A stretch of 64,000 bases of DNA from Opitutales bacterium (GCA_965197745.1 CBDANS010000007.1:672001-736000); one strand, 5' to 3'. Numbered from the stretch's first letter, positions 1 to 64,000 are shown. Notes: a model not told the origin generated them from the letters alone. Numbers and translations: made by a program.

Positions 1-2
1 TA

Positions 3-1049
3 GAAAAAGTCCGCCGCTCCCATCCTCGAGTCATTCGCATCCTCGTAACCGCTTATACCGATTTCGACGCGGCAATCGATGCGGTCAACACCGGAGCTAT
101 TTATAAATACATTATAAAGCCATGGAATGTATCAGAACTTAAAATAACCCTTAAGCAAGGTCTTGAATATTTTGCCCTGCAAAAAGAGAGAGACCGCCTG
201 ATGCAGGAGAAATTATCCATCCTTCATAATATGATTATCACTGATCGAGTCATTAACCTTGGTATTCTCGCGGCAGGTTTAGGTCGTTATGTGCGAAATT
301 CTTTTGTCGCGGTGAGAACCTTTTTCGATCTCGTCCCTTCCAGGTTGAAGGAGGAAAAAATAAATGTGAATGAATTGAGCAACCCGAAATTTTGGAATGA
401 ATTCTACCTGCATGTCCAAAACCAGATCTGCCGTGTCTTAAAACTATTGGACGATCTGGGTGTAGTTACGGAAATAGCTTCGACGGTTAACCAGGAACCA
501 TTGCATTTGAACGATGTCCTTGAAGCCACCTTGAATAAATTAAATAGGGATCTTCAGAAAAAAGAAATTAATGTGACGAAACATATACCTCATAATTTAG
601 CTCCTCTGACCGTGAATAGCGCTAATTTTCACCGGTTATTCGAACTTTTACTTAAAGATGAAATAATATATTTATCAGAGGGCGGTGAAATTTCTATCAG
701 TGCGCGCGATCTTTATGCTGAGGACGAAGGTGGCCATAAAATAGAGATAGCGATTTGTGATAATGGTCCGGGTTTGCCTGAGGATGAGATAAGTTCAGTA
801 TTTGATCCATTTTATCTGCGAAATGGTGATCCCCAGGAGTTTGGAATAAATCTCATGGCCTGTTATTTCATTGTGTATCATCATGGAGGTAAAATTGAGG
901 TGGGCAGTGATGGAGAAAGAGGGACAAAATTTACGATTACTTTTGATACCCGAACCCAGGCCATAGAAAATGGTGTGGAGGAGCGAGAATTACTCGGCAA
1001 AGTTTTAAAGAATGAGAAATTATTGGAAAAAATGCTGGCCGAATACTAA
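3..1049 (+). CDS. Hybrid response regulator / histidine-kinase-like protein, 5' end outside the window
   Basis: The frame is open from base 3 (EKVRRSHPRVIRILVTAYTDFDAAIDAVNTGAIYKYIIKPW, the C-half of a REC domain) into ORF 201-1049. That ORF has a HATPase G1 box (DNGPGL) and F box (FDPF). The H-box reads AAGLGRYVRN and lacks His. Confidence 0.85.
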   Translation, partial: EKVRRSHPRVIRILVTAYTDFDAAIDAVNTGAIYKYIIKPWNVSELKITLKQGLEYFALQKERDRLMQEKLSILHNMIITDRVINLGILAAGLGRYVRNSFVAVRTFFDLVPSRLKEEKINVNELSNPKFWNEFYLHVQNQICRVLKLLDDLGVVTEIASTVNQEPLHLNDVLEATLNKLNRDLQKKEINVTKHIPHNLAPLTVNSANFHRLFELLLKDEIIYLSEGGEISISARDLYAEDEGGHKIEIAICDNGPGLPEDEISSVFDPFYLRNGDPQEFGINLMACYFIVYHHGGKIEVGSDGERGTKFTITFDTRTQAIENGVEERELLGKVLKNEKLLEKMLAEY

Positions 1050-1401
1050 TGCCGATAGATCGACCATTAATATAAATTCAGCATTTAATTTTTAAATATT
1101 CTCAAGGGCAAATACCTATTTCGCACTTCAATGGAAAATAATGAAGCTCATCGCCATTGATTAACTCAATTTATTTTCCCGTGACTTGAGTTATAAGATC
1201 CCTCTACTTATAGAATTCACGCTTGAATACGATTCCCGGTGAATTAAGCTTGATTGTTCCGTCAATTTCTTGAAAGTCAACAACCTGTTGATTTTAATTG
1301 GAGTGGGAAGAATGAGAAATCTGTCGAGTTACATGCGTTTATTTGTAACTAATGGATGATTTCTAAGGATTTTAGTTTTTCATAAAAATTTATATTTAAT
1401 T

Positions 1402-1902
1402 ATGCGGCATACGATCTCAGTTTTAGTGGAAAATAAATTCGGCGTTTTGACGAGGGTCGCTGGCATGTTCAGCGGCCGCGGGTTCAATATCGACACCCTC
1501 AATGTCGGTCCCACTCAAGACCCTAATTTATCGCGCATTACGGCAACGGTACAAGGAGATAATGAACAACTCGACCAGTGTATTAAGCAGCTGCATAAGC
1601 TTGTTAACGTTATAGAAGTGATCGATTTGAGAGTTGGCCAGTTTGTGGCCCGAGAATTGATCATGGTGAAAATCTCCGCGAATTCGAAGACCCGTTCCGA
1701 GCTGGTGCAAATATGCGACATATTTCGTTCCAAGATTATCGACGTCGGTCATGATCGTATTATCATTGAAATGACGGGTGATGAGAGCAAAGTGAACGCA
1801 TTTTTAGAACTGGTTGAACCCTTTGGGATACGCGAGCTTGCCCGAACCGGCAGCGTGGCCCTTCAACGAAGGACGGCTAAAGCTAAGAATAAGGAAGGTT
1901 GA
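1402..1902 (+). CDS. ilvN: Acetolactate synthase small regulatory subunit
   Basis: MRHTISVLVENKFGVLTRVAGMFSGRGFNIDTL ACT-domain signature; upstream of ilvC. Confidence 0.97.
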   Translation: MRHTISVLVENKFGVLTRVAGMFSGRGFNIDTLNVGPTQDPNLSRITATVQGDNEQLDQCIKQLHKLVNVIEVIDLRVGQFVARELIMVKISANSKTRSELVQICDIFRSKIIDVGHDRIIIEMTGDESKVNAFLELVEPFGIRELARTGSVALQRRTAKAKNKEG

Positions 1903-1949
1903 TTTAAAAGCATACCATTATAACTAAGGATAAAAGAAAAAGGACGAAT

Positions 1950-2978
1950 ATGCCTGCAAAAGTCTATACTAATAAAGACGCGAATCTAACTGTATTAAAA
2001 AACAAAACCCTCGCGATGCTCGGCTATGGTTCTCAAGGTCACGCTCATGCGCAAAATTTGAAAGATAGCGGTTTAAAGGTTATAATTGGCTTATACCCTC
2101 AGAGTAAATCGATTAAAATTGCTAAAAAGCAGGGATTCGAAGTTTACGACGTGCCCACGGCGGTCAGCAAAGCCGATGTCATAATGATAGCGGTGCCTGA
2201 TATGGTACAGCCTGAACTTTATAAAAGTAAGATAGCTCCCAATCTTACGTCCGGCAAGACCATCGTTTTCAGTCATGGTTTTAGTATCCATTTTAATCTG
2301 ATCAAGCCATCGAAGAACATAGATGTTATAATGGTTGCTCCCAAGGGGCCCGGACAAATTGTGCGAAGACAGTATCTGGAAGGTAAAGGTGTCCCCGCGC
2401 TCATTGCTGTTGCCCCGGGTTCCTCCAAAAAAGCCAAGTCTGTGGCGCTGGCCTGGGCTAAAGGGATTGGCGCCACACGAGCGGGAGTGCTCCAGACTAC
2501 CTTTAAAGAAGAAACTGAAACGGACCTCTTTGGGGAACAGGCAGTCCTCTGCGGTGGCGCCAGTGCTCTTGTCCTTGCGGGTTATGAGACGCTGATCGAC
2601 GCGGGATATCAACCGGAGATGGCATACTTTGAATGCCTGCATGAATTAAAACTTATCGTTGATCTTATGGTTGAATCCGGAATTGCGGGAATGCGTTTTG
2701 CGGTATCAGAAACAGCAAAATTCGGAGATATTACCCGCGGCCCTCGCGTCATCAACTCTCAGACGAAGAAGATCATGAAAAGTATTCTTAAAGATGTCCA
2801 ATCGGGGAAATTTGCCAGAGAATGGGTCAAGGAATACAAAAATGGATTACCGAGATATAATGCATTACTCAAAAAAGGCGAAAAACATCATATAGAAAAA
2901 ACGGGACAACGCCTTCGCAATCTAATGCCGTGGGTCAAAAAGAGGAATATTAAAGGAGCTCAAGCTGCTTATAGCTGA
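1950..2978 (+). CDS. ilvC: Ketol-acid reductoisomerase
   Basis: GYGSQGHAHAQNL, MVAPKGPG and ETETDLFGEQAVLCGG motifs. Confidence 0.98.
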   Translation: MPAKVYTNKDANLTVLKNKTLAMLGYGSQGHAHAQNLKDSGLKVIIGLYPQSKSIKIAKKQGFEVYDVPTAVSKADVIMIAVPDMVQPELYKSKIAPNLTSGKTIVFSHGFSIHFNLIKPSKNIDVIMVAPKGPGQIVRRQYLEGKGVPALIAVAPGSSKKAKSVALAWAKGIGATRAGVLQTTFKEETETDLFGEQAVLCGGASALVLAGYETLIDAGYQPEMAYFECLHELKLIVDLMVESGIAGMRFAVSETAKFGDITRGPRVINSQTKKIMKSILKDVQSGKFAREWVKEYKNGLPRYNALLKKGEKHHIEKTGQRLRNLMPWVKKRNIKGAQAAYS

Positions 2979-3134
2979 ACGTCGTCTGCAGTTATAGTGG
3001 GGTGCATTTCCAACGGAATTATAAAAGCAAAGCCCACATTTTCTGTTAACGATTGCTTCCATGGGATAGTCTTAATCCCGGACATAGTATTCCAATGATC
3101 AATTAGGGGTAGGACAGATGTTTTTTGCGTTGGT

Positions 3135-3995
3135 ATGATGAGCAGCAAAATAACTTTAACGACGAGGAAAAGTCCGTTGGCCCTGATCCAAACGGATCTT
3201 GCCCGGGTTTATCTAAAAGAGAGACTGCCCGAATGTGAATTCGATTTGTTAAAACTATCAACTACTGGGGACAATAAACAGGACTGGTCGCTTGAAGGGA
3301 AAGGTGGAAAAGGGCTTTTTACAAAAGAATTGGAAAGAGCGTTAATAGATGGTCGGGCAGATCTGGCCGTGCATAGTGCTAAGGACTTGCCGATGGAATT
3401 GGAGCCGGGATTGGCGATAGCTGGCTATTTACCCAGAGCTGACGCTCATGATGTCCTCGTATTGGATGAAAGCCGCACTGATCCTAGAATGATCGCTTCG
3501 GGTAGCCCGCGACGACGGGCCCAAAGCCGTTTGCTCTACCCAAAGAGTGAGTGGTGTGAAATTCGCGGAAATGTTGAAACCCGTTTGAAAAAAATTTCAT
3601 CGGGATCAGCTGATGCTACTATACTTGCAGCCGCAGGTCTTAATAGACTCGGCATCGATACATGGCCAAAACTCGTTTTTAAAACCTTATCGTATGATGA
3701 AATGGTTCCAGCGGCGGGGCAGGGAGCTATCGCAATTGAATGCCGAGCAGACGATACTTCTAAATACCGCACACTCCTGGATGAAGATACGCGCCGAGCC
3801 ATAACCATTGAACGTATTCTGATCAGCGAACTTGGCGGCGGTTGCCACAGTTCGCATGCTGCATATTTCAGTAATGATAAATTACTCGTTTATCATGAGG
3901 ACCACGGATTAAAAGAATTTCATTTAGCGGGAATGAGTGATGCTGAAATAGAGAACCGCTTACGTGAGATTGTTAATGAATTACAGGAGTCATGA
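3135..3995 (+). CDS. hemC: Hydroxymethylbilane synthase (porphobilinogen deaminase)
   Basis: TRKSPLAL, GKGLFTKELE, AVHSAKD, RGNVETRL and PAAGQG motifs, plus the cofactor Cys in GGGC. Confidence 0.96.
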   Translation: MMSSKITLTTRKSPLALIQTDLARVYLKERLPECEFDLLKLSTTGDNKQDWSLEGKGGKGLFTKELERALIDGRADLAVHSAKDLPMELEPGLAIAGYLPRADAHDVLVLDESRTDPRMIASGSPRRRAQSRLLYPKSEWCEIRGNVETRLKKISSGSADATILAAAGLNRLGIDTWPKLVFKTLSYDEMVPAAGQGAIAIECRADDTSKYRTLLDEDTRRAITIERILISELGGGCHSSHAAYFSNDKLLVYHEDHGLKEFHLAGMSDAEIENRLREIVNELQES

Positions 3996-5533
3996 CTACG
4001 GGGGGTGTTTATCTAGTGGGAGCTGGTCCTGGAGATCTGGGATTACTCACGCTGCGCGCCAGAGAGCTCATCGAAATTGCCGATGTATTGGTTTATGATT
4101 ACTTGGTCAATGAAAGATTGCTCGATTGGTGTAAGGAAAACTGTGAAAAAATATATGTGGGAAAAAAGCCGGGTTTTCACGCGATCTCTCAGGACGAAAT
4201 TGAGGATATTATAGTAAAGTATGCCCGTGAGGGTAAAACCGTTGTCAGATTGAAAGGAGGAGACCCTTTCATTTTCGGTCGAGGTGGAGAAGAGGCCCTT
4301 CGAATGACAGCGGATGGGATATCCTATGAAATTGTTCCGGGCGTGACAGCCGCTCTGGCTACTGCAGCCTATGCAGGTGTACCTCTAACGCATCGCGATA
4401 TCAGTTCCTCCATCAGCATACTGACGGGCCATGAAAATATAGAAAAACATGAGTCGCGAGTCTCGTTCAGGGATTTTGCCAAAACTGCTGAGACCCTCTG
4501 TATATATATGGGAATGGGACGTCTTGCAACGATTACGGTCGAGCTTATGGAGGGAGGCCTCTCACCAGATACACCGGTTGTCGTTGTCCAATGGGCTACC
4601 CTGCCTCGGCAGCGCAGTCTTCTCGCAACCTTATCAACGGTGACCGAAGAATGTCGGATAAAGAACCTCAGTAATCCGAGTGTAATCGTGGTTGGAAAGG
4701 TATCGCAGTTTTATAACACCATGGGTTGGTTTGAGCGAAAGCCACTCTTTGGCAAGCGCATCGTTGTCACGCGCAGTCGCCAGCAATCAGCGGATCTAAG
4801 TCGAAAGCTTGAAGTTGCCGGTGCTGAAGTAATGGAACTCCCCCTCATTCAGATTAAAATGGAGAGTGATGTAAAATCACATATTGAAATATTTGCGGGA
4901 ATTGGAGTATATGATTGGATTGTATTTACCAGTGCTAATGGTGCTGAATGCTTTTTTAATATTTTTTTTAAAACATTTACTGATATACGGTCATTTGGTT
5001 TTCTCAAAATCGCGGCTGTCGGTACCGCAACCGAAGCGGAAATAAATAAATATCATCTTAAAGTTGATTTGGTGCCAGATACAGCTGTTGCGGAAGAATT
5101 AGTCGAAGCTCTGGTCAAAGAGGAATCAATAGAACATCAAAAAATACTGGTCGTTACCGGTAATCGTAATCGCGATGTAATTGTTAAAAAACTCGAAGAA
5201 GCGATGGCGATTGTGGACACCATGACAGTATATAAAACAGAAAAAACAGACCTTTCCCAGCATCCCACGGCAAATATATTTCGTCAGGAGGGAGCAGATG
5301 CGGTTACTTTTACCAGTTCTTCCACGGTGCAATCCTTTGTCGAACAAGCAGCGTCACTTCAACTTGAGAAAGATGCTCAGAGACCCATAACCTGCAGTAT
5401 TGGACCCATCACTTCAGAAACTATGAGAAAGGCAGGTATGCCTGTTGATGCGGAAGCGAAATATGCATCCATTGACGGGATGATAGAAGCATTAATTGAT
5501 AAATTCAATTCGGAGAATGATAAGACTGAATGA
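3992..5533 (+). CDS. cobA: Fused uroporphyrinogen-III C-methyltransferase / uroporphyrinogen-III synthase (CobA-HemD)
   Basis: N-terminal VYLVGAGPGD and RLKGGDPFIFGRGGEE; C-terminal HemD motifs IVVTRS, VFTSANG, FTSSSTV and SIGPITS. ATGA overlap with hemC. Confidence 0.95.
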   Translation: MTTGGVYLVGAGPGDLGLLTLRARELIEIADVLVYDYLVNERLLDWCKENCEKIYVGKKPGFHAISQDEIEDIIVKYAREGKTVVRLKGGDPFIFGRGGEEALRMTADGISYEIVPGVTAALATAAYAGVPLTHRDISSSISILTGHENIEKHESRVSFRDFAKTAETLCIYMGMGRLATITVELMEGGLSPDTPVVVVQWATLPRQRSLLATLSTVTEECRIKNLSNPSVIVVGKVSQFYNTMGWFERKPLFGKRIVVTRSRQQSADLSRKLEVAGAEVMELPLIQIKMESDVKSHIEIFAGIGVYDWIVFTSANGAECFFNIFFKTFTDIRSFGFLKIAAVGTATEAEINKYHLKVDLVPDTAVAEELVEALVKEESIEHQKILVVTGNRNRDVIVKKLEEAMAIVDTMTVYKTEKTDLSQHPTANIFRQEGADAVTFTSSSTVQSFVEQAASLQLEKDAQRPITCSIGPITSETMRKAGMPVDAEAKYASIDGMIEALIDKFNSENDKTE

Positions 5534-5718
5534 ATCCGTATCATTTGACACCCCTTTTTTGCATACACCTGTAACGCGTATTTTAAGTTTTTTTTCCAGG
5601 GAAATGTTTGAAGAGAAGAGACCTTTTCCTGCGCCGCGGCAGATCCGCAGTGTTTAAGTGGTTGCGGTGACAGTATTTTCGGGTCAGGCTGAATTTTCTA
5701 TCATTTAAATCCGTTGCA

Positions 5719-6363
5719 ATGGGAACTACCGTAAAGATCAAAGTCTGTGGTATCACACGTGAAGAGGATGCGTTGACTTCTCTTAAAGTGGGAGCCGATT
5801 TCATCGGCTTGAACATTTATCCGCAATCGCCTCGTGCTGTAGCCTCGGATTCATTGGGTAGTCTATTAGATAAAATTCCCCAGGGTAAACGCGTCATGGT
5901 TGATGTTTCACCTTCGACTGAAGAACTAAAGCGAAGGATAGATCTTGGTTTCGACTTTTTTCAGATTAACTTTGACGTGAGCACACCGATAAATGAGGTG
6001 GCCTTATGGAGTGGATGTGTGGGGCCTGAAAAGCTTTGGCTGGCGCCGCGGATCCCGCCGAGCGTGCCGTTCCCTGAATCTATCTTGAAATATGCCGATA
6101 CCCTGGTTATTGACCGTTATTCCAAGAATAAATTCGGAGGTACCGGTAAGGTAAGTAACTGGAAATTATTTTATGAATGGCAGGATACATACTCAGATAA
6201 AAAGTGGATCCTCACAGGTGGATTAAATCCCGACAATATAAGTGCTGCACTTGCAGAGACAGAAGCTGCTTACATTGATATCAACAGCGGTGTTGAATCA
6301 GCTCCGGGTATCAAAGACGCATATAAACTAAAGGAATTTTTTACGATCGCGCGCCGAACTTAA
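5719..6363 (+). CDS. trpF: Phosphoribosylanthranilate isomerase
   Basis: KIKVCGIT, SPRAV, GGTGK, GGLNPDNI and DINSGVESAPGIKD motifs. Confidence 0.95.
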   Translation: MGTTVKIKVCGITREEDALTSLKVGADFIGLNIYPQSPRAVASDSLGSLLDKIPQGKRVMVDVSPSTEELKRRIDLGFDFFQINFDVSTPINEVALWSGCVGPEKLWLAPRIPPSVPFPESILKYADTLVIDRYSKNKFGGTGKVSNWKLFYEWQDTYSDKKWILTGGLNPDNISAALAETEAAYIDINSGVESAPGIKDAYKLKEFFTIARRT

Positions 6364-6457
6364 TAATACCCTAGTACGGTAATTTTCCATGCTGTATCCC
6401 TGGAAGTTTAGATAACGGCGTTTATCAACGGACGCGACGCACGCTTTCAATCGGCAA

Positions 6458-7588
6458 CTAGTGTTTAATAAGATCGAAAAACTCCTCGTTGTTTTTGGTC
6501 TTTTCAAGACGGGAAATCGCGGTTTCCGCGGCTTCTTCAACCTTCATTCGTGCTAGAGCACGACGGAAAAAATGACACTGTTCAAGTGTATCGGGGTGGA
6601 GGAGAAGTTCTTCGCGGCGTGTTCCAGAAGATGCAATATTGATTGCCGGCCAGATACGAAGTTCAGCCACTTTACGGTCTAAGACCATCTCCATGTTACC
6701 GGTCCCTTTAAACTCCTGAAAAATAAAGTCGTCCATACGGCTGCCGGTCTCGATAAGGGCTGAGGCAATAATAGTCAGGCTACCGGCCTCTTCTGTATTA
6801 CGTGCCGCGGAAAATAACTGTCGCGGTTTTTCTAAGGCGCGAATATCTAATCCCCCCGTCATAGTACGGCCACCTCCGCCCTTTGCCGAATTATGGGCGC
6901 GAGATAATCGCGTCAGGGAATCAAGCATCAAGACTACATCTCTCCCCGCTTCAACTAACCGTTTGGCGCGCTCGATTGCTAAATCGGCAATACGGATATG
7001 ATTTTGCAGCACTTCATCGTTAGAAGATGCCCAGATCTCAGCCGGCACGCTTCTTTTCAAGTCTGTGACTTCCTCCGGTCTCTCATCTACGAGAAGCATC
7101 ATTACATGACATTCCGGGTTGTTTTCGAGTACGCCGAGAGCAATGTCTCGAAGCAGTGTCGTTTTCCCCGTGCGAGGAGGGGCAACGATGAGGCCGCGTT
7201 GCCCTTTGCCAATCGGACAAAATATATCCATGGCGCGCACCGTCATGTTACTATCTTTAGTTTCAAGTTTCAGCCATTCATCCGGGGTAATAGTTGTCAG
7301 TTGGGTAAATTCAATGCATTTTTTGCGCATATCCACAGTAAGACCGTCAATCGTGTCGATATAACGCACTTTAGGATTGGGAAACCTTTTGTCCTGTTGT
7401 CCCTGGCCAACAATATAACTTCCCCGGCGCACTTTAAAACGTCGAATCAATTCCTGGGGTAGAAATGGATCGGAATCGCGTTTTCGACCATTTTTAGCGG
7501 GGTCCAGCAGATGACCGGAATTATTGGGCTGAGGTTCAAAAATGCCCTCTAAGCTGATACTGTTTTTGGGTTGGTTATTCTTCTCCAT
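6458..7588 (-). CDS. rho: Transcription termination factor Rho (compact form); start taken at ATG 7588
   Basis: PIGKGQRGLIVAPPRTGKT, DERPEEVTD, FQEFKGTGNME and SGTRREELL motifs. Confidence 0.97.
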   Translation of the reverse strand: MEKNNQPKNSISLEGIFEPQPNNSGHLLDPAKNGRKRDSDPFLPQELIRRFKVRRGSYIVGQGQQDKRFPNPKVRYIDTIDGLTVDMRKKCIEFTQLTTITPDEWLKLETKDSNMTVRAMDIFCPIGKGQRGLIVAPPRTGKTTLLRDIALGVLENNPECHVMMLLVDERPEEVTDLKRSVPAEIWASSNDEVLQNHIRIADLAIERAKRLVEAGRDVVLMLDSLTRLSRAHNSAKGGGGRTMTGGLDIRALEKPRQLFSAARNTEEAGSLTIIASALIETGSRMDDFIFQEFKGTGNMEMVLDRKVAELRIWPAINIASSGTRREELLLHPDTLEQCHFFRRALARMKVEEAAETAISRLEKTKNNEEFFDLIKH

Positions 7589-7794
7589 AATAAATGAAAG
7601 CTCAATGGGGCAGATGAAATTTCCCAATTAGGAAGGGAAAATTTAATCAATGTGGAAAAACAGCTGGTTTATAAAACCAATGATAAAGATGTTTCTCGCG
7701 AAAAGAGCCATCAATAAGGATCTATAAAAATTATCCTAGAAAATAATAAGATACTGTCAATGCCGTATTAATACTATAAGAGGACTAAAGGATA

Positions 7795-8391
7795 GTGAAA
7801 AGAGCGCAGGCATTTAGCATTTTAGAGCTGTTGACAGTTATCAGCCTGATTGTCGTTTTACTCAGTTTCACCTTTAGTGTTGCCAACGGTATCAGGCACC
7901 GGGCTGCGGTGTCCCGCACTAAGACAGAACTCTCATCATTGGCAGAGGCGCTGGAACGATTCAAACTTTATCAGGGTGATTATCCCTGGGTTGATGGCTT
8001 CAATCACGATGAAAATGCTAAATTGCTTTACGCTTCTCTCAATGGTAAATGGATATGGGACAGTGAAACGCAGAGATTTGTCTTATCCAATAAAAGGAGA
8101 GTGTTTTTCGATCCCGGAAAATTCAGACTTAAAAATCCCGATGACATAACAGAACCTAAACCAGATTCGAATGGTGATCCGGTGATAATCGATTCGTGGG
8201 ATAATACTTATATCTATGCTTATAAGAATAATTCGAATCATGGCACGACATGGGAAAAAGCTGGTTTTCTTCTCATATCAATGGGGTCAGATGGAAAATT
8301 AGGTTCTCCAATTCCCTCCCATGGCATTCTGGATTTAAATTATTTTAACCTGAATGAAGAAAACGCCGATAATCTTATTTATGGGTATTAG
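7795..8391 (+). CDS. Prepilin / T2SS pseudopilin G-like protein
   Basis: Class III signal A|FSILELLTV with E5, followed by GspG-like motifs LERFKLYQGDYP, DSWDNTY and LISMGSDG. Confidence 0.88.
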   Translation: MKRAQAFSILELLTVISLIVVLLSFTFSVANGIRHRAAVSRTKTELSSLAEALERFKLYQGDYPWVDGFNHDENAKLLYASLNGKWIWDSETQRFVLSNKRRVFFDPGKFRLKNPDDITEPKPDSNGDPVIIDSWDNTYIYAYKNNSNHGTTWEKAGFLLISMGSDGKLGSPIPSHGILDLNYFNLNEENADNLIYGY

Positions 8392-8425
8392 TTTATCTTC
8401 AGGAGATGAATATAATGAGAGGGGA

Positions 8426-9040
8426 GTGGAAACAAAATTTGAGAACGAGGGATTTACTTTAATCGAGTTGCTATTGGCGATCGCCGTAATCGGAATTCTA
8501 ACTGGAATACTGTTCCCTGTTGTCCTCGCGGTGAGAACGCAGGTCTTATTTACGAAAAGCAGGGTTCAGTTCAATCAATACGTTATGGCCTTGGAAGCTT
8601 TCAAACAAGAATACGGATTTTATCCTCGTTTAGGTGAACAATCATCTGTTGGCGATGTCAGTTTCAGCCTGATAAATCCTTCTACTCAAAAATTATTTAT
8701 CGAAACCCTCTCTGCCCGGCCCGCTCATTCTGAAAATCAATCTATCTCTGATGAGGCGAGCGCCTTAAACCGAAAGTCCCTATCTTTTTACAGCTTCTCC
8801 GAATCGGATTTCAACGATAGTGGTGAAATTGTAGACGCATTTGAAAATAGGGATATTAAAATATTTTTGGATGCTGATGGAAACGGTTTCATAAATGCGG
8901 AAATGCTGAAGACTAATTTTAAAGATGTGCATGATAATGATTACGTGCCGGACGATGACGATGTGCCTGACGATATACGTGCGGGTGTAGTTATATTATC
9001 TGCCGGAGAGAGAGGGAATTTTATCAAAAGCTGGGAGTAG
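8426..9040 (+). CDS. Prepilin / pseudopilin G-like protein; start probably GTG 8426 (ORF open from 8354)
   Basis: G|FTLIELLLAIAVIGIL, ALEAFKQEYGFYP, DAFEN and ILSAG. A purine-rich RBS-like sequence GAGAGGGGA precedes the GTG. Confidence 0.85.
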   Translation: METKFENEGFTLIELLLAIAVIGILTGILFPVVLAVRTQVLFTKSRVQFNQYVMALEAFKQEYGFYPRLGEQSSVGDVSFSLINPSTQKLFIETLSARPAHSENQSISDEASALNRKSLSFYSFSESDFNDSGEIVDAFENRDIKIFLDADGNGFINAEMLKTNFKDVHDNDYVPDDDDVPDDIRAGVVILSAGERGNFIKSWE

Positions 9041-9081
9041 TGATTTAAGTCCATCATTTAACTATTAATCCGTCGAATAAG

Positions 9082-9720
9082 GTGAGAACTGCTTACAAAA
9101 AGGTAACATGCGTGGCTGGGTTTACTCTATTAGAATTGGCTGTAGTCACGGGATTAATTTTATTTTTTGTATCCTTTATCGGAGTGGTGTTAAGTAGTCG
9201 AGGAGAAGACCAGGCATTGAAGGCGGGTCAACAGCTTGCGGACAGCATGCTCATGGCAACCCGTGACCTGGCTATGCTTAAAGGCACAAACACCCGGATA
9301 ATAATTCATTATAATTCTCACGAGCCCGATAAATATCTCCGCCTCATGGGAATTATCTTTGAGGAATATCCGGATTCTGGTAGCTGGAAATCGGTCGACA
9401 ACGGTTCTTATTTACCGATGGGAGTTTATTTCCATACGGAATTCAGCACCTGGACGGACGCCCAGATAATGAATTATGAATTTCCCCATCTTGATTTTTA
9501 TGAAGGTGGAAGCGGGGGGAAATGGCTTTTTTTTGAATTCACGCAAACGGGCCTGTCCAGTCATCCAGGTGCCAGATTTATAATTGGCACAGGTCGATTA
9601 GAAACGGTTGGAACCGAAAACTATAAAGTCGACTATAACGCCAACACTATTGGCGGATTTATAATTTGGAAATATGGGGGAATGTCATCGTTTTCAGGAC
9701 CTGAAGCAATCAAAGGTTAA
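9082..9720 (+). CDS. Minor pseudopilin (GspH/FimT-like; resembles Verru_Chthon cassette protein D)
   Basis: G|FTLLELAVV, then ATRDLAMLKGTNTRIII and a WKSVDNGSYLPMGVYF segment typical of H-like pilins. Confidence 0.75.
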   Translation: MRTAYKKVTCVAGFTLLELAVVTGLILFFVSFIGVVLSSRGEDQALKAGQQLADSMLMATRDLAMLKGTNTRIIIHYNSHEPDKYLRLMGIIFEEYPDSGSWKSVDNGSYLPMGVYFHTEFSTWTDAQIMNYEFPHLDFYEGGSGGKWLFFEFTQTGLSSHPGARFIIGTGRLETVGTENYKVDYNANTIGGFIIWKYGGMSSFSGPEAIKG

Positions 9721-9765
9721 AAATAAATTTTTTTTCATTATAGAATATGACAATTAATAACTTAA

Positions 9766-10404
9766 ATGCGTGAATATCCGACTAAGGCATTTTCAATGAT
9801 AGAGATGGTGTTGGCGCTGGGTATCTTTTCTTTTGCGGTATTACCCCTAATCGGTCTTTTAATAAGCTCCTTGAATTCGGCAGGTAAGCTCATCGATTTT
9901 AACCAGGTGGCTGCCATTACCGCTGAGATTGATGCTTTTTTGCAAAGTCGGGAAAATGCTTTTGAAACTGTTTATAGCTGGATGGAAAATGGAGAATGTA
10001 AATCGCTTCTCTTGTATGCAACCAGTGACGATCGAGAACAGTGGAACTCTGAGGAGAGTCCATTCTTTCCCCGTTCGAGAAGCGACTATTTAAGTAAGAC
10101 GATTCGTATTCTTGGATACGGAGGTTCTAATCCTGATCTGATCAAAGAAGAATTGAGTAGAGTCGAGGGATCCGCATTTAAAATAAAGATTTGTGATTCT
10201 CTCGTGTATGAATGGGGAGAAGAGGGGCATAACGATCCAGAAAATCTTGGCCCTTATTCTCAATATGAGGAAGCGTTTCTTGCTCTTACCATTCGCATTT
10301 ATGCATACTCACCCCATCCCTCAATGATTAATGCGCTTTGTGATGAGCATCGCCATGATGAGAAAAATGAGATCATGGTCTATCCCTATGCGCTTAATCG
10401 CTAA
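9766..10404 (+). CDS. Minor pseudopilin (GspI/PilV-like; resembles Verru_Chthon cassette protein B)
   Basis: A|FSMIEMVLALGIFSFAVLPLIGLL N-terminus. Confidence 0.78.
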   Translation: MREYPTKAFSMIEMVLALGIFSFAVLPLIGLLISSLNSAGKLIDFNQVAAITAEIDAFLQSRENAFETVYSWMENGECKSLLLYATSDDREQWNSEESPFFPRSRSDYLSKTIRILGYGGSNPDLIKEELSRVEGSAFKIKICDSLVYEWGEEGHNDPENLGPYSQYEEAFLALTIRIYAYSPHPSMINALCDEHRHDEKNEIMVYPYALNR

Positions 10405-11258
10405 TGAATTTAGCGGTCAAAAGAAAACGGATCTTCTACCGCAACAGGTCAATTGCTTTTTCACTGATTGAGATACTTATTGTGGCGGCCATTACCGGAA
10501 CGCTCGTTGTGATGATACTATCCTTTACGCTTAACGTCTTGAATGTTTGGAACAAAACCAGTGAGTTAATGAGATCTGACAGCCAGGTTCAATGGGTATT
10601 GAATCTTCTCACCCGGGATCTGGAGTCAGCGCTAATAAGAAGTGATGGAAAAGAATGGATAAGGACAGTTAAGGAGAGGATAGCGGTAAGTGAATATTGG
10701 GACAGCGATACCGATTGGCTGATGTTTTTTTCACAGGCAACTGATGGCAACCCTGTCAATGGCAATATACGTGCAGTCTCCTATCGTATTATTAATCAGA
10801 ACCCCCTGAATACCTCGGATGATCAAGAAACAATACTGGGCTTATACCGCACTGTCATTGATGCCGAGACAACCTTTAATCATGCACTGGGCCTGGATTC
10901 GGGGCACGAAAATATTTATCAAAACTTTTGGATAGCCCGTACTTTAATTACTGCTGAACCTGAAAATTTTTTAATCTCCGGTATCGTAGATTTTAATATA
11001 ACTTTTGCTTACCGAGATATATCGGGTAAAATCCAGAAAACGGAAGCTGATAAAAGTTTTATATTTGGTGGTCCCGAAAGTAGTGTGGATGAGGACATCG
11101 TATTTGTAGATATCACACTGACGGTATTAAAGAGGACAGGTGCTGAAACGCTTAAAGCTGTAAATAGAAATATAAGCACTAAAGATAAGGAGCAAATGAG
11201 ATTAAAACATGCCCGCACTTACCATCGGCGAGTGCTTATCCCCAGCTATCCCCTTTAG
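10404..11258 (+). CDS. Minor pseudopilin (GspJ/PilW-like; resembles Verru_Chthon cassette protein C)
   Basis: A|FSLIEILIVAAITG, LTRDLESA, RAVSYR and ENFLISGIVDFNITF. TAATG coupling to the upstream gene. Confidence 0.78.
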   Translation: MNLAVKRKRIFYRNRSIAFSLIEILIVAAITGTLVVMILSFTLNVLNVWNKTSELMRSDSQVQWVLNLLTRDLESALIRSDGKEWIRTVKERIAVSEYWDSDTDWLMFFSQATDGNPVNGNIRAVSYRIINQNPLNTSDDQETILGLYRTVIDAETTFNHALGLDSGHENIYQNFWIARTLITAEPENFLISGIVDFNITFAYRDISGKIQKTEADKSFIFGGPESSVDEDIVFVDITLTVLKRTGAETLKAVNRNISTKDKEQMRLKHARTYHRRVLIPSYPL

Positions 11259-11276
11259 ATCTGAATGATATAAAAA

Positions 11277-11616
11277 CTTCGTCTACGTCCAATTTTAAGT
11301 CCCAATTAATTAATTAGTTTTAATAAAATAACAATGGCGGGACGCACTCCGTTTCGTCCGCTTAGGAGTATAATCATAGAAATTTCATAAAATAAAAGTA
11401 AGCCTCAAATCACTTTCTTTTTTTGTGAATTTTGTGCCTTTTGTGGCTATCTTAATCAAAGACAAAGATTATGGTAAATCATCGTAGAATAAATCTTCGT
11501 CATCGTCTGCCTCCTCGTCTTCGTCCTTTTTTACCCAAATTACTAAATAATAAGGGGTATTAAATCTAATACTGTTACTCAAACTTCCCAACGGACGCGA
11601 CGGAGCGCATCCCTCC
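11277..11616. repeat. Composite array of the dispersed intergenic repeat (tail remnant, reversed REP-like hairpin, GTGGCTATCT module, full tail-arm-hairpin unit)
   Basis: Unit 11491-11616 aligns by eye with 54198-54321, 62956-63078 and 58987-59092. Segment 11411-11452 matches the reverse complement of 39831-39871. Confidence 0.9.
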
Positions 11617-11751
11617 ATATAATATATTTACGCGATTGTAAAGTTGACACGTGTATAAGGGGTTATCTATCATGTTTGAATGCGTAGAAGGGCACAGTTG
11701 TTTTTCATCTGGGTTGGAGAGGTGTTTGTTGGTTTAATTGTGGATTTTTTT

Positions 11752-12192
11752 ATGGAAGACAAGTATAACCTGATTATATATATTTTCGTGGCTATTATTG
11801 CAATAGGGGCGGCTATTTGCCTCTCCTTGCCTGAAATAATAGCTTGGCTTTCTGGTAGGACGTCATTCAAAACGGCTGCCAAAAGCTTTATTAAAGCACC
11901 ATCTACTCATACATGGATGCCAGAAAGCGAAATACTAAAAATTATCCGAAAATCATCTGCTGTCATGAAAAACAGCCCTCGGAGAAATCAACCAGCTAGG
12001 ACTATGCATGATACATTCATGTCACCGTTCATAGCTGGTCCAAGTGGGGAAACACAATACATACGTCAGCATGAAAAGGATGCATCCAAAGGAATTTTAT
12101 ATAATATTGTTGAAAAGCATCCGTCCGCTAAAAATGGAGACAAGTTCAGCAAAGAAATTATTGAATTTGAGCTATACCAAATGGTGCTCTAG
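11752..12192 (+). CDS. IS passenger: hypothetical protein with an N-terminal transmembrane helix (ORF open from 11680)
   Basis: Hydrophobic segment LIIYIFVAIIAIGAAICLSL; lies between the TIRs; no family recognised. Confidence 0.5.
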   Translation: MEDKYNLIIYIFVAIIAIGAAICLSLPEIIAWLSGRTSFKTAAKSFIKAPSTHTWMPESEILKIIRKSSAVMKNSPRRNQPARTMHDTFMSPFIAGPSGETQYIRQHEKDASKGILYNIVEKHPSAKNGDKFSKEIIEFELYQMVL

Positions 12193-12218
12193 GCATAACG
12201 GGAGAGGAAATCTTTATT

Positions 12219-12425
12219 ATGGCTATTGGAAAATATTTGAGTTTGGAAGAAGCTTGCAAAAAGGGTAAGTTAAAACGCTTTGCTAAAGAACACCAAGCTG
12301 AAGCTGACGAGCGGTTTTGGCCAACACTGGATGCAGCAGTTACAGGGAGGAAATCAAAGCAGGAAACATCTGTTCAGGCTTGTGTCGATAATTGTAACGA
12401 AACTCAAACTCTTTCAGATACTTGA
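12219..12425 (+). CDS. IS passenger: small 68-aa hypothetical protein
   Basis: RBS-like GGGAGAGG upstream and ATG start; protein-like MAIGKYLSLEEACKKGKLKRFAKEH. Overlaps the transposase 3' end convergently. Confidence 0.6.
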   Translation: MAIGKYLSLEEACKKGKLKRFAKEHQAEADERFWPTLDAAVTGRKSKQETSVQACVDNCNETQTLSDT

Positions 12426-13257
12426 AAAGATGATTTTCAGAAACATGAATATGTGTTCCACGGATAGACAATTTCAAACGAGCCCAAAATCCTTCAATGC
12501 TATTTACATGGGAGCCACCAAGCACCCATTTGCCAGCACCATGATTCACTTTCTTATGATTATATCCAACTTTGTTGAGACCCTTGTAAGAACGAAGCTC
12601 GTCTGTGTGAACGGTACTACCAGCCTTCACATTCTCTTTAATAATAGGCTGCAAGGTGCGTTTTTTGACATTGGAAACAACCTTTGTTATTACATCACCA
12701 TCTCTGTTCAGCATGCCAAACGCAATCGCCTTATTGGGTGCACCACGGCCACGCTTACCACCGGAGGACTTACCACCAATATAGGTTTCATCGGCCTCGA
12801 TATTGCCATTAAGAGGACTTTCACTATCCGTATTGGACATGTGCTCACGTATTTTATGAGCCATTCTCAAAGCAGTCGGATAAGCCACCCCAAGTTGTCT
12901 GTGAAGCTCCATAGCGGGGACTCCATGTCTTGTGGTAGTGAAAAGATAAATGGCATAAAACCATTTCTGCAATGGAACATGCGAACCTACAAACATGGTT
13001 TTGCTCATTGGATAGATTTCATGACCGCACCAAGCACACTCATAAGCGGGGTGGCGTTTAGTGCGATAGAACTTTCCATGCTTACCGCATTTTGGGCAAT
13101 CCATTGTATCACCATGTTGCTTATGCATCAGGTAATCAAGGCAGGCATTGTCATTCGGAAAATTTTGTATAAACGCTTGAAATGTCGTAGTTTTCATAAT
13201 TACCTCCCATTTTTAAAGGTATATTACAAGAATTACTTACACGTGTCAACTATATAA
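12280..13257 (+). other. 325-codon antisense ORF covering the whole transposase in codon register
   Basis: The reading frame is open across the entire transposase and its stop lies inside the right TIR. Expression is unknown. Confidence 0.3.
12340..13197 (-). CDS. IS1595-family DDE transposase
   Basis: Zn ribbon CPKC...CAWC, HTH region, catalytic EADETYIGG, VHTDE and NSIEGFW, and C-terminal YLKEFEFRYN. Confidence 0.97.
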   Translation of the reverse strand: MKTTTFQAFIQNFPNDNACLDYLMHKQHGDTMDCPKCGKHGKFYRTKRHPAYECAWCGHEIYPMSKTMFVGSHVPLQKWFYAIYLFTTTRHGVPAMELHRQLGVAYPTALRMAHKIREHMSNTDSESPLNGNIEADETYIGGKSSGGKRGRGAPNKAIAFGMLNRDGDVITKVVSNVKKRTLQPIIKENVKAGSTVHTDELRSYKGLNKVGYNHKKVNHGAGKWVLGGSHVNSIEGFWARLKLSIRGTHIHVSENHLFKYLKEFEFRYNYRHKPEQMFPALISSL

Positions 13258-13490
13258 TTACGTATATTTAAGTGATGGGGCGGCTGTCGGCATAGTCCCA
13301 CTACCTTGCAATTGGTGGCTATCTCAATCGAAGATGCCGTTAAATAGCCTTCAACCCTTATCCTGGAAACACCCCATTAAAATCACTAGACTTAAATCAA
13401 TAATATTTATTGAATAAATCGCTATTGACGGTATGCAGCACGATCTTTGCATTTAAGGTTGAATGACCAATTTTAATACCGGATTAGGCA

Positions 13491-14363
13491 ATGAATCCCT
13501 GGGTCCTGGCGGCGCGGCCTAAAACATTATCTGCTGCCTTAGTTCCTGTGCTATTGGGCTGCGCGCTGGCATGGAAGGCGGAGGCTTTTAATTGGTTACC
13601 GGCTTTGCTCTGTTTTGCTTTCGCTTTTTTAGTTCAAATCGGAACAAATTTCGCCAATGATTATTTCGATTATATCAAAGGTGCGGATACGCCCGATCGA
13701 ATAGGCCCGGTGCGCGCGACTGCTTCGGGAGCGGTAGAACCGGACGCAATGAAAAAAGCGATGACCGGAACTTGTATTTTAGCCGGTTGCCTGGGAATGG
13801 GACTTATACCTTATGGAGGGTGGTCATTAATTATAGTGGGAGCCCTCAGTATATTTTGTGGGATTGCCTACACGGGCGGTCCCATTCCTCTGGGTTATCG
13901 GGGTTGGGGTGATATCATGGTTTTTGTCTTTTTTGGATTAATAGCTGTTATCTTTACCTTTTATGTTCAAACCGGCCAAATTACGCTTGAGGTAATTCTC
14001 GTCTCATTGGTCGCTGGAGCACTGGCGACGAATATTCTTGTCGTGAATAATTACCGCGACGTGGATACGGATGCCAGGGTGGGGAAAAATACTCTGGCGG
14101 TGAGATATGGGCGAAAGTTCACCTTATTTGAGTACCAGGCATTATTCCTCTTAGCTCTCATCATTACGTTAATTCTATGGCGTCTGGAGTCCCAACCGTG
14201 GTTACTTCTGCCGATTATTGTCTGGCCCTATTGCTTAAAACTCCAATACCGATTAGCGCGGACTCACTCGGGTGAAGAAATGAATCGTCTATTGGCTGAC
14301 ACCGCTTTTTTTCTGCTCGTATACGGGCTGCTATTAACCCTCGGAATATTTTTAAGCCGTTAA
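13491..14363 (+). CDS. menA: 1,4-dihydroxy-2-naphthoate polyprenyltransferase
   Basis: AARPKTL, NFANDYFDYIKGADT and NNYRDVDTDARVGKNTLAV motifs; multi-pass membrane protein. Confidence 0.96.
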   Translation: MNPWVLAARPKTLSAALVPVLLGCALAWKAEAFNWLPALLCFAFAFLVQIGTNFANDYFDYIKGADTPDRIGPVRATASGAVEPDAMKKAMTGTCILAGCLGMGLIPYGGWSLIIVGALSIFCGIAYTGGPIPLGYRGWGDIMVFVFFGLIAVIFTFYVQTGQITLEVILVSLVAGALATNILVVNNYRDVDTDARVGKNTLAVRYGRKFTLFEYQALFLLALIITLILWRLESQPWLLLPIIVWPYCLKLQYRLARTHSGEEMNRLLADTAFFLLVYGLLLTLGIFLSR

Positions 14364-14453
14364 GAGTGGAGCAGATAATATATTCCAATACGCTGGCGCA
14401 ACTATACCGGCATCATACCTTCGGGAGATAAGCGCTGCTTAACTGTTGAGCGT

Positions 14454-14780
14454 TTACAAGAGCGCGGACAGCTTGTTCTTTAATTTGTCTTTGCTCTCAA
14501 GCCCAACTACCTGATCAACTACATCCCCATTTTTAAAAAGTAGCAGTGTGGGGATGGATCGAATGTTATAGCGGCCGGCTATCTCGTTGTTATTATCTAC
14601 ATTTACTTTACAAAATTGTATTTGTTCTCCCATTTCGTCAGCGAGATCCTCGATAATAGGGGCGATGGATTTACAGGGCCCGCACCAGGGTGCCCAAAAA
14701 TCTACAAGTAAAGGTTTTGGCGATTCGTTTATAGCGGTGTCAAAGCCTTCAGCTTCGAGGGTTTTAATATTTTCTGACAT
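14454..14780 (-). CDS. trxA: Thioredoxin
   Basis: DFWAPWCGPCK active site and SIPTL. Confidence 0.97.
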   Translation of the reverse strand: MSENIKTLEAEGFDTAINESPKPLLVDFWAPWCGPCKSIAPIIEDLADEMGEQIQFCKVNVDNNNEIAGRYNIRSIPTLLLFKNGDVVDQVVGLESKDKLKNKLSALL

Positions 14781-14839
14781 CTTATATATTTTCTGGTTAA
14801 TTTAATTATTTCCTAATACTTAGTTAATGAATAGATACC

Positions 14840-15085
14840 CTATGGGTTAGGGGTGTTTTTTTCTAAGAGTTCGGACAATTCATTGGTGTGAACATTTTCG
14901 AGGTTTTTCCCGGAATTTTTTAAGTCTTCGAAGGTTTTAACCACAGTCTCCGTCATTTTATCATGGGTCTCCTCAGAACCTCCAATGATAGAAAACTGCT
15001 CGGCTTGCGTTAAGCGCTTGTGCCCGTCGTCATTGTCCAGGCCTACGCCTAGAAGGTGACTTTTCTCTTTCTTAATTCTTTTCAT
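14840..15085 (-). CDS. Small hypothetical protein
   Basis: Co-oriented between scpA and trxA; LLGVGLDNDDGHKR...GGSEETH looks like a conserved motif. Confidence 0.75.
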   Translation of the reverse strand: MKRIKKEKSHLLGVGLDNDDGHKRLTQAEQFSIIGGSEETHDKMTETVVKTFEDLKNSGKNLENVHTNELSELLEKNTPNP

Positions 15086-15131
15086 TACAAAATCTCAAAT
15101 TGCTATAGTATAAGAGAATTTCAAGCGGAAA

Positions 15132-15899
15132 TTATTTCTTATTTTCAGGGTGGAGCTGACAGCGAATATCGATGAAAGCCGTTTCCTGTTGGATTTTAAT
15201 AGTTCTCAGGCGGGCTAATTCGAGAACGGCAAGGAAAGTGGCGATAAAATAAGCAAGGCTGTAAGATTTTTCTTTAAATAGATCTGAAAAGAGAAAATCA
15301 GGGGTGGATATTAATTGTTCAATAATATATTCCATGCGATCCGCTACCGTAATGATTTCATCATGAATTTGCCCGTAGGTTATTTTTTCTGCCAGGCGAC
15401 GCAAAACCTGATTAAAAACGTTCCATAAATCAATCTTATCGGTCGATATTAATGGTCGCAGTATCTTGTTTTGCCTGCTTTCAATATAGTTGCGATCGAG
15501 ATAGTCGTTAGCATCGAGGATGAGATCATCAAGTTGACCGGCAGCATCCTTAAATCTTTTATATTCAATAAGCTGTTGGACTAACTCCCACCGAGGATCA
15601 ATCTCATCCTCACTGTCCGGTTCGGCAAGCTGTTCGTTTTTGGGAAGGAGCATGCGACTCTTTATATGCATTAAAGTGGCCGCCATAACAAAGAAATCGC
15701 CCGCTATTTCCAGGTTCAGTTTTTCCATGCTGTAAATTACATCGAGATATTGCCGGGTAACTTTTTCGATGGGAATATCATAGATATCAATTTCATTATT
15801 GCGTATGAGAACAAGCAGGAGATCCAGGGGCCCCTCGAAGATCGGCAAACGTATAGAATAGTCCAGGGAAGGAACAATGGCGTCTTCAGTTATTGCCAT
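15132..15899 (-). CDS. scpA: Segregation and condensation protein A
   Basis: FEGPLDLLL, IDIYDIPI, MAATLMHIKSRMLLP and FLAVLEL motifs. Confidence 0.95.
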   Translation of the reverse strand: MAITEDAIVPSLDYSIRLPIFEGPLDLLLVLIRNNEIDIYDIPIEKVTRQYLDVIYSMEKLNLEIAGDFFVMAATLMHIKSRMLLPKNEQLAEPDSEDEIDPRWELVQQLIEYKRFKDAAGQLDDLILDANDYLDRNYIESRQNKILRPLISTDKIDLWNVFNQVLRRLAEKITYGQIHDEIITVADRMEYIIEQLISTPDFLFSDLFKEKSYSLAYFIATFLAVLELARLRTIKIQQETAFIDIRCQLHPENKK

Positions 15900-15927
15900 A
15901 GTAAAAAATCCCTGGGATTAGGGGACA

Positions 15928-18003
15928 TTAAAACTGAAGAAGGTTGAAACGGACTCTGAAGCTCGTATCATCTTCTCGGATATTGCCCGAATAGAGGGCT
16001 AACTGGTATTCTATATTCCAAGCGTTGCCTACTTTGTGATGGAGGGTATATCTTTGTTCCGTCAGGTCATCTCGGCGCGTATCAAAAACAAATTGTGCGC
16101 GAACGCCCAATGTTCTATTTATACGATGATAGTAATCAAGACCGTACTGATCTATTTCATTATGAAGATGGTCTGAGAAAAAAGAGAAAGTCCAGAACCT
16201 GCCGTCATGGATGGTTATCCTGCTATGCCAATCATCGACAGTAAATCCTTCCGGGCTGATCCGATTGAAGATATCAATTCGCAGCCAATGAATAGGATTC
16301 ATTTGTAATTGAGTGTATAAACCATTCCATTCATCTTCACCCTGGCCCGCTGAGAACCGTATATCCTGATAGACATTTAAAGAGAGCAGGTCCCGTGAAC
16401 CATATCCGTGGTGACGTGTTTGGAGAAGATTCTCCAGTCCGATTCGGAGTACATTCAAGTCTGACAAATCGTCGAGGTTACGGGTATTGCCTAAGTCGAT
16501 TGGAGGAAGATTGGTGTTAAAAACATCACGGTCAATAGGGATAATTTTATCACTCCCCGATCTTCCACCCGGTAGGTATCGGTATTGCATGACCGGTTTG
16601 ACGACGTGGCGTAATCCGTCAATACCCCAAAGTGAGTTTTGAAACTCCCAGGTGGCATTGGCCGAAATCTCGGCATCCAGTCCAAATTCACCCATCACGC
16701 GCGTGTAGCTATCGTTACTATTTAGGGTCGCATCGTAATGCGTTACACGTGCGCTGCTGACGGTCATTAAATTTAACCATCGGTTGACTTTAATGGGGCG
16801 ATAAAGGGTATAAAACGCATCATAGCGGTCACTCTCTAGGGTTTTATTACCCAGTATGCTGTTTTCCTCCAAGCGGACGGCGCTGGCATTAAAACTATGA
16901 TAAAATCCTGAATTCAGAACCTGAGAGGGCATGGCATCAAGCCGAATTTCAGGTAGCCGCTCATGAACTTGCTGAAAATCATTGGGTCTAAAGCGGGCAA
17001 ATGTGGAGATGAAATAGTTTTTCCCCTGATAAACGGCTTCAACGAAACTGTCTGGCTGCTGATTTACAAGAAAATCATCAAAACGAAAATCGCGTGCGAC
17101 TTCAGAATCACTCCAGGCACTGATTTTAGCTGTGGCTTGGAGACGGTTACCGATGGGTTGTAAATGTTGGAATTCTATTATATATCGGTCATTGCCTATT
17201 GGCTTTCCCTGACTGTCAAATCCTGGATTTCCGGAATCATCAATATACCCGGTTTGGAGCTGACTGATCCCCCCTTTTTCTAAAGGATTAATGTCCCATT
17301 CATAAGTGGGGCCGATGAGCACACCTCGTTCGGTATAAGCGTCAAAGGCAACACCAAACAATGCGTTCCTTGAAATAGGGACGAGCGGATTATTTTGTAT
17401 ATAAGCACCCAGGTGCCCTTGGTATCCAACGCGCCCTCTTAAACGCATGTGCGTTTCACCCCGGTTTTGTGAAAAGTTGGGCAGTCGGAAAATAGGATTG
17501 TCGCCGAGGCCGAATGTCGGTCTATCAGCTTCCAGTCGTTCATTGGGATAGAAAATGACGGTTTCAGCCTCCAGGTTGAGCGCTAGAGGTGAGGGCTCTT
17601 GAAAATAAACGCGGGTATCGTGAAGATTTACTTCGCTGGGGGTACCTTCCAGGCCTTCACCCACCGCATAGTAGGGAGGGGAGCCCAAGCGGAATGGACC
17701 GGACTTCAATCGTTTTTCGAGGACATCATAGATGAGTTCATCGCAAACATGGCGGACATTACCGTACGTAAGCCGCACATTTCCAACTGCTTTTGCCACT
17801 CTTTTTTTCTGGTCGTAGTGTATTTCATCTGCCACGACAGTAAGGTTTTCGTGGACAAAAGTAGCTTCCCCGCGAGCCACCATGGTCTTTGTATTAGCAT
17901 TAAACTCAATGGGATAATTTGAGCTTAATTGGGGTTGTGCACCAAAGCTGATTGCCGCAAGCAATAAACCGGACACAAATAATATAGACCTCATGCCTGA
18001 CAC
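15928..18003 (-). CDS. lptD: LPS-assembly protein LptD-like outer-membrane beta-barrel
   Basis: Signal peptide, OstA-like N-domain (ADEIHYD, AVGNVRL), ERLPE, RHVVKP and C-terminal Phe. Confidence 0.85.
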   Translation of the reverse strand: MSGMRSILFVSGLLLAAISFGAQPQLSSNYPIEFNANTKTMVARGEATFVHENLTVVADEIHYDQKKRVAKAVGNVRLTYGNVRHVCDELIYDVLEKRLKSGPFRLGSPPYYAVGEGLEGTPSEVNLHDTRVYFQEPSPLALNLEAETVIFYPNERLEADRPTFGLGDNPIFRLPNFSQNRGETHMRLRGRVGYQGHLGAYIQNNPLVPISRNALFGVAFDAYTERGVLIGPTYEWDINPLEKGGISQLQTGYIDDSGNPGFDSQGKPIGNDRYIIEFQHLQPIGNRLQATAKISAWSDSEVARDFRFDDFLVNQQPDSFVEAVYQGKNYFISTFARFRPNDFQQVHERLPEIRLDAMPSQVLNSGFYHSFNASAVRLEENSILGNKTLESDRYDAFYTLYRPIKVNRWLNLMTVSSARVTHYDATLNSNDSYTRVMGEFGLDAEISANATWEFQNSLWGIDGLRHVVKPVMQYRYLPGGRSGSDKIIPIDRDVFNTNLPPIDLGNTRNLDDLSDLNVLRIGLENLLQTRHHGYGSRDLLSLNVYQDIRFSAGQGEDEWNGLYTQLQMNPIHWLRIDIFNRISPEGFTVDDWHSRITIHDGRFWTFSFFSDHLHNEIDQYGLDYYHRINRTLGVRAQFVFDTRRDDLTEQRYTLHHKVGNAWNIEYQLALYSGNIREDDTSFRVRFNLLQF

Positions 18004-18389
18004 GATATGTTAATTACTAATGACTTGGTTTTCCTTACACAAGTCAATTATTGGGGTAATAAAGAATTCGTTTACTACCATATTAGTCCTTCACTATCAA
18101 GTCCATTCAGATAAATTTTGGATAATAAAAGTATGTCATCGTGTTCCACAATAATGTCTCAATATAGGGCTGATCCGATCCGTCAAAGCTGATCTATTTT
18201 TTGTGAATAGCATGGATAGCAGTAAATTCATTTGTACCCCTAAAATATCGATCAAAGTAATAGGCAACGCTCCAGATTAAATAATAGATTATTATTTTGG
18301 TTTTTTTAATGAGCACTGGTAGATATTAATGCGACTCTGTGGGGGTGAGAGCCCTAAATAAATGCAATATAACTGAGGTTAGATAGTCA

Positions 18390-20600
18390 GTGATTATCAA
18401 TAAGAATGAATTAAGCGCTATCCAGGCTGGAAGACATGGTAAACCTCACGACATCCTGGGTTTGCATGTTATCAATCGTGAAAAGAAGAAAATGCTGGTT
18501 GCCCGGGCCTTCATCCATGATGCGGATAACTGTGAGCTTGTCGATGTAGCGAATGAGTCCGAAAACCATTATCCTCTGCAAAAGATTACTCCTGATGGAT
18601 TCTTTGAAGGATTGCTTCCCGATCGTGATGAGGTATTTCGCTACCAATTGCGGATTAAAAAAACGAATGGTGAAATTCGACAATTTTTTGATCCCTATGG
18701 TTTTCTGCCAACTTTGTCTGACTATGATCTCTATTTATTTAACGAAGGGAATGATCACCGCGTCTATGATAAATTGGGAGCGCACATCCGTCAATCGGAG
18801 GGATTACCAGGTGTAGCATTTGCGGTTTGGGCCCCGAGTGCGAAGCGCGTTTCAGTCGTAGGTGACTTTAACTTTTGGAATGGTTTATATCACCCGATGC
18901 GTATGCTCGGTGCATCGGGAGTATGGGAACTGTTCATTCCGGGGCTCGAAGAAGACACGAAATTTAAATATGAAATTATTGGTGCTGACAATTACGTGCG
19001 ACTAAAAACCGATCCCTATGCCGTCTATTATGAGTCACCTCCTAACAATGCATCTATTGTAAAAGATATCAGTAATTATCAATGGCAGGATGCCGCCTGG
19101 ATAGATGCTCGCAGTAGTATCGACTGGTTGAAGAAACCCATTTCCATATACGAAATTCACTTTGGTTCGTGGAAACGCATTGTTGAAGAAGGTAATCGGC
19201 CATTAACGTATCGAGAAATGGCAGGAGAACTGCCCGCCTATGTGAAAGACATGGGGTTTACACATGTAGAATTTCTTCCCTTGAATGAACATCCTTTTAC
19301 CGGGTCCTGGGGATACCAGGCAACGGGGTTTTTTGCTCCTACACACCGTTATGGCAGTCCCCAAGACTTCATGTTTTTGGTGGATACCCTTCACGCCCAT
19401 GGGATCGGAGTGATTATGGATTGGGTTCCCGGCCATTTTCCTAAGGACAGTTTTTCCCTCGCTGAATTCGATGGAACGCATCTCTATGAGCATACAGATC
19501 CCCGGAAGGGTTTTCATCAGGATTGGGGCACCCTGGTATTTAACTATGGACGACATGAAGTGCGATGCTTTCTTATAGCCAGTGCGCTGGCTTGGTTCAG
19601 TCGCTATCATATCGACGGTTTGCGCGTTGATGCCGTGGCTTCGATGCTCTATCTGGACTATTCGAGAAAAGCAGGTGAGTGGATTCCCAATGAATATGGA
19701 GGGCGTGAAAATATCGAAGCGATTCATTTCGTCCGTCAAATAAATGCCCTTGTCCGACACTATTACCCCGGGGCAATCATGATTGCTGAAGAATCAACTT
19801 CATGGGAAGGTGTTACGCACAGTCTTCGGCAGGATGGGCTTGGATTTGACTTCAAATGGAATATGGGGTGGATGCACGATACCCTGCGGTTTTTTGAAAG
19901 AAAACCAGAGTCGAGAAAAGGGCACCTCAATGATCTTACTTTTGCCTCAATTTATCAGCATACAGAGAACTTTCTCCTTGTATTCTCCCATGATGAGATG
20001 GTTCACGGTAAAAGCTCCATGATAATGAAAATAGGGGCAGAGACGATGTCGAATAAAGCCCAGAATCTTCGGGCTCTCTATACCTTGATGTGGGCCTGGC
20101 CGGGAAAAAAATCCTTATTTATGGGAAGCGAGTTTGGACAGTCATCAGAATGGAAATATGATGAAAGCGTGGAATGGCACCTCTTGCAGTATGAGGATCA
20201 CCAGGGGATTCAGAAAATCGTACGTGATCTCAATAATCTATATAAGTCTGAGCCCGCATTATATGAAAAGGAAAATGAGCCAGGTAATGTTGATTGGATT
20301 CGGGCGAGTGACTCAGATAATATCGTAATCGCTTTCCTGCGCCAGGGGAAAGATGAAGGGGAGATGTATCTTGTGGTTGGTAATTATTCATCGGTAGTAA
20401 GACAAAATTACCGCCTTGGTGTGCCTTGTTCAGGTATTTGGAAAGAGCTTATTAATTCAGATGCAGATATCTATGGGGGCAGCGGCAGAGGAAATTTAGG
20501 AGAGCTTGCCACCAATAGTACTCCCAGTGATGGGTACGATTATTCACTTAATTTAACCCTTCCGCATAACACCACACTTATTCTTAAGTTCGATGGTTAA
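18390..20600 (+). CDS. glgB: 1,4-alpha-glucan branching enzyme
   Basis: FAVWAPSA, IYEIHFGSW, DWVPGHF, GLRVDAVASM, AEEST and SHDEMVHGK motifs. Confidence 0.97.
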   Translation: MIINKNELSAIQAGRHGKPHDILGLHVINREKKKMLVARAFIHDADNCELVDVANESENHYPLQKITPDGFFEGLLPDRDEVFRYQLRIKKTNGEIRQFFDPYGFLPTLSDYDLYLFNEGNDHRVYDKLGAHIRQSEGLPGVAFAVWAPSAKRVSVVGDFNFWNGLYHPMRMLGASGVWELFIPGLEEDTKFKYEIIGADNYVRLKTDPYAVYYESPPNNASIVKDISNYQWQDAAWIDARSSIDWLKKPISIYEIHFGSWKRIVEEGNRPLTYREMAGELPAYVKDMGFTHVEFLPLNEHPFTGSWGYQATGFFAPTHRYGSPQDFMFLVDTLHAHGIGVIMDWVPGHFPKDSFSLAEFDGTHLYEHTDPRKGFHQDWGTLVFNYGRHEVRCFLIASALAWFSRYHIDGLRVDAVASMLYLDYSRKAGEWIPNEYGGRENIEAIHFVRQINALVRHYYPGAIMIAEESTSWEGVTHSLRQDGLGFDFKWNMGWMHDTLRFFERKPESRKGHLNDLTFASIYQHTENFLLVFSHDEMVHGKSSMIMKIGAETMSNKAQNLRALYTLMWAWPGKKSLFMGSEFGQSSEWKYDESVEWHLLQYEDHQGIQKIVRDLNNLYKSEPALYEKENEPGNVDWIRASDSDNIVIAFLRQGKDEGEMYLVVGNYSSVVRQNYRLGVPCSGIWKELINSDADIYGGSGRGNLGELATNSTPSDGYDYSLNLTLPHNTTLILKFDG

Positions 20601-20623
20601 TTAGATGCTCGCGGATCAAGGTA

Positions 20624-20763
20624 AGCTTCGTCTTTGTCTGCCTCCTCGTCTTCGTCCCGGGAGGTTATTATCGAAACAATAAAACTGTATATTTTATAAA
20701 TAAATAATTCGATTACAAAAATGGTGGTTAAAGGCCAAAGAGGAGGCAGACGAAGACTAAGCT
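20624..20763. repeat. MITE-like unit: two inverted (TCGTCT)n tails around an AT-rich core
   Basis: AGCTTCGTCTTTGTCTGCCTCCTCGTCTTCGTCC (20624-20657) versus the reverse complement of 20733-20763, AGCTTAGTCTTCGTCTGCCTCCTCTTTGGCC. Confidence 0.85.
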
Positions 20764-20914
20764 GTATTGAAAGATGCGTAATAATCTTCGTCTACGTTCC
20801 TATTGTCTATGTGCTTACGAATACCAGTATCCGCTCAGCTATTACCCACAACATTTTTACCTGTAAATTTTATTTTACTGGACAAATAGGATATACCAGT
20901 AAAAAAGTCTGCAC

Positions 20915-21730
20915 GTGACTGGAAAACAACTTGCTAAGGCATTGAGATCGGGCAAACGCGTATACGGTACGTTAATTGTTTCTCCATCGCCAAGGTGGGT
21001 GGACGCTATAAGTGGATTGGATTTGGATTTTGTCTTTATTGATACTGAGCATATTGCTATCGACCGAATTGAGCTTGCCTGGATGTGCCAGGCTTATCGC
21101 TCGTTAAATATAGCACCTATCGTTCGTATTCCCTCTCCCGATCCCTATTATGCGTCCATGGTTTTAGATGGAGGAGCAAATGGAGTAATTGCCCCTTATG
21201 TGGAAACTGTGGAACAGGTTCAAGCGCTGCGTGGCGCCGTTAAATTGCGGCCGGTTAAAGGGAAACGTTTGCAGGAGCGATTGAAAGACGGTAAAAAGTT
21301 TGAAAAGAGACTGGAAAACTATCTTGAAAGCGCCAATCGCGAAAATGTATTGGTCGTAAATATTGAGAGTGTGCCCGCGATGGAAAACCTTGATGAGATA
21401 CTTAAGGTTGAAGGACTGGATGCGGTTTTAATCGGGCCGCATGACCTTTCCTGTAGTTTAGGTATCCCAGAACAATACCACCTAAAAAAATTTGATCAGG
21501 CAGTGCGGACAATTATCACAAAAGCACGTAAAAACAATGTTGGTGCCGGTATTCATTTCTGGCACGATTTGAAATTAGAAATCTCCTGGTATAAAGCAGG
21601 AGCTAACTTTGTTGTTCACGGGGTCGATCTCCTCTCATTTTTGAAATTGACGGGGCAAGAGCTTACCCAAATTCGCAATGCGCTTCGGGATGGGGCAAAA
21701 TCCCGGAAAAAGCGCAATATAAATATTTAA
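20915..21730 (+). CDS. HpcH/HpaI aldolase family protein
   Basis: DFVFIDTEH, PIVRIP, LDGGANGVIAPYV, NIES and IGPHDLS motifs. Confidence 0.92.
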   Translation: MTGKQLAKALRSGKRVYGTLIVSPSPRWVDAISGLDLDFVFIDTEHIAIDRIELAWMCQAYRSLNIAPIVRIPSPDPYYASMVLDGGANGVIAPYVETVEQVQALRGAVKLRPVKGKRLQERLKDGKKFEKRLENYLESANRENVLVVNIESVPAMENLDEILKVEGLDAVLIGPHDLSCSLGIPEQYHLKKFDQAVRTIITKARKNNVGAGIHFWHDLKLEISWYKAGANFVVHGVDLLSFLKLTGQELTQIRNALRDGAKSRKKRNINI

Positions 21731-21920
21731 AGGTTAATTTCTCATTACCTCTGATCCATTTTCCTTCTAAAAGGAGTGAACGGAGAAGGGTCAGTAGTTG
21801 AATTCTATATAATGCTTTTTGATTCGCTTTACATTAATTCCTGATTGACCATGGCACCTCTATGTCTTTTATTCTCTCGCTTTTCTTGTATAAATTAGGA
21901 AACCGCGTATCTCCATAAGT

Positions 21921-23237
21921 GTGAATATTAGTACCGAAGAAATAAACGATACCCGTAAGAAGCTTGTTGTTTCCGTTTCAGGGAAAGAAGTCGCTGCAGA
22001 GGAAAAGAAACTGCTCGGTGAGTTCTCGCGGAATGTAAAGATCCCGGGCTTTCGCCCCGGGAAGGCTCCTGCTTCACTTATCAGAAAACGATATGGGAAA
22101 GAATTAGAGAGTGAATTGAATCGAAAGGTGATTTCTGAGGCATACGAAAAATCAATAAAAGATTCTGATCTGGACATTTATAATGTCGTCAATGTTGACG
22201 ATAGTGAGTTTTCGTCAGGAAAGGACGGGAAAGTCGAAATTACGGTAGATATCACACCTTCATTTAACCTGCCGGAGTATAAAGGTATTCCTGCAGAAAT
22301 AACCGCTACTGAGGTTACCGAAGATGAAGTGAACAACGCTATCGAGGAGATTCAAAGACAGCGCTCAGAATTTCTTGTTGTCGAGCACGCAGTGGAAAAA
22401 GGCAATTTTGTTAAAGTCAGCTATGAGGGTAAGATTAAAAATAAGCCCATTGCCGACTTGTTAGCTGACCAGCCAATCTGGGGCAAGCAGGAGAATACCT
22501 GGGAGGAAGCGGGTACAGAAAATTCAATGGGGGTGAAAGCCGTGGTTGATGGGCTGGTGGGAATGAAAGTTGGCGAAAAGAAAGATGAAGAGATGAAATA
22601 CCCAAAGGATTTTTCCGTAGCTGAACTGGCGGGTAAGGCGGCGGTCTATTCGATGGAAGTTCACGAAGTGCGTGAACGTGTTATGCCCGAGTTAAACGAT
22701 GAGTTTTTAAAACAATTGCACGTTGAGAGTGTCGATCAATTGAAAAAACAATTGGAAGATGAAATTAAACGTCGAAAAGAGTATGAAAAAAACCAATCAC
22801 TCAGGCAGCAGATAACCGAGACCTTGGATAAACGCATTGAGTTTTCACTACCTGAAAGTGCTGTCGAGTTCGAAGCGCGTGGGATCTATAATGATATTAA
22901 AATGCAAAATAGGAATCAGGGAGTAGCGGATAGTGAATTTGAAAAACATGATGAAGAGATTCGTGAAAACGCGAAACGTGTAGCTGCCAGTCGTGTAAAA
23001 ATGCAGATAATCCTTGGTCGTATCGCCAAAGATGAAAAGATTGAAGTGAGTAATGAGGATTTCCAGAGCCACATTTTATCTGAGGCCATGCAGACTGGCA
23101 CCAAACCCGAACAGGTTTTGAAAGATATGCAAAAAAACAGGAGCCATATGTTTGCGATACAAAGATCAATCATTTTTAATAAAACCCTCGATTATTTAGT
23201 GAAAGAATCCGCGATTACTCAGAAAGACAGCGAGTAA
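21921..23237 (+). CDS. tig: Trigger factor
   Basis: KIPGFRPGKAP ribosome-binding signature; upstream of clpP-clpX. Confidence 0.96.
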   Translation: MNISTEEINDTRKKLVVSVSGKEVAAEEKKLLGEFSRNVKIPGFRPGKAPASLIRKRYGKELESELNRKVISEAYEKSIKDSDLDIYNVVNVDDSEFSSGKDGKVEITVDITPSFNLPEYKGIPAEITATEVTEDEVNNAIEEIQRQRSEFLVVEHAVEKGNFVKVSYEGKIKNKPIADLLADQPIWGKQENTWEEAGTENSMGVKAVVDGLVGMKVGEKKDEEMKYPKDFSVAELAGKAAVYSMEVHEVRERVMPELNDEFLKQLHVESVDQLKKQLEDEIKRRKEYEKNQSLRQQITETLDKRIEFSLPESAVEFEARGIYNDIKMQNRNQGVADSEFEKHDEEIRENAKRVAASRVKMQIILGRIAKDEKIEVSNEDFQSHILSEAMQTGTKPEQVLKDMQKNRSHMFAIQRSIIFNKTLDYLVKESAITQKDSE

Positions 23238-23411
23238 TCTGTCATCCAATCGGTTTCTTTATTCGATAACGTCTATTTGTTGGAACTTTATATCCAAGGC
23301 TGTTTCGATATAAATTTAGATATGAAGATTAGAGCGAAACCATTTAATTTCGCTTGATAAACACCTTTAACAAGAATATTTTATAATCCCAATAAAACAA
23401 AGGAATTGTTC

Positions 23412-24032
23412 GTGAGTTATTATTTACCATTGCCACACATTGTTGAAAACGATGGCCGGACAGAGCGGCATTGGGATGTCTACAGTCGGCTTCTCAAGGA
23501 TCGTATTATTTTTATCGGAACCCCTATAGACGACTATGTGGCCAACGGAATTATTGCCCAGATGTTGGTTTTACAAGGTGAAGATCCTAAAAAAGAGATA
23601 CAATTGTATATCAATTCTCCCGGAGGAAACGTAACGGATGGAATGGCAATATATGACACCATGAATTTTCTGCAATGTGATGTGGTTACCTATTGTGTCG
23701 GGATGGCTGCCAGTATGGGGACCGTGCTACTTTCAGCGGGCACCCCGGGGAAACGCTATGCCCTCCCCAATAGCCGAGTCATGATACACCAGCCGACGGG
23801 AGGCGCCACCGGGCAAACTTCCGACATCTCCATTGCGGCCAGAGAAATCCTGCGTTGGAAAAATAAAATTAACGAAATTCTCTCGAAACACACTGGGAGA
23901 GATATCGAGCAGATCGAGAGTGACTCTGATCGCGATTACTATATGACTGCTCAGGAAGCGAAGGAATACGGTGTTGTTGATCAGGTTATAGAGTTTAAGA
24001 AGGATAAGGATAAGGAGAAAAAATCTGCCTGA
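23412..24032 (+). CDS. clpP: ATP-dependent Clp protease proteolytic subunit (start GTG 23412 or TTG 23406)
   Basis: [24 protein letters not shown] (catalytic Ser) and MIHQP. Confidence 0.97.
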
Positions 24033-24056
24033 TTCTTACTGCCATTTACCCCTATT

Positions 24057-25346
24057 ATGGCTAAAACGACAAAAATGACTTTCTGTTCGTTTTGTGGTAA
24101 GTCACAAAACGAAGTGCGAAAAATGATCGCGGGACCTGCAGGTGTCTATATCTGCGACTCCTGCGTTACCGTTTGCAAAACGATAATTGACCGGGAATTA
24201 AAGTCTCCCGGACAGGAATCAAAATTTTCCTTTAAGCTCGTCAAACCCACTGAAATTAAAGAGGCGCTGGACGAATTTGTCATCAGCCAGGACCATGCAA
24301 AAAAGGTATTGTCTGTGGCGGTCTACAATCATTACAAACGCCTTCAAGCTGAGTTAGAATCTAACAAAACTCAAATTGGCGAAAGTGCTGCGGAATTCAG
24401 TGGTGTCGAAATTGAGAAAAGTAATATTTTGCTCATTGGACCGACGGGCAGCGGAAAAACCTTACTGGCGAGAACATTGGCTGATCTCCTGGAGGTGCCT
24501 TTTTCCATTGTTGACGCCACCACTTTGACCGAGGCCGGCTACGTTGGGGAAGACGTGGAAAATATTGTATTACGTCTGCTCCAATCGGCTAACTACGATG
24601 TTAAAAAAGCGGAATGTGGCATTATCTATGTTGATGAAATCGATAAAATTGGTCGCAAGACCGATAACGTTTCGATTACGCGCGATGTGTCGGGTGAAGG
24701 AGTTCAACAGGCTTTGCTTAAGATTCTTGAAGGTACGGTTTGCAACGTGCCACCCCAGGGAGGGCGGAAGCATCCCAATCAGGAGTATATTCAAGTAGAT
24801 ACATCAAATATCCTCTTTGTATGTGGAGGTGCTTTTGTCGGCCTCGACAAAATTATACACAAGCGGGTAGGAAGTAAAAGCCTCGGATTCGATGTCCGGG
24901 ATAATTCCCATGAAGTGAAAAATGAGGATCTCATAAAAGAGATCGCACCTGAAGATTTAGTCAAATATGGTATGATCCCGGAATTCGTTGGGAGATTGCC
25001 CGTGGTTTCATCATTGGATGAACTGGATATTGACGATCTGGAAAAAATCCTGCTCGACACGAGAAACGCCCTCATCAAGCAATACCGAAAATTATTTTCA
25101 ATGGAAGGTGTTAGTCTGACTTTTACCAAGGATGCGGTGCGTGCGGTTGCGGAAAAAGCTATCGAGTTAAAAACCGGGGCACGGGCACTCAGGTCAATTC
25201 TGGAAAAAATTATGCTGGATATTATGTATCAACTGCCGCAAATGCCCGATATCGTGGAAGTTTCCATCAATCGCGCGGTAGTTGAAGGAAAAAAGAAAGC
25301 TAAATTCCGTAAAATTTCTAAAAAAGACCGTCAGTATGCGGCGTAG
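24057..25346 (+). CDS. clpX: Clp protease ATP-binding subunit ClpX
   Basis: CSFCGK zinc finger, [20 protein letters not shown] and TGARALR. Confidence 0.98.
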
Positions 25347-25356
25347 GGGTCAACCC

Positions 25357-26427
25357 TTACCAGTGTCCGTACTGACCTTTTTTCAACGATTTAGCGAAGC
25401 TTACAAGCAGTTTGACCGTATTTTCAATATCTACAAGGTCAACCAGTTCACTCGGAGTATGCATGTAGCGTAGGGGGATAGAGATTAAACCTGTTGCCAC
25501 TCCCCCCCTTCCGATTTGAATCGCCCGGGCATCCGTGCCCGTAGGACGCGGATCCGCGTACAATTGATGGGGGATCTTATCTTTTTTCGCACAGTCGATC
25601 AGAATCTTATAAATTTTTGGATTAATATTCGCTCCGCGACTGATGATGGGGCCGGCCCCGAGTTTGGACTCACCAAATTTTCGATTATCACAATCGGGAT
25701 GATCGGTGGCATGGCCGACATCAATGGCAATGGCGAGATGAGGGTTAACAGCATAAGTAGCTGGAATGGCCCCTCGTGTCCCGATCTCTTCCTGGGCGGT
25801 GGTTACTGATACGACTTTAGGCGTTAAACGTTTTATTTTTGCTAATCGACGAAGCGTTTCGCTTACGACATAAGCTCCGGATTTATTATCAAAAGCGCGC
25901 GCCACGCCAATACTTCCGTTGATAAGATCAAAACTATGGTCATAGGTAGCAGCGTCTCCAATATTAACAAGTTTTAGTGCCTCTTTTTTGCTTTTTACGC
26001 CGATATCAATCCACATCTGCTCAATTTTAGGTACTTTATTCCGGTCTTCCTGGCCCATCAGGTGGACGGCTCTTTTGCCCGTTACTCCTTTGACTATACC
26101 CTTGGCGGTAAGAATATTTACGCGGCGTCCGGAAATTATAATTCTGTCATGACCACCGATAGTATCAAAATAAAGATAACCGTCATTATCGATGTAATTT
26201 ATGATAAACCCTAATTCATCCATATGGCCGGCAAACATGAGGACGGGATCACCTTTGGGATTGATCGTGGCAATCCTGTTGCCCATGGCATCTTTTCGGT
26301 ATTCCTGGGCAACCGGTTTGAGATAACGATCGATGACTCGCTGAGCTTCGTCCTCATAGCCCGATGGTGAGCGGGCGTTGAGTAATTCGACAAGAAATTT
26401 TGGAGGGGAAAATTGTTTAGTCGTCAT
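25357..26427 (-). CDS. M42 family metallopeptidase
   Basis: SPSGYE, GHMDELG, AFDNK, QEEIG, GTDA and LRYMHTPSE motifs. Confidence 0.93.
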   Translation of the reverse strand: MTTKQFSPPKFLVELLNARSPSGYEDEAQRVIDRYLKPVAQEYRKDAMGNRIATINPKGDPVLMFAGHMDELGFIINYIDNDGYLYFDTIGGHDRIIISGRRVNILTAKGIVKGVTGKRAVHLMGQEDRNKVPKIEQMWIDIGVKSKKEALKLVNIGDAATYDHSFDLINGSIGVARAFDNKSGAYVVSETLRRLAKIKRLTPKVVSVTTAQEEIGTRGAIPATYAVNPHLAIAIDVGHATDHPDCDNRKFGESKLGAGPIISRGANINPKIYKILIDCAKKDKIPHQLYADPRPTGTDARAIQIGRGGVATGLISIPLRYMHTPSELVDLVDIENTVKLLVSFAKSLKKGQYGHW

Positions 26428-26598
26428 TAATATTTATATAATTTAGATATCAGATATAGTATCGTCGAATGGAAGGGATCGATAATATGCAGAACTTTTT
26501 AATCAACGATGCAAGCTATTCCTTTTAAAATGGGCAAATGGTACGATCTTGGAAAATATTTTTGCATTAATAGTGTAACCGTTAATCATTATTAGACA

Positions 26599-27318
26599 GT
26601 GATTTTATATCCGGCCATAGATTTACGAAATGGAAATTGCGTGCAGTTAATCCAGGGAAAAACCGATCAGGAAATCGTTTACTTTGAAAATCCAGTCGAA
26701 CCCGCACAGCTTTGGCGCGATGCGGGGGCTCAATGGGTTCATATCGTTGATCTTGATGGCGCTTTTACCGGTGATCCGAAAAACTGGCAGGTAATTGAAA
26801 AGATTGCGGCCATCGATATGAAAGTGCAGATGGGAGGGGGGTTGCGCGATGTTAAAACCGTTGAAAAAGCTTTTGCCTTAGGCGTTTCACGCGTTGTCAT
26901 TGGCACGAAAGCATGTGAGGACGAAAATTTTATCAAGCAGTTAGTCGAAAAGTTTGGTCATAAAATTGCGGTTGGAATAGATGCGATTAACGGAAGAGTG
27001 GCGACACAAGGTTGGGTCAATACCACTGAATTGGATGCTCTAGATTTCGCGGGGACAATTTCTGATCTAGGCGTGCAGACAATTATTTATACTGATATAA
27101 GTCGCGACGGCATGTTAACCGGTCCGAATATTGATGGTCAGGAAAAAATACTTGCTGCGGTTAATGTCAATATTATCGCCTCCGGTGGCATCACCTCGTA
27201 TGAGGACATCGATCATTATATTAATTTGAAAGATCAATATCCGAGACTGGAGGGTATTATAATCGGCAAGGCGCTATACGAGAAGAAAATCGATCTTTCA
27301 GAAGCTTTAAGACGATAA
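26599..27318 (+). CDS. hisA: ProFAR isomerase
   Basis: YPAIDL, HIVDLDGA, GGGLR, TDISRDGMLTG, ASGG and GKALY motifs. Confidence 0.96.
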   Translation: MILYPAIDLRNGNCVQLIQGKTDQEIVYFENPVEPAQLWRDAGAQWVHIVDLDGAFTGDPKNWQVIEKIAAIDMKVQMGGGLRDVKTVEKAFALGVSRVVIGTKACEDENFIKQLVEKFGHKIAVGIDAINGRVATQGWVNTTELDALDFAGTISDLGVQTIIYTDISRDGMLTGPNIDGQEKILAAVNVNIIASGGITSYEDIDHYINLKDQYPRLEGIIIGKALYEKKIDLSEALRR

Positions 27319-27371
27319 AAATCGTGGGGCGCTATTCTTCGATTTCCAGCTGAAAATCTGATTCTTCATTT

Positions 27372-28787
27372 CTATTTTAACGCCTTTCGGGTATGCGGCC
27401 CTTTATTATTAAGCATTTCAGCAATATCTTCCAATGGGTAGGTCCAGATCTCTGAAAGGGTGGGGTGATACCAGTGTGCTTTCAGTAAATCATAAACCGT
27501 AGCTTCAAGGGCCACCGCTACGGATATTGCGTGAATCAGTTCACCGGCATCTTTTCCTACACACTCTGCACCTACAACACACCCGTCAGATTTTCGGGCC
27601 ATGATTTTTACAAAACCGTATTTAGCTTCCATGAGAATAGACTTTCCATGGTCATCAAAGGGAAAATCCGCGGTGACATATTCGACCCCTTTATCGTTGA
27701 GTTCATCTTCCGATAATCCGACGGTGGCGATTTGTGGATCGGTAAATATTATTTTTAACAGGTGATCATAATTTATTGGAATTGATTTCTGGCCCAGGGC
27801 ATGTTTAGCGGCGACTTCACCTTGTAAAATGGCTACGTGAACAATTTCATGGGGACCACAACAATCACCTGCACTGTAAATTCGTGTATTTGTTGTTTGT
27901 TGAAAAAGATTTGTTTTAATGTGTCCACTGGAGTGAAGTTCAACGCCTGCCTTTTCGAGATCGAGCTCTCCGGTATTCGGTCTGCGACCGAGACTGTTAA
28001 ACAAATGATCAGCTTCGCAATCGACCTCTGTGCCGTTATGATTAAAGGTAACTCGAATTTTATCGTTCTCTTTAGAAATATTTTCAATTTTGGTGCCGGT
28101 ATAAAGTTCTATTCCTTCGTCACGGAAAGCCTGTTCGATTACTTGTGCTCCCTTCTCTGAATTCTCTTTAAGGATTTGTCCGCTACGTTGTATCATTGTA
28201 ACTTTGCTCCCGACACGATTCAGATACTGGGTTAATTCACAGGCGACAACGCCACCGCCTAAAACAATTATCGATTCGGGAACGCTGTTAAGCTCAAGCA
28301 CATCGTCACTCGTAATAGAAGAAATGTTCTCTAGCCCCGGGACGGGAGGCACATTAATTGTCGATCCCGTAGCAATAAGGAATTTCTCGCTGCTAAGTTC
28401 ACTGCCGTCATCGAGTTTAACTGATTTTTCATCGATAAACCGCGCGTTACTGCGGTAAAGATCAAAGCGATCAGACTCCAGTTCTTTTACGCGGTAGTCC
28501 GCAAAATCACCGATAATGTTTTGTTTACGCGTTTGCAGAGAGGTGATATCAACTTTGGTCTCAGGGATATTAAGGCCAAATGTAGATCCGTGACGGGCGT
28601 GGTGGAGGACTTCAGCTGAATAGATCACCGTTTTGGATGGCATACAGCCGCGCAGAATGCAGAGACCGGCAAGCTTCTCCGCGCCGTCAACGATGGCTAC
28701 TTTTTCATGGGTTTCGCGGGCGGTTCGAGCTCCCGCGTAACCGCCGCTGCCACCACCAATAACAATAAAATCATAATGTTCGCGCAT
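27372..28787 (-). CDS. Class I pyridine nucleotide-disulfide oxidoreductase (dihydrolipoamide dehydrogenase/MerA-like)
   Basis: GGGSGG FAD motif, redox pair CILRGC, GGGVVACE and HPTLSE; no C-terminal Cys pair of MerA. Confidence 0.9.
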   Translation of the reverse strand: MREHYDFIVIGGGSGGYAGARTARETHEKVAIVDGAEKLAGLCILRGCMPSKTVIYSAEVLHHARHGSTFGLNIPETKVDITSLQTRKQNIIGDFADYRVKELESDRFDLYRSNARFIDEKSVKLDDGSELSSEKFLIATGSTINVPPVPGLENISSITSDDVLELNSVPESIIVLGGGVVACELTQYLNRVGSKVTMIQRSGQILKENSEKGAQVIEQAFRDEGIELYTGTKIENISKENDKIRVTFNHNGTEVDCEADHLFNSLGRRPNTGELDLEKAGVELHSSGHIKTNLFQQTTNTRIYSAGDCCGPHEIVHVAILQGEVAAKHALGQKSIPINYDHLLKIIFTDPQIATVGLSEDELNDKGVEYVTADFPFDDHGKSILMEAKYGFVKIMARKSDGCVVGAECVGKDAGELIHAISVAVALEATVYDLLKAHWYHPTLSEIWTYPLEDIAEMLNNKGPHTRKALK

Positions 28788-28905
28788 CTTAAGACTTTCG
28801 ATAAGTTAATTTGCTTAATTTATAAAAATAGGGTGAATATCATCTTCATTATTAAGTATTACGTAATATTGATAGTGTAAAAAACATCCATCTTCTTTAC
28901 CCGCT

Positions 28906-30423
28906 ATGCAATGGAAAAAATACATTTGTCTGCCACTGATTGTCATTTTCTTTTTTCTCCCCCGGGGAGAAATTTATGCGGGGTTGATGGACATAGATCT
29001 CAATGATCCACCTCATGGGTTATTTATCGATGAATGGATGGAAGTATATCTCAGCGGTGCAAAAGTGGGGTATTCTCATTATTCTCTGATGCGCACAGGC
29101 GATTATATTCATTCCCAAATGCTAACGCGTATGCAATTCAAACGCGGCGCGGTTACCATGAATCTGAATACTGATATGAGTACCATTGAAACGATCAGTG
29201 GACAACCGCGCTCTTTTAAAATGAAAATGGCTATGGCGGGAATACCCATCGTCACTGAAGGTCAAATCGCCAACGGAAAAGTTTCGATTTCAACCCGACA
29301 ATTGGGGATGACAAGGCAAGAGGAATATGACTGGTCTCCCGGCGCTTTAATGAGTTGGGGACTAGGCAGAGAAACGATATTGCGTGGATTTGATCCCGAT
29401 ACGTCCTATACCCTGAAATTTTATAGCCCCGACGTCAGACTTGATAAGACCGTATCCAGCTTCATTGAAGTAGCGGGTAAAGAAATGGTTGTGCATCGCG
29501 GGGAATCACAAATGGCGAGTAAATTAGTCACCACCGTCAAACTCGATATGGGAGATATAACCACTTATACCTGGATTGATGCGAGCGGGAATACGATTAA
29601 ATCAGCCCTCCAGTTAGGGGGCATGCAAATGCTTATGTATAGCACGGACCAGGTTACCGCGTTAACTGATTTTGTGCCGGCCGATTTATTTTCCTTTTCC
29701 CTGCTGCCTTTGAATCAATCGATACCGGCTGATGCTCAAGCTGTAGTCTACCGCCTTTCCCTTGCAGGGGGAAATGACAGCCCGGAATTATTTTCTGGTT
29801 TTTCCTGCCAAAAAATCCTTTTGAATGATAATGGAGAGATACTCCTCTGTGTTGGTGATAATGACATGGATGCGCTCTCGATTGACCCCTCGGGCGCGAA
29901 TCAATCTGCTTACCTCGCTTCGAATTCATATATGAGCACGGAAGACGTGGAATTGAAAAGACTGGCAGATGAGATTATTAAAAAATCTACCCATAGGGAA
30001 GATCTCGCAAATCGATTGCGTCAGTTTGCCAGTAGTTATATTACAAATAAAACGCTTTCCGTGGGATTTGCCACCGCTAGCGAAGTGGCGCGCAATCCTA
30101 CCGGGGATTGCACAGAGCATGCAGTCTTTCTCGCCGCCCTGGGACGCATTTGCGACATTCCCTCACGTGTGGTATCGGGTCTTGTCTATATACCCGAATA
30201 TTTGGGTCACGAAAATGTTCTGGGTTACCATATGTGGACTCAGTTTTTCTTAAATAGCCAATGGATCGATCATGATGCAGCCTTAAAAACCAGTTCCTGT
30301 TCCCCCAAGCGCATAGCCGTGTTTGCCAGTTCTCTTGAGGACAACACTATGGCGGATTTCACTTTTGCCCTCATGGACTTGATCGGGCAGCTCAAGGTCG
30401 GTGTAGAAGCGATTATAGAGTAA
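28906..30423 (+). CDS. Secreted transglutaminase-like domain protein
   Basis: Signal peptide and a catalytic triad pattern GDCTEHA ... YHMW ... WIDHDA. Confidence 0.88.
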   Translation: MQWKKYICLPLIVIFFFLPRGEIYAGLMDIDLNDPPHGLFIDEWMEVYLSGAKVGYSHYSLMRTGDYIHSQMLTRMQFKRGAVTMNLNTDMSTIETISGQPRSFKMKMAMAGIPIVTEGQIANGKVSISTRQLGMTRQEEYDWSPGALMSWGLGRETILRGFDPDTSYTLKFYSPDVRLDKTVSSFIEVAGKEMVVHRGESQMASKLVTTVKLDMGDITTYTWIDASGNTIKSALQLGGMQMLMYSTDQVTALTDFVPADLFSFSLLPLNQSIPADAQAVVYRLSLAGGNDSPELFSGFSCQKILLNDNGEILLCVGDNDMDALSIDPSGANQSAYLASNSYMSTEDVELKRLADEIIKKSTHREDLANRLRQFASSYITNKTLSVGFATASEVARNPTGDCTEHAVFLAALGRICDIPSRVVSGLVYIPEYLGHENVLGYHMWTQFFLNSQWIDHDAALKTSSCSPKRIAVFASSLEDNTMADFTFALMDLIGQLKVGVEAIIE

Positions 30424-30435
30424 AGGGTCAAAGAG

Positions 30436-30455
30436 CAGAAAATCTAAGGATTTTC
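30436..30455. repeat. 20-bp palindrome CAGAAAATCTAAGGATTTTC, second copy at 54349-54368
   Basis: The 20-mer is identical at both loci and has a GAAAATC/GATTTTC stem. Confidence 0.75.
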
Positions 30456-30701
30456 AGTGCGATGTTTTAAATAAGAGAATATATGAGAGCGAAAAATATT
30501 AGTACCAGCCATCCCGGTTTTTACAATTAGCATTTAAGTTATAGATAAATATCCTGACCCTCAATACTGCGACAGTTTCCTTACACTTTGAATCTAAAAC
30601 GAATAGCCTGATCCCTGATATTTCTCTTCCTCAAAATCGCAGGTAATGAATTGCCTATTGCAATTTTTATGAAGAAACATTAATGATGCGCGTTTTTTCT
30701 T

Positions 30702-32294
30702 ATGATGAAAATCCTGGTCGCAGATAAAATATCTTCTTCGGGTTTAGAATACCTGAAAAAACAGCCTGATTTCGTGATCGTGGAATCCTATGATTCCACG
30801 CCTGAAGCGTTAATTGAACGGGTTGGCGGCGTTGTTGCAATCATTGTGCGCAGTGAAACAAATATAACCGCTGAGGTAATCGAAAAATCACCCCAACTGA
30901 TTGCCATTGGACGCGCTGGTGTGGGGGTGGATAATATAGATGTAGAGGCGGCGACGCAACGGGGGATAATCGTCATGAATACTCCCGCAGGCAATACCCT
31001 GGCTACCGCCGAGTTGACTTTTTCCCATATTCTCTGCGCCGCACGTCCAATCGTTCAGGCACATGCTTCGATGACGGAGGGTAATTGGGAACGCCGGAAA
31101 TTTGCCGGGAGTGAATTGTCCAAAAAGACCTTAGGTGTTATTGGCTTAGGTCGCATTGGTGCAGAAGTCACTAAACGAGCTCAAGCTTTTGCCATGCGGG
31201 TGATAGCTTTTGACCCTTATCTAACCAGTGAACGTGCCGAGGCTCTGGAAATTGAGCTGGTAGATTTCGATTCGCTTCTCAGCCAATCGGATTTTATCAG
31301 CATGCATACCCCTTTGACTGATGACACGCATTATTTGATCGATGCGAGCGCATTCGCGAAAATGAAGGATGGGGTTCGTATTCACAACTGTGCTCGAGGG
31401 GGATTGATAAATGAAGATGATTTGATAGAGGCGCTCAACAGCGGAAAAGTGGCTGCTGCCGGTTTAGATGTTTTTGAGGATGAGCCACTGAAGAAATCCA
31501 GTGAGCTTCGAAATTTACCTAACGTTGTGTTGACGCCCCATCTCGGCGCCTCGACGGAAGAGGCGCAGGAAAGTGTCGGGCTGGAAATAGCTCAAGTGCT
31601 TACTGAAGTCCTTCAAGGAGGGATAATCAACAATGCGGTTAATATGCCCACTGTCGATGCACGCACTTTAAGAATTCTCCGACCCTACATTGTGCTCGGG
31701 GAGAAGCTTGCGACCATCCTGCAACAGATTGTCCCACCCCAGATAGATAAGCTTAAAATCACTTATTGGGGCAATATAGTTGAACTCGATGCCATGCCCT
31801 TAACGCGTGGAATTCAACGGGGTTATCTTCTGAAAATTAGTGGTGACGAAGTGAATGATGTTAACGCCCCTTCAATCATGAAAGGTCTTGGGATTGAGGT
31901 AGAAGTCATAAAATCAAACACCGAGAGTGGTTATACTGAGCTTATCAGGATTGATGCGATCAGTTCGAAGGGCGATAATTATAATATTGAAGGCACGCTC
32001 ATTGGGACAAATCATCAGCCAAGAATTGTTCATATTAACGACCGCGATGTCGAAGCCATTCCCGAGGGAAAGATATTACTTTTGGAAAACAAAGATGTAC
32101 CAGGAATAGTAGGTATTCTGGGAACGATTCTGGGTAAAGATCGTGTTAACATTGCTAATATGTCACTGAGCCGCAATGATGTGGGAGGGAGAGCCTTGAC
32201 TGTCCTGCAGTTGGATTCGGTTCCCAGCGAAGCAGCACTCAACGATTTTGAAAATTTAGATGCAATACTGAATGTGCATCTCGTTGAATTCTGA
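30702..32294 (+). CDS. serA: D-3-phosphoglycerate dehydrogenase
   Basis: RAGVGVDNID, GLGRIG, NCARGG and TPHLGAST motifs; C-terminal ASB and ACT domains. Confidence 0.97.
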   Translation: MMKILVADKISSSGLEYLKKQPDFVIVESYDSTPEALIERVGGVVAIIVRSETNITAEVIEKSPQLIAIGRAGVGVDNIDVEAATQRGIIVMNTPAGNTLATAELTFSHILCAARPIVQAHASMTEGNWERRKFAGSELSKKTLGVIGLGRIGAEVTKRAQAFAMRVIAFDPYLTSERAEALEIELVDFDSLLSQSDFISMHTPLTDDTHYLIDASAFAKMKDGVRIHNCARGGLINEDDLIEALNSGKVAAAGLDVFEDEPLKKSSELRNLPNVVLTPHLGASTEEAQESVGLEIAQVLTEVLQGGIINNAVNMPTVDARTLRILRPYIVLGEKLATILQQIVPPQIDKLKITYWGNIVELDAMPLTRGIQRGYLLKISGDEVNDVNAPSIMKGLGIEVEVIKSNTESGYTELIRIDAISSKGDNYNIEGTLIGTNHQPRIVHINDRDVEAIPEGKILLLENKDVPGIVGILGTILGKDRVNIANMSLSRNDVGGRALTVLQLDSVPSEAALNDFENLDAILNVHLVEF

Positions 32295-32332
32295 AGCTGG
32301 CACATTTTAAATTGGCTACCCATAGAGATGGT

Positions 32333-32932
32333 ATGAGTATTTTTGAAATAGTTGCAGTGAGCCTGATTGGATATATGATTGGATCGATACCCTTTGCGGT
32401 CATTATCGGTAAAATTCATGGCATCGATATTTTCAAGGTAGGAAGCGGAAGTCCAGGCGCTACGAATATTAAACGTTCCATCAGCAGAAGCGCTGGAAAT
32501 CTTTGCTTTGCGCTCGATTTTCTTAAAGGTGTAGCGGCTGCGGGATGGCCAAAAATTCCGATATTAGGGACTGAAAACGCTATGGACCTGGCCATCATTG
32601 GACTATTCGCGGCTATCATCGGTCATAGCTTTTCGATCTTTATCAGATTTCGAGGAGGTAAGGGTGTTGCGACAACGATGGGGGGGTTGATTGTTATCAC
32701 TCCGCTGGTCCTTATCGTAGGGGTTCTCGTATGGTCAGTAATTTTTTTCGCTTTTCGTTATGTGTCTTTAGCCTCACTCGCGTTCGGGATAAGCTTACCG
32801 ATAACAAGTCTCATCGTCAGTATCTTCGATGCGCGGTTTTGGCTTTGTCTCGCTCTTACCGTGATTATTTTCATCCGGCACCGATCAAATATAATAAGAC
32901 TGCTGCAAGGGAGAGAAAATCGTTTTCAATAA
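32333..32932 (+). CDS. plsY: Glycerol-3-phosphate acyltransferase PlsY
   Basis: GSIPF, GSGSPGATN, DFLKG, GH...FRGGKGVAT and RHRSNI motifs. Confidence 0.96.
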   Translation: MSIFEIVAVSLIGYMIGSIPFAVIIGKIHGIDIFKVGSGSPGATNIKRSISRSAGNLCFALDFLKGVAAAGWPKIPILGTENAMDLAIIGLFAAIIGHSFSIFIRFRGGKGVATTMGGLIVITPLVLIVGVLVWSVIFFAFRYVSLASLAFGISLPITSLIVSIFDARFWLCLALTVIIFIRHRSNIIRLLQGRENRFQ

Positions 32933-32979
32933 TCTTTTCTTCGGCATAATGCTGATTATTTTAGTAAACAGAATATAAA

Positions 32980-34308
32980 ATGGTAGAAAAACGAGTAGTT
33001 AAAATAGGACTCATTGGCCTTGGAATCGTAGGTGAGGGAGTCTGGAAGCATATTCAGAAAAACCGTGTTACCCTCGATCGCCGATTAGGCGCGCGCTTGG
33101 AGCTGTGCAAAGTAGCGGTGCAAAATCTGAAAAAGAAACGGGCATTAAAAATTCCCAGCAATCAACTTACCAATGATCCCATGGATGTAGCTACGGACCC
33201 GGAGATTGACATTGTCTGCGAGTTAATGGGGGGAACCGGGATAGCTAAAAAGGTTACCCTAGCAGCATTAAAAAAGGGTAAAATTGTGGTCACCGCGAAT
33301 AAGGCTTTAATCTGCAAACATGGCGCTCAACTTTTTGAAACTGCTCGAAAAGGTGGCGGTCACTACTTTTTTGAAGCGAGCGTCGGTGGGGGAATACCAA
33401 TAATTAAAGTGATTCGGGAAGGACTTGTCGCCAATCGCTTCAGCCTCATTTATGGAATCCTTAACGGTACTTGCAATTATATCCTTACACGAATGGATCG
33501 CGAGGGATTAACCTTCGATCAAACATTGGAATCAGCTCGTGAATTAGGATATGTTGAAGCAGATGAATCCCTTGATCTCGATGGTTGGGACACCGCCCAC
33601 AAAGCAGTGATCCTCTCTTATCTTGCTCACGGCAAATGGGTGAAACTCAAGGATGTTCCAGTTGAAGGAATCAGGAAAATCACACTTCAGGATATACAAT
33701 GGGCGAGCGAACTGGGTTATAAATTAAAGCTCCTGGGTATTATCAGTCAAAATGGACAGGGCAAATCAATCTCTGTCCGCGTGCACCCTGCGCTTATTCG
33801 TAAAGAGAAAATGATAGCCAATGTGGACGGCGTCTATAATGCGGTAAGTGTAAGCGGTGATATTGTTGGATCCAATGTCCATATCGGCCGAGGAGCGGGA
33901 CAGGATGCCACCGCCAGTGCCGTTATCGGCGATGTTGCTGATGCGGTTAGCACCATCCTGGGAATTCCGCCCCCGGTAGTGTTGGAAGATGATGCTGAGC
34001 TCTATGCTTCTCTAGGTAGCAATATAAAATTATCCTCCCTCGAAGAAGTGACGGGTCAATATTATATCCGCCTGAGCGTCACCGATAAACCCGGTGTTCT
34101 CGCGGAAATCTCAACCGTAATGGCCAATCACAATGTAAGTATTGCCAGTTTGATTCAACCTGAACAAAGCGATCATAAACCGGCCACCCTCATTTTAACG
34201 ACGCACCAAAGTAATGAAAAGAATATACAGGATACAATGCGCGATATAAAAAGACTTAAGACTGTTCATGGCGCTCCTTTCCTCTTACGTATTGTCAATT
34301 TCGATTAA
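32980..34308 (+). CDS. hom: Homoserine dehydrogenase
   Basis: GLGIVG, VVTANK, FEASVGGGIP, GILNGTCNYIL and GRGAG motifs; C-terminal ACT domain. Confidence 0.97.
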   Translation: MVEKRVVKIGLIGLGIVGEGVWKHIQKNRVTLDRRLGARLELCKVAVQNLKKKRALKIPSNQLTNDPMDVATDPEIDIVCELMGGTGIAKKVTLAALKKGKIVVTANKALICKHGAQLFETARKGGGHYFFEASVGGGIPIIKVIREGLVANRFSLIYGILNGTCNYILTRMDREGLTFDQTLESARELGYVEADESLDLDGWDTAHKAVILSYLAHGKWVKLKDVPVEGIRKITLQDIQWASELGYKLKLLGIISQNGQGKSISVRVHPALIRKEKMIANVDGVYNAVSVSGDIVGSNVHIGRGAGQDATASAVIGDVADAVSTILGIPPPVVLEDDAELYASLGSNIKLSSLEEVTGQYYIRLSVTDKPGVLAEISTVMANHNVSIASLIQPEQSDHKPATLILTTHQSNEKNIQDTMRDIKRLKTVHGAPFLLRIVNFD

Positions 34309-34326
34309 ATTTAAGATAGGGAAGCA

Positions 34327-35544
34327 ATGGCGCTGGTAGTTCAAAAGTATGGGGGTACCTCGGTAGGAGATATCGACCGCATTAAAAACGTGGCTAATCG
34401 GATCAAGGCGACGCGTGATTCAGGCAATAATGTGCTTGTCGTTGTCTCCGCGCGATCGGGCGTGACGAACCGTCTTATTGCTGATGCAAAAACGCTTCAT
34501 CCCAACCCCAATGAGCGTGAGTTGGATATGCTCCTTACCGTGGGGGAACGGGAGACGATAGCGTTAACCGCCATCGCTTTGCATGCCCTCGATGTGCCCG
34601 CAGTATCTCGCACCGGTCGGCAAGCAGGCATCATAACTAATCCGGAACATACCCGTGCACGTATCCTCACGATTGAAGGAGGAGATTTAAGGAATCTGCT
34701 AGAGCAAGGGAATGTGGTTATTGTCGCCGGTTTTCAGGGTGTCAATGAGGATGGTCAAGTAACCACCCTCGGCCGGGGAGGGTCGGATTTGTCCGCCATT
34801 GCTTTGGCGGCGGCAGTAAAGGCTGACCTGTGCCAGATTTTTACCGATGTTGAAGGTGTTTATACCGCGGATCCGCGAATCGTGCCCAACGCACGCAAAA
34901 TGGATGAAATATCCTATGATGAGATGCTTGAGCTGGCCAGCAGTGGTTCAAAAGTAATGCAGCCCCGATCCGTTGAATTCGCCTATAAGCACGGTGTTGA
35001 ATTTGAAATTCGTTCTAGTTTTAATAATAACCAAGGAACCATAGTGAAGGGTGAATTAACCTCAATGGAAGATGTCGTCGTCCGAGGTGTAGCCGTCGAC
35101 AAAAATCAAGCTAAAATCATAGTCAGCGGAATTCCCGATCGTCCAGGTACCGCAGCTGAAGTATTCAGTGCACTGGCCGAGGTCGAAGTCAATGTTGACA
35201 TGATCGTTCAGAATGTAGGACGAGGAGGGAAAGCAAATTTGACCTTTACGGTTTCCTTCGATGACGCGTCACGCGCTGAAAACACCGTAGCCGGTGTCCT
35301 CGACGATATCGGTGGCAGTAATGTTAAAATAGCTGATCCCATCGCTAAACTTTCGGTAGTGGGGGTGGGTATGAGAAGTCACAGTGGAATTGCCGCCAAA
35401 CTTTTTTCTGCCCTTGCTGAGGCTAAAATAAACATACAACTGATCAGTACCTCTGAAATAAAAATATCTGTCGTTATTGATTTGGAAAATGCAGATGAAG
35501 CCTGTCGCGTGGCCCATCAGATTTTCGACTTGGACAAAGGTTAA
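34327..35544 (+). CDS. lysC: Aspartate kinase
   Basis: VQKYGGTSV, TTLGRGGSD, TDVEGVYTADPR and STSEIKIS motifs. Confidence 0.97.
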   Translation: MALVVQKYGGTSVGDIDRIKNVANRIKATRDSGNNVLVVVSARSGVTNRLIADAKTLHPNPNERELDMLLTVGERETIALTAIALHALDVPAVSRTGRQAGIITNPEHTRARILTIEGGDLRNLLEQGNVVIVAGFQGVNEDGQVTTLGRGGSDLSAIALAAAVKADLCQIFTDVEGVYTADPRIVPNARKMDEISYDEMLELASSGSKVMQPRSVEFAYKHGVEFEIRSSFNNNQGTIVKGELTSMEDVVVRGVAVDKNQAKIIVSGIPDRPGTAAEVFSALAEVEVNVDMIVQNVGRGGKANLTFTVSFDDASRAENTVAGVLDDIGGSNVKIADPIAKLSVVGVGMRSHSGIAAKLFSALAEAKINIQLISTSEIKISVVIDLENADEACRVAHQIFDLDKG

Positions 35545-35550
35545 GTCGTT

Positions 35551-36912
35551 ATGAAATATATCAGCACGAGGGGGCAGTCGCCCCCAGTCTCTTTTGCGGA
35601 GGCTGTAGAAACGGGATTGGCCCCCGATGGGGGTCTCTACCTGCCTATGGATATTCCGGATTTATCCGCTTTTTTACAGGATTGGGAAACGCTGAATTAT
35701 GCCGACCTCTGTTTTGAGTTTATCAAGCACTTTACCCAGGGCTACGACTTAGCATTGCTTCGCAGCATGGTAAATGATGCCTACTCACGGTTTTCAAATC
35801 CTGAGATTGCGCCACTTGTCTGCTTGAATGAAGATTTGTATGTCCTCGAATTGTTTCACGGGCCAACTCTCGCTTTTAAGGATTTTGCGCTCCAATTGCT
35901 CGGTAATTTGTACACGGAACAGATACAGCGAACCGGAAATAAATTAAATGCTTTCTGTGCTACTTCGGGAGACACAGGAGCCGCCGCTATTCACGGATTG
36001 TTAGATAAACCGGGTGCTCATATTTTCATTCTCTATCCGCAAGGGCGCATTTCTGATTTACAGGAAAGACAGATGACCTGTACCGGCGCAAATAATGTTT
36101 TCCCCCTCGCTATTGAAGGCTCATTTGATGATACCCAGACTGTCCTTAAGGAAATATTTACCGATCATGAATTTCGGTCAAAGTATCATCTTTCAGCGGT
36201 TAACTCGATCAATCTCGCTCGCATTCTAGCGCAGTGCGTCTATTACTTTTTTGCCTGGTTCAGATTACCTTCCGACAAACGTGATAATGTAGAATTTGTC
36301 GTTCCCACGGGTAATTTTGGTAATATTCTGGCCGGATGGCTTGCGCAAAAAATGGGCCTCCCCGTGAAATCGCTAAAAATTGCGACCAATAGAAATGATA
36401 TTCTCTACCGCTTGTTTAAAACGGGGGATTATACCGTTGCTCAAGTTGAACCCAGCCATGCCCCTTCCATGGATATCCAGGTTTCCTCAAATTTTGAGCG
36501 CTTTATTTACTACGCTGAGGGATGTAATCCCGAACGGGTCGTTGAAATAATGACGCAGTTTAAATCTACCGGCTCATATAAATTCAGCAATTTTAATCCA
36601 GATACGTTTTCAGCTTCACGCATGCTCGATGATGAAATAGAAGAAATTATTCGTCGGGTGCACGAAGATTATGGCTATGTCCTCGATCCGCATACGGCAT
36701 GTTGCTTTAAGGAAATCGATCCGGAAAAGACGACTGTGGCACTGGCTACTGCTCACCCGGCTAAGTTTCCCGATACTATTCAGAAAGCCATAGGAACAGT
36801 CCCTCTTGCTGATTCCCTGGAAGCGTTAAAGACTAAGGAAAGCATATACTTTTCCATTGTTCCAGAAAAACGAGTGATTCAGAAATTTATCGAAGATCAC
36901 GCGGTGGCATAA
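35551..36912 (+). CDS. thrC: Threonine synthase
   Basis: MKYISTRG, LFHGPTLAFKD (PLP Lys), ATSGDTG, VPTGNFGN and ATAHPAKF motifs. Confidence 0.97.
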   Translation: MKYISTRGQSPPVSFAEAVETGLAPDGGLYLPMDIPDLSAFLQDWETLNYADLCFEFIKHFTQGYDLALLRSMVNDAYSRFSNPEIAPLVCLNEDLYVLELFHGPTLAFKDFALQLLGNLYTEQIQRTGNKLNAFCATSGDTGAAAIHGLLDKPGAHIFILYPQGRISDLQERQMTCTGANNVFPLAIEGSFDDTQTVLKEIFTDHEFRSKYHLSAVNSINLARILAQCVYYFFAWFRLPSDKRDNVEFVVPTGNFGNILAGWLAQKMGLPVKSLKIATNRNDILYRLFKTGDYTVAQVEPSHAPSMDIQVSSNFERFIYYAEGCNPERVVEIMTQFKSTGSYKFSNFNPDTFSASRMLDDEIEEIIRRVHEDYGYVLDPHTACCFKEIDPEKTTVALATAHPAKFPDTIQKAIGTVPLADSLEALKTKESIYFSIVPEKRVIQKFIEDHAVA

Positions 36913-36968
36913 AAGAAGTGTTGTCAATACTGTGGCGAGCGCATTAATTGATAGACAAAATTTTTATC

Positions 36969-38552
36969 ATGGGCAGGAAACAAAAAATACTTATCTACGA
37001 TACGACACTGCGAGACGGAACGCAGGGTGAAGGAATATCTTTTTCTGTATCTTCAAAGATAAGAATTACGAAAAAACTGGATCAATTTGGAATTGATTAC
37101 ATCGAAGGTGGTTGGCCGGGTTCCAACCCGCGCGATATGGCATACTTTGACGCGGTTAAAGATGTTAAACTTAAGCGTGCAAAAATTACAACCTTCGGTA
37201 TGACAAGGCGCGCTGATCTCAGCGCAAAAAAAGATTCCCAATTAGACTTATTACTTAAATCTGAAACCGATGTTGTAGCCATATTCGGGAAGAGCTGGTT
37301 ATTACATGTGCACGAAGTGATTCGCACTACGCCAGATGAAAACCTGAGAATGATCGAAGATTCGATTGCTTACATCAAAAGTAAAAACAAAGAGGTTATT
37401 TACGATGCCGAGCATTTTTATGATGGATACAAGGATGATCCTGACTATGCCGTGAAAACACTTGAAGTCGCGATAGCGGGAGGCGCGGACTATTTCGTGC
37501 TCTGCGATACAAATGGCGGTAATCTCGCTGAATATATTTATGATGTGACGGCATGTATTGTGGATAAATTTCCAAAAATAAAAGTTGGCGTGCACTGTCA
37601 TAACGATATCGGATTGGGCGTGGCGACATCGCTTTCCGGGATCCGCGCAGGGGCGACAATGGTGCACGGGACTTTAAATGGATACGGAGAGCGCAATGGG
37701 AATGCTAATCTTACCACCATCATCCCCAATCTGAGTTTGAAGATGGAATATGCCATGAATTGTGGAAAACATTTAAAGAAATTACGCGACCTCTCCCTCT
37801 TTATTGATGACTTGGGCAATCTAAGACCGGACACCAAAGCGCCCTACGTGGGCGCCAGTTCATTCGCTCATAAAGGGGGCATTCATGCCAATGCCGCTTC
37901 TAAAGATTCCCGTAGTTACGAACATATCGATCCCGCGCTGGTCGGTAATCGGCAACGTGTTCTCGTTTCCGATCTATCAGGTCGCAGCAGTATTATGATG
38001 AAAGCCCAGGAAATTGGTGTGTCACTCGACCCAAAGTCCTCAGACTTAAAGGGTTTTCTAGGTGAATTAAAAAAACTGGAATATCGAGGGTATGAATTTG
38101 AAGCGGCTGATGCTTCATTTAATTTACTCCTGCGCCGTTGGTTAAAAAAACAGAAGCTACCTTTTGAACTGATAGGTTATCGCGTTATTGTTGAACGCGA
38201 TGAGGAAGAAAATAAATTAATTTCTGAAGCAACGGTTAAAATAAAAGTTGACGGAAAAACACTTCATACCGTTGCCGAATCCCACGGCCCCGTGGGCGCT
38301 CTTGATCACGCTTTGCGTCAGGCACTGGAAAATGCATATAAGGGAATAAAGGATGTCAATCTCACTGATTTTAAAGTCCGTATCCTCGATAGCGGAGAAG
38401 GGACAGAGGCGCGTATCCGTGTGCAGATCGAATCAACAGATGGAAAAGAAATTTGGGGAACGGTTGGCGCCAGCGATAATATTATCGAAGCCAGCTGGGA
38501 AGCGCTTAGAGATTCAGTAGAATATAAAATTTTACTGGATAATAAGAAATAG
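36969..38552 (+). CDS. cimA: Citramalate synthase (start taken at ATG 36969)
   Basis: YDTTLRDGTQGE, EGGWPGSNP, FGKSW, DAEHFYDG, LCDTNGG and HCHND motifs of the CimA subfamily. Confidence 0.92.
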   Translation: MGRKQKILIYDTTLRDGTQGEGISFSVSSKIRITKKLDQFGIDYIEGGWPGSNPRDMAYFDAVKDVKLKRAKITTFGMTRRADLSAKKDSQLDLLLKSETDVVAIFGKSWLLHVHEVIRTTPDENLRMIEDSIAYIKSKNKEVIYDAEHFYDGYKDDPDYAVKTLEVAIAGGADYFVLCDTNGGNLAEYIYDVTACIVDKFPKIKVGVHCHNDIGLGVATSLSGIRAGATMVHGTLNGYGERNGNANLTTIIPNLSLKMEYAMNCGKHLKKLRDLSLFIDDLGNLRPDTKAPYVGASSFAHKGGIHANAASKDSRSYEHIDPALVGNRQRVLVSDLSGRSSIMMKAQEIGVSLDPKSSDLKGFLGELKKLEYRGYEFEAADASFNLLLRRWLKKQKLPFELIGYRVIVERDEEENKLISEATVKIKVDGKTLHTVAESHGPVGALDHALRQALENAYKGIKDVNLTDFKVRILDSGEGTEARIRVQIESTDGKEIWGTVGASDNIIEASWEALRDSVEYKILLDNKK

Positions 38553-38584
38553 AAAATAGGATTGGTGTTATGACGAGGATTTAT

Positions 38585-38825
38585 TCTTAGTCATTCTCTT
38601 CGTCTTCTTTACTAAGATATATTAAGCATTAAATCTATGCCTATATCTCTAACTCCTAAACGGCCACGACAACGCGTGGCCCTCCCATTTGTTCTTTTTC
38701 TGGAGGGGCGCGCGTCGTCTCGTCCGCTGGGAAGTTTGAGAAATAGTCTTAAATATATTACCTGAAATTTTAAATAAATAGGGTTAAAAAGGACTAAGAC
38801 AAGGAGGCAGACGAAGACGAAGCTT
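38585..38825. repeat. About 240-bp palindromic doublet of the dispersed repeat, between convergent genes
   Basis: Hairpin CGGCCACGACAACGCGTGGCCCTCC (38661-38685) faces GGAGGGGCGCGCGTCGTCTCGTCCG (38702-38726). Each has an AT-rich arm and a TCGTC tail pointing outward. Confidence 0.9.
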
Positions 38826-38866
38826 TTGAATACTCTTTAAAGGTATACAACTATTGTTAGGCCGCA

Positions 38867-39814
38867 TTATTCAGAGAGATGGTTATTCTGAAATAAGATT
38901 GTGGGATCTTCACCTGCGGAAAGGAATCGACCTTCTTTCAGAGATTGATTAAATTTTCCATTCCTCCAATAGCTCAGGCGATAGAGCATGGCAAATTGAA
39001 ATTCCGGGGACAAACTTCCTGGGCCACCGATGCGTTCCGCCCCTCGCATAACATTCTCGATTAATCGCGCTGCTATACGGAGATGATAGGGACTTCTTTC
39101 AACCTCGCCTCTATGAAATGATAACGCCGTAATTAAGTCAGCGACGCCATTATTGTTACACTCTATCAATAGATTGGGATCGTTCATCGCGCCCCAGGTT
39201 TCAGTCTCAACACAGTAACATGAAAAGTCAGGGGGCATGAGCTTTAAGGCATCAACAACAAGCAAATGGGTTCCAATATGCGTAGCATGCCAGTCCCCGG
39301 CATGGGGGAAGAAGATGATTTCTGGCCGATGTTGATCCAGAATGGATATAATGATATCCACGCATTGCGACCAATAAGCAGTATCATTTTCACGCGTTTG
39401 TTCATTTATACTATCAAATCCATCATCGCTTACAGTGACCAAATCAAAACCTATGTATCGACAGCAGTTGCGCAGTTCCTGCAGACGATTCGACCGGCGA
39501 TCTTTATTGCTTCCCAGCGTTATGGCGATGTTCGTAACCTGCATTTTGCTTTCTCGCATCAACCGTAACGGGAGGTGGCCTATAAATACTTCATCATCAG
39601 GGTGGGGTGAGAATATTAATATTTTGGGAGCATTCTCCGGCAGATCAGGCTTGGATAGTTCAGGCCACCCACCACAGGGCAGTTGCTTCGCCTCTTTAAG
39701 AAGATTATCCAGTGCATGGATGTATTCATGATAGGATTGTATCTTGATTGATTTTTTATACTGCAAAATACACGTTATCATTAGCAATAAACTTTGTATT
39801 CGTCCAGCGGACAT
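38867..39814 (-). CDS. PIG-L family deacetylase (start uncertain)
   Basis: FSPHPDDE and DWHATH zinc-binding motifs; RLQELRNC. Confidence 0.88.
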   Translation of the reverse strand: MSAGRIQSLLLMITCILQYKKSIKIQSYHEYIHALDNLLKEAKQLPCGGWPELSKPDLPENAPKILIFSPHPDDEVFIGHLPLRLMRESKMQVTNIAITLGSNKDRRSNRLQELRNCCRYIGFDLVTVSDDGFDSINEQTRENDTAYWSQCVDIIISILDQHRPEIIFFPHAGDWHATHIGTHLLVVDALKLMPPDFSCYCVETETWGAMNDPNLLIECNNNGVADLITALSFHRGEVERSPYHLRIAARLIENVMRGAERIGGPGSLSPEFQFAMLYRLSYWRNGKFNQSLKEGRFLSAGEDPTILFQNNHLSE

Positions 39815-39830
39815 ACTTCATCCCCCCAAA

Positions 39831-40030
39831 AGATAGCCACATAAGGCACAAGATATACAAAAAAGAAAGTGGAGGGCTACGCGTCGTCGTGGCCGTGGCC
39901 GTTTGAAATTTTGAGAAATAGTCTTAGAAATAATACCACTTATTTTTAAGTAATTAGGGTAAAAGAGGACGAAGACGAGGAGGCAGACGAAGATTCATTG
40001 TATGATGATTTACCTTAATCCTCGTCTTCG
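39831..40030 (-). repeat. Dispersed repeat copy in reverse orientation, with the GTGGCTATCT module attached at the hairpin end
   Basis: The reverse complement reads AAATCATCATACAATGAATCTTCGTCTGCCTCCTCGTCTTCGTCC...CGGCCACGACGACGCGTAGCCCTCC-ACTTTCTTTTTTGTATATCTTGTGCCTTATGTGGCTATCT. Confidence 0.92.
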
Positions 40031-40255
40031 ACCATCCCTATAAAATTTACCCATCTGGGCTAGACAAACCTTGTAATTCTCTAATTAAGTCGCTTCTCTT
40101 TAACTCTATAATCCCGGGTTTTCTCCATGGCGATGGGCATAATTTTAAGATTTTTTCAGAATCCTATTGCAATATTATCAAAAATTTTCCATTTTCGCCG
40201 GTTTGCAAACTTTAAGCGTCCCCATTTAATTACCATTTAACGGAGAGATTGCATC

Positions 40256-40468
40256 TTGAGAGACGACTATATAGAAGAAGCCCAAAAAATTATTCCTGAT
40301 CCCAATATTCTTATCAATGTGGTATCGCGCCGGGTAAAACAGCTTAAATACGGCAATAAACCATTGGTGGAATCATTGGAAAGGTTGAGTCCTGAAGATA
40401 TTGCCTTGAGAGAGATCATTGAGGGCAAAATCAGCTACGAGCTTTACGATCCGGAAAATCAAGACTGA
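40256..40468 (+). CDS. rpoZ: RNA polymerase omega subunit
   Basis: 70 aa with LINVVSRRVKQL and IALREIIEGKI omega motifs. Confidence 0.88.
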   Translation: MRDDYIEEAQKIIPDPNILINVVSRRVKQLKYGNKPLVESLERLSPEDIALREIIEGKISYELYDPENQD

Positions 40469-40572
40469 TTTTGGCCAACGAGGGAGGGTTGCTCACCACT
40501 ACCTGTTGGCCTTATCCGTTTCACTTATTTATTGCTGAAAAGGATGGAGCTGACTTTTGTGTGGGATGAACC

Positions 40573-41049
40573 ATGCCTGCGAAAAAAACAGATTCGGATC
40601 GTTACCGGGAAATACGCAACGCCAAGGTCCTGCGCGATTATTTCGTGGAGGATACCCGCGAAGCAGGGATCGTCTTAACCGGCACGGAAGTTAAATCGAT
40701 ACGCATTGGGCGGGCACAGATCAGTGATGCCTTCGCCCGTATTGAGAAAGGGGAGGTTTTTCTCCACCATGCCCATATCGATGAATATCCATTTGGTAAT
40801 CTCAATAATCACAAACCCTATCGTCCGCGTAAACTGATCTTGCACAAAAAAGAGATCAGAAAACTAGAGATCGAACTGCAGAGCGGTGGTAAAGCTTTAA
40901 TTCCAACACGGCTTTATTTTAAAAAGGGACTTGTGAAAGTGCAGATTGCTTTGTGCAAAGGTAAAAAACTTTATGATAAGCGTGAAGATCTTAAAAAGAA
41001 AGCAATGTTGCGGGAAGCTGAAAATGCAGTTAAGAATCATAGAGTCTAA
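40573..41049 (+). CDS. smpB: SsrA-binding protein
   Basis: EAGIVLTGTEVKSIR, RKLILHKKEI and KGKKLYDKRE motifs. Confidence 0.97.
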   Translation: MPAKKTDSDRYREIRNAKVLRDYFVEDTREAGIVLTGTEVKSIRIGRAQISDAFARIEKGEVFLHHAHIDEYPFGNLNNHKPYRPRKLILHKKEIRKLEIELQSGGKALIPTRLYFKKGLVKVQIALCKGKKLYDKREDLKKKAMLREAENAVKNHRV

Positions 41050-41117
41050 GAAACACTTATTCGATCAAGGGCAAGCGAAGACGAAGATTAATTAACTATG
41101 TTAACCCTCATTTTCCC

Positions 41118-41579
41118 GTGCTGCATATCATACTATATGAACCGGAAATACCCCAAAATACGGGTAATATTGGTAGATTATGCGCCATCACGCGATCCAG
41201 GTTACATCTTATCCACCCTCTTGGTTTTAAAATTAATGACCGCCATCTTAAAAGAAGCGGGATGGATTACTGGCACACGCTTGACCTGCATCATCACGAT
41301 GACTGGGAGCATTTTTTAAAGTGTAAGGAGCGCCCGCAAAAAATCTGGTTATTTACGACCAAAGCCTCCCCTTTCTTTTGGGATGTTGGATTTTCAGATG
41401 GCGACGGTCTGCTCTTTGGAAATGAAGGATCAGGTTGCCCCCAAAGCATTCATTTGTGGGTTGGAGAAGAACACCGCGTGACTATACCTCAACCCAATAG
41501 CGAATTACGCTCTCTCAATCTTTCCACCAGTGTGGGCATAGCGACCTATGAGGCCATCCGTCAATTCGGTTTTTTATGA
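41118..41579 (+). CDS. trmL: tRNA (cytidine/uridine-2'-O)-methyltransferase
   Basis: PEIPQNTGNIGRLC, GMDYW, LFGNEGSG and RSLNLS SPOUT motifs. Confidence 0.95.
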   Translation: MLHIILYEPEIPQNTGNIGRLCAITRSRLHLIHPLGFKINDRHLKRSGMDYWHTLDLHHHDDWEHFLKCKERPQKIWLFTTKASPFFWDVGFSDGDGLLFGNEGSGCPQSIHLWVGEEHRVTIPQPNSELRSLNLSTSVGIATYEAIRQFGFL

Positions 41580-41920
41580 CATCTTCAACGACAAATAGAT
41601 AATGTTCATCTCCTGGTTTATTTATCCGAGGGTCAAAAGAGCGGAGCGAGTTATCTATTTTACTTTCGAGGAAGGCTTCATTTTTAGGGAGGGTAGTCAG
41701 GCTACGGTGAATAGTAGAAGCCAAATGTTTCAGTCCTGAAAGATCATCTTCACGAATTAGTCGAAGGATAAATAAATATTATGATTAATCCTATTTAATT
41801 TTAATTTAAAAATAAAATCGCAAATTCGCGATCGACTATTGTAAGCAAGCAATCGATTATCGTGACTGATGTGAATTTATCCTCTGACTTTTGACCTTCA
41901 AACTTTGATTTTCGACTAAA

Positions 41921-42754
41921 ATGCGATACGGGATCAGCACCACAGTTATTCTACCTGAAGAATTGGAATCGGGTCTTAATAGAATAAAAAAAGCGGGCTT
42001 TAACGAGGTTGAATTGTTATGGGAACCTCCTCATTTCGAGCTTGGAATGAAATCGATAGAAATGATTCATTCGCTTATGAATCGCTTTGAACTTTCAATG
42101 CGCGTTGGTCACAGCCCGATTACAGGCATCGATTTGGCATCACTGGATAGTGAAAAAAGAAAAGCTTCGCTGGCGGAAGTTGCCAGGTCGTTTACTTTTT
42201 TTAAGGAGCTGGGAGCTGAATCGGTGGTCGTTCACCCCAATGGCTCCTATCCTGATATGTTCAGCATGTATAGCGAAGAAAATCGAAATGCGAGCGTAAC
42301 CAACACTAAAGAATCTATTCTCGAGTTGATTGAAAGCGCAGTCGATACGGAAATAAAGATTGCTTTGGAGAATCTGTGCCATGTTGGGTCAGCGCGGCCC
42401 TTACATTCGATGGAAGATCTATTCGAGTTAATTACAGATATGCCAAGGGAGTATGTTGGCTTATGTCTTGATACTACTCACGCCCAGGTCTCAGGACACG
42501 ACCCGCTGCAGCAATTAAATGTGGCGGCGGACAGATTGTTCACCTTACATTTGCATGATACCGACGGAAACGGCAATCAACACTGGGTGCCGGGGAAAGG
42601 GATCCTTGACTGGGATGGGTTTATCGGAAGATTAGCGGAACTAAAATTTACCGGTGCAAGGACGATTGAAGTGGCTTCCACTCGTGAGACAACCGAAAGC
42701 GTCCTCGAGGGAAGTATTAATATCGCCACCGATTGGGAATCCCGTATTGGATGA
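41921..42754 (+). CDS. Sugar phosphate isomerase/epimerase (AP endonuclease 2 TIM barrel), copy 1
   Basis: VVVHP, IALEN, LCLDTTH, LHLHD, HWVPGKG and TIE metal-binding motifs. Confidence 0.92.
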   Translation: MRYGISTTVILPEELESGLNRIKKAGFNEVELLWEPPHFELGMKSIEMIHSLMNRFELSMRVGHSPITGIDLASLDSEKRKASLAEVARSFTFFKELGAESVVVHPNGSYPDMFSMYSEENRNASVTNTKESILELIESAVDTEIKIALENLCHVGSARPLHSMEDLFELITDMPREYVGLCLDTTHAQVSGHDPLQQLNVAADRLFTLHLHDTDGNGNQHWVPGKGILDWDGFIGRLAELKFTGARTIEVASTRETTESVLEGSINIATDWESRIG

Positions 42755-42980
42755 TTTTTTTGTCTTCGACGTTTAAGGAAGAATGGAAGGATGGATGATT
42801 GGATAGGTGGGATTTATTTTTGATTATAATCTATTCTTCCAAGACACCTTGCATCCTTAATCTGATATTAATTTTAGAAATAAAATTCCAATCGACAATT
42901 GTAAATAAGAAATCGATTATAGTAACTGATGTGAATTTATCCTCTGACTTTTGACCTTCAACCTTTGATTTTCGACTAAA

Positions 42981-43814
42981 ATGCGATACGGAATCAGCAC
43001 CACAGTTATTCAACCTGAAGAATTGGAATCGGGCCTTGAAAGAATAAAAAAAGCGGGCTTTACCGAGGTTGAGTTGTTATGGGAACCTCCTCATTTCGAG
43101 CTTGGAATCAAATCGATAGAAAAGATTCATTCGCTTATGAATCGCTTTAAACTTTCCATGCGCGTTGGTCACAGCCCGATTACGAACATCGATTTGGCAT
43201 CACTGGATAGTGAGAAAAGAAAAGTCTCGATAGCGGAAGTTGCCAGGTCGTTTACCTTTTTTAAGGAACTGGGAGCTGAATCGGTGGTCGTTCACCCCAA
43301 TGGCTCCGGTCTTGATATGTTCAGCATGTATCCCGAAGAAAATCGAAATGTGAGCGTAACCAAAACTAAAGAATCTATTCTCGAGTTGGTTGAAAGCGCA
43401 GTCGATACGGGAATAAAGATTGCTTTGGAAAATCTGTGCCATGTTGGGTCAGCGCGGCCCTTACATTCGATGGAAGATCTGTTCGAGTTAATTGCAGATA
43501 TGCCAAGGGAGTATGTTGGCTTATGTCTTGATACTACTCACGCCAAGTTCTCAGGACACGACCCGCTGCAGCAATTAAATGTGGCGGCGGACAGATTGTT
43601 CACCTTACATTTGCATGATACCGACGGAAACGGCGATCGACACTGGGTGCCAGGAAAAGGGATCATTGACTGGGATGGATTTATAGGAAGATTAGCGGAA
43701 CTAAAATTTACCGGTTCAAGGACTCTTGAAGTGGTTTCCACTCGTGAGACAACCGAAAGCGTCCTCGAGGGAAGCATTAAAATCGCCACCGATTGGGAAT
43801 CCCGTATTGGATGA
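42981..43814 (+). CDS. Sugar phosphate isomerase/epimerase, copy 2
   Basis: Same motifs as copy 1; about 26 of 277 residues differ (manual count). Confidence 0.92.
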   Translation: MRYGISTTVIQPEELESGLERIKKAGFTEVELLWEPPHFELGIKSIEKIHSLMNRFKLSMRVGHSPITNIDLASLDSEKRKVSIAEVARSFTFFKELGAESVVVHPNGSGLDMFSMYPEENRNVSVTKTKESILELVESAVDTGIKIALENLCHVGSARPLHSMEDLFELIADMPREYVGLCLDTTHAKFSGHDPLQQLNVAADRLFTLHLHDTDGNGDRHWVPGKGIIDWDGFIGRLAELKFTGSRTLEVVSTRETTESVLEGSIKIATDWESRIG

Positions 43815-43840
43815 TTTTTTTCTCTTCGACCTTTAAGGAA

Positions 43841-44025
43841 GAATGGAGGGATGGATGATTGGATAGGTGGGATTTACTTTTGATTATAATCTATTCTTCC
43901 AAACATCCATTTATCCATCCATCTAATCTTATTCCGGCTTTCCGGCCATCCTGCATCCTGCATCCTGATTACACCCTGCCATACGTCTTGTCACGCCGTA
44001 GTTCATCTCTGCTGAACGAAGGTGG
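43841..44025. repeat. Cluster of short-period repeats (8-nt TGGA/TCCA inverted tracts, CATCCTG x3) and a CCGTAG hairpin module
   Basis: GAATGGAG GGATGGAT GATTGGAT at 43841-43864; inverse TCCA tract at 43894-43925; CATCCTG x3 at 43947-43967; CTTGTCACGCCGTAG...CGAAGGTGG at 43987-44025. Confidence 0.7.
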
Positions 44026-44176
44026 AAGCCCCGTCACCGCGGGGTCGAAAACGGTGCTGAATAATTGTACTGGTATCTCACTTTTAGTTGAAATCTGCAT
44101 TTTTACCGTTATCTAAGAACAACAGGCGTAATGTATTAACAGAAATTCAGGGTTTATTTTAAATTAAGGGGTCAAA

Positions 44177-46390
44177 ATGCGTATAAAAAATCTCGTATCG
44201 GTATCGCTAATTTCACTTTTATTTCCACTTCTTCTCCGAGCGCTTCCACAGGACCAGGAAGTATTTTTGGATTTTGAAGATGCCGAAGGATCGGGAGACT
44301 TTTTACTCGGTACCCCGCCCAATGATATCCAATTCATCGGGTTTACAGTAACAACGCTGGAGGACCCAAGTCTGTTGCACTCGGGAACGAAAGCATTAAC
44401 CCTGGGACCCGGCCAGGAGGGAAAAATCTTCACGAGAAAAGGGATTGCTGAAATCGAATTCTACGTGGCTGAAACCGCGGGCGCGGGCAAGATCGAGGTT
44501 CGAGAAATTACCGTCGATATTGTGGGAGTCGAATTAATTGAATTAGCTCAGCAGGGCGTTTTTACGGGTTTTCCGACCAGCATCAATCCTGATTCCAATC
44601 CCGCGCTGCAAAGAATCGTGGCTTTCAGTGGCAATTACTTCGACGAAACAGATCTCAATTACATTGACGGTATGAATGAAATAAAATTCCTGAATGTTTC
44701 GGGTACACTAGTCGTCGACGATGTGGGTTATACCCTCATCGATGGGCCGAGGAACAACACGGTATTTACTTTCTTTTCTGAATTCCCCGAGTCGAATGAT
44801 GATATTACCCTTGGAACATCACCCATTACCGCGACCTTTTCAGGTGCAGATTTATCCGAGGAAACGTCACCTCCGCTCAACGAACAATCCCGCACAAAAC
44901 GTGCTAACTGGAGAGTTCAGAATGGTGATACCGGAACGATCACCTTCGAAACACCGGCGGCGCGGGTACAATTTTTTGCCTCCACCATCACGTTAGCAGC
45001 TAGCAGTGGCGGTGAATCCGATGGGACTATTGAGGTATATGATACTGAAGATAATTTAATCGCCAGGGAAACAGACCTGCAGCAGAATGTCCTGCAGGGA
45101 TCAGGAGTTCCTCATTATACATTTCTTGCCAGTGAATTGGGAGCTGTAGGCGGCATTGCCAAAATCCTTTTAATCGATAATAAAGATGTAAATCCATTAT
45201 TCAGCTCAACGACTATCGACGACTTCGGTTTTACTCCTATTGGAGCCCCGGGGTTTGAAGGTGGCAGCGAACCGCCCCCCGCAGAAGGTCCTTCTATCAC
45301 CACCCAGCCCGCGAGCCAGGAAGTGCAGTCCGGCACAGCGGTAGTATTGTCTGTAGTGGTCAGTGGTGATGATCTTACTTATCAGTGGTTTACCGGCAAC
45401 AGCGGTGATACCGCCGCTCCCGTTGCCGGCGCTACCGGCAGCACGCTAACTACCGGTGCGCTCACCACGAGCACGAACTACTGGGCACAGATAACTAATG
45501 CCGGCGGCAGTGCTGACAGCGATACCGCGGTCATCTCGGTAGCAGCACCGGCTATTCCTCTCGTCCTCGACGGCTCGGGTGATATCGCGGGTGAAAATAT
45601 TCAGCATGCCAACGGTAATGTCTTCGACCAGATATTACTCACCGGAGAGTCCGTCCAACTCCAGGCCAAACCGGGACAGATCACCCGTGTCTCCTTCATG
45701 GACGAAACCGAGGACATCGTGCAGGTAGAATTTTCCGGTAATGGGACCTTTACCGTAACCCTCGATCCGGCCACCTTCCTCCCCCCGGCCATCCCCCCAC
45801 GCTACAACCAGGCCGTTGAGTACGTGACGGGCAAACCGAGCGTGGTCATTGACGGAGCTGACGCCAATACCTTCTTCAGCATCTTCACGGTGGGCAGGAT
45901 CAACGCCTTTAACCAGGCGCTGTTCCCCGAAGGACAGGTGTATGACGCACAGGCTGACGTGACCCTCGTGGAAGTAATTAATTCCACGGGACTTGGAGGG
46001 GTACAGCTGTCGAACACCGTGTTCAGTGGAAGCACTGGTAAAGTAGGCGTGGATGCACGCGGAGTGCCGATCGCGGTACGCTTAACGATCGGCGATATCG
46101 ATGCTGATGGTGATGCGGTGCCTCACCTCCTCTTCGGAGAAGGGTCCTTCACGGTACCTGCGGGCAACCCCGGGTTGCGCATCACCGGAGGTGACCTGTT
46201 GCAGACGAACGGCGCCGCGGTTGTAGTCGCGGAGAGCGGTTCAACAACGACCGGGTTTGAGACCCTGATCACCCAGAACAACTTCAAGTCCGACAATACA
46301 CCTCAGCCGACACTGAGCATCGATGCCACCTTTGCCAACGAAGATGGTGATGACATTACGGTGACCACAGAGGAGATTACGATAGAGTGA
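44177..46390 (+). CDS. Secreted acidic surface protein: two repeated beta-sandwich-like domains, an Ig-like domain and a conserved C-terminal domain
   Basis: Signal peptide; internal repeat ending DDVGYT / DDFGFT; Ig motif PSITTQPASQ...LTYQWF...YWAQITN; C-terminal NIQHANGNVFDQILLTG...ITGGDL. Confidence 0.85.
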   Translation: MRIKNLVSVSLISLLFPLLLRALPQDQEVFLDFEDAEGSGDFLLGTPPNDIQFIGFTVTTLEDPSLLHSGTKALTLGPGQEGKIFTRKGIAEIEFYVAETAGAGKIEVREITVDIVGVELIELAQQGVFTGFPTSINPDSNPALQRIVAFSGNYFDETDLNYIDGMNEIKFLNVSGTLVVDDVGYTLIDGPRNNTVFTFFSEFPESNDDITLGTSPITATFSGADLSEETSPPLNEQSRTKRANWRVQNGDTGTITFETPAARVQFFASTITLAASSGGESDGTIEVYDTEDNLIARETDLQQNVLQGSGVPHYTFLASELGAVGGIAKILLIDNKDVNPLFSSTTIDDFGFTPIGAPGFEGGSEPPPAEGPSITTQPASQEVQSGTAVVLSVVVSGDDLTYQWFTGNSGDTAAPVAGATGSTLTTGALTTSTNYWAQITNAGGSADSDTAVISVAAPAIPLVLDGSGDIAGENIQHANGNVFDQILLTGESVQLQAKPGQITRVSFMDETEDIVQVEFSGNGTFTVTLDPATFLPPAIPPRYNQAVEYVTGKPSVVIDGADANTFFSIFTVGRINAFNQALFPEGQVYDAQADVTLVEVINSTGLGGVQLSNTVFSGSTGKVGVDARGVPIAVRLTIGDIDADGDAVPHLLFGEGSFTVPAGNPGLRITGGDLLQTNGAAVVVAESGSTTTGFETLITQNNFKSDNTPQPTLSIDATFANEDGDDITVTTEEITIE

Positions 46391-46477
46391 TGCATGATCT
46401 ATCGATCTGTGTTAGACGCCGTCACTCAGTTATGGCGTGCCAAGGGTGTTAAGTTTTATGCAATTAGATGGCGGCCC

Positions 46478-47869
46478 TTATTCTGGCTCTTCGGCTAAGG
46501 ACCTGTATTCCGTTGTCCCTTTTAAACGCCAACCCGCAAATATTAATAAAAGAGCAAAGGTTACGAGAAAATACCATGGGAACCAGGCGAGAGCTTTAAC
46601 AAAAACGGTATCAGTAATAATCGATCCTTCTAACCCAGGATTTGCTATTTCAACTCTGGTTTTTGATTGAGCAAGAAGGAGGGAATAAAGGACCCCCGCA
46701 AATCCATAGACGAGATTAAAAGACAGCCCCTTAAAGCTCAGGACCGTGGCTCGCTGATCAGAACCGGTGATTCGATTCAAGTATTGACTCAGAAAAAGTT
46801 CCGACATGAACATTACGCCGAAAAGTAAAACCATGGGAATCACTCCAGCCAGAGGAATAACGAATGTCATTCCCCAGAGCCCCAGGAATGTAATGAAGCC
46901 GGTGAGAACCAGATTAAATGCGGGAGTTTTAACCTTAGCCAAATATAAGGCGATGCGCGGGATAAAAAGACCCAGGACAAAAAGACCTGACCCGATTATA
47001 CCGAATAAGGCCTCAGGTATATTGATGATACGGAAGTACTGACTGTTAATCGTAATAGCGATGCGAATAATATTGTCGAATACTACCCCCGACAGGATAA
47101 TTACTAAGGCAAATGGTGTTTTCAATATCCAGGTACCTGCCTGCAGGGTTATGCGAATAGATTCGGTTATAGCTTTGATGAAATTTTTTTCTTTGGTCGC
47201 ATTGCTCTTTTCTACAATGGCAACCTCACGCATTCTCAAGGCGGTTACCAGGGTCATGATGGCCATTCCCAAATTTGGATAGAGGGGGAACCTCAAGGTG
47301 ATGGTCTGATTTAAAACACTATTAAACCCTATCCAATCAGTGATACGTTGCATCAATGTAGGATCGTAGACAGCAGCGCCCAGGCTCATAGCGACAATGA
47401 ACGCGATTGATTGAACTCGCATTCGCATATCCAACACGCGACCCCAGTCATTTGCGCTCCCTTCTTTTATTAAAGAGTCATAGGCCAGAGCTTCATCAGC
47501 GCCACTGGCCGCTGCTTCAGCGGCTCCACTAATGATCCGATTGAAAAGGAATAGGGTAAATAAAAAGTTCGGATTGCCCAGGGGGACGAAGCAGAGCAGG
47601 GACATTTCAATGACCATAAGAACTCCCGTAGCGACGAGGAGGTTTCGTCGCCCGATTGCATCGGCTAGAGCACCGGAAGGCACCTCAAGGACGACAATGG
47701 TAGCCGCCCATGCGACGTTGAGCAAAGCAAACTGTTCCAGGCTAAGGCCAAAATCCAAAAAGAGGATGGTGAATATGGGGTAATAAAACCGAGCCGTAAA
47801 AAAAACACGAAAGGCGATAAAGAGACGGATGTTACTTATGCTGAAAGGAGACTTATTGCTGTTTTCCAC
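46478..47869 (-). CDS. MFS transporter
   Basis: About 12 hydrophobic segments, LEVPSGALADAIGRR motif A, SGADEALAYDSL and RATVLS. Confidence 0.92.
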   Translation of the reverse strand: MENSNKSPFSISNIRLFIAFRVFFTARFYYPIFTILFLDFGLSLEQFALLNVAWAATIVVLEVPSGALADAIGRRNLLVATGVLMVIEMSLLCFVPLGNPNFLFTLFLFNRIISGAAEAAASGADEALAYDSLIKEGSANDWGRVLDMRMRVQSIAFIVAMSLGAAVYDPTLMQRITDWIGFNSVLNQTITLRFPLYPNLGMAIMTLVTALRMREVAIVEKSNATKEKNFIKAITESIRITLQAGTWILKTPFALVIILSGVVFDNIIRIAITINSQYFRIINIPEALFGIIGSGLFVLGLFIPRIALYLAKVKTPAFNLVLTGFITFLGLWGMTFVIPLAGVIPMVLLFGVMFMSELFLSQYLNRITGSDQRATVLSFKGLSFNLVYGFAGVLYSLLLAQSKTRVEIANPGLEGSIITDTVFVKALAWFPWYFLVTFALLLIFAGWRLKGTTEYRSLAEEPE

Positions 47870-48225
47870 ACCTGGCTTCCTATACTAAGTATCAAATTTT
47901 TGTGATTATTTATAAATTAAAGGTAATCATATCTAATAAATTAATCTCTCAGTCGTTAACATACTACCCAATGTATTATTATTTATTGCGACAGCGATAG
48001 AAGAAAAGGCAGATCTTTTTTCGAGTAAGCTACGTCGCGGCAAGCGAATATTAAGCGTGAGATTCATTGGTGCCAGGGGTGTGAGGGGTAATAATTTCAT
48101 TTAACCTAACATGAACAAATGAGGAGATAAATTGTCATAAGTCACGGGGATACAAAAATATGTTTCCATGGAAATCAAATATATATTATGGTTTGATTGA
48201 AACCTGAATAGATACTTATAAGGCA

Positions 48226-51200
48226 ATGGCATTTTCATCTAATTATCGTGGTCCTGATAACACACGGTCCACTTTCTACAAATTGCTTCTGCTGACGGGT
48301 ATATTTATCACTGCTCTCATTCAGGTATTAGCCCAATCTGATAATTTACCTGCACCTGCCTTCGCGGAACTTAAAGCCAAGGCTGATAATTATTATGAAA
48401 ATAAATCCTATGCCTTAGCTTTGAAGATTTATGAAGATATTTCTGCTCTGCCGCTTAGCCCTGAACAGCAACGCTGGATAACTTATCGTAGAGCGGATTC
48501 ACAATGGCGCGCGCAAGAAGCTACACGTTCACCCGACGACACTATTCTCCAGGAAGCGCGCATAACGCTGGAAGATCTATTGCACGATATTGAAGGTGAA
48601 TTGCCACGACCGCAGCTATGGGCCGAGGGACAGGAATCACTGGGCGATTCCTGGTGGATGTCAATAAATCAGCGTAATTGGAATCAGGCATGGCATCATT
48701 ACGAGAAGGGTTTTGATTTTTGGGCCGGCTCCAGTGATTTGCAGGTAGCACGTCATCGGTATTTAAACCTCGCCTGGAAAATAACACAGTCGCCCGATAC
48801 GCAGTTAAAAAATTACACTTATGGTTACAGCGGTAATTACCTACCGGTTCCCATTTTAGAGAACCTTATAAGTTTATCCATTGAACCTGGAGATAAAGCA
48901 CAGGCACATTATTTAATGGCTATGACCTTGCGTAGTCGCGGCGGACAAAATCATCAATTGGCAAGGATCGGAGAAGAATTTACAGCTGCCCTGGAATTGG
49001 GGAAAAAGACAGATTGGTACGATGATGCGCTATTTAATTTCGCTCAATGGGCGGGGCAGAGTGGTCATAATGGTTACGACGATAATGGTAATCTCTTTTC
49101 TGAACCGGATTTTGAAAAAGCGTTGATGCTCTACCGTCGCCTGTTAACGGAATATAAAAAAGGGGAGACGCGATATTATGACTCTGCTACGTCGGCAATT
49201 AACGAAATAACCACGCCGAAGGTGAATCTCAGCGTTCCCCATGTATTCACTCCTGGGGCTGAAGTTTTCTTTAATCTCAATTGGCGTCAGACGGATACTG
49301 TAGAGATCACAATCTATCCGGTTAAATTAGCGCGCGATGTCGACTTTTCTAATACCCGCTATGAACCCTGGCAGTGGCTACAGACAATAAATACAGACGG
49401 TAAAAAAACGTTTAAAAAGATGAGCCAGAGCAAGGTCCCAAAACGGCCGTATTATCCGATGTCCGACTCCATACGGTTGGAGGGTGAAATCCCACCCGGT
49501 GCATATTTAATAGAAGCGAGGGGAGGGGAGCAAACCGCTCGCGATATAATTCTTGTGAATGATTCCGCACTTGTCCTGAAAACGACTAACCGGAGAGCGG
49601 TTGGATTTTTTTGCAACGCGGTTACGGGTAAGCCCATCCCTGAAGGAAAGCTCGTTGTATGGGAGTATAGAAGAGACGGAGATAAATCTATTTGGAATCG
49701 TGTTTCCCGACCGCTCGACGGGCAGGGTCTGGCGAATATTAAATTTAAGAAAGCCAGTCAAAACCGAAGCTATTTTGCCTCTGCCATATATGATGAGCAA
49801 CAGGCTTTTGCCATCTCGTCTTACAATTATAACACCGCCCGGTCCGATATGGAATGGCGCATTTATGCCTATACGGATCGCCCCGCTTATCGCCCGGAGG
49901 AAACCGTTTACTGGAAGGCCATTGCCCGGCAGTACGATGATGAAAGCTATTTTATACCATCCGAAGAAAGCATTACTTACCATATAGATGATCCGCGTGG
50001 TTCAACGGTCCAGGAAGGGAGGGTAACCGTAAATGCTTTCGGTGCATTCTGGGACGATTTGACGCTTACCCCTGACATGACACTGGGGGTCTATAACATA
50101 ACATTTCAAAGAGACTCTGACAAAATGTGGTTAGGCTCTGCTGCCCTCTTTCGCCTGGAGGAGTACAAACTGCCCGAGTTTAAAGTCAGCATTACTTTGG
50201 GCGATACAGAGGTAACTTCACCAGGTGCTTATCAGATGGGAGACACGGTTATCGGTACTGTCCAGGCTGATTATTATTTTGGGGGGCCGGTGCCCAATGC
50301 CGATGTTGAGCTTATTATATATCGCAGACCCTTTTTCCATGGGTGGAAACCGGCTCGAGAATTCAGCTGGTATTACGATAATTCCCCTGCCATGCGATGG
50401 CGGTATTATGGGGGTCCCGGTGAGGTGGTTAAACGGGAGACACTACAAACTGATACGAGGGGAGTAGCATCTTTTAGCATTGATACGCCTCAATATTCGG
50501 ATCAGGATCATGAATATACGATTGAAGCCCGAATCACGGATGCTTCTCGCCGTGAGATAGTAAAAACACGTTCGGTTAAAGTTACGCGGCAAAGTTATTT
50601 CGTCTATCTAGAACCTGAGCACAGGCTTTATCAGCCCAATGATCAGGTGAAAATTTTCATTCATGCCTTTGATGCTAATTCACGACCGGTCAGGGCTGAA
50701 GGCCGATTGCGTCTGACGCGGGATCGTTGGAAAGAAATCTGGATCGATGATCATGGACGCGAAATTTCGGGCGAGAAACTCAGTGATATCAAAGCGAGAC
50801 CCAGTTTTTTTCATACTTTTACTACTGCTCCTCAGGATTACAGGTTAAAGAGTCAGGGTTACGAAACTGAAGAAATAGAGATCACGCGATTGATGACAAA
50901 TAATGATGGTGAGGCTGTTTATACTTTTGAGGTGCCTCAAAGCGGGTACTACCGGGTTGCCTGGGTAAGTCGTGATAAAAGCGGTCAACCGATTAAATCT
51001 GATACCGCGCTATGGGCGGCAAAGAATCGCGACACCGAATTAGGTTATCATCCCGGGGGCGTATCTATTATTGTAGATAAGGAAACTTTTAAAGTAGGAA
51101 ATAAAGCTCCGGTTATGCTAACCGTTCCTGCCAATGACCGTTACTTGCTTTTCAGTGTTGGAGCAGAGGATATATTGTCAGCACAGGTTGTCCATGTGGA

Positions 51201-54153
51201 AGGCACCGCCAAGTTGCTGACAATTCAAATAGATAAAAAACACAGCCCCAACAGCTTCCTGGAAGCTTTGATGGTATCCGATTTCCAGATTTTTCAAAAT
51301 CGCACAGAAATAGTGACGCCCCCCTATGATAATTTTCTCAAAGTCGAAGTCACCCCTGACGCTGAAGGATATCAACCAGGTGAAAAGGGCTTATATTCGA
51401 TAGTAGTTACTGACAATGATGGCAAACCGGTCTCGGCTGAAGTATCCCTCGGTCTAATAGACGAAGCGGTCTATTATATTCAGCCGGAGATGGCTTTAGA
51501 TATTCGACAATTTTTCTTTGGTCAAAAGCGTGTGAATGCTATTCGAAATGCCAGCACCTTTGAGCAGAAGTCATATTTTCGTTTCAAGCCACAACCGTCA
51601 GATTTAAATGGATATCGAGTAGGGCTTCGCCAGATGGCACCCCGGGAGTCCTTTGAAGCTGGTGGTCTGACCGCAAAGTCAGATATTGGAACAGGAAGCG
51701 CCACACGGGATCAACTGGGCAGGGTACTCGAGGAGGACGCTGTTGTGATGAGCGAAGGATATATTCATGCTGGTGAAGAACCTGTGGTCGTCGTGCGTTC
51801 AGATTTTCGATCGACTGCTTTTTGGCAGCCCGCCATTATAACTGACAAAGAAGGTAAAGCTAAGGTTGAGGTATCTTTTCCCGATTCACTCACCACATGG
51901 AAAGCCAAGGCGCGAGCTGTTTCTCAGAAGAATCATTTTGGAAGCGGTGAGAATGATAGGCAGACTCGTCTACCTTTAATCGCCCGTTTACAAGCGCCTC
52001 GATTTTTCCTGACCGGTGATACTTTGTTCGTGTCCGGTATATTCAACAATAATACCAGTCGGCCCATGCGTATCCACCCGAAGTTAGAGGCGACGGGTAT
52101 CGAAATAGAGGGCTACCTCGATGAAAATGGTGGCCTGGTTAAAGGGACCCCCGGTCCGATAGAAACATTAGCCGAATCGGAAGTGTGTATCGATTGGCAG
52201 GTGCGCGTTACTACACCAGGAGAGACCCATCTCATACTAACAGGTAAAAGTAGTGAGTATGCTGACGCTATGACAAAACAGTTTCCTGTATATGAACATG
52301 GCATTGAAAAATTCATGGGAAAATCCGGCAAGACGCACGCTGATCACCTGGAAATTCCTCTCGATATTCCAGCACAAAGGAAAAAGGAATCGACTGCTCT
52401 GAGTGTTCAGGTGACACCAAGCATGGCCGTTACACTCTTAGATGCGCTCCCCTACCTCATTGATTATCCCTATGGATGCACCGAACAAACTATGAGCCGG
52501 TTCCTGCCCGCGATAATCGTTGCCAAAACACTAAACGAACAAGGTATCGATTCAGAGGCCATTGCCGGAAAGATTTTTGGCGGCATTGAGCGGAAATCTA
52601 TTGCTGCGACACATCCCCGGGGAAGTGGGCATCTCGAGGAACTCGATACCATTGTGAGACAGGGTTTGCGTCGCTTATATGACCTTCAACATACCAGCGG
52701 CGGTTGGGGTTGGTGGGAAGAAGGAGATGATGATCATTTTATGTCCGCTTATGTCACCTGGGGACTCACGCTGGCTCATCGGGCAGGAGTTGAAATGGAT
52801 ACATCAGTTCTCCAGCGTGCTCAGGATTTTTTGGAAAAGGAGCTCGTCGAGGAAGAATTTTCATATGATCTTCAATCGTGGATGCTCCATGCCTTAGCTG
52901 CGCGTTACGACACGGGTGAGGAGAACAAACTATCAAGATTTGAAGCCAAAGCTTTTCTTAATCTGATGAAAAACCGTGATCAACTTAATGCCTACTCCCG
53001 CGCGCTTCTCGCATTATCTGCAAAAAGTTTTGGGTTTGAGGAGGATGCTCGTTTGCTCGTTAAAAATTTACAAAATGGGGTTAAAATTGATGAACGCCCC
53101 GATCAATCTATCCTGATCAATAACGAGGACAATCATAATACAGAGATTATGGGCACCGCCCATTGGGGGGAGGATGGTATTTACTGGCGATGGTCTCAGG
53201 GGGGAGTGGAAGCGACTGCTTTTGCCCTGATGGCCATTTTAAATATCGATCCCGATAATAAATTAGTCGAACCGGTAACGAATTGGCTGGTTAAGAACCG
53301 CCGCGGATCGCAATGGAGCAATACACGTGATACCGCTATTGTCATTCTCGCCCTTAATGAATATTTAAAAGTAACAGGGGAATTGGATACCGTGCTTGAG
53401 TATGAATTGCTGGTAAACGGGCAACCCGTCGCTGAAGTAAGCGTTGACTTAAGCAATGTCTTGGAAGTTCCCTCTTCAATTAAGGTAGACCGTAATCTTA
53501 TAAAAGATGGTCGCAATATTATCGAAATTCACCGCAAGTCTGGTGAGGGTCCGATATACTTTGCAGTTAATGCCGAATATTTCAGCCTTGAAGATCCGAT
53601 AACTGCTGAGGGCAACGAAATCTTTGTTGAAAGACAGTTTTACCGTATAAAAAACGTTCCAACTTTGCTTAAAGGTTTTAACGAAGAAAAAGCACTGCTC
53701 GTGGATGGCGAGTTCCTTGCAAGCGGTGATCGATTTGAAGTTGTCCTTACCATCGACGGGAAAAACAATTATGAATATTTAATATTTGAAGATTTAAAAG
53801 CTGCGGGATTTGAATCTGTGCAGCTTCGCAGCGGGGGAATGATCCAGGTGCGTGAACTCAAGGCAGCCGCTGCAAAGAGAGATGCTGAATCGATAGAACA
53901 AGGAATTACACCGGTAGAAGAGAAGGATCGTTACACCGAGCGCAGTCAACCGGTTTACCAGGAACTCCGTGATCGGAAGATCGCGTCTTTTATAAATAGA
54001 CTGCCCGAGGGATACTGGGAGATTCGCTATCGATTGCGCGCTGAAGTGCCCGGAGAATTTCACGCCCTTCCTATTCTCGCGCATGCCATGTATGTTCCTG
54101 AGATCCGCGCAAACGGGACCGAGATTCGTTTGTCTATTAAGGATAGGAAGTGA
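48226..54153 (+). CDS. Bacterial alpha-2-macroglobulin family protein
   Basis: YTDRPAYRP, EEYKLPEF, VRSDF...FWQP, PDSLTTW, thioester motif YPYGCTEQ, GWGWW, WSNTRDT and AMYVPE. Confidence 0.95.
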   Translation: MAFSSNYRGPDNTRSTFYKLLLLTGIFITALIQVLAQSDNLPAPAFAELKAKADNYYENKSYALALKIYEDISALPLSPEQQRWITYRRADSQWRAQEATRSPDDTILQEARITLEDLLHDIEGELPRPQLWAEGQESLGDSWWMSINQRNWNQAWHHYEKGFDFWAGSSDLQVARHRYLNLAWKITQSPDTQLKNYTYGYSGNYLPVPILENLISLSIEPGDKAQAHYLMAMTLRSRGGQNHQLARIGEEFTAALELGKKTDWYDDALFNFAQWAGQSGHNGYDDNGNLFSEPDFEKALMLYRRLLTEYKKGETRYYDSATSAINEITTPKVNLSVPHVFTPGAEVFFNLNWRQTDTVEITIYPVKLARDVDFSNTRYEPWQWLQTINTDGKKTFKKMSQSKVPKRPYYPMSDSIRLEGEIPPGAYLIEARGGEQTARDIILVNDSALVLKTTNRRAVGFFCNAVTGKPIPEGKLVVWEYRRDGDKSIWNRVSRPLDGQGLANIKFKKASQNRSYFASAIYDEQQAFAISSYNYNTARSDMEWRIYAYTDRPAYRPEETVYWKAIARQYDDESYFIPSEESITYHIDDPRGSTVQEGRVTVNAFGAFWDDLTLTPDMTLGVYNITFQRDSDKMWLGSAALFRLEEYKLPEFKVSITLGDTEVTSPGAYQMGDTVIGTVQADYYFGGPVPNADVELIIYRRPFFHGWKPAREFSWYYDNSPAMRWRYYGGPGEVVKRETLQTDTRGVASFSIDTPQYSDQDHEYTIEARITDASRREIVKTRSVKVTRQSYFVYLEPEHRLYQPNDQVKIFIHAFDANSRPVRAEGRLRLTRDRWKEIWIDDHGREISGEKLSDIKARPSFFHTFTTAPQDYRLKSQGYETEEIEITRLMTNNDGEAVYTFEVPQSGYYRVAWVSRDKSGQPIKSDTALWAAKNRDTELGYHPGGVSIIVDKETFKVGNKAPVMLTVPANDRYLLFSVGAEDILSAQVVHVEGTAKLLTIQIDKKHSPNSFLEALMVSDFQIFQNRTEIVTPPYDNFLKVEVTPDAEGYQPGEKGLYSIVVTDNDGKPVSAEVSLGLIDEAVYYIQPEMALDIRQFFFGQKRVNAIRNASTFEQKSYFRFKPQPSDLNGYRVGLRQMAPRESFEAGGLTAKSDIGTGSATRDQLGRVLEEDAVVMSEGYIHAGEEPVVVVRSDFRSTAFWQPAIITDKEGKAKVEVSFPDSLTTWKAKARAVSQKNHFGSGENDRQTRLPLIARLQAPRFFLTGDTLFVSGIFNNNTSRPMRIHPKLEATGIEIEGYLDENGGLVKGTPGPIETLAESEVCIDWQVRVTTPGETHLILTGKSSEYADAMTKQFPVYEHGIEKFMGKSGKTHADHLEIPLDIPAQRKKESTALSVQVTPSMAVTLLDALPYLIDYPYGCTEQTMSRFLPAIIVAKTLNEQGIDSEAIAGKIFGGIERKSIAATHPRGSGHLEELDTIVRQGLRRLYDLQHTSGGWGWWEEGDDDHFMSAYVTWGLTLAHRAGVEMDTSVLQRAQDFLEKELVEEEFSYDLQSWMLHALAARYDTGEENKLSRFEAKAFLNLMKNRDQLNAYSRALLALSAKSFGFEEDARLLVKNLQNGVKIDERPDQSILINNEDNHNTEIMGTAHWGEDGIYWRWSQGGVEATAFALMAILNIDPDNKLVEPVTNWLVKNRRGSQWSNTRDTAIVILALNEYLKVTGELDTVLEYELLVNGQPVAEVSVDLSNVLEVPSSIKVDRNLIKDGRNIIEIHRKSGEGPIYFAVNAEYFSLEDPITAEGNEIFVERQFYRIKNVPTLLKGFNEEKALLVDGEFLASGDRFEVVLTIDGKNNYEYLIFEDLKAAGFESVQLRSGGMIQVRELKAAAAKRDAESIEQGITPVEEKDRYTERSQPVYQELRDRKIASFINRLPEGYWEIRYRLRAEVPGEFHALPILAHAMYVPEIRANGTEIRLSIKDRK

Positions 54154-54184
54154 AAACGACGGCTGATCGCGACCATTAAGAAGC

Positions 54185-54321
54185 ATCATCATACGATAAA
54201 TCATCGTCTTCGTCTGCCTCATCGTCTTCGTCCTTTTTTACTCTAATTATTAAATAATAAGGGTATAAAATCTAAGACTATTTACACACTTCCCAGCGGC
54301 CACGACGGAGCGTGGCCCTCC
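54185..54321 (+). repeat. Dispersed repeat copy (tail-arm-hairpin), between convergent genes
   Basis: AAATCATCGTCTTCGTCTGCCTCATCGTCTTCGTCC...CTTCCCAGCGGCCACGACGGAGCGTGGCCCTCC. Confidence 0.93.
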
Positions 54322-54378
54322 AAAAACCTAACCACCTAAAACGTAACACAGAAAATCTAAGGATTTTCTACCTTTTGA

Positions 54379-55656
54379 CTAAATCCTTTTTATCCCCTCA
54401 CTGATAACAGCGATGGCTTTTTCAATTATCTTATTATCATGGGCGGTACTGATGAAGCACACTTCATACGCTGACGGAGGCAAGTATACACCATGATTGA
54501 GAGCATATTGAAATAAGGATTTAAAAAGCTCCGTATTGCTGTTACTGACGTCGTCTACATTATTGATAGGCTTATCGGAGAATAGCATACAAAAAATCGA
54601 TCCTGCCTGGGGTACCTGCACAGGCAGTCCTTTTCCTTCAGCTGCTTCGATAATAGCATTCTTAATTTTCCTTCCTGCCTGTTCAAGTTGATCATAGGGA
54701 TCCGTCTCATGCAGTAATCTCAGTGCTGCTATGCCCGCCGCTAAGGCCAGAGGATTGCCGCTCAATGTCCCCGCCTGGTAGACAGGGCCCTGGGGTGCCA
54801 GCATATCCATTATTTCAGCTTTTCCACCAAAAGCACCTACAGGTAACCCTCCGCCAATAATTTTACCGAGGGCTGTGAGATCTGGCGTTACATTTTCCTT
54901 TTCCTGAACACCGCCAGATGAGACTCGGAACCCGGAAATAACTTCGTCGAAAATGAGAATACTTTCATATTTATGACAAAGGGCTCTCAGTTTTTCGAGG
55001 TAGCCGGAATGAGGCAGAATCAGACCATTATTGGCGGGGTAGGGTTCCAGGATAACCCCGGCGATAGTATCGCCATTTTCGATGAAGGCAGTTTCCAGTG
55101 CAGCACTATCATTGAAGGGTAAAACCAGCGTTTCACCCGCGAAACTGTTGGGAATACCCTCGCTGTCGGGATGTCCAAAAGTAAGCGCTCCCGAACCGGC
55201 TTTTACAAGTAGAGAATCGACGTGACCATGATAACATCCTGCGAACTTAATGATTTTATCGCGGTGAGTGTACCCTCGCGCCAGTCGAATGCAGGACATC
55301 GTCGCCTCGGTGCCGCTATTGACCATCCGTACTTTTTCCATGGAAGGGAGTGCTTGCGTGATGATTTCAGCTATCTCTACTTCATAAGGATGAGGTGTTC
55401 CAAAACTCGTTCCTTTGGAAAGCGCTTCTGCGATAGCTTGATTGATGACAGGATGATTATGACCGTGGATAGCCGGTCCCCAGGAGCAGACAAAATCAAT
55501 TAATTCATGGCCTTCTACAGTGACGAGAACGGCCCCATTTGCCTGTTGAGTATAGAAGGGTGAACCACCGACTGAATGGAAGGCCCTCACGGGTGAATTC
55601 ACGCCACCCGGCATTATTTTCAAAGCTCTTTTGTATAATTCTTCAGAGGTACTCAT
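54379..55656 (-). CDS. hemL: Glutamate-1-semialdehyde 2,1-aminomutase
   Basis: [39 protein letters not shown] and AGTLSGNP motifs. Confidence 0.98.
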
Positions 55657-55688
55657 TAATAAATTCAGGTTAAAATAAGGAATGGGGT

Positions 55689-55830
55689 AAATCTTTGTCT
55701 TCGTCTGCGCTTGCCACGTCGTAGTCTACTGGCGAAGACGGTTTTGCCTCTTCGTCCTGAAAATAGCGCTCTGTGAGATTGAATTGGTTTAATCTGTGAC
55801 GAAGACGAAGAGGTAGACGAAGACGAAGAG
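55689..55830. repeat. MITE-like unit with inverted (TCGTCT)n tails and a nested 39-nt hairpin insertion
   Basis: The left tail is split at 55708/55748 by the insert; the right tail is GACGAAGACGAAGAGGTAGACGAAGACGAAGA (55798-55829). Confidence 0.85.
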
Positions 55831-55858
55831 TATTCCATAAACAAATGCTCATTCAAGT

Positions 55859-57493
55859 TTAGCTGATATAACGCTGCACAATGGGAATACGACGGCCGAC
55901 ACCAAATGCGAGGGGGGTAATCTTTAAGCCAGGTGCCGCTTGTTTTCTTTTGTATTCATTTAAATCCACTTTGCGGATTATGTCTTTAACCGTGGTTTTA
56001 TCGAAACCAGCTTCAATAATCTGATCCGAAAATTTTCCTTCTTCGACATAGAGTTCGAGTATCTGGTCTAATATTTCATAGGGAGGCAGTGAATCCTCAT
56101 CTTTTTGATCGGGCCGTAATTCAGCTGAGGGAGGCTTTTCAATTGAATTCCAGGGAATAATTTCCCGCTCTCTATTAATCCAGCGTGCCAGGTCGTAGAC
56201 TTTTACTTTAGGCAAGTCAGAGATGACTGCAAGTCCTCCGGCCATATCGCCATATAAAGTACAATAACCAACGGCCAATTCGCTTTTATTTCCCGTTGTG
56301 AGAAGAAGGGCGCCAAATTTATTCGATACCGCCATAAGGAGAACACCGCGACTGCGCGCCTGTATATTTTCTTCTGCTACGTCTCGATCTTTTCCTATAA
56401 ATACTGGGTTAAGAATTCTTTCCGTGGCGTCCACCATATCAGCTATTGGCAGTTCGTGATAGGTAATGCCCAGCGTTTGCGCTAGTATTGCGGCATCATC
56501 CTTACTATGTTGGCTGGAAATAGATGAAGGCAGACTGATGCCGATTACATTTTCTTTGCCCAATGCGTCAACTGCAATGGCTGCAGTCACCGAGGAGTCA
56601 ATACCTCCACTAAGACCGAGCAACGCTGTTTTGAATCCACTTTTGTGCGCATAGTCGCGCAAACCTAAAGTTAACGCATCGTGGATATCCGCTATTTCAT
56701 TCTCATCAGGGAATTCGATCTCTATACTGCTCTTCGTGTCTATTACCCTTAAGTCCTCTTTAAAGCTTTTAAGCCTGCAGAGTGTTTTACCTTGAGAGGA
56801 TGTGACCAGGCTGTTTCCATCGAATATTAATTCGTCATTGCCGCCGATCGAATTACAATAAAACACGGGGCAACCGCAGCGTTTGGCAGCATCTTTAGCC
56901 AGTGTTTCACGAAAGTTTCTCTTACCCTTGTGCCATGGACTGGAGGAAAGATTTAAGAGCACATCAATCTTTTCTCCTGCGAGTTGTTCAATCGGATCCT
57001 TGTTGTAGTGTTTTCCGGCATCGATATTGGGTCCTGTCCAGATATCTTCACAGATGGTGACACCCAGTTTTAAACCTTTGAAAACTATTATCTCTGGCTT
57101 TGCCGAAGATTCGAAATAACGGTCTTCGTCAAATACATCGTAAGTGGGCAAAAGGCATTTATGGGCAATTTTTTCTACCTTACCACCCACACACCACGCG
57201 GCGGCATTGTAGAATCTGCGACCTTTTTTTTCAGGATTAAGGGCGACAAATCCAATGAGAGCGGGAATATCCCCCGTTTTCGCGGCAATTTCATGGAGTG
57301 AGGCTTCATTGTCGGGAACAAAACGGCTTTTAAAGAGCAGATCGCGCGGGGGATAGCCGGTTATGACCAGTTCTGGGAATAAAATAAGCTCAGCTCCGTC
57401 CTCGCATAGTTTTTCGTAGGCCGTCAGTATTTTTTGACGGTTGGCGGGTAAATCACCTACCGTTGTATTAATTTGAGCCAGGCCTATTTTCAT
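55859..57493 (-). CDS. nadE: Glutamine-dependent NAD+ synthetase
   Basis: Nitrilase domain ([20 protein letters not shown]) plus [20 protein letters not shown] and PPSAEL. Confidence 0.97.
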
Positions 57494-57586
57494 AATTAAA
57501 ATTTACAAGTATTGAGCTTTTTAAAAAAATTTAAAACTTTGCAAAATGAAAGCTGTTATGACCTTTTCTGTCAGGATAGTAATAAA

Positions 57587-58951
57587 ATGGAAAGGATCAA
57601 AACAATACATTTAGGCCACTCTCATAAACTGGAGAGAAAGTTCAAGGTAAAGTTTTTTCAGCTTATTGCCTGGCTCTTAACTTTTTTTCTGGCAGAGACT
57701 GATGGGCTGGCTGAGACCGTAAAACTATCGCTTAGTCAGACATTGGAGATCATCGAAGATGAAAATTTGCAGGTATTAATTAATAGACAAGTGGTTGAAG
57801 AAACCCTACAGAGATCGTACATTGAACGGGCTAGATTGTTGCCTTCATTAAGTCTTGAAAGTGTTCAAATCCGCACGCAATTCGTCAATGTTGGGAGAGG
57901 ATTTGAATTTCCGAGTCCACCGCCAGTGAATCGATTCGACGCAAAAATTTCGGGGGATTTTCCACTTTTTAACGCCAATAACTACGCCAGCTATCGTTTG
58001 GCAAAATTTCAGCACGAAATTTCCGAACTTAATTACAAAAGTGTTCTTGAGGAAATACTCGAAGCGACAGCTATTACTTATCTTACACACTTGCGTAATC
58101 TCAAGCGAATTGAAGTGCTCGATGCTAATATTATACGGGATCGCGTTCTTTTAAATCTTGCCGAAGCACAATTTCAAGCGGGTGTGGCCGCGAGGATCGA
58201 TGTCACGCGCGCGGAGGGACAGCTCGCGACAGATGAAAAGGTGCGATTGCAGCAGGATACTTTGGTCATGCGCAGTGAACTTCAATTAAAACGGTTGCTT
58301 AAACTTAATCTTGAGGCGGATTTGCAGCTTGAGTATATCGAATTGAATAATCCCGATCAAAGCCAGGCCTTTAATTTTTCTCTGGAACACATTCATGAAT
58401 TGCGGCCCGATTACATAGAAGCAGCACATGAACTGACCCGAAATCGTTATGCAAAAAAAGCAGCCAATCTTGAAAAGTTGCCTACAGTGCAGGTCTTTGG
58501 TGAGTATGGTTATGCCACAGAGGAGGCTTTTGATGGTAATGAAGATGATGCCTGGATAGTGGGTCTGTATTTATCTTTTCCTATTTTTGAAGGTTTTCGC
58601 ATACGCTCCAATATTCATCAGGCCTTAGCGGCTATTCGCAGGCAGGAGTTGGCTGTCGAAGACCTGCAGTTGGAAATCAATTCGGAATATATACTCGCGC
58701 GTCAGGACGCCCGATCACGTTTTAAACAAATCGACATTGTCCGTAAGAAAGTAGAGTTGAGCGATGAAGAACTAGAATTGGCACGCAATCGATTTGAAGG
58801 GGGTGTCGCTGATAATCGTGATCTTACAGACGCGCAGGCATCACTGGCTGAGGCCAATGATGAACTGGTTGATGCGGTCTATCTCTACAACTTGAGTCGC
58901 CTTGAGTTGGCGCGCGCGCGTGGTGATGTACGATTGTTGATCAGTGAATAA
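57587..58951 (+). CDS. TolC family outer-membrane protein (start uncertain; ORF open from 57512)
   Basis: Two OEP repeats (LLPSLSL / KLPTVQV, FPLFN / FPIFEG, QFQAGV / RFEGGV). Confidence 0.88.
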   Translation: MERIKTIHLGHSHKLERKFKVKFFQLIAWLLTFFLAETDGLAETVKLSLSQTLEIIEDENLQVLINRQVVEETLQRSYIERARLLPSLSLESVQIRTQFVNVGRGFEFPSPPPVNRFDAKISGDFPLFNANNYASYRLAKFQHEISELNYKSVLEEILEATAITYLTHLRNLKRIEVLDANIIRDRVLLNLAEAQFQAGVAARIDVTRAEGQLATDEKVRLQQDTLVMRSELQLKRLLKLNLEADLQLEYIELNNPDQSQAFNFSLEHIHELRPDYIEAAHELTRNRYAKKAANLEKLPTVQVFGEYGYATEEAFDGNEDDAWIVGLYLSFPIFEGFRIRSNIHQALAAIRRQELAVEDLQLEINSEYILARQDARSRFKQIDIVRKKVELSDEELELARNRFEGGVADNRDLTDAQASLAEANDELVDAVYLYNLSRLELARARGDVRLLISE

Positions 58952-58986
58952 ATTTAAACGCTTTCGGTATTGAGATGATTAAAATG

Positions 58987-59250
58987 ATCTTCGTCTTCGT
59001 CTGCCTCCTCGTCTTGGTCCACTTATACCCTAATTACTAAATAATAATGGGTATTAAATCTGAGACTGTTATTCATACTTCCCAACGGACGCTCCGTCGT
59101 GGCCGCTTAAGAGTGTGATTAAACAATGGGTAGAAATTTATATAGGTTATATGTTATACTCAAAACACTTTCTAATTTGTGCTTTTGGAAGATCTCACTT
59201 CGCTCGGTAGTGGCTATCTCAATCCAGGGACCAAGACCAAGACGCAGATA
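58987..59250 (+). repeat. Dispersed repeat copy with a collapsed hairpin doublet and a downstream GTGGCTATCT module
   Basis: Tail and arm as in the other copies; junction CGGACGCTCCGTCGTGGCCGC at 59086-59106; 59089-59225 parallels 11341-11457. Confidence 0.9.
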
Positions 59251-59439
59251 ATTAGAACCAAACCTCGATCTTATGGCTGTTAAGGACAGTCGCCAGGAGC
59301 ATGCTTTTCTCTTCTCGACTCGCTTAATTCATGATAAAGGCTCATTCTGGTATTTCAATTATCAGGTTTTTTAAAACAATTCGGGATTGGTGTTGTTTTT
59401 ACATATTAAAACTAATCGAATTTTTTAGTATCATTTGAG

Positions 59440-60603
59440 ATGTCAGTTATTCTGGAGGACAAGAAAGAGAAAAAATCCAATGTCCGGTCCTATCGTAATA
59501 CGGCCAGTCAGCCCTATGATTACGAATCGACCCTGGTCAGCATTGTTCTGACTCTCTTGATTCACCTCTTGGTCTATTGGATTATTCCAAAAAATATTGC
59601 GGTGTCCTTCGAGGAAAGCGGCAGAAAAAATGAAGTGGAATATGTATTTGAAGAGTTTAAAGAAGAGCCCGATACCGAGACGATGCGCTTTGTCGAAACC
59701 AATCCTGATGTCCCCACGAATGTGCCGGATAATACAATTAATATTGCTGCCCGTGACCAACAGGCAGCACAGCCTGATCCTTCCGAAATTGGTGATGAAG
59801 CGACACCTTTCCTCAACGGAGAGGAGGAGTTATCTCCTAAAATTCTGACGGGCAGACTGCCCTCACAATCGCAGCCAATTGTTGCCCCTTATCAAGAAGC
59901 ATCTGCATCTCAGGAATCACCGCAAAGCAGTTTATCATCGGTAGAAGATGGCGTAACTATGGTTGCTCCACAACCGCCACCAATTCCAGACTTCATTGAT
60001 CAGGAGCCCGAGATTGAAGATGGGCTGGCGAGCAGGTTGGAACCTGGGGAAGGAAAGGTTCCTACGGAGGAGGACTCGGATCAAAAACATATCAATCTTA
60101 ACCTCAGTCCCATTAATTCAGATAGCGTGGATCCACTGCAGCCTGGTGCTCAACCGCAAGTAGCCAGTGTGAATTCGCAGTCACAACCGCAATTACCGCG
60201 TCCCCGCCCAAGACTTTCTTCCGATGTCTTGCCGGGTCCTACGATGAAATCAATGACCGGGGTATCAGGCCTGGGAATGATTTCGATCGAAGCCAAATTC
60301 AGTGAATATGGTGATTATCTCCAGCGTATGTATGAAGCGATAGGCTATCAATGGTTATTGCTTGCCAATCAAACACGCCGGGCTGCTGCCCAAATTTCCT
60401 CCCGCGTTATTCTTGATTTTGTGATCTTTAAAAATGGGGAGATTAAAGACCTTCAAGTTATTCATTCCACCGCCGGCCAGACAGCTACGCTTATCTGCAA
60501 AGATGCGGTTCAATCGCGCACGCCCTTTGGTAAGTGGACTGAGGAAATGGTTCGGACCCTGGGAGACGAACAGGAGATTCGGGTGACATTTATTTATCAA
60601 TGA
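59440..60603 (+). CDS. TonB/TolA-like protein (single TM, Pro/acidic linker, C-terminal domain)
   Basis: TM segment SIVLTLLIHLL containing His; long P/E/S/Q-rich region; C-terminal YLQRMYEAI...W...FVIFKNGEI...PFGKW...VTFIY. Confidence 0.7.
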   Translation: MSVILEDKKEKKSNVRSYRNTASQPYDYESTLVSIVLTLLIHLLVYWIIPKNIAVSFEESGRKNEVEYVFEEFKEEPDTETMRFVETNPDVPTNVPDNTINIAARDQQAAQPDPSEIGDEATPFLNGEEELSPKILTGRLPSQSQPIVAPYQEASASQESPQSSLSSVEDGVTMVAPQPPPIPDFIDQEPEIEDGLASRLEPGEGKVPTEEDSDQKHINLNLSPINSDSVDPLQPGAQPQVASVNSQSQPQLPRPRPRLSSDVLPGPTMKSMTGVSGLGMISIEAKFSEYGDYLQRMYEAIGYQWLLLANQTRRAAAQISSRVILDFVIFKNGEIKDLQVIHSTAGQTATLICKDAVQSRTPFGKWTEEMVRTLGDEQEIRVTFIYQ

Positions 60604-61374
60604 GACTTACGCTGGAAATAAAGGGAGCCGATTTGCCGCTGGGTCCAGGGGTGACAGTCAACAATGCCCATTCTTGCGGATTGATTGCTTTTAATAAGCC
60701 TGATGGTATCCGCTCTCATCCCAACACGGAAAAAGTGGATCAACGCGCTCTGTTGACCTGTTTATACGATTTGAAGCAGCAATATTACTCTTGGGTATTG
60801 CCAGATGGAAAAGAGAAAAAAATGTACTTACTGAACCGTTTGGATTCACCCGCATCCGGATTGATTATAGGTGCGACAACGCGTGAGCTTGCTGAATATG
60901 TGAAGAATTGTTTTCTTAATAAAAAGATTGATAAACTTTACCATGCGATCGTTTTTAACAGTCGGCTAAAAATTAATAGTCCCTGGCGTGACACTATTAA
61001 AGTTACAAGGAAAAGCGGTAAGCTTCGTTCCCAGGTGGATTCCCCTCAAGGCGATTTCGCTCTTACCCACGTTCGCCTGTCGAGTTCTCCTTCTGAAAAT
61101 TCTAATTGCGCTCTTATAGAATTACGACCCGTAACCGGGCGCACCCATCAACTGCGTGTTCAGTGCGCAAAAAGAAAATTTCCCATAGTCGGCGACAGTA
61201 CATATGGCGACTTTCGTCTTAATCGAGAGCTGCAAAAAATTACGGGGCAGCAAACGGCTCTTTTTGCATGCCAGTCATATTCGCATTCCATTGGAGGATG
61301 ATAAAGAGACGGATTATTTTGAAGCGGAATCTAAATTGCCGCCAGTATTTTACAATTTGATAAATAAGCATTAA
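60600..61374 (+). pseudogene. RluA-family RNA pseudouridine synthase with a 1-nt frameshift near 61244 (pseudogene or sequencing error)
   Basis: NKPDG, NRLD, TGRTHQLRV and PIVGDSTYG are in frame. The conserved tail GSKRLFLHASHIRIP...LPPVF continues in another frame to TAA at 61372-61374. Confidence 0.85.
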
Positions 61375-61545
61375 AGCATGTCCCAACGCGGGGAGAAGTG
61401 TAACTGTATTATTAAAGTCACCTACTTTAAATATGAATTGAAGAGACGATCCCTCACGGGAAAGATCCGAGCTGAAGCTGGTATTCATAAGCACCATGTT
61501 TACTCGCCTGGAATGGAAGATGTCGTCCCGCTACAGGGGGACTCG

Positions 61546-61670
61546 GTAGCTTCGTCATTTTGCTCCTCGCAATGACAATAGGAGTGAAACCTGTAAGAAC
61601 ATATTTAGAAAATACTATCAATTTAATAATTTGTCATTGCGAGACCTGCAACCGCAGGACGAAGCAATCC
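61546..61670. repeat. Inverted pair of TGTC-type REP-like palindromes
   Basis: TGTCATTGCGAGACCTGCAACCGCAGGACGAAGCAATCC (61632-61670) versus the reverse complement of 61545-61577, TGTCATTGCGAGGAGCAAAATGACGAAGCTACC. Confidence 0.8.
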
Positions 61671-61895
61671 AGGCGAATGTCTATTGCCTGTCCTTGGCCT
61701 ACGGAGGGTAGGGTTTACCCTTAATCGAACGATTGCCAGTTTACAAATCCAGATAGCCACGCGTTGTCGCAGCCGTATAGGAGCCTGAATAAATGATAGG
61801 CCGCTATCTAAATGGAAGCACAAAGACCAAGATGATGACGTTGACGAAGACGAAGATAAACTATTTTTTAATACCAATCCACTCGAATCAGGACA

Positions 61896-62948
61896 ATGAT
61901 TATACCCAAAGTAGATAGACTTTCAGACCAGCAACTCCACGAGATTGAAGCGATCGTTGGTGATTTTGGATGTCGTATTCAAGTCATCATTGGTGAACAT
62001 AGAAATATTTACGCTATTATCGGTGACGAGCGTAGCGAACTGATGGTCAACCGCCTGGTTGGACTCGATTACGTCGACCGTGTCGATCGCATGGAGTCGG
62101 TCTATAAATTGATGGATGTTCACTCTGAACTTTCCCATCACGAAATAACTATCGGAGGTAATATACTGGGAAAAAAGCTTTTTGTCACAGCAGGACTTTG
62201 CACAATTGACCCGCAAAATCCGCATTATTTTCTTGAGACCGCGCAAGCGGTAAAGGAGGCAGGTGCGCACGCTATCCGTGGCGGTATATGGAAGCCCCGT
62301 ACCACACCTCATTCTTTTCAGGGTGACAGTAAATCCATGGAAATATTGTTAGAGGCGCGTGAGCAAACAGGGTTACCGGCCCTCACTGAAGTGATGGATG
62401 AAGAACAGATAAATATGGCCGTTGAGGCTAACGTTGATATTTTCCAGGTTGGCACCAGAAATGCGCTGAATTACTCACTCCTTAAGCAGATTGGAAAAGC
62501 GACTGCAGGTAGCAGAATAGCGGTTTTCCTCAAGCGCAGCCGTCACATGGGTCCGATTGATGAATATATCTCAGCCGGTGAGTACGTTGTCTCCGGTGGG
62601 AATCCCAATCTTGTATTCTGTCCGCGGGGAACAATGCCAAATCTCGATGGATACCGAAATCATCCTGATGAGTCCATTACCCCGCTTCTCAAAGAAAAAA
62701 CCTGGGCGCCGGTTGTTGTCGATCCCTCGCATGCCGTGGGCCGCGCTGCTTATGTGCCGGCATGTAGCCTGGCCGCAATTGCTTATGGCGCTGACGGCCT
62801 TAACATTGAAACGCATATTAATCCGCCACGAGGTATCGGAGATGATCCCGTCCAAAGCGTGACTCCCGATATATTAGCCGATGTTATAAAAAACGCGGCC
62901 GAATTGTGGAATCTGTCCTCAAGGTATACCCCCTCAAAAGAAATTTAA
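61896..62948 (+). CDS. aroF: 3-deoxy-7-phosphoheptulonate (DAHP) synthase, type I-beta with N-terminal regulatory domain
   Basis: RGGIWKPRTTPHSFQG, QVGTRN, VDPSH, GADGL and ETH motifs. Confidence 0.88.
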   Translation: MIIPKVDRLSDQQLHEIEAIVGDFGCRIQVIIGEHRNIYAIIGDERSELMVNRLVGLDYVDRVDRMESVYKLMDVHSELSHHEITIGGNILGKKLFVTAGLCTIDPQNPHYFLETAQAVKEAGAHAIRGGIWKPRTTPHSFQGDSKSMEILLEAREQTGLPALTEVMDEEQINMAVEANVDIFQVGTRNALNYSLLKQIGKATAGSRIAVFLKRSRHMGPIDEYISAGEYVVSGGNPNLVFCPRGTMPNLDGYRNHPDESITPLLKEKTWAPVVVDPSHAVGRAAYVPACSLAAIAYGADGLNIETHINPPRGIGDDPVQSVTPDILADVIKNAAELWNLSSRYTPSKEI

Positions 62949-62955
62949 TAAATAT

Positions 62956-63162
62956 AAATCATCGTCTTCGTCTGCCTCTTGGTCTTCGTCCTCAATTAAC
63001 TCAATTACTTAAAATAATAGAATAATACCTAAGTCTATTTCTCATACTACCAACGGCCACGACGACGCGTGGCCCTCCAGAAATAGGAAAAAGGTATCAC
63101 GTGTCTTCCAATCGGTTTTTTTCCGAAGGGCCACAACCCAAGACGAAGAAGAAATGAAGATT
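62956..63162. repeat. Dispersed repeat copy (62956-63078) plus an eroded inverted partner (63125-63162), between convergent genes
   Basis: AAATCATCGTCTTCGTCTGCCTCTTGGTCTTCGTCC...ACGGCCACGACGACGCGTGGCCCTCC, then GAAGGGCCAC and CCAAGACGAAGAAGAAATGAAGATT. Confidence 0.9.
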
Positions 63163-63167
63163 CGTTT

Positions 63168-64000
63168 CTAAAATAGGTCCAGCTGATTATTTTCTTCTTT
63201 GGTGTCTTTTGATTTTTTCCTATTTATCATGTGTCGACGAATAAGATTATGGCTGGATTCGTCAGATTCCAGTTTTTGCAGTATTAATTTTGCGCGTTCA
63301 ATTACATTTTTCGGTAACCCGGCGAGTCTCGCCACCTGTATGCCGTAGCTTCGGTCGGAAGCGCCACGAACAACTTGACGCATAAATATAATTTCATCGT
63401 TCCATTCTTTGACCGCGACGCAGTAATTGCGCACCCGTGGATGTTTCTGTTCGAGTTGAGTCAATTCGTGATAATGAGTGGCGAAAAGGGTACGCGGCCC
63501 CCGACTTTCGCTACCATGAAGATATTCAACTACTGACCAGGCTATACTTAATCCATCATAGGTGCTCGTTCCACGACCGATCTCATCGAGTATAATGAGA
63601 CTTTTATTGGTTGTATTGTTAAGGATATTGGCCGTTTCATTCATCTCTACCATAAAGGTGGAATTACCACGCGATAATTCATCACTGGCTCCTACGCGCG
63701 AAAAAATACGGTCGACAAGACCGATTATGCATTTCTTCGCTGGCACCCAGGATCCGGCCTGGGCCATGAGCACAATGAGCGCAACCTGTCGGATGTAAGT
63801 TGACTTGCCAGCCATATTCGGTCCGGTAATCAGGCCTATTTGCTCATTTTCCGAGTCGAGATTTGTGTCATTAGGGACAAAGGCTCGTGTTCCCGCCAGT
63901 CCGTAGAGTTCATTTCGCATCATCTGTTCGACCACGGGGTGACGTCCTTGCTCTATTACCAGGACATCGCTATTGTCTAACTCAGGGCAGTTATAATCCC
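63168..64000 (-). CDS. mutS: DNA mismatch repair protein MutS, 3' part (5' end beyond the window)
   Basis: [40 protein letters not shown] and [11 protein letters not shown] motifs. Confidence 0.97.

What the first reader, a model, noticed from the sequence alone, without database searches (positions are those of the whole stretch)
11277..63162. Unannotated modular dispersed repeat system: (TCGTCT)n tail, AT-rich arm and GGAG-footed hairpin
Seen: a unit of about 125 bp (AAATC[A/T]TCGTCTTCGTCTGCCTCCTCGTCTTCGTCC, about 60 nt of conserved AT-rich arm, then CGG-hairpin-CCCTCC) recurs at 11491-11616, 38585-38685, 38702-38825 (rc), 39871-39995 (rc), 54198-54321, 58987-59092 and 62956-63078. Tail-only pieces occur at 11277, 20624, 20763 (rc), 41075 (rc), 55690, 55829 (rc), 61845 (rc) and 63140 (rc). 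All copies are intergenic and diverged, and I saw no consistent TSD. Known: REP/REPIN/BIME elements are intergenic hairpins with a GTAG- or GGAG-type foot, spread by RAYT (TnpA-REP) HUH nucleases. Inference: a non-autonomous family in which a REP-like hairpin travels with a periodic hexamer tail and a conserved arm, an architecture I do not recognise as described. If this density holds genome-wide it would have hundreds of copies.
Basis: partly seen in the sequence, partly recalled or inferred. Interest (0 to 1): 0.85.

Follow-up and report, generated by a model that had tools for sequence, protein, structure and literature searches.

The report
Locally copied hybrid repeat unit
The 125-base unit is a real hybrid of two separate repeat families, a known transposase-linked hairpin and a six-base tract that elsewhere brackets small four-helix-bundle genes, and this hybrid has been copied 13 times within one 140-kilobase stretch of the chromosome rather than across the whole genome.

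Summary
The repeat is real, but it is not one element with hundreds of copies. The hairpin is a REP: 214 copies, compensatory stem changes, and it flanks two RAYT genes in this genome. The (TCGTCT)n tail is a separate family of 140 copies. It brackets a four-helix-bundle (PF05635/TIGR02436) gene in a relative, and inward-facing six-base tracts flank 48 of 80 homologous genes against 0 of 73 controls. The AT-rich arm defines only 13 copies, all within C7:683.5-823.7 kb. Flank sharing among REPs and among tails falls about tenfold with distance here; a 50-locus sample of a relative did not show this. Orthologous gaps are often empty in relatives. All five IS110 copies examined sit in a tail. Most likely RAYT cleavage and rejoining copies the tail-arm-REP segment between nearby repeat mosaics (inferred); gene conversion is the main rival. 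It is a new variant of REP/BIME mosaics. I found no paper on the hexamer/four-helix link, but this scan noted it earlier in other genomes.

The parts
11491..11617 (+). Hybrid unit 1: tail (11491-11527), arm (11528-11590), inverted REP (11591-11617; GGAG foot on the - strand)
38582..38686 (+). Hybrid unit 2, decayed tail and shortened arm; joined foot-to-foot by a 14-nt linker to unit 3
38701..38826 (-). Hybrid unit 3; units 2+3 form an inverted doublet in a 315-nt gap that is 63-66 nt in three relatives
39870..39996 (-). Hybrid unit 4 (tail one hexamer shorter, 6-nt duplication at the REP stem)
54198..54322 (+). Hybrid unit 5, intact REP, no closing tail
58985..59110 (+). Hybrid unit 6: tail and arm intact, REP end reads as a collapsed foot-to-foot pair
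59225..59251 (-). Closing tail of the envelope opened at 58985
62956..63079 (+). Hybrid unit 7
63140..63162 (-). Weak, decayed closing tail (not called by the PWM at 8 bits; read from the sequence)
20622..20765 (.). Tail...tail doublet (inward-facing tails, 90-nt spacer); a third weak tail at 20782-20808
55690..55832 (.). Tail...tail doublet; the left tail carries a small hairpin insert
41064..41090 (-). Single tail between smpB and a SpoU methylase gene
61561..61859 (.). Mosaic: two TGTCATTGCGAG modules (61561, 61630), a degenerate REP (61750) and a closing tail (61833-61859), in a 595-nt gap that is 31-36 nt in two relatives
11273..11480 (.). Mosaic upstream of unit 1: weak tail (11273), degenerate REP (11335), TAGCCAC..GGCACAA module (11430), and a tail-to-tail linker shared with four other copies of the clade
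39832..39853 (+). TAGCCAC..GGCACAA module beside the foot of unit 4

Best explanation
The unit is a hybrid segment of a BIME-like intergenic mosaic. Its right end is a REP hairpin (GGAG foot, 7-bp stem, 6-nt loop) served by two RAYT genes elsewhere in the genome. Its left end is a period-6 tract that belongs to the inverted ends of four-helix-bundle (PF05635/TIGR02436, Avd-like) gene cassettes and has spread as gene-less tail...tail envelopes. The arm is ordinary AT-rich spacer caught once between the two. These assignments rest on tool results (confidence about 0.9). Inferred (about 0.5): RAYT bound to a REP cuts single-stranded DNA at CT sites some distance away and rejoins it, as shown in vitro for E. 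coli TnpA-REP. The tail is CT-rich on the strand that also carries the CT of the inverted REP's CTCC. Two cuts would release tail-arm-inverted REP, which re-enters another repeat cluster, mostly nearby, giving a clade of 13 copies in 140 kb. The tail hitchhikes; its cognate gene was not found in this assembly.
For: REP: 214 copies; stem pairs 7/22 CG 121 vs AT 79 and 9/20 AT 126 vs GC 78. Two NF047646 RAYT genes over the cut-off, each with inward-facing REPs on both sides; one has tail-REP units beside it. Tail: brackets a TIGR02436 gene in G002 (L052); inward tracts on both sides of 48 of 80 homologous genes vs 0 of 73 distal controls (60 of 80 vs 0 of 73 by a looser score). Tail and REP share 44 of 2320 gaps, 4.9 expected. 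Adjacent tail/REP pairs face inward in 30 of 57 (p=7e-6). Arm: 13 hits at E<1e-5, all in C7:683,528-823,740, next best E=0.08; 0 of 200,000 draws of 13 REP sites were that clustered. Flank sharing decays with distance: REP flanks 24 of 288 pairs at 1-20 kb vs 12 of 2047 at 400-800 kb; tail flanks 30 of 330 at 1-50 kb vs 2 of 1350 at 200-600 kb, and still with the clade region removed. Shared blocks have variable ends, often inside the REP or the tail. CT per base is 0.144 on the tail strand vs 0.017 on the other and 0.053 genome-wide; 71 of 214 REPs have CT directly before GGAG. TnpA-REP cleavage at CT 5' or 3' of the REP, at a distance, with strand transfer and capture of flanks: passages of PMC3333891 and PMC8266576.
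Against: No cleavage, circle or insertion event was observed; no listed joint in four public runs skipped a unit at its own site (contigs only, low depth, 15 of 60 joints shown). The arm itself is not CT-poor (0.087 per base), so CT spacing alone does not define the ends. No replication-strand bias of tail-REP pairs (16 vs 14), against a lagging-strand explanation of local spread. Within the clade identity does not fall with distance (rho -0.07). A 50-locus sample of G002 showed no distance effect (1 of 94, 1 of 230, 2 of 423, 4 of 736 pairs). In G002 tails mostly form outer envelopes around other modules, and tail/REP adjacency was 6 inward vs 6 other. The REP-proximal half of the arm also occurs in 11 more dispersed copies. 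That a GGAG foot guides CT cleavage is extrapolated from GTAG systems.
Confidence: 0.55

Rival explanations
1. Same parts, but the 13 copies arose by host homologous recombination (gene conversion) between nearby pre-existing mosaics, the tail and the REP acting as two short homology arms; no dedicated enzyme is needed for the arm's spread.
For: Distance decay for both REP and tail flanks. Orthologous gaps are co-occupied more than chance but with different contents: 7 of 9 G001-filled and 10 of 13 G002-filled gaps are also filled in G000 (p=4e-4 and 3e-6). REP variant and arm assort independently and block ends fall inside repeats. No strand bias. A passage of PMC8049555 attributes tandem local REPIN amplification to host machinery.
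Against: Homology arms are only 25-35 nt. Gaps holding units are short and empty in all relatives compared (315 vs 66/66/63 nt; 489 vs 173/182/140 nt), which needs insertion at some stage or repeated loss. That passage concerns tandem copies, not copies 8-50 kb apart.
Confidence: 0.27
2. The four-helix-bundle protein, alone or as an adaptor for a host enzyme, mobilises tail...tail envelopes; REPs and other modules insert inside them and ride along, so the tail is the driver.
For: Tails are the outermost, inward-facing ends of clusters (74 inward vs 9 outward; REPs 55 vs 54). 7 of 13 units have a clear closing tail and 2 a weak one. Gene-bearing and gene-less envelopes lie in tandem with a shared linker at L052. 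Other four-helix-bundle genes of this genome carry their own inverted 6-7-base tracts.
Against: No tail-flanked gene among 14 PF05635 hits in G000 (best 40% identity, flanked by a different hexamer) or among the 16 of 18 G001 hits fetched, though the genomes are 92-94% complete. No catalytic activity is known to me for this fold; the only solved relative hit is 2GSC, uncharacterised (E=0.0012). No reverse transcriptase (PF00078), the partner of Avd, in 4 of 4 genomes searched.
Confidence: 0.12
3. A single non-autonomous element family with a fixed tail-arm-hairpin architecture and hundreds of copies.
For: 13 copies share all three parts at 56-87% arm identity.
Against: Only 13 copies, one region. 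Ends occur in many other combinations. The arm was not found in 743 kb of fetched loci from other genomes; BLAST of G001-G003 gave only matches of up to about 60 nt over the units; two exact-pattern metagenome scans were empty.
Confidence: 0.03
4. A conserved functional RNA or regulatory element (terminator, stabiliser) kept by selection.
For: REPs and tails are enriched between convergent genes (52 of 386 and 35 of 386 gaps vs 65 and 63 of 1934 others); the REP stem covaries.
Against: No Rfam match in the window. Consensus folding of the seven window copies finds only the REP stem, none in tail or arm. Sites are not conserved in relatives.
Confidence: 0.03

Closest known systems
REP / BIME with TnpA-REP (RAYT) in REPtrons (PMC3333891, PMC8266576, PMC6006769; passages read)
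   Same: Short intergenic stem-loop with a 5' tetranucleotide foot, alternating dimers with short conserved linkers, a RAYT gene flanked by the same REPs, variable linkers.
   Different: Foot is GGAG, not GTAG/GTGG ('GGAG' does not occur in the main text of PMC3733652 or PMC6006769; their figures were not visible). One end of the copied unit is a non-palindromic hexamer tract from another gene family. Copies form clades over tens to 140 kb, not only tandem arrays.
REPINs (PMC3116915; passages read)
   Same: Two inward-facing ends around a spacer; non-autonomous; RAYT in trans; true REP-REP doublets also occur here (29 head-to-head pairs).
   Different: Only one end is a REP, the unit does not fold into one long hairpin, and the clade is strongly clustered, whereas REPIN doublets were reported as randomly distributed.
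GTAG REP families of Opitutus terrae, hybrid dimers and REPs associated with other repeats (PMC3733652; passages and a supplement search)
   Same: Several REP families in one Verrucomicrobia genome; hybrid dimers of different REP families; REPs inserted in other repeated tracts.
   Different: The hybrids described there join two REP families or put REPs in palindromes; no hexamer tract or four-helix-bundle gene appears in what I read. Figure 1 consensus sequences could not be compared.
PF05635 / TIGR02436 four-helix-bundle (23S rRNA IVP, Avd-like) proteins (PMC10053308; passages read)
   Same: The tail-flanked gene in G002 belongs to this family.
   Different: Described there as a 23S rRNA intervening-sequence product or DGR accessory; here there is no rRNA or reverse-transcriptase context and the gene sits between inverted hexamer tracts.
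IS110 elements that target REPs (ISPpu9; search listings and abstract starts only)
   Same: An IS110 family element uses a dispersed intergenic repeat as its landing site.
   Different: The target here is the hexamer tail, not the REP hairpin.
Cyanobacterial small dispersed repeats nested in heptamer tandem repeats (recalled; not retrieved)
   Same: Nested mosaics of tiny repeats inside short tandem tracts.
   Different: Recalled only; no sequence comparison was made.

Membership tests
RAYT-associated REP (hairpin part) | 20-40 nt stem-loop in high intergenic copy number | tested here: met
   214 copies, 200 outside crude ORF calls, 7-bp stem with two compensatory positions
RAYT-associated REP (hairpin part) | 5' GTAG-type tetranucleotide foot | tested here: inconclusive
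   A conserved foot is present at the stem base but reads GGAG in about 207 of 214 copies, a variant of the GTAG/GTGG consensus
RAYT-associated REP (hairpin part) | Same REPs flank a RAYT (HUH/Y1) gene | tested here: met
   Two NF047646 genes over cut-off with inward REPs on both sides
RAYT-associated REP (hairpin part) | Binding and cleavage by the cognate RAYT | not testable with these tools
   Needs an in vitro assay
REPIN (whole 125-nt unit) | Two REPs of one family in inverted orientation around a spacer | tested here: not met
   One REP only; the other end is a hexamer tract
REPIN (whole 125-nt unit) | Whole unit folds as one hairpin | tested here: not met
   Consensus fold of seven copies gives only the REP stem
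REPIN (whole 125-nt unit) | Random spread over extragenic space | tested here: not met
   13 of 13 copies within 140 kb; 0 of 200,000 random draws
BIME-type mosaic | Alternately oriented REPs joined by short conserved linkers and other motifs | tested here: met
   49 foot-to-foot pairs, 26 with gaps of 8-17 nt, and 29 head-to-head pairs; shared linker in units 2/3 and other clade copies
MITE | Terminal inverted repeats at the two ends | tested here: not met
   Tail and REP ends are unrelated
MITE | Target-site duplication | tested here: inconclusive
   None visible in the 13-copy alignment; empty orthologous sites are too diverged to place junctions; no formal test; ISfinder not available
Four-helix-bundle cassette end (tail part; not a published family as far as I found) | Inward-facing period-6 tracts on both sides of a PF05635/TIGR02436 gene | tested here: met
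   L052 in G002 by PWM; 48 of 80 homologous loci vs 0 of 73 controls. The strict pattern did not score L052 itself or any of 44 family-level loci
Four-helix-bundle cassette end (tail part) | Cognate gene present in the same genome | tested here: not met
   0 of 14 PF05635 hits in G000 are tail-flanked; assembly 92% complete
Diversity-generating retroelement / retroelement | Reverse transcriptase gene | tested here: not met
   PF00078 not found in 4 of 4 genomes searched
Known structured RNA family | Rfam match at gathering score | tested here: not met
   0 matches in the window

The most novel reading that the evidence does not exclude
Four-helix-bundle (Avd-like) genes define an undescribed class of repeat-bounded mobile cassettes, parallel to REPtrons, whose hexamer ends spread as gene-less envelopes. 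These ends and RAYT REPs are interchangeable termini of one shared cut-and-rejoin economy that spreads hybrid units by short hops along the chromosome, so spacer clades record a neighbourhood-limited mobility, and an IS110 element has evolved to target the hexamer end.
Probability: 0.3. Interest if true: 0.78.

Novelty: new variant of a known kind. Interest (0 to 1): 0.5.

Why it matters
How REPs and REPINs disperse in vivo is described as unresolved in the passages I read (PMC8266576). Here a neutral spacer tags one lineage of copies and shows that they spread within about 140 kb, and the same distance decay holds for other spacers in this genome. That is a directly testable constraint on the mechanism (short-range reinsertion or conversion, not free diffusion). 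The tail also ties a large family of proteins of unknown function (PF05635/TIGR02436) to a specific DNA motif, which gives a concrete binding assay. If only gene conversion is at work, it remains an ordinary REP mosaic with a useful marker.

Tried and rejected
Rfam and tRNA scans of the window: nothing. PF01797 found only one Y1 protein, not flanked by these REPs; the NCBIfam model found the two real RAYTs. One search used a wrong loop length and found 0 even in G000; it was discarded and redone on the family only, so the REP was not validly searched in the 37 other order members. GxxExxY (2 hits) and GIY-YIG (7 of 8 hits inspected) genes are flanked by other repeats, not by this hairpin or arm; one GIY-YIG cassette is nested inside a tail pair. 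A hairpin visible in some arms is not supported by consensus folding. Lagging-strand bias: none (16 vs 14). Distance-identity trend within the clade: none. Distance decay in G002: not seen in 50 loci chosen from the listed tail matches (81 matches in all). Origin of the arm from a RAYT end or the L052 cassette: no match. Reverse transcriptase: none. Two metagenome pattern scans: 0 hits. Sequencing runs: no RNA holder listed, which is no evidence on expression; four runs are contigs only and showed no empty-site joint among those listed, the repeat-to-repeat joints being cross-matches from other copies. No structure or complex prediction was run, as no binding claim is made. Literature searches for a four-helix-bundle/hexamer link or a hybrid REP unit returned nothing relevant; the library lacks most subscription papers, and figures of PMC3733652 were not visible.
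Full report
Observation. The window is G000:C7:672001-736000 of a 4.45-Mb assembly, 92% complete. Earlier scan notes call the organism a marine Opitutales bacterium; I did not test that. The seven units exist at the stated places and align. A profile from them hits 181 places in the genome and 0 in the reversed genome. All window copies lie between housekeeping genes such as glgB, a LeuA-type synthase, smpB, NAD synthase and DAHP synthase. There is no Rfam or tRNA match. Contigs of runs X2 and X5 cover 54204-64000 in overlapping pieces with few or no differences. Two copies are damaged: 38585 (decayed tail) and 58987 (collapsed REP pair).

The hairpin is a REP. A weight matrix finds 218 copies, 214 after removing an overlap between contigs C4 and C7. 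On its own strand it reads GGAG foot, 7-bp stem, 6-nt loop. Two stem positions covary (CG 121/AT 79; AT 126/GC 78). Two RAYT genes over the NF047646 cut-off carry it on both sides, facing inward. A pattern with one mismatch finds 155 copies in G000 and 57, 34 and 1 in the three family members. Foot-to-foot pairs (49) and head-to-head pairs (29) are the usual BIME and REPIN arrangements.

The tail is a second family. There are 143 hits, 140 without the overlap. A 19-nt pattern gives 61 matches in G000, 18 in G001, 81 in G002, 0 in G003 and 1 in 37 other order members. None of the 14 PF05635 hits in G000 is tail-flanked; most carry other inverted 6-7-base tracts. In G002 one four-helix-bundle gene (141 aa, TIGR02436) lies between inward-facing tails, with gene-less tail pairs in tandem on both sides (L052). 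Of 103 relatives of that protein found in the genome collection the best 80 were kept, mostly titled Verrucomicrobiota. Of these, 48 have inward-facing (CTCGTC)-type tracts on both sides against 0 of 73 distal controls; a looser period-6 score gives 60 of 80 against 0 of 73. The strict pattern did not score L052 itself. So (TCGTCT)n is best read as an AT-shifted form of the terminal tract of this gene subfamily. Tails are nearly always the outer, inward-facing end of a cluster (74 vs 9).

The arm is a local clade. A profile of the arm alone, built from the 13 copies, hits those 13 at E<1e-5, all in C7:683,528-823,740; the next hit has E=0.08. Seven lie in this window. Arm identities are 56-87%. 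No draw of 13 REP sites in 200,000 was so clustered. The REP-proximal half of the arm recurs in 11 more dispersed copies. The full arm was not found in 743 kb of fetched loci from other genomes, including the syntenic region of G001 and G002, nor as a long BLAST match in G001-G003. Local sharing is general in this genome. REP flanks are shared by 24 of 288 pairs at 1-20 kb, 16 of 474 at 50-100 kb, 12 of 2047 at 400-800 kb and 28 of 8028 on different contigs; the best match lies within 100 kb for 33 of 66 flanks, against a permutation mean of 5.0 and maximum of 14. Tail flanks behave alike (30 of 330, 20 of 765, 2 of 1350, 4 of 973), also without the clade region (6 of 160, 8 of 320, 6 of 1460). 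Against generality, 50 loci from G002 showed no such trend, and there is no trend inside the clade.

Coupling of the two ends. Tail and REP share 44 of 2320 gaps where 4.9 are expected. Of 57 adjacent pairs 30 face inward, as in the unit (p=7e-6). Three more end families mix into the same gaps: a GTGG-footed REP that flanks other RAYTs in G001 and G002, a TGTCATTGCGAG module that flanks GIY-YIG genes, and a TAGCCAC..GGCACAA module. Shared blocks between loci have variable ends, often inside a REP or a tail, and five clade copies also share the linker and inverted tail upstream.

Mobility. Over about 260 kb of G000 compared with fetched stretches of relatives, counting any of the five families: of 95 gaps syntenic with G001, 15 are filled only in G000, 2 only in G001, 7 in both; of 98 with G002, 10, 3 and 10; of 29 with G003, 7, 0 and 0. 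The gap holding units 2 and 3 is 315 nt here and 66, 66 and 63 nt in the relatives; the gap at 61301 is 595 nt against 36 and 31. Shared occupancy is above chance (p=4e-4, 3e-6) but contents differ, so these are hot spots with turnover. With two genera the direction, gain or loss, is not fixed. No movement was seen directly.

Mechanism. Shown: the parts, their cognate genes, co-occurrence, polarity, local clades and variable occupancy. From papers (passages read): E. coli TnpA-REP binds single-stranded REP, cuts at CT 5' or 3' of it, also at a distance and within the inverted REP, and joins the ends; the authors propose excision of single-stranded circles, integration near an existing REP, capture of flanks and local amplification (PMC3333891; PMC8266576). 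Cuts at both would release tail-arm-inverted REP; tails differing by whole hexamers fit this. Weak points: the arm is not CT-poor (0.087), there is no replication-strand bias (16 vs 14), and CT choice by a GGAG foot is extrapolated. Gene conversion between neighbouring mosaics explains the local clades equally well but not the empty sites. A tail-driven model fits the envelope structure but lacks a cognate gene here, a known catalytic activity or a reverse transcriptase.

Comparison with what is known. The hairpin is a member of the RAYT-associated REPs with a GGAG foot variant. The unit works like a BIME/REPIN segment but fails the REPIN definition (one REP, no long hairpin, not randomly spread; PMC3116915 passages) and the MITE definition. 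PMC3733652 (passages; supplement search) describes hybrid REP dimers and REPs inside other repeats, but not this kind of partner; its Figure 1 could not be seen. PMC10053308 (passages) links PF05635 to Avd. Eight searches found no paper on hexamer-flanked four-helix-bundle genes or hybrid REP/hexamer units, within a library that lacks most subscription papers. This scan noted the hexamer/four-helix link earlier in other genomes; my reading was fixed before that look-up, and those notes are not independent evidence.

Verdict. Real, non-autonomous, a new variant of REP/BIME mosaics. The claim of one new family with hundreds of copies fails. What is worth keeping is the neighbourhood-limited spread marked by the arm, the four-helix-bundle origin of the tail, and the IS110 that targets the tail. 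Interest 0.5.

Noticed in passing
G000 C5:450291-451554, C7:658003-659290, C7:1406260-1407534, C7:2015217-2016491; L063 (G001:C1:3714600-3716700): All 4 near-identical IS110 copies in G000 and 1 related copy in G001 (NF033542 match) are inserted in a tail at the same AG core. Two G000 copies also share about 85 nt of left flank. The bridge RNA was not analysed.
   Followed up: partly
G000 C6:296993-305700 (L027 and beyond): REP doublets within 10 kb of a RAYT gene carry that gene's last codons as spacer; also noted earlier by the scan.
   Followed up: partly
G000 PF05635 loci L002-L015: Most four-helix-bundle genes are bracketed by their own inverted 6-7-base tracts, different for each subfamily; one sits between ATP-synthase-like genes (my reading of the flanks) and one inside a duplicated tRNA end.
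   Followed up: no
G000 C7:483519-483960, C7:1541875-1542340, C7:1545541-1546006, C6:787803-788270: Small GIY-YIG genes are flanked by inverted TGTCATTGCGAG (CGTC-type REP-like) modules, 173 hits genome-wide; PMC3733652 says CGTC repeats seem to lack a dedicated transposase.
   Followed up: partly
L210, L212, L214 (G001, G002): A second RAYT type is flanked by the GTGG-footed REP, which has 78 hits in G000 but no such RAYT among the three hits there.
   Followed up: no
window 55690-55760; G000 C7:738980, C7:746360: Small hairpin inserts sit inside tails and REP loops; earlier scan notes describe this micro-insert family.
   Followed up: no
window 41822-43814: Two tandem copies of a 277-aa xylose-isomerase-like TIM barrel gene, 93% identical over the first 300 nt; relatives show one 91% match elsewhere.
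   Followed up: no
G000 C7:1.6-2.0 Mb and C5:0.1-0.4 Mb: All five repeat families are nearly absent from these regions; the C7 one spans a switch in GC skew.
   Followed up: no
G000 C4:210667-214707 and C7:1-4041: The end of contig C4 duplicates the start of C7 in reverse, an assembly overlap removed from counts.
   Followed up: yes
window 44177-46390: This 737-aa Ig_7-domain gene draws very deep, varied coverage from contigs of public runs; it probably belongs to a multi-copy protein family seen in the k-mer scan.
   Followed up: no
window 11680-12340: A 170-aa ORF without a Pfam match and a short ORF after it follow unit 1; the gene pair around them was not found syntenic in the relatives' fetched stretches, so they may be cargo.
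   Followed up: no
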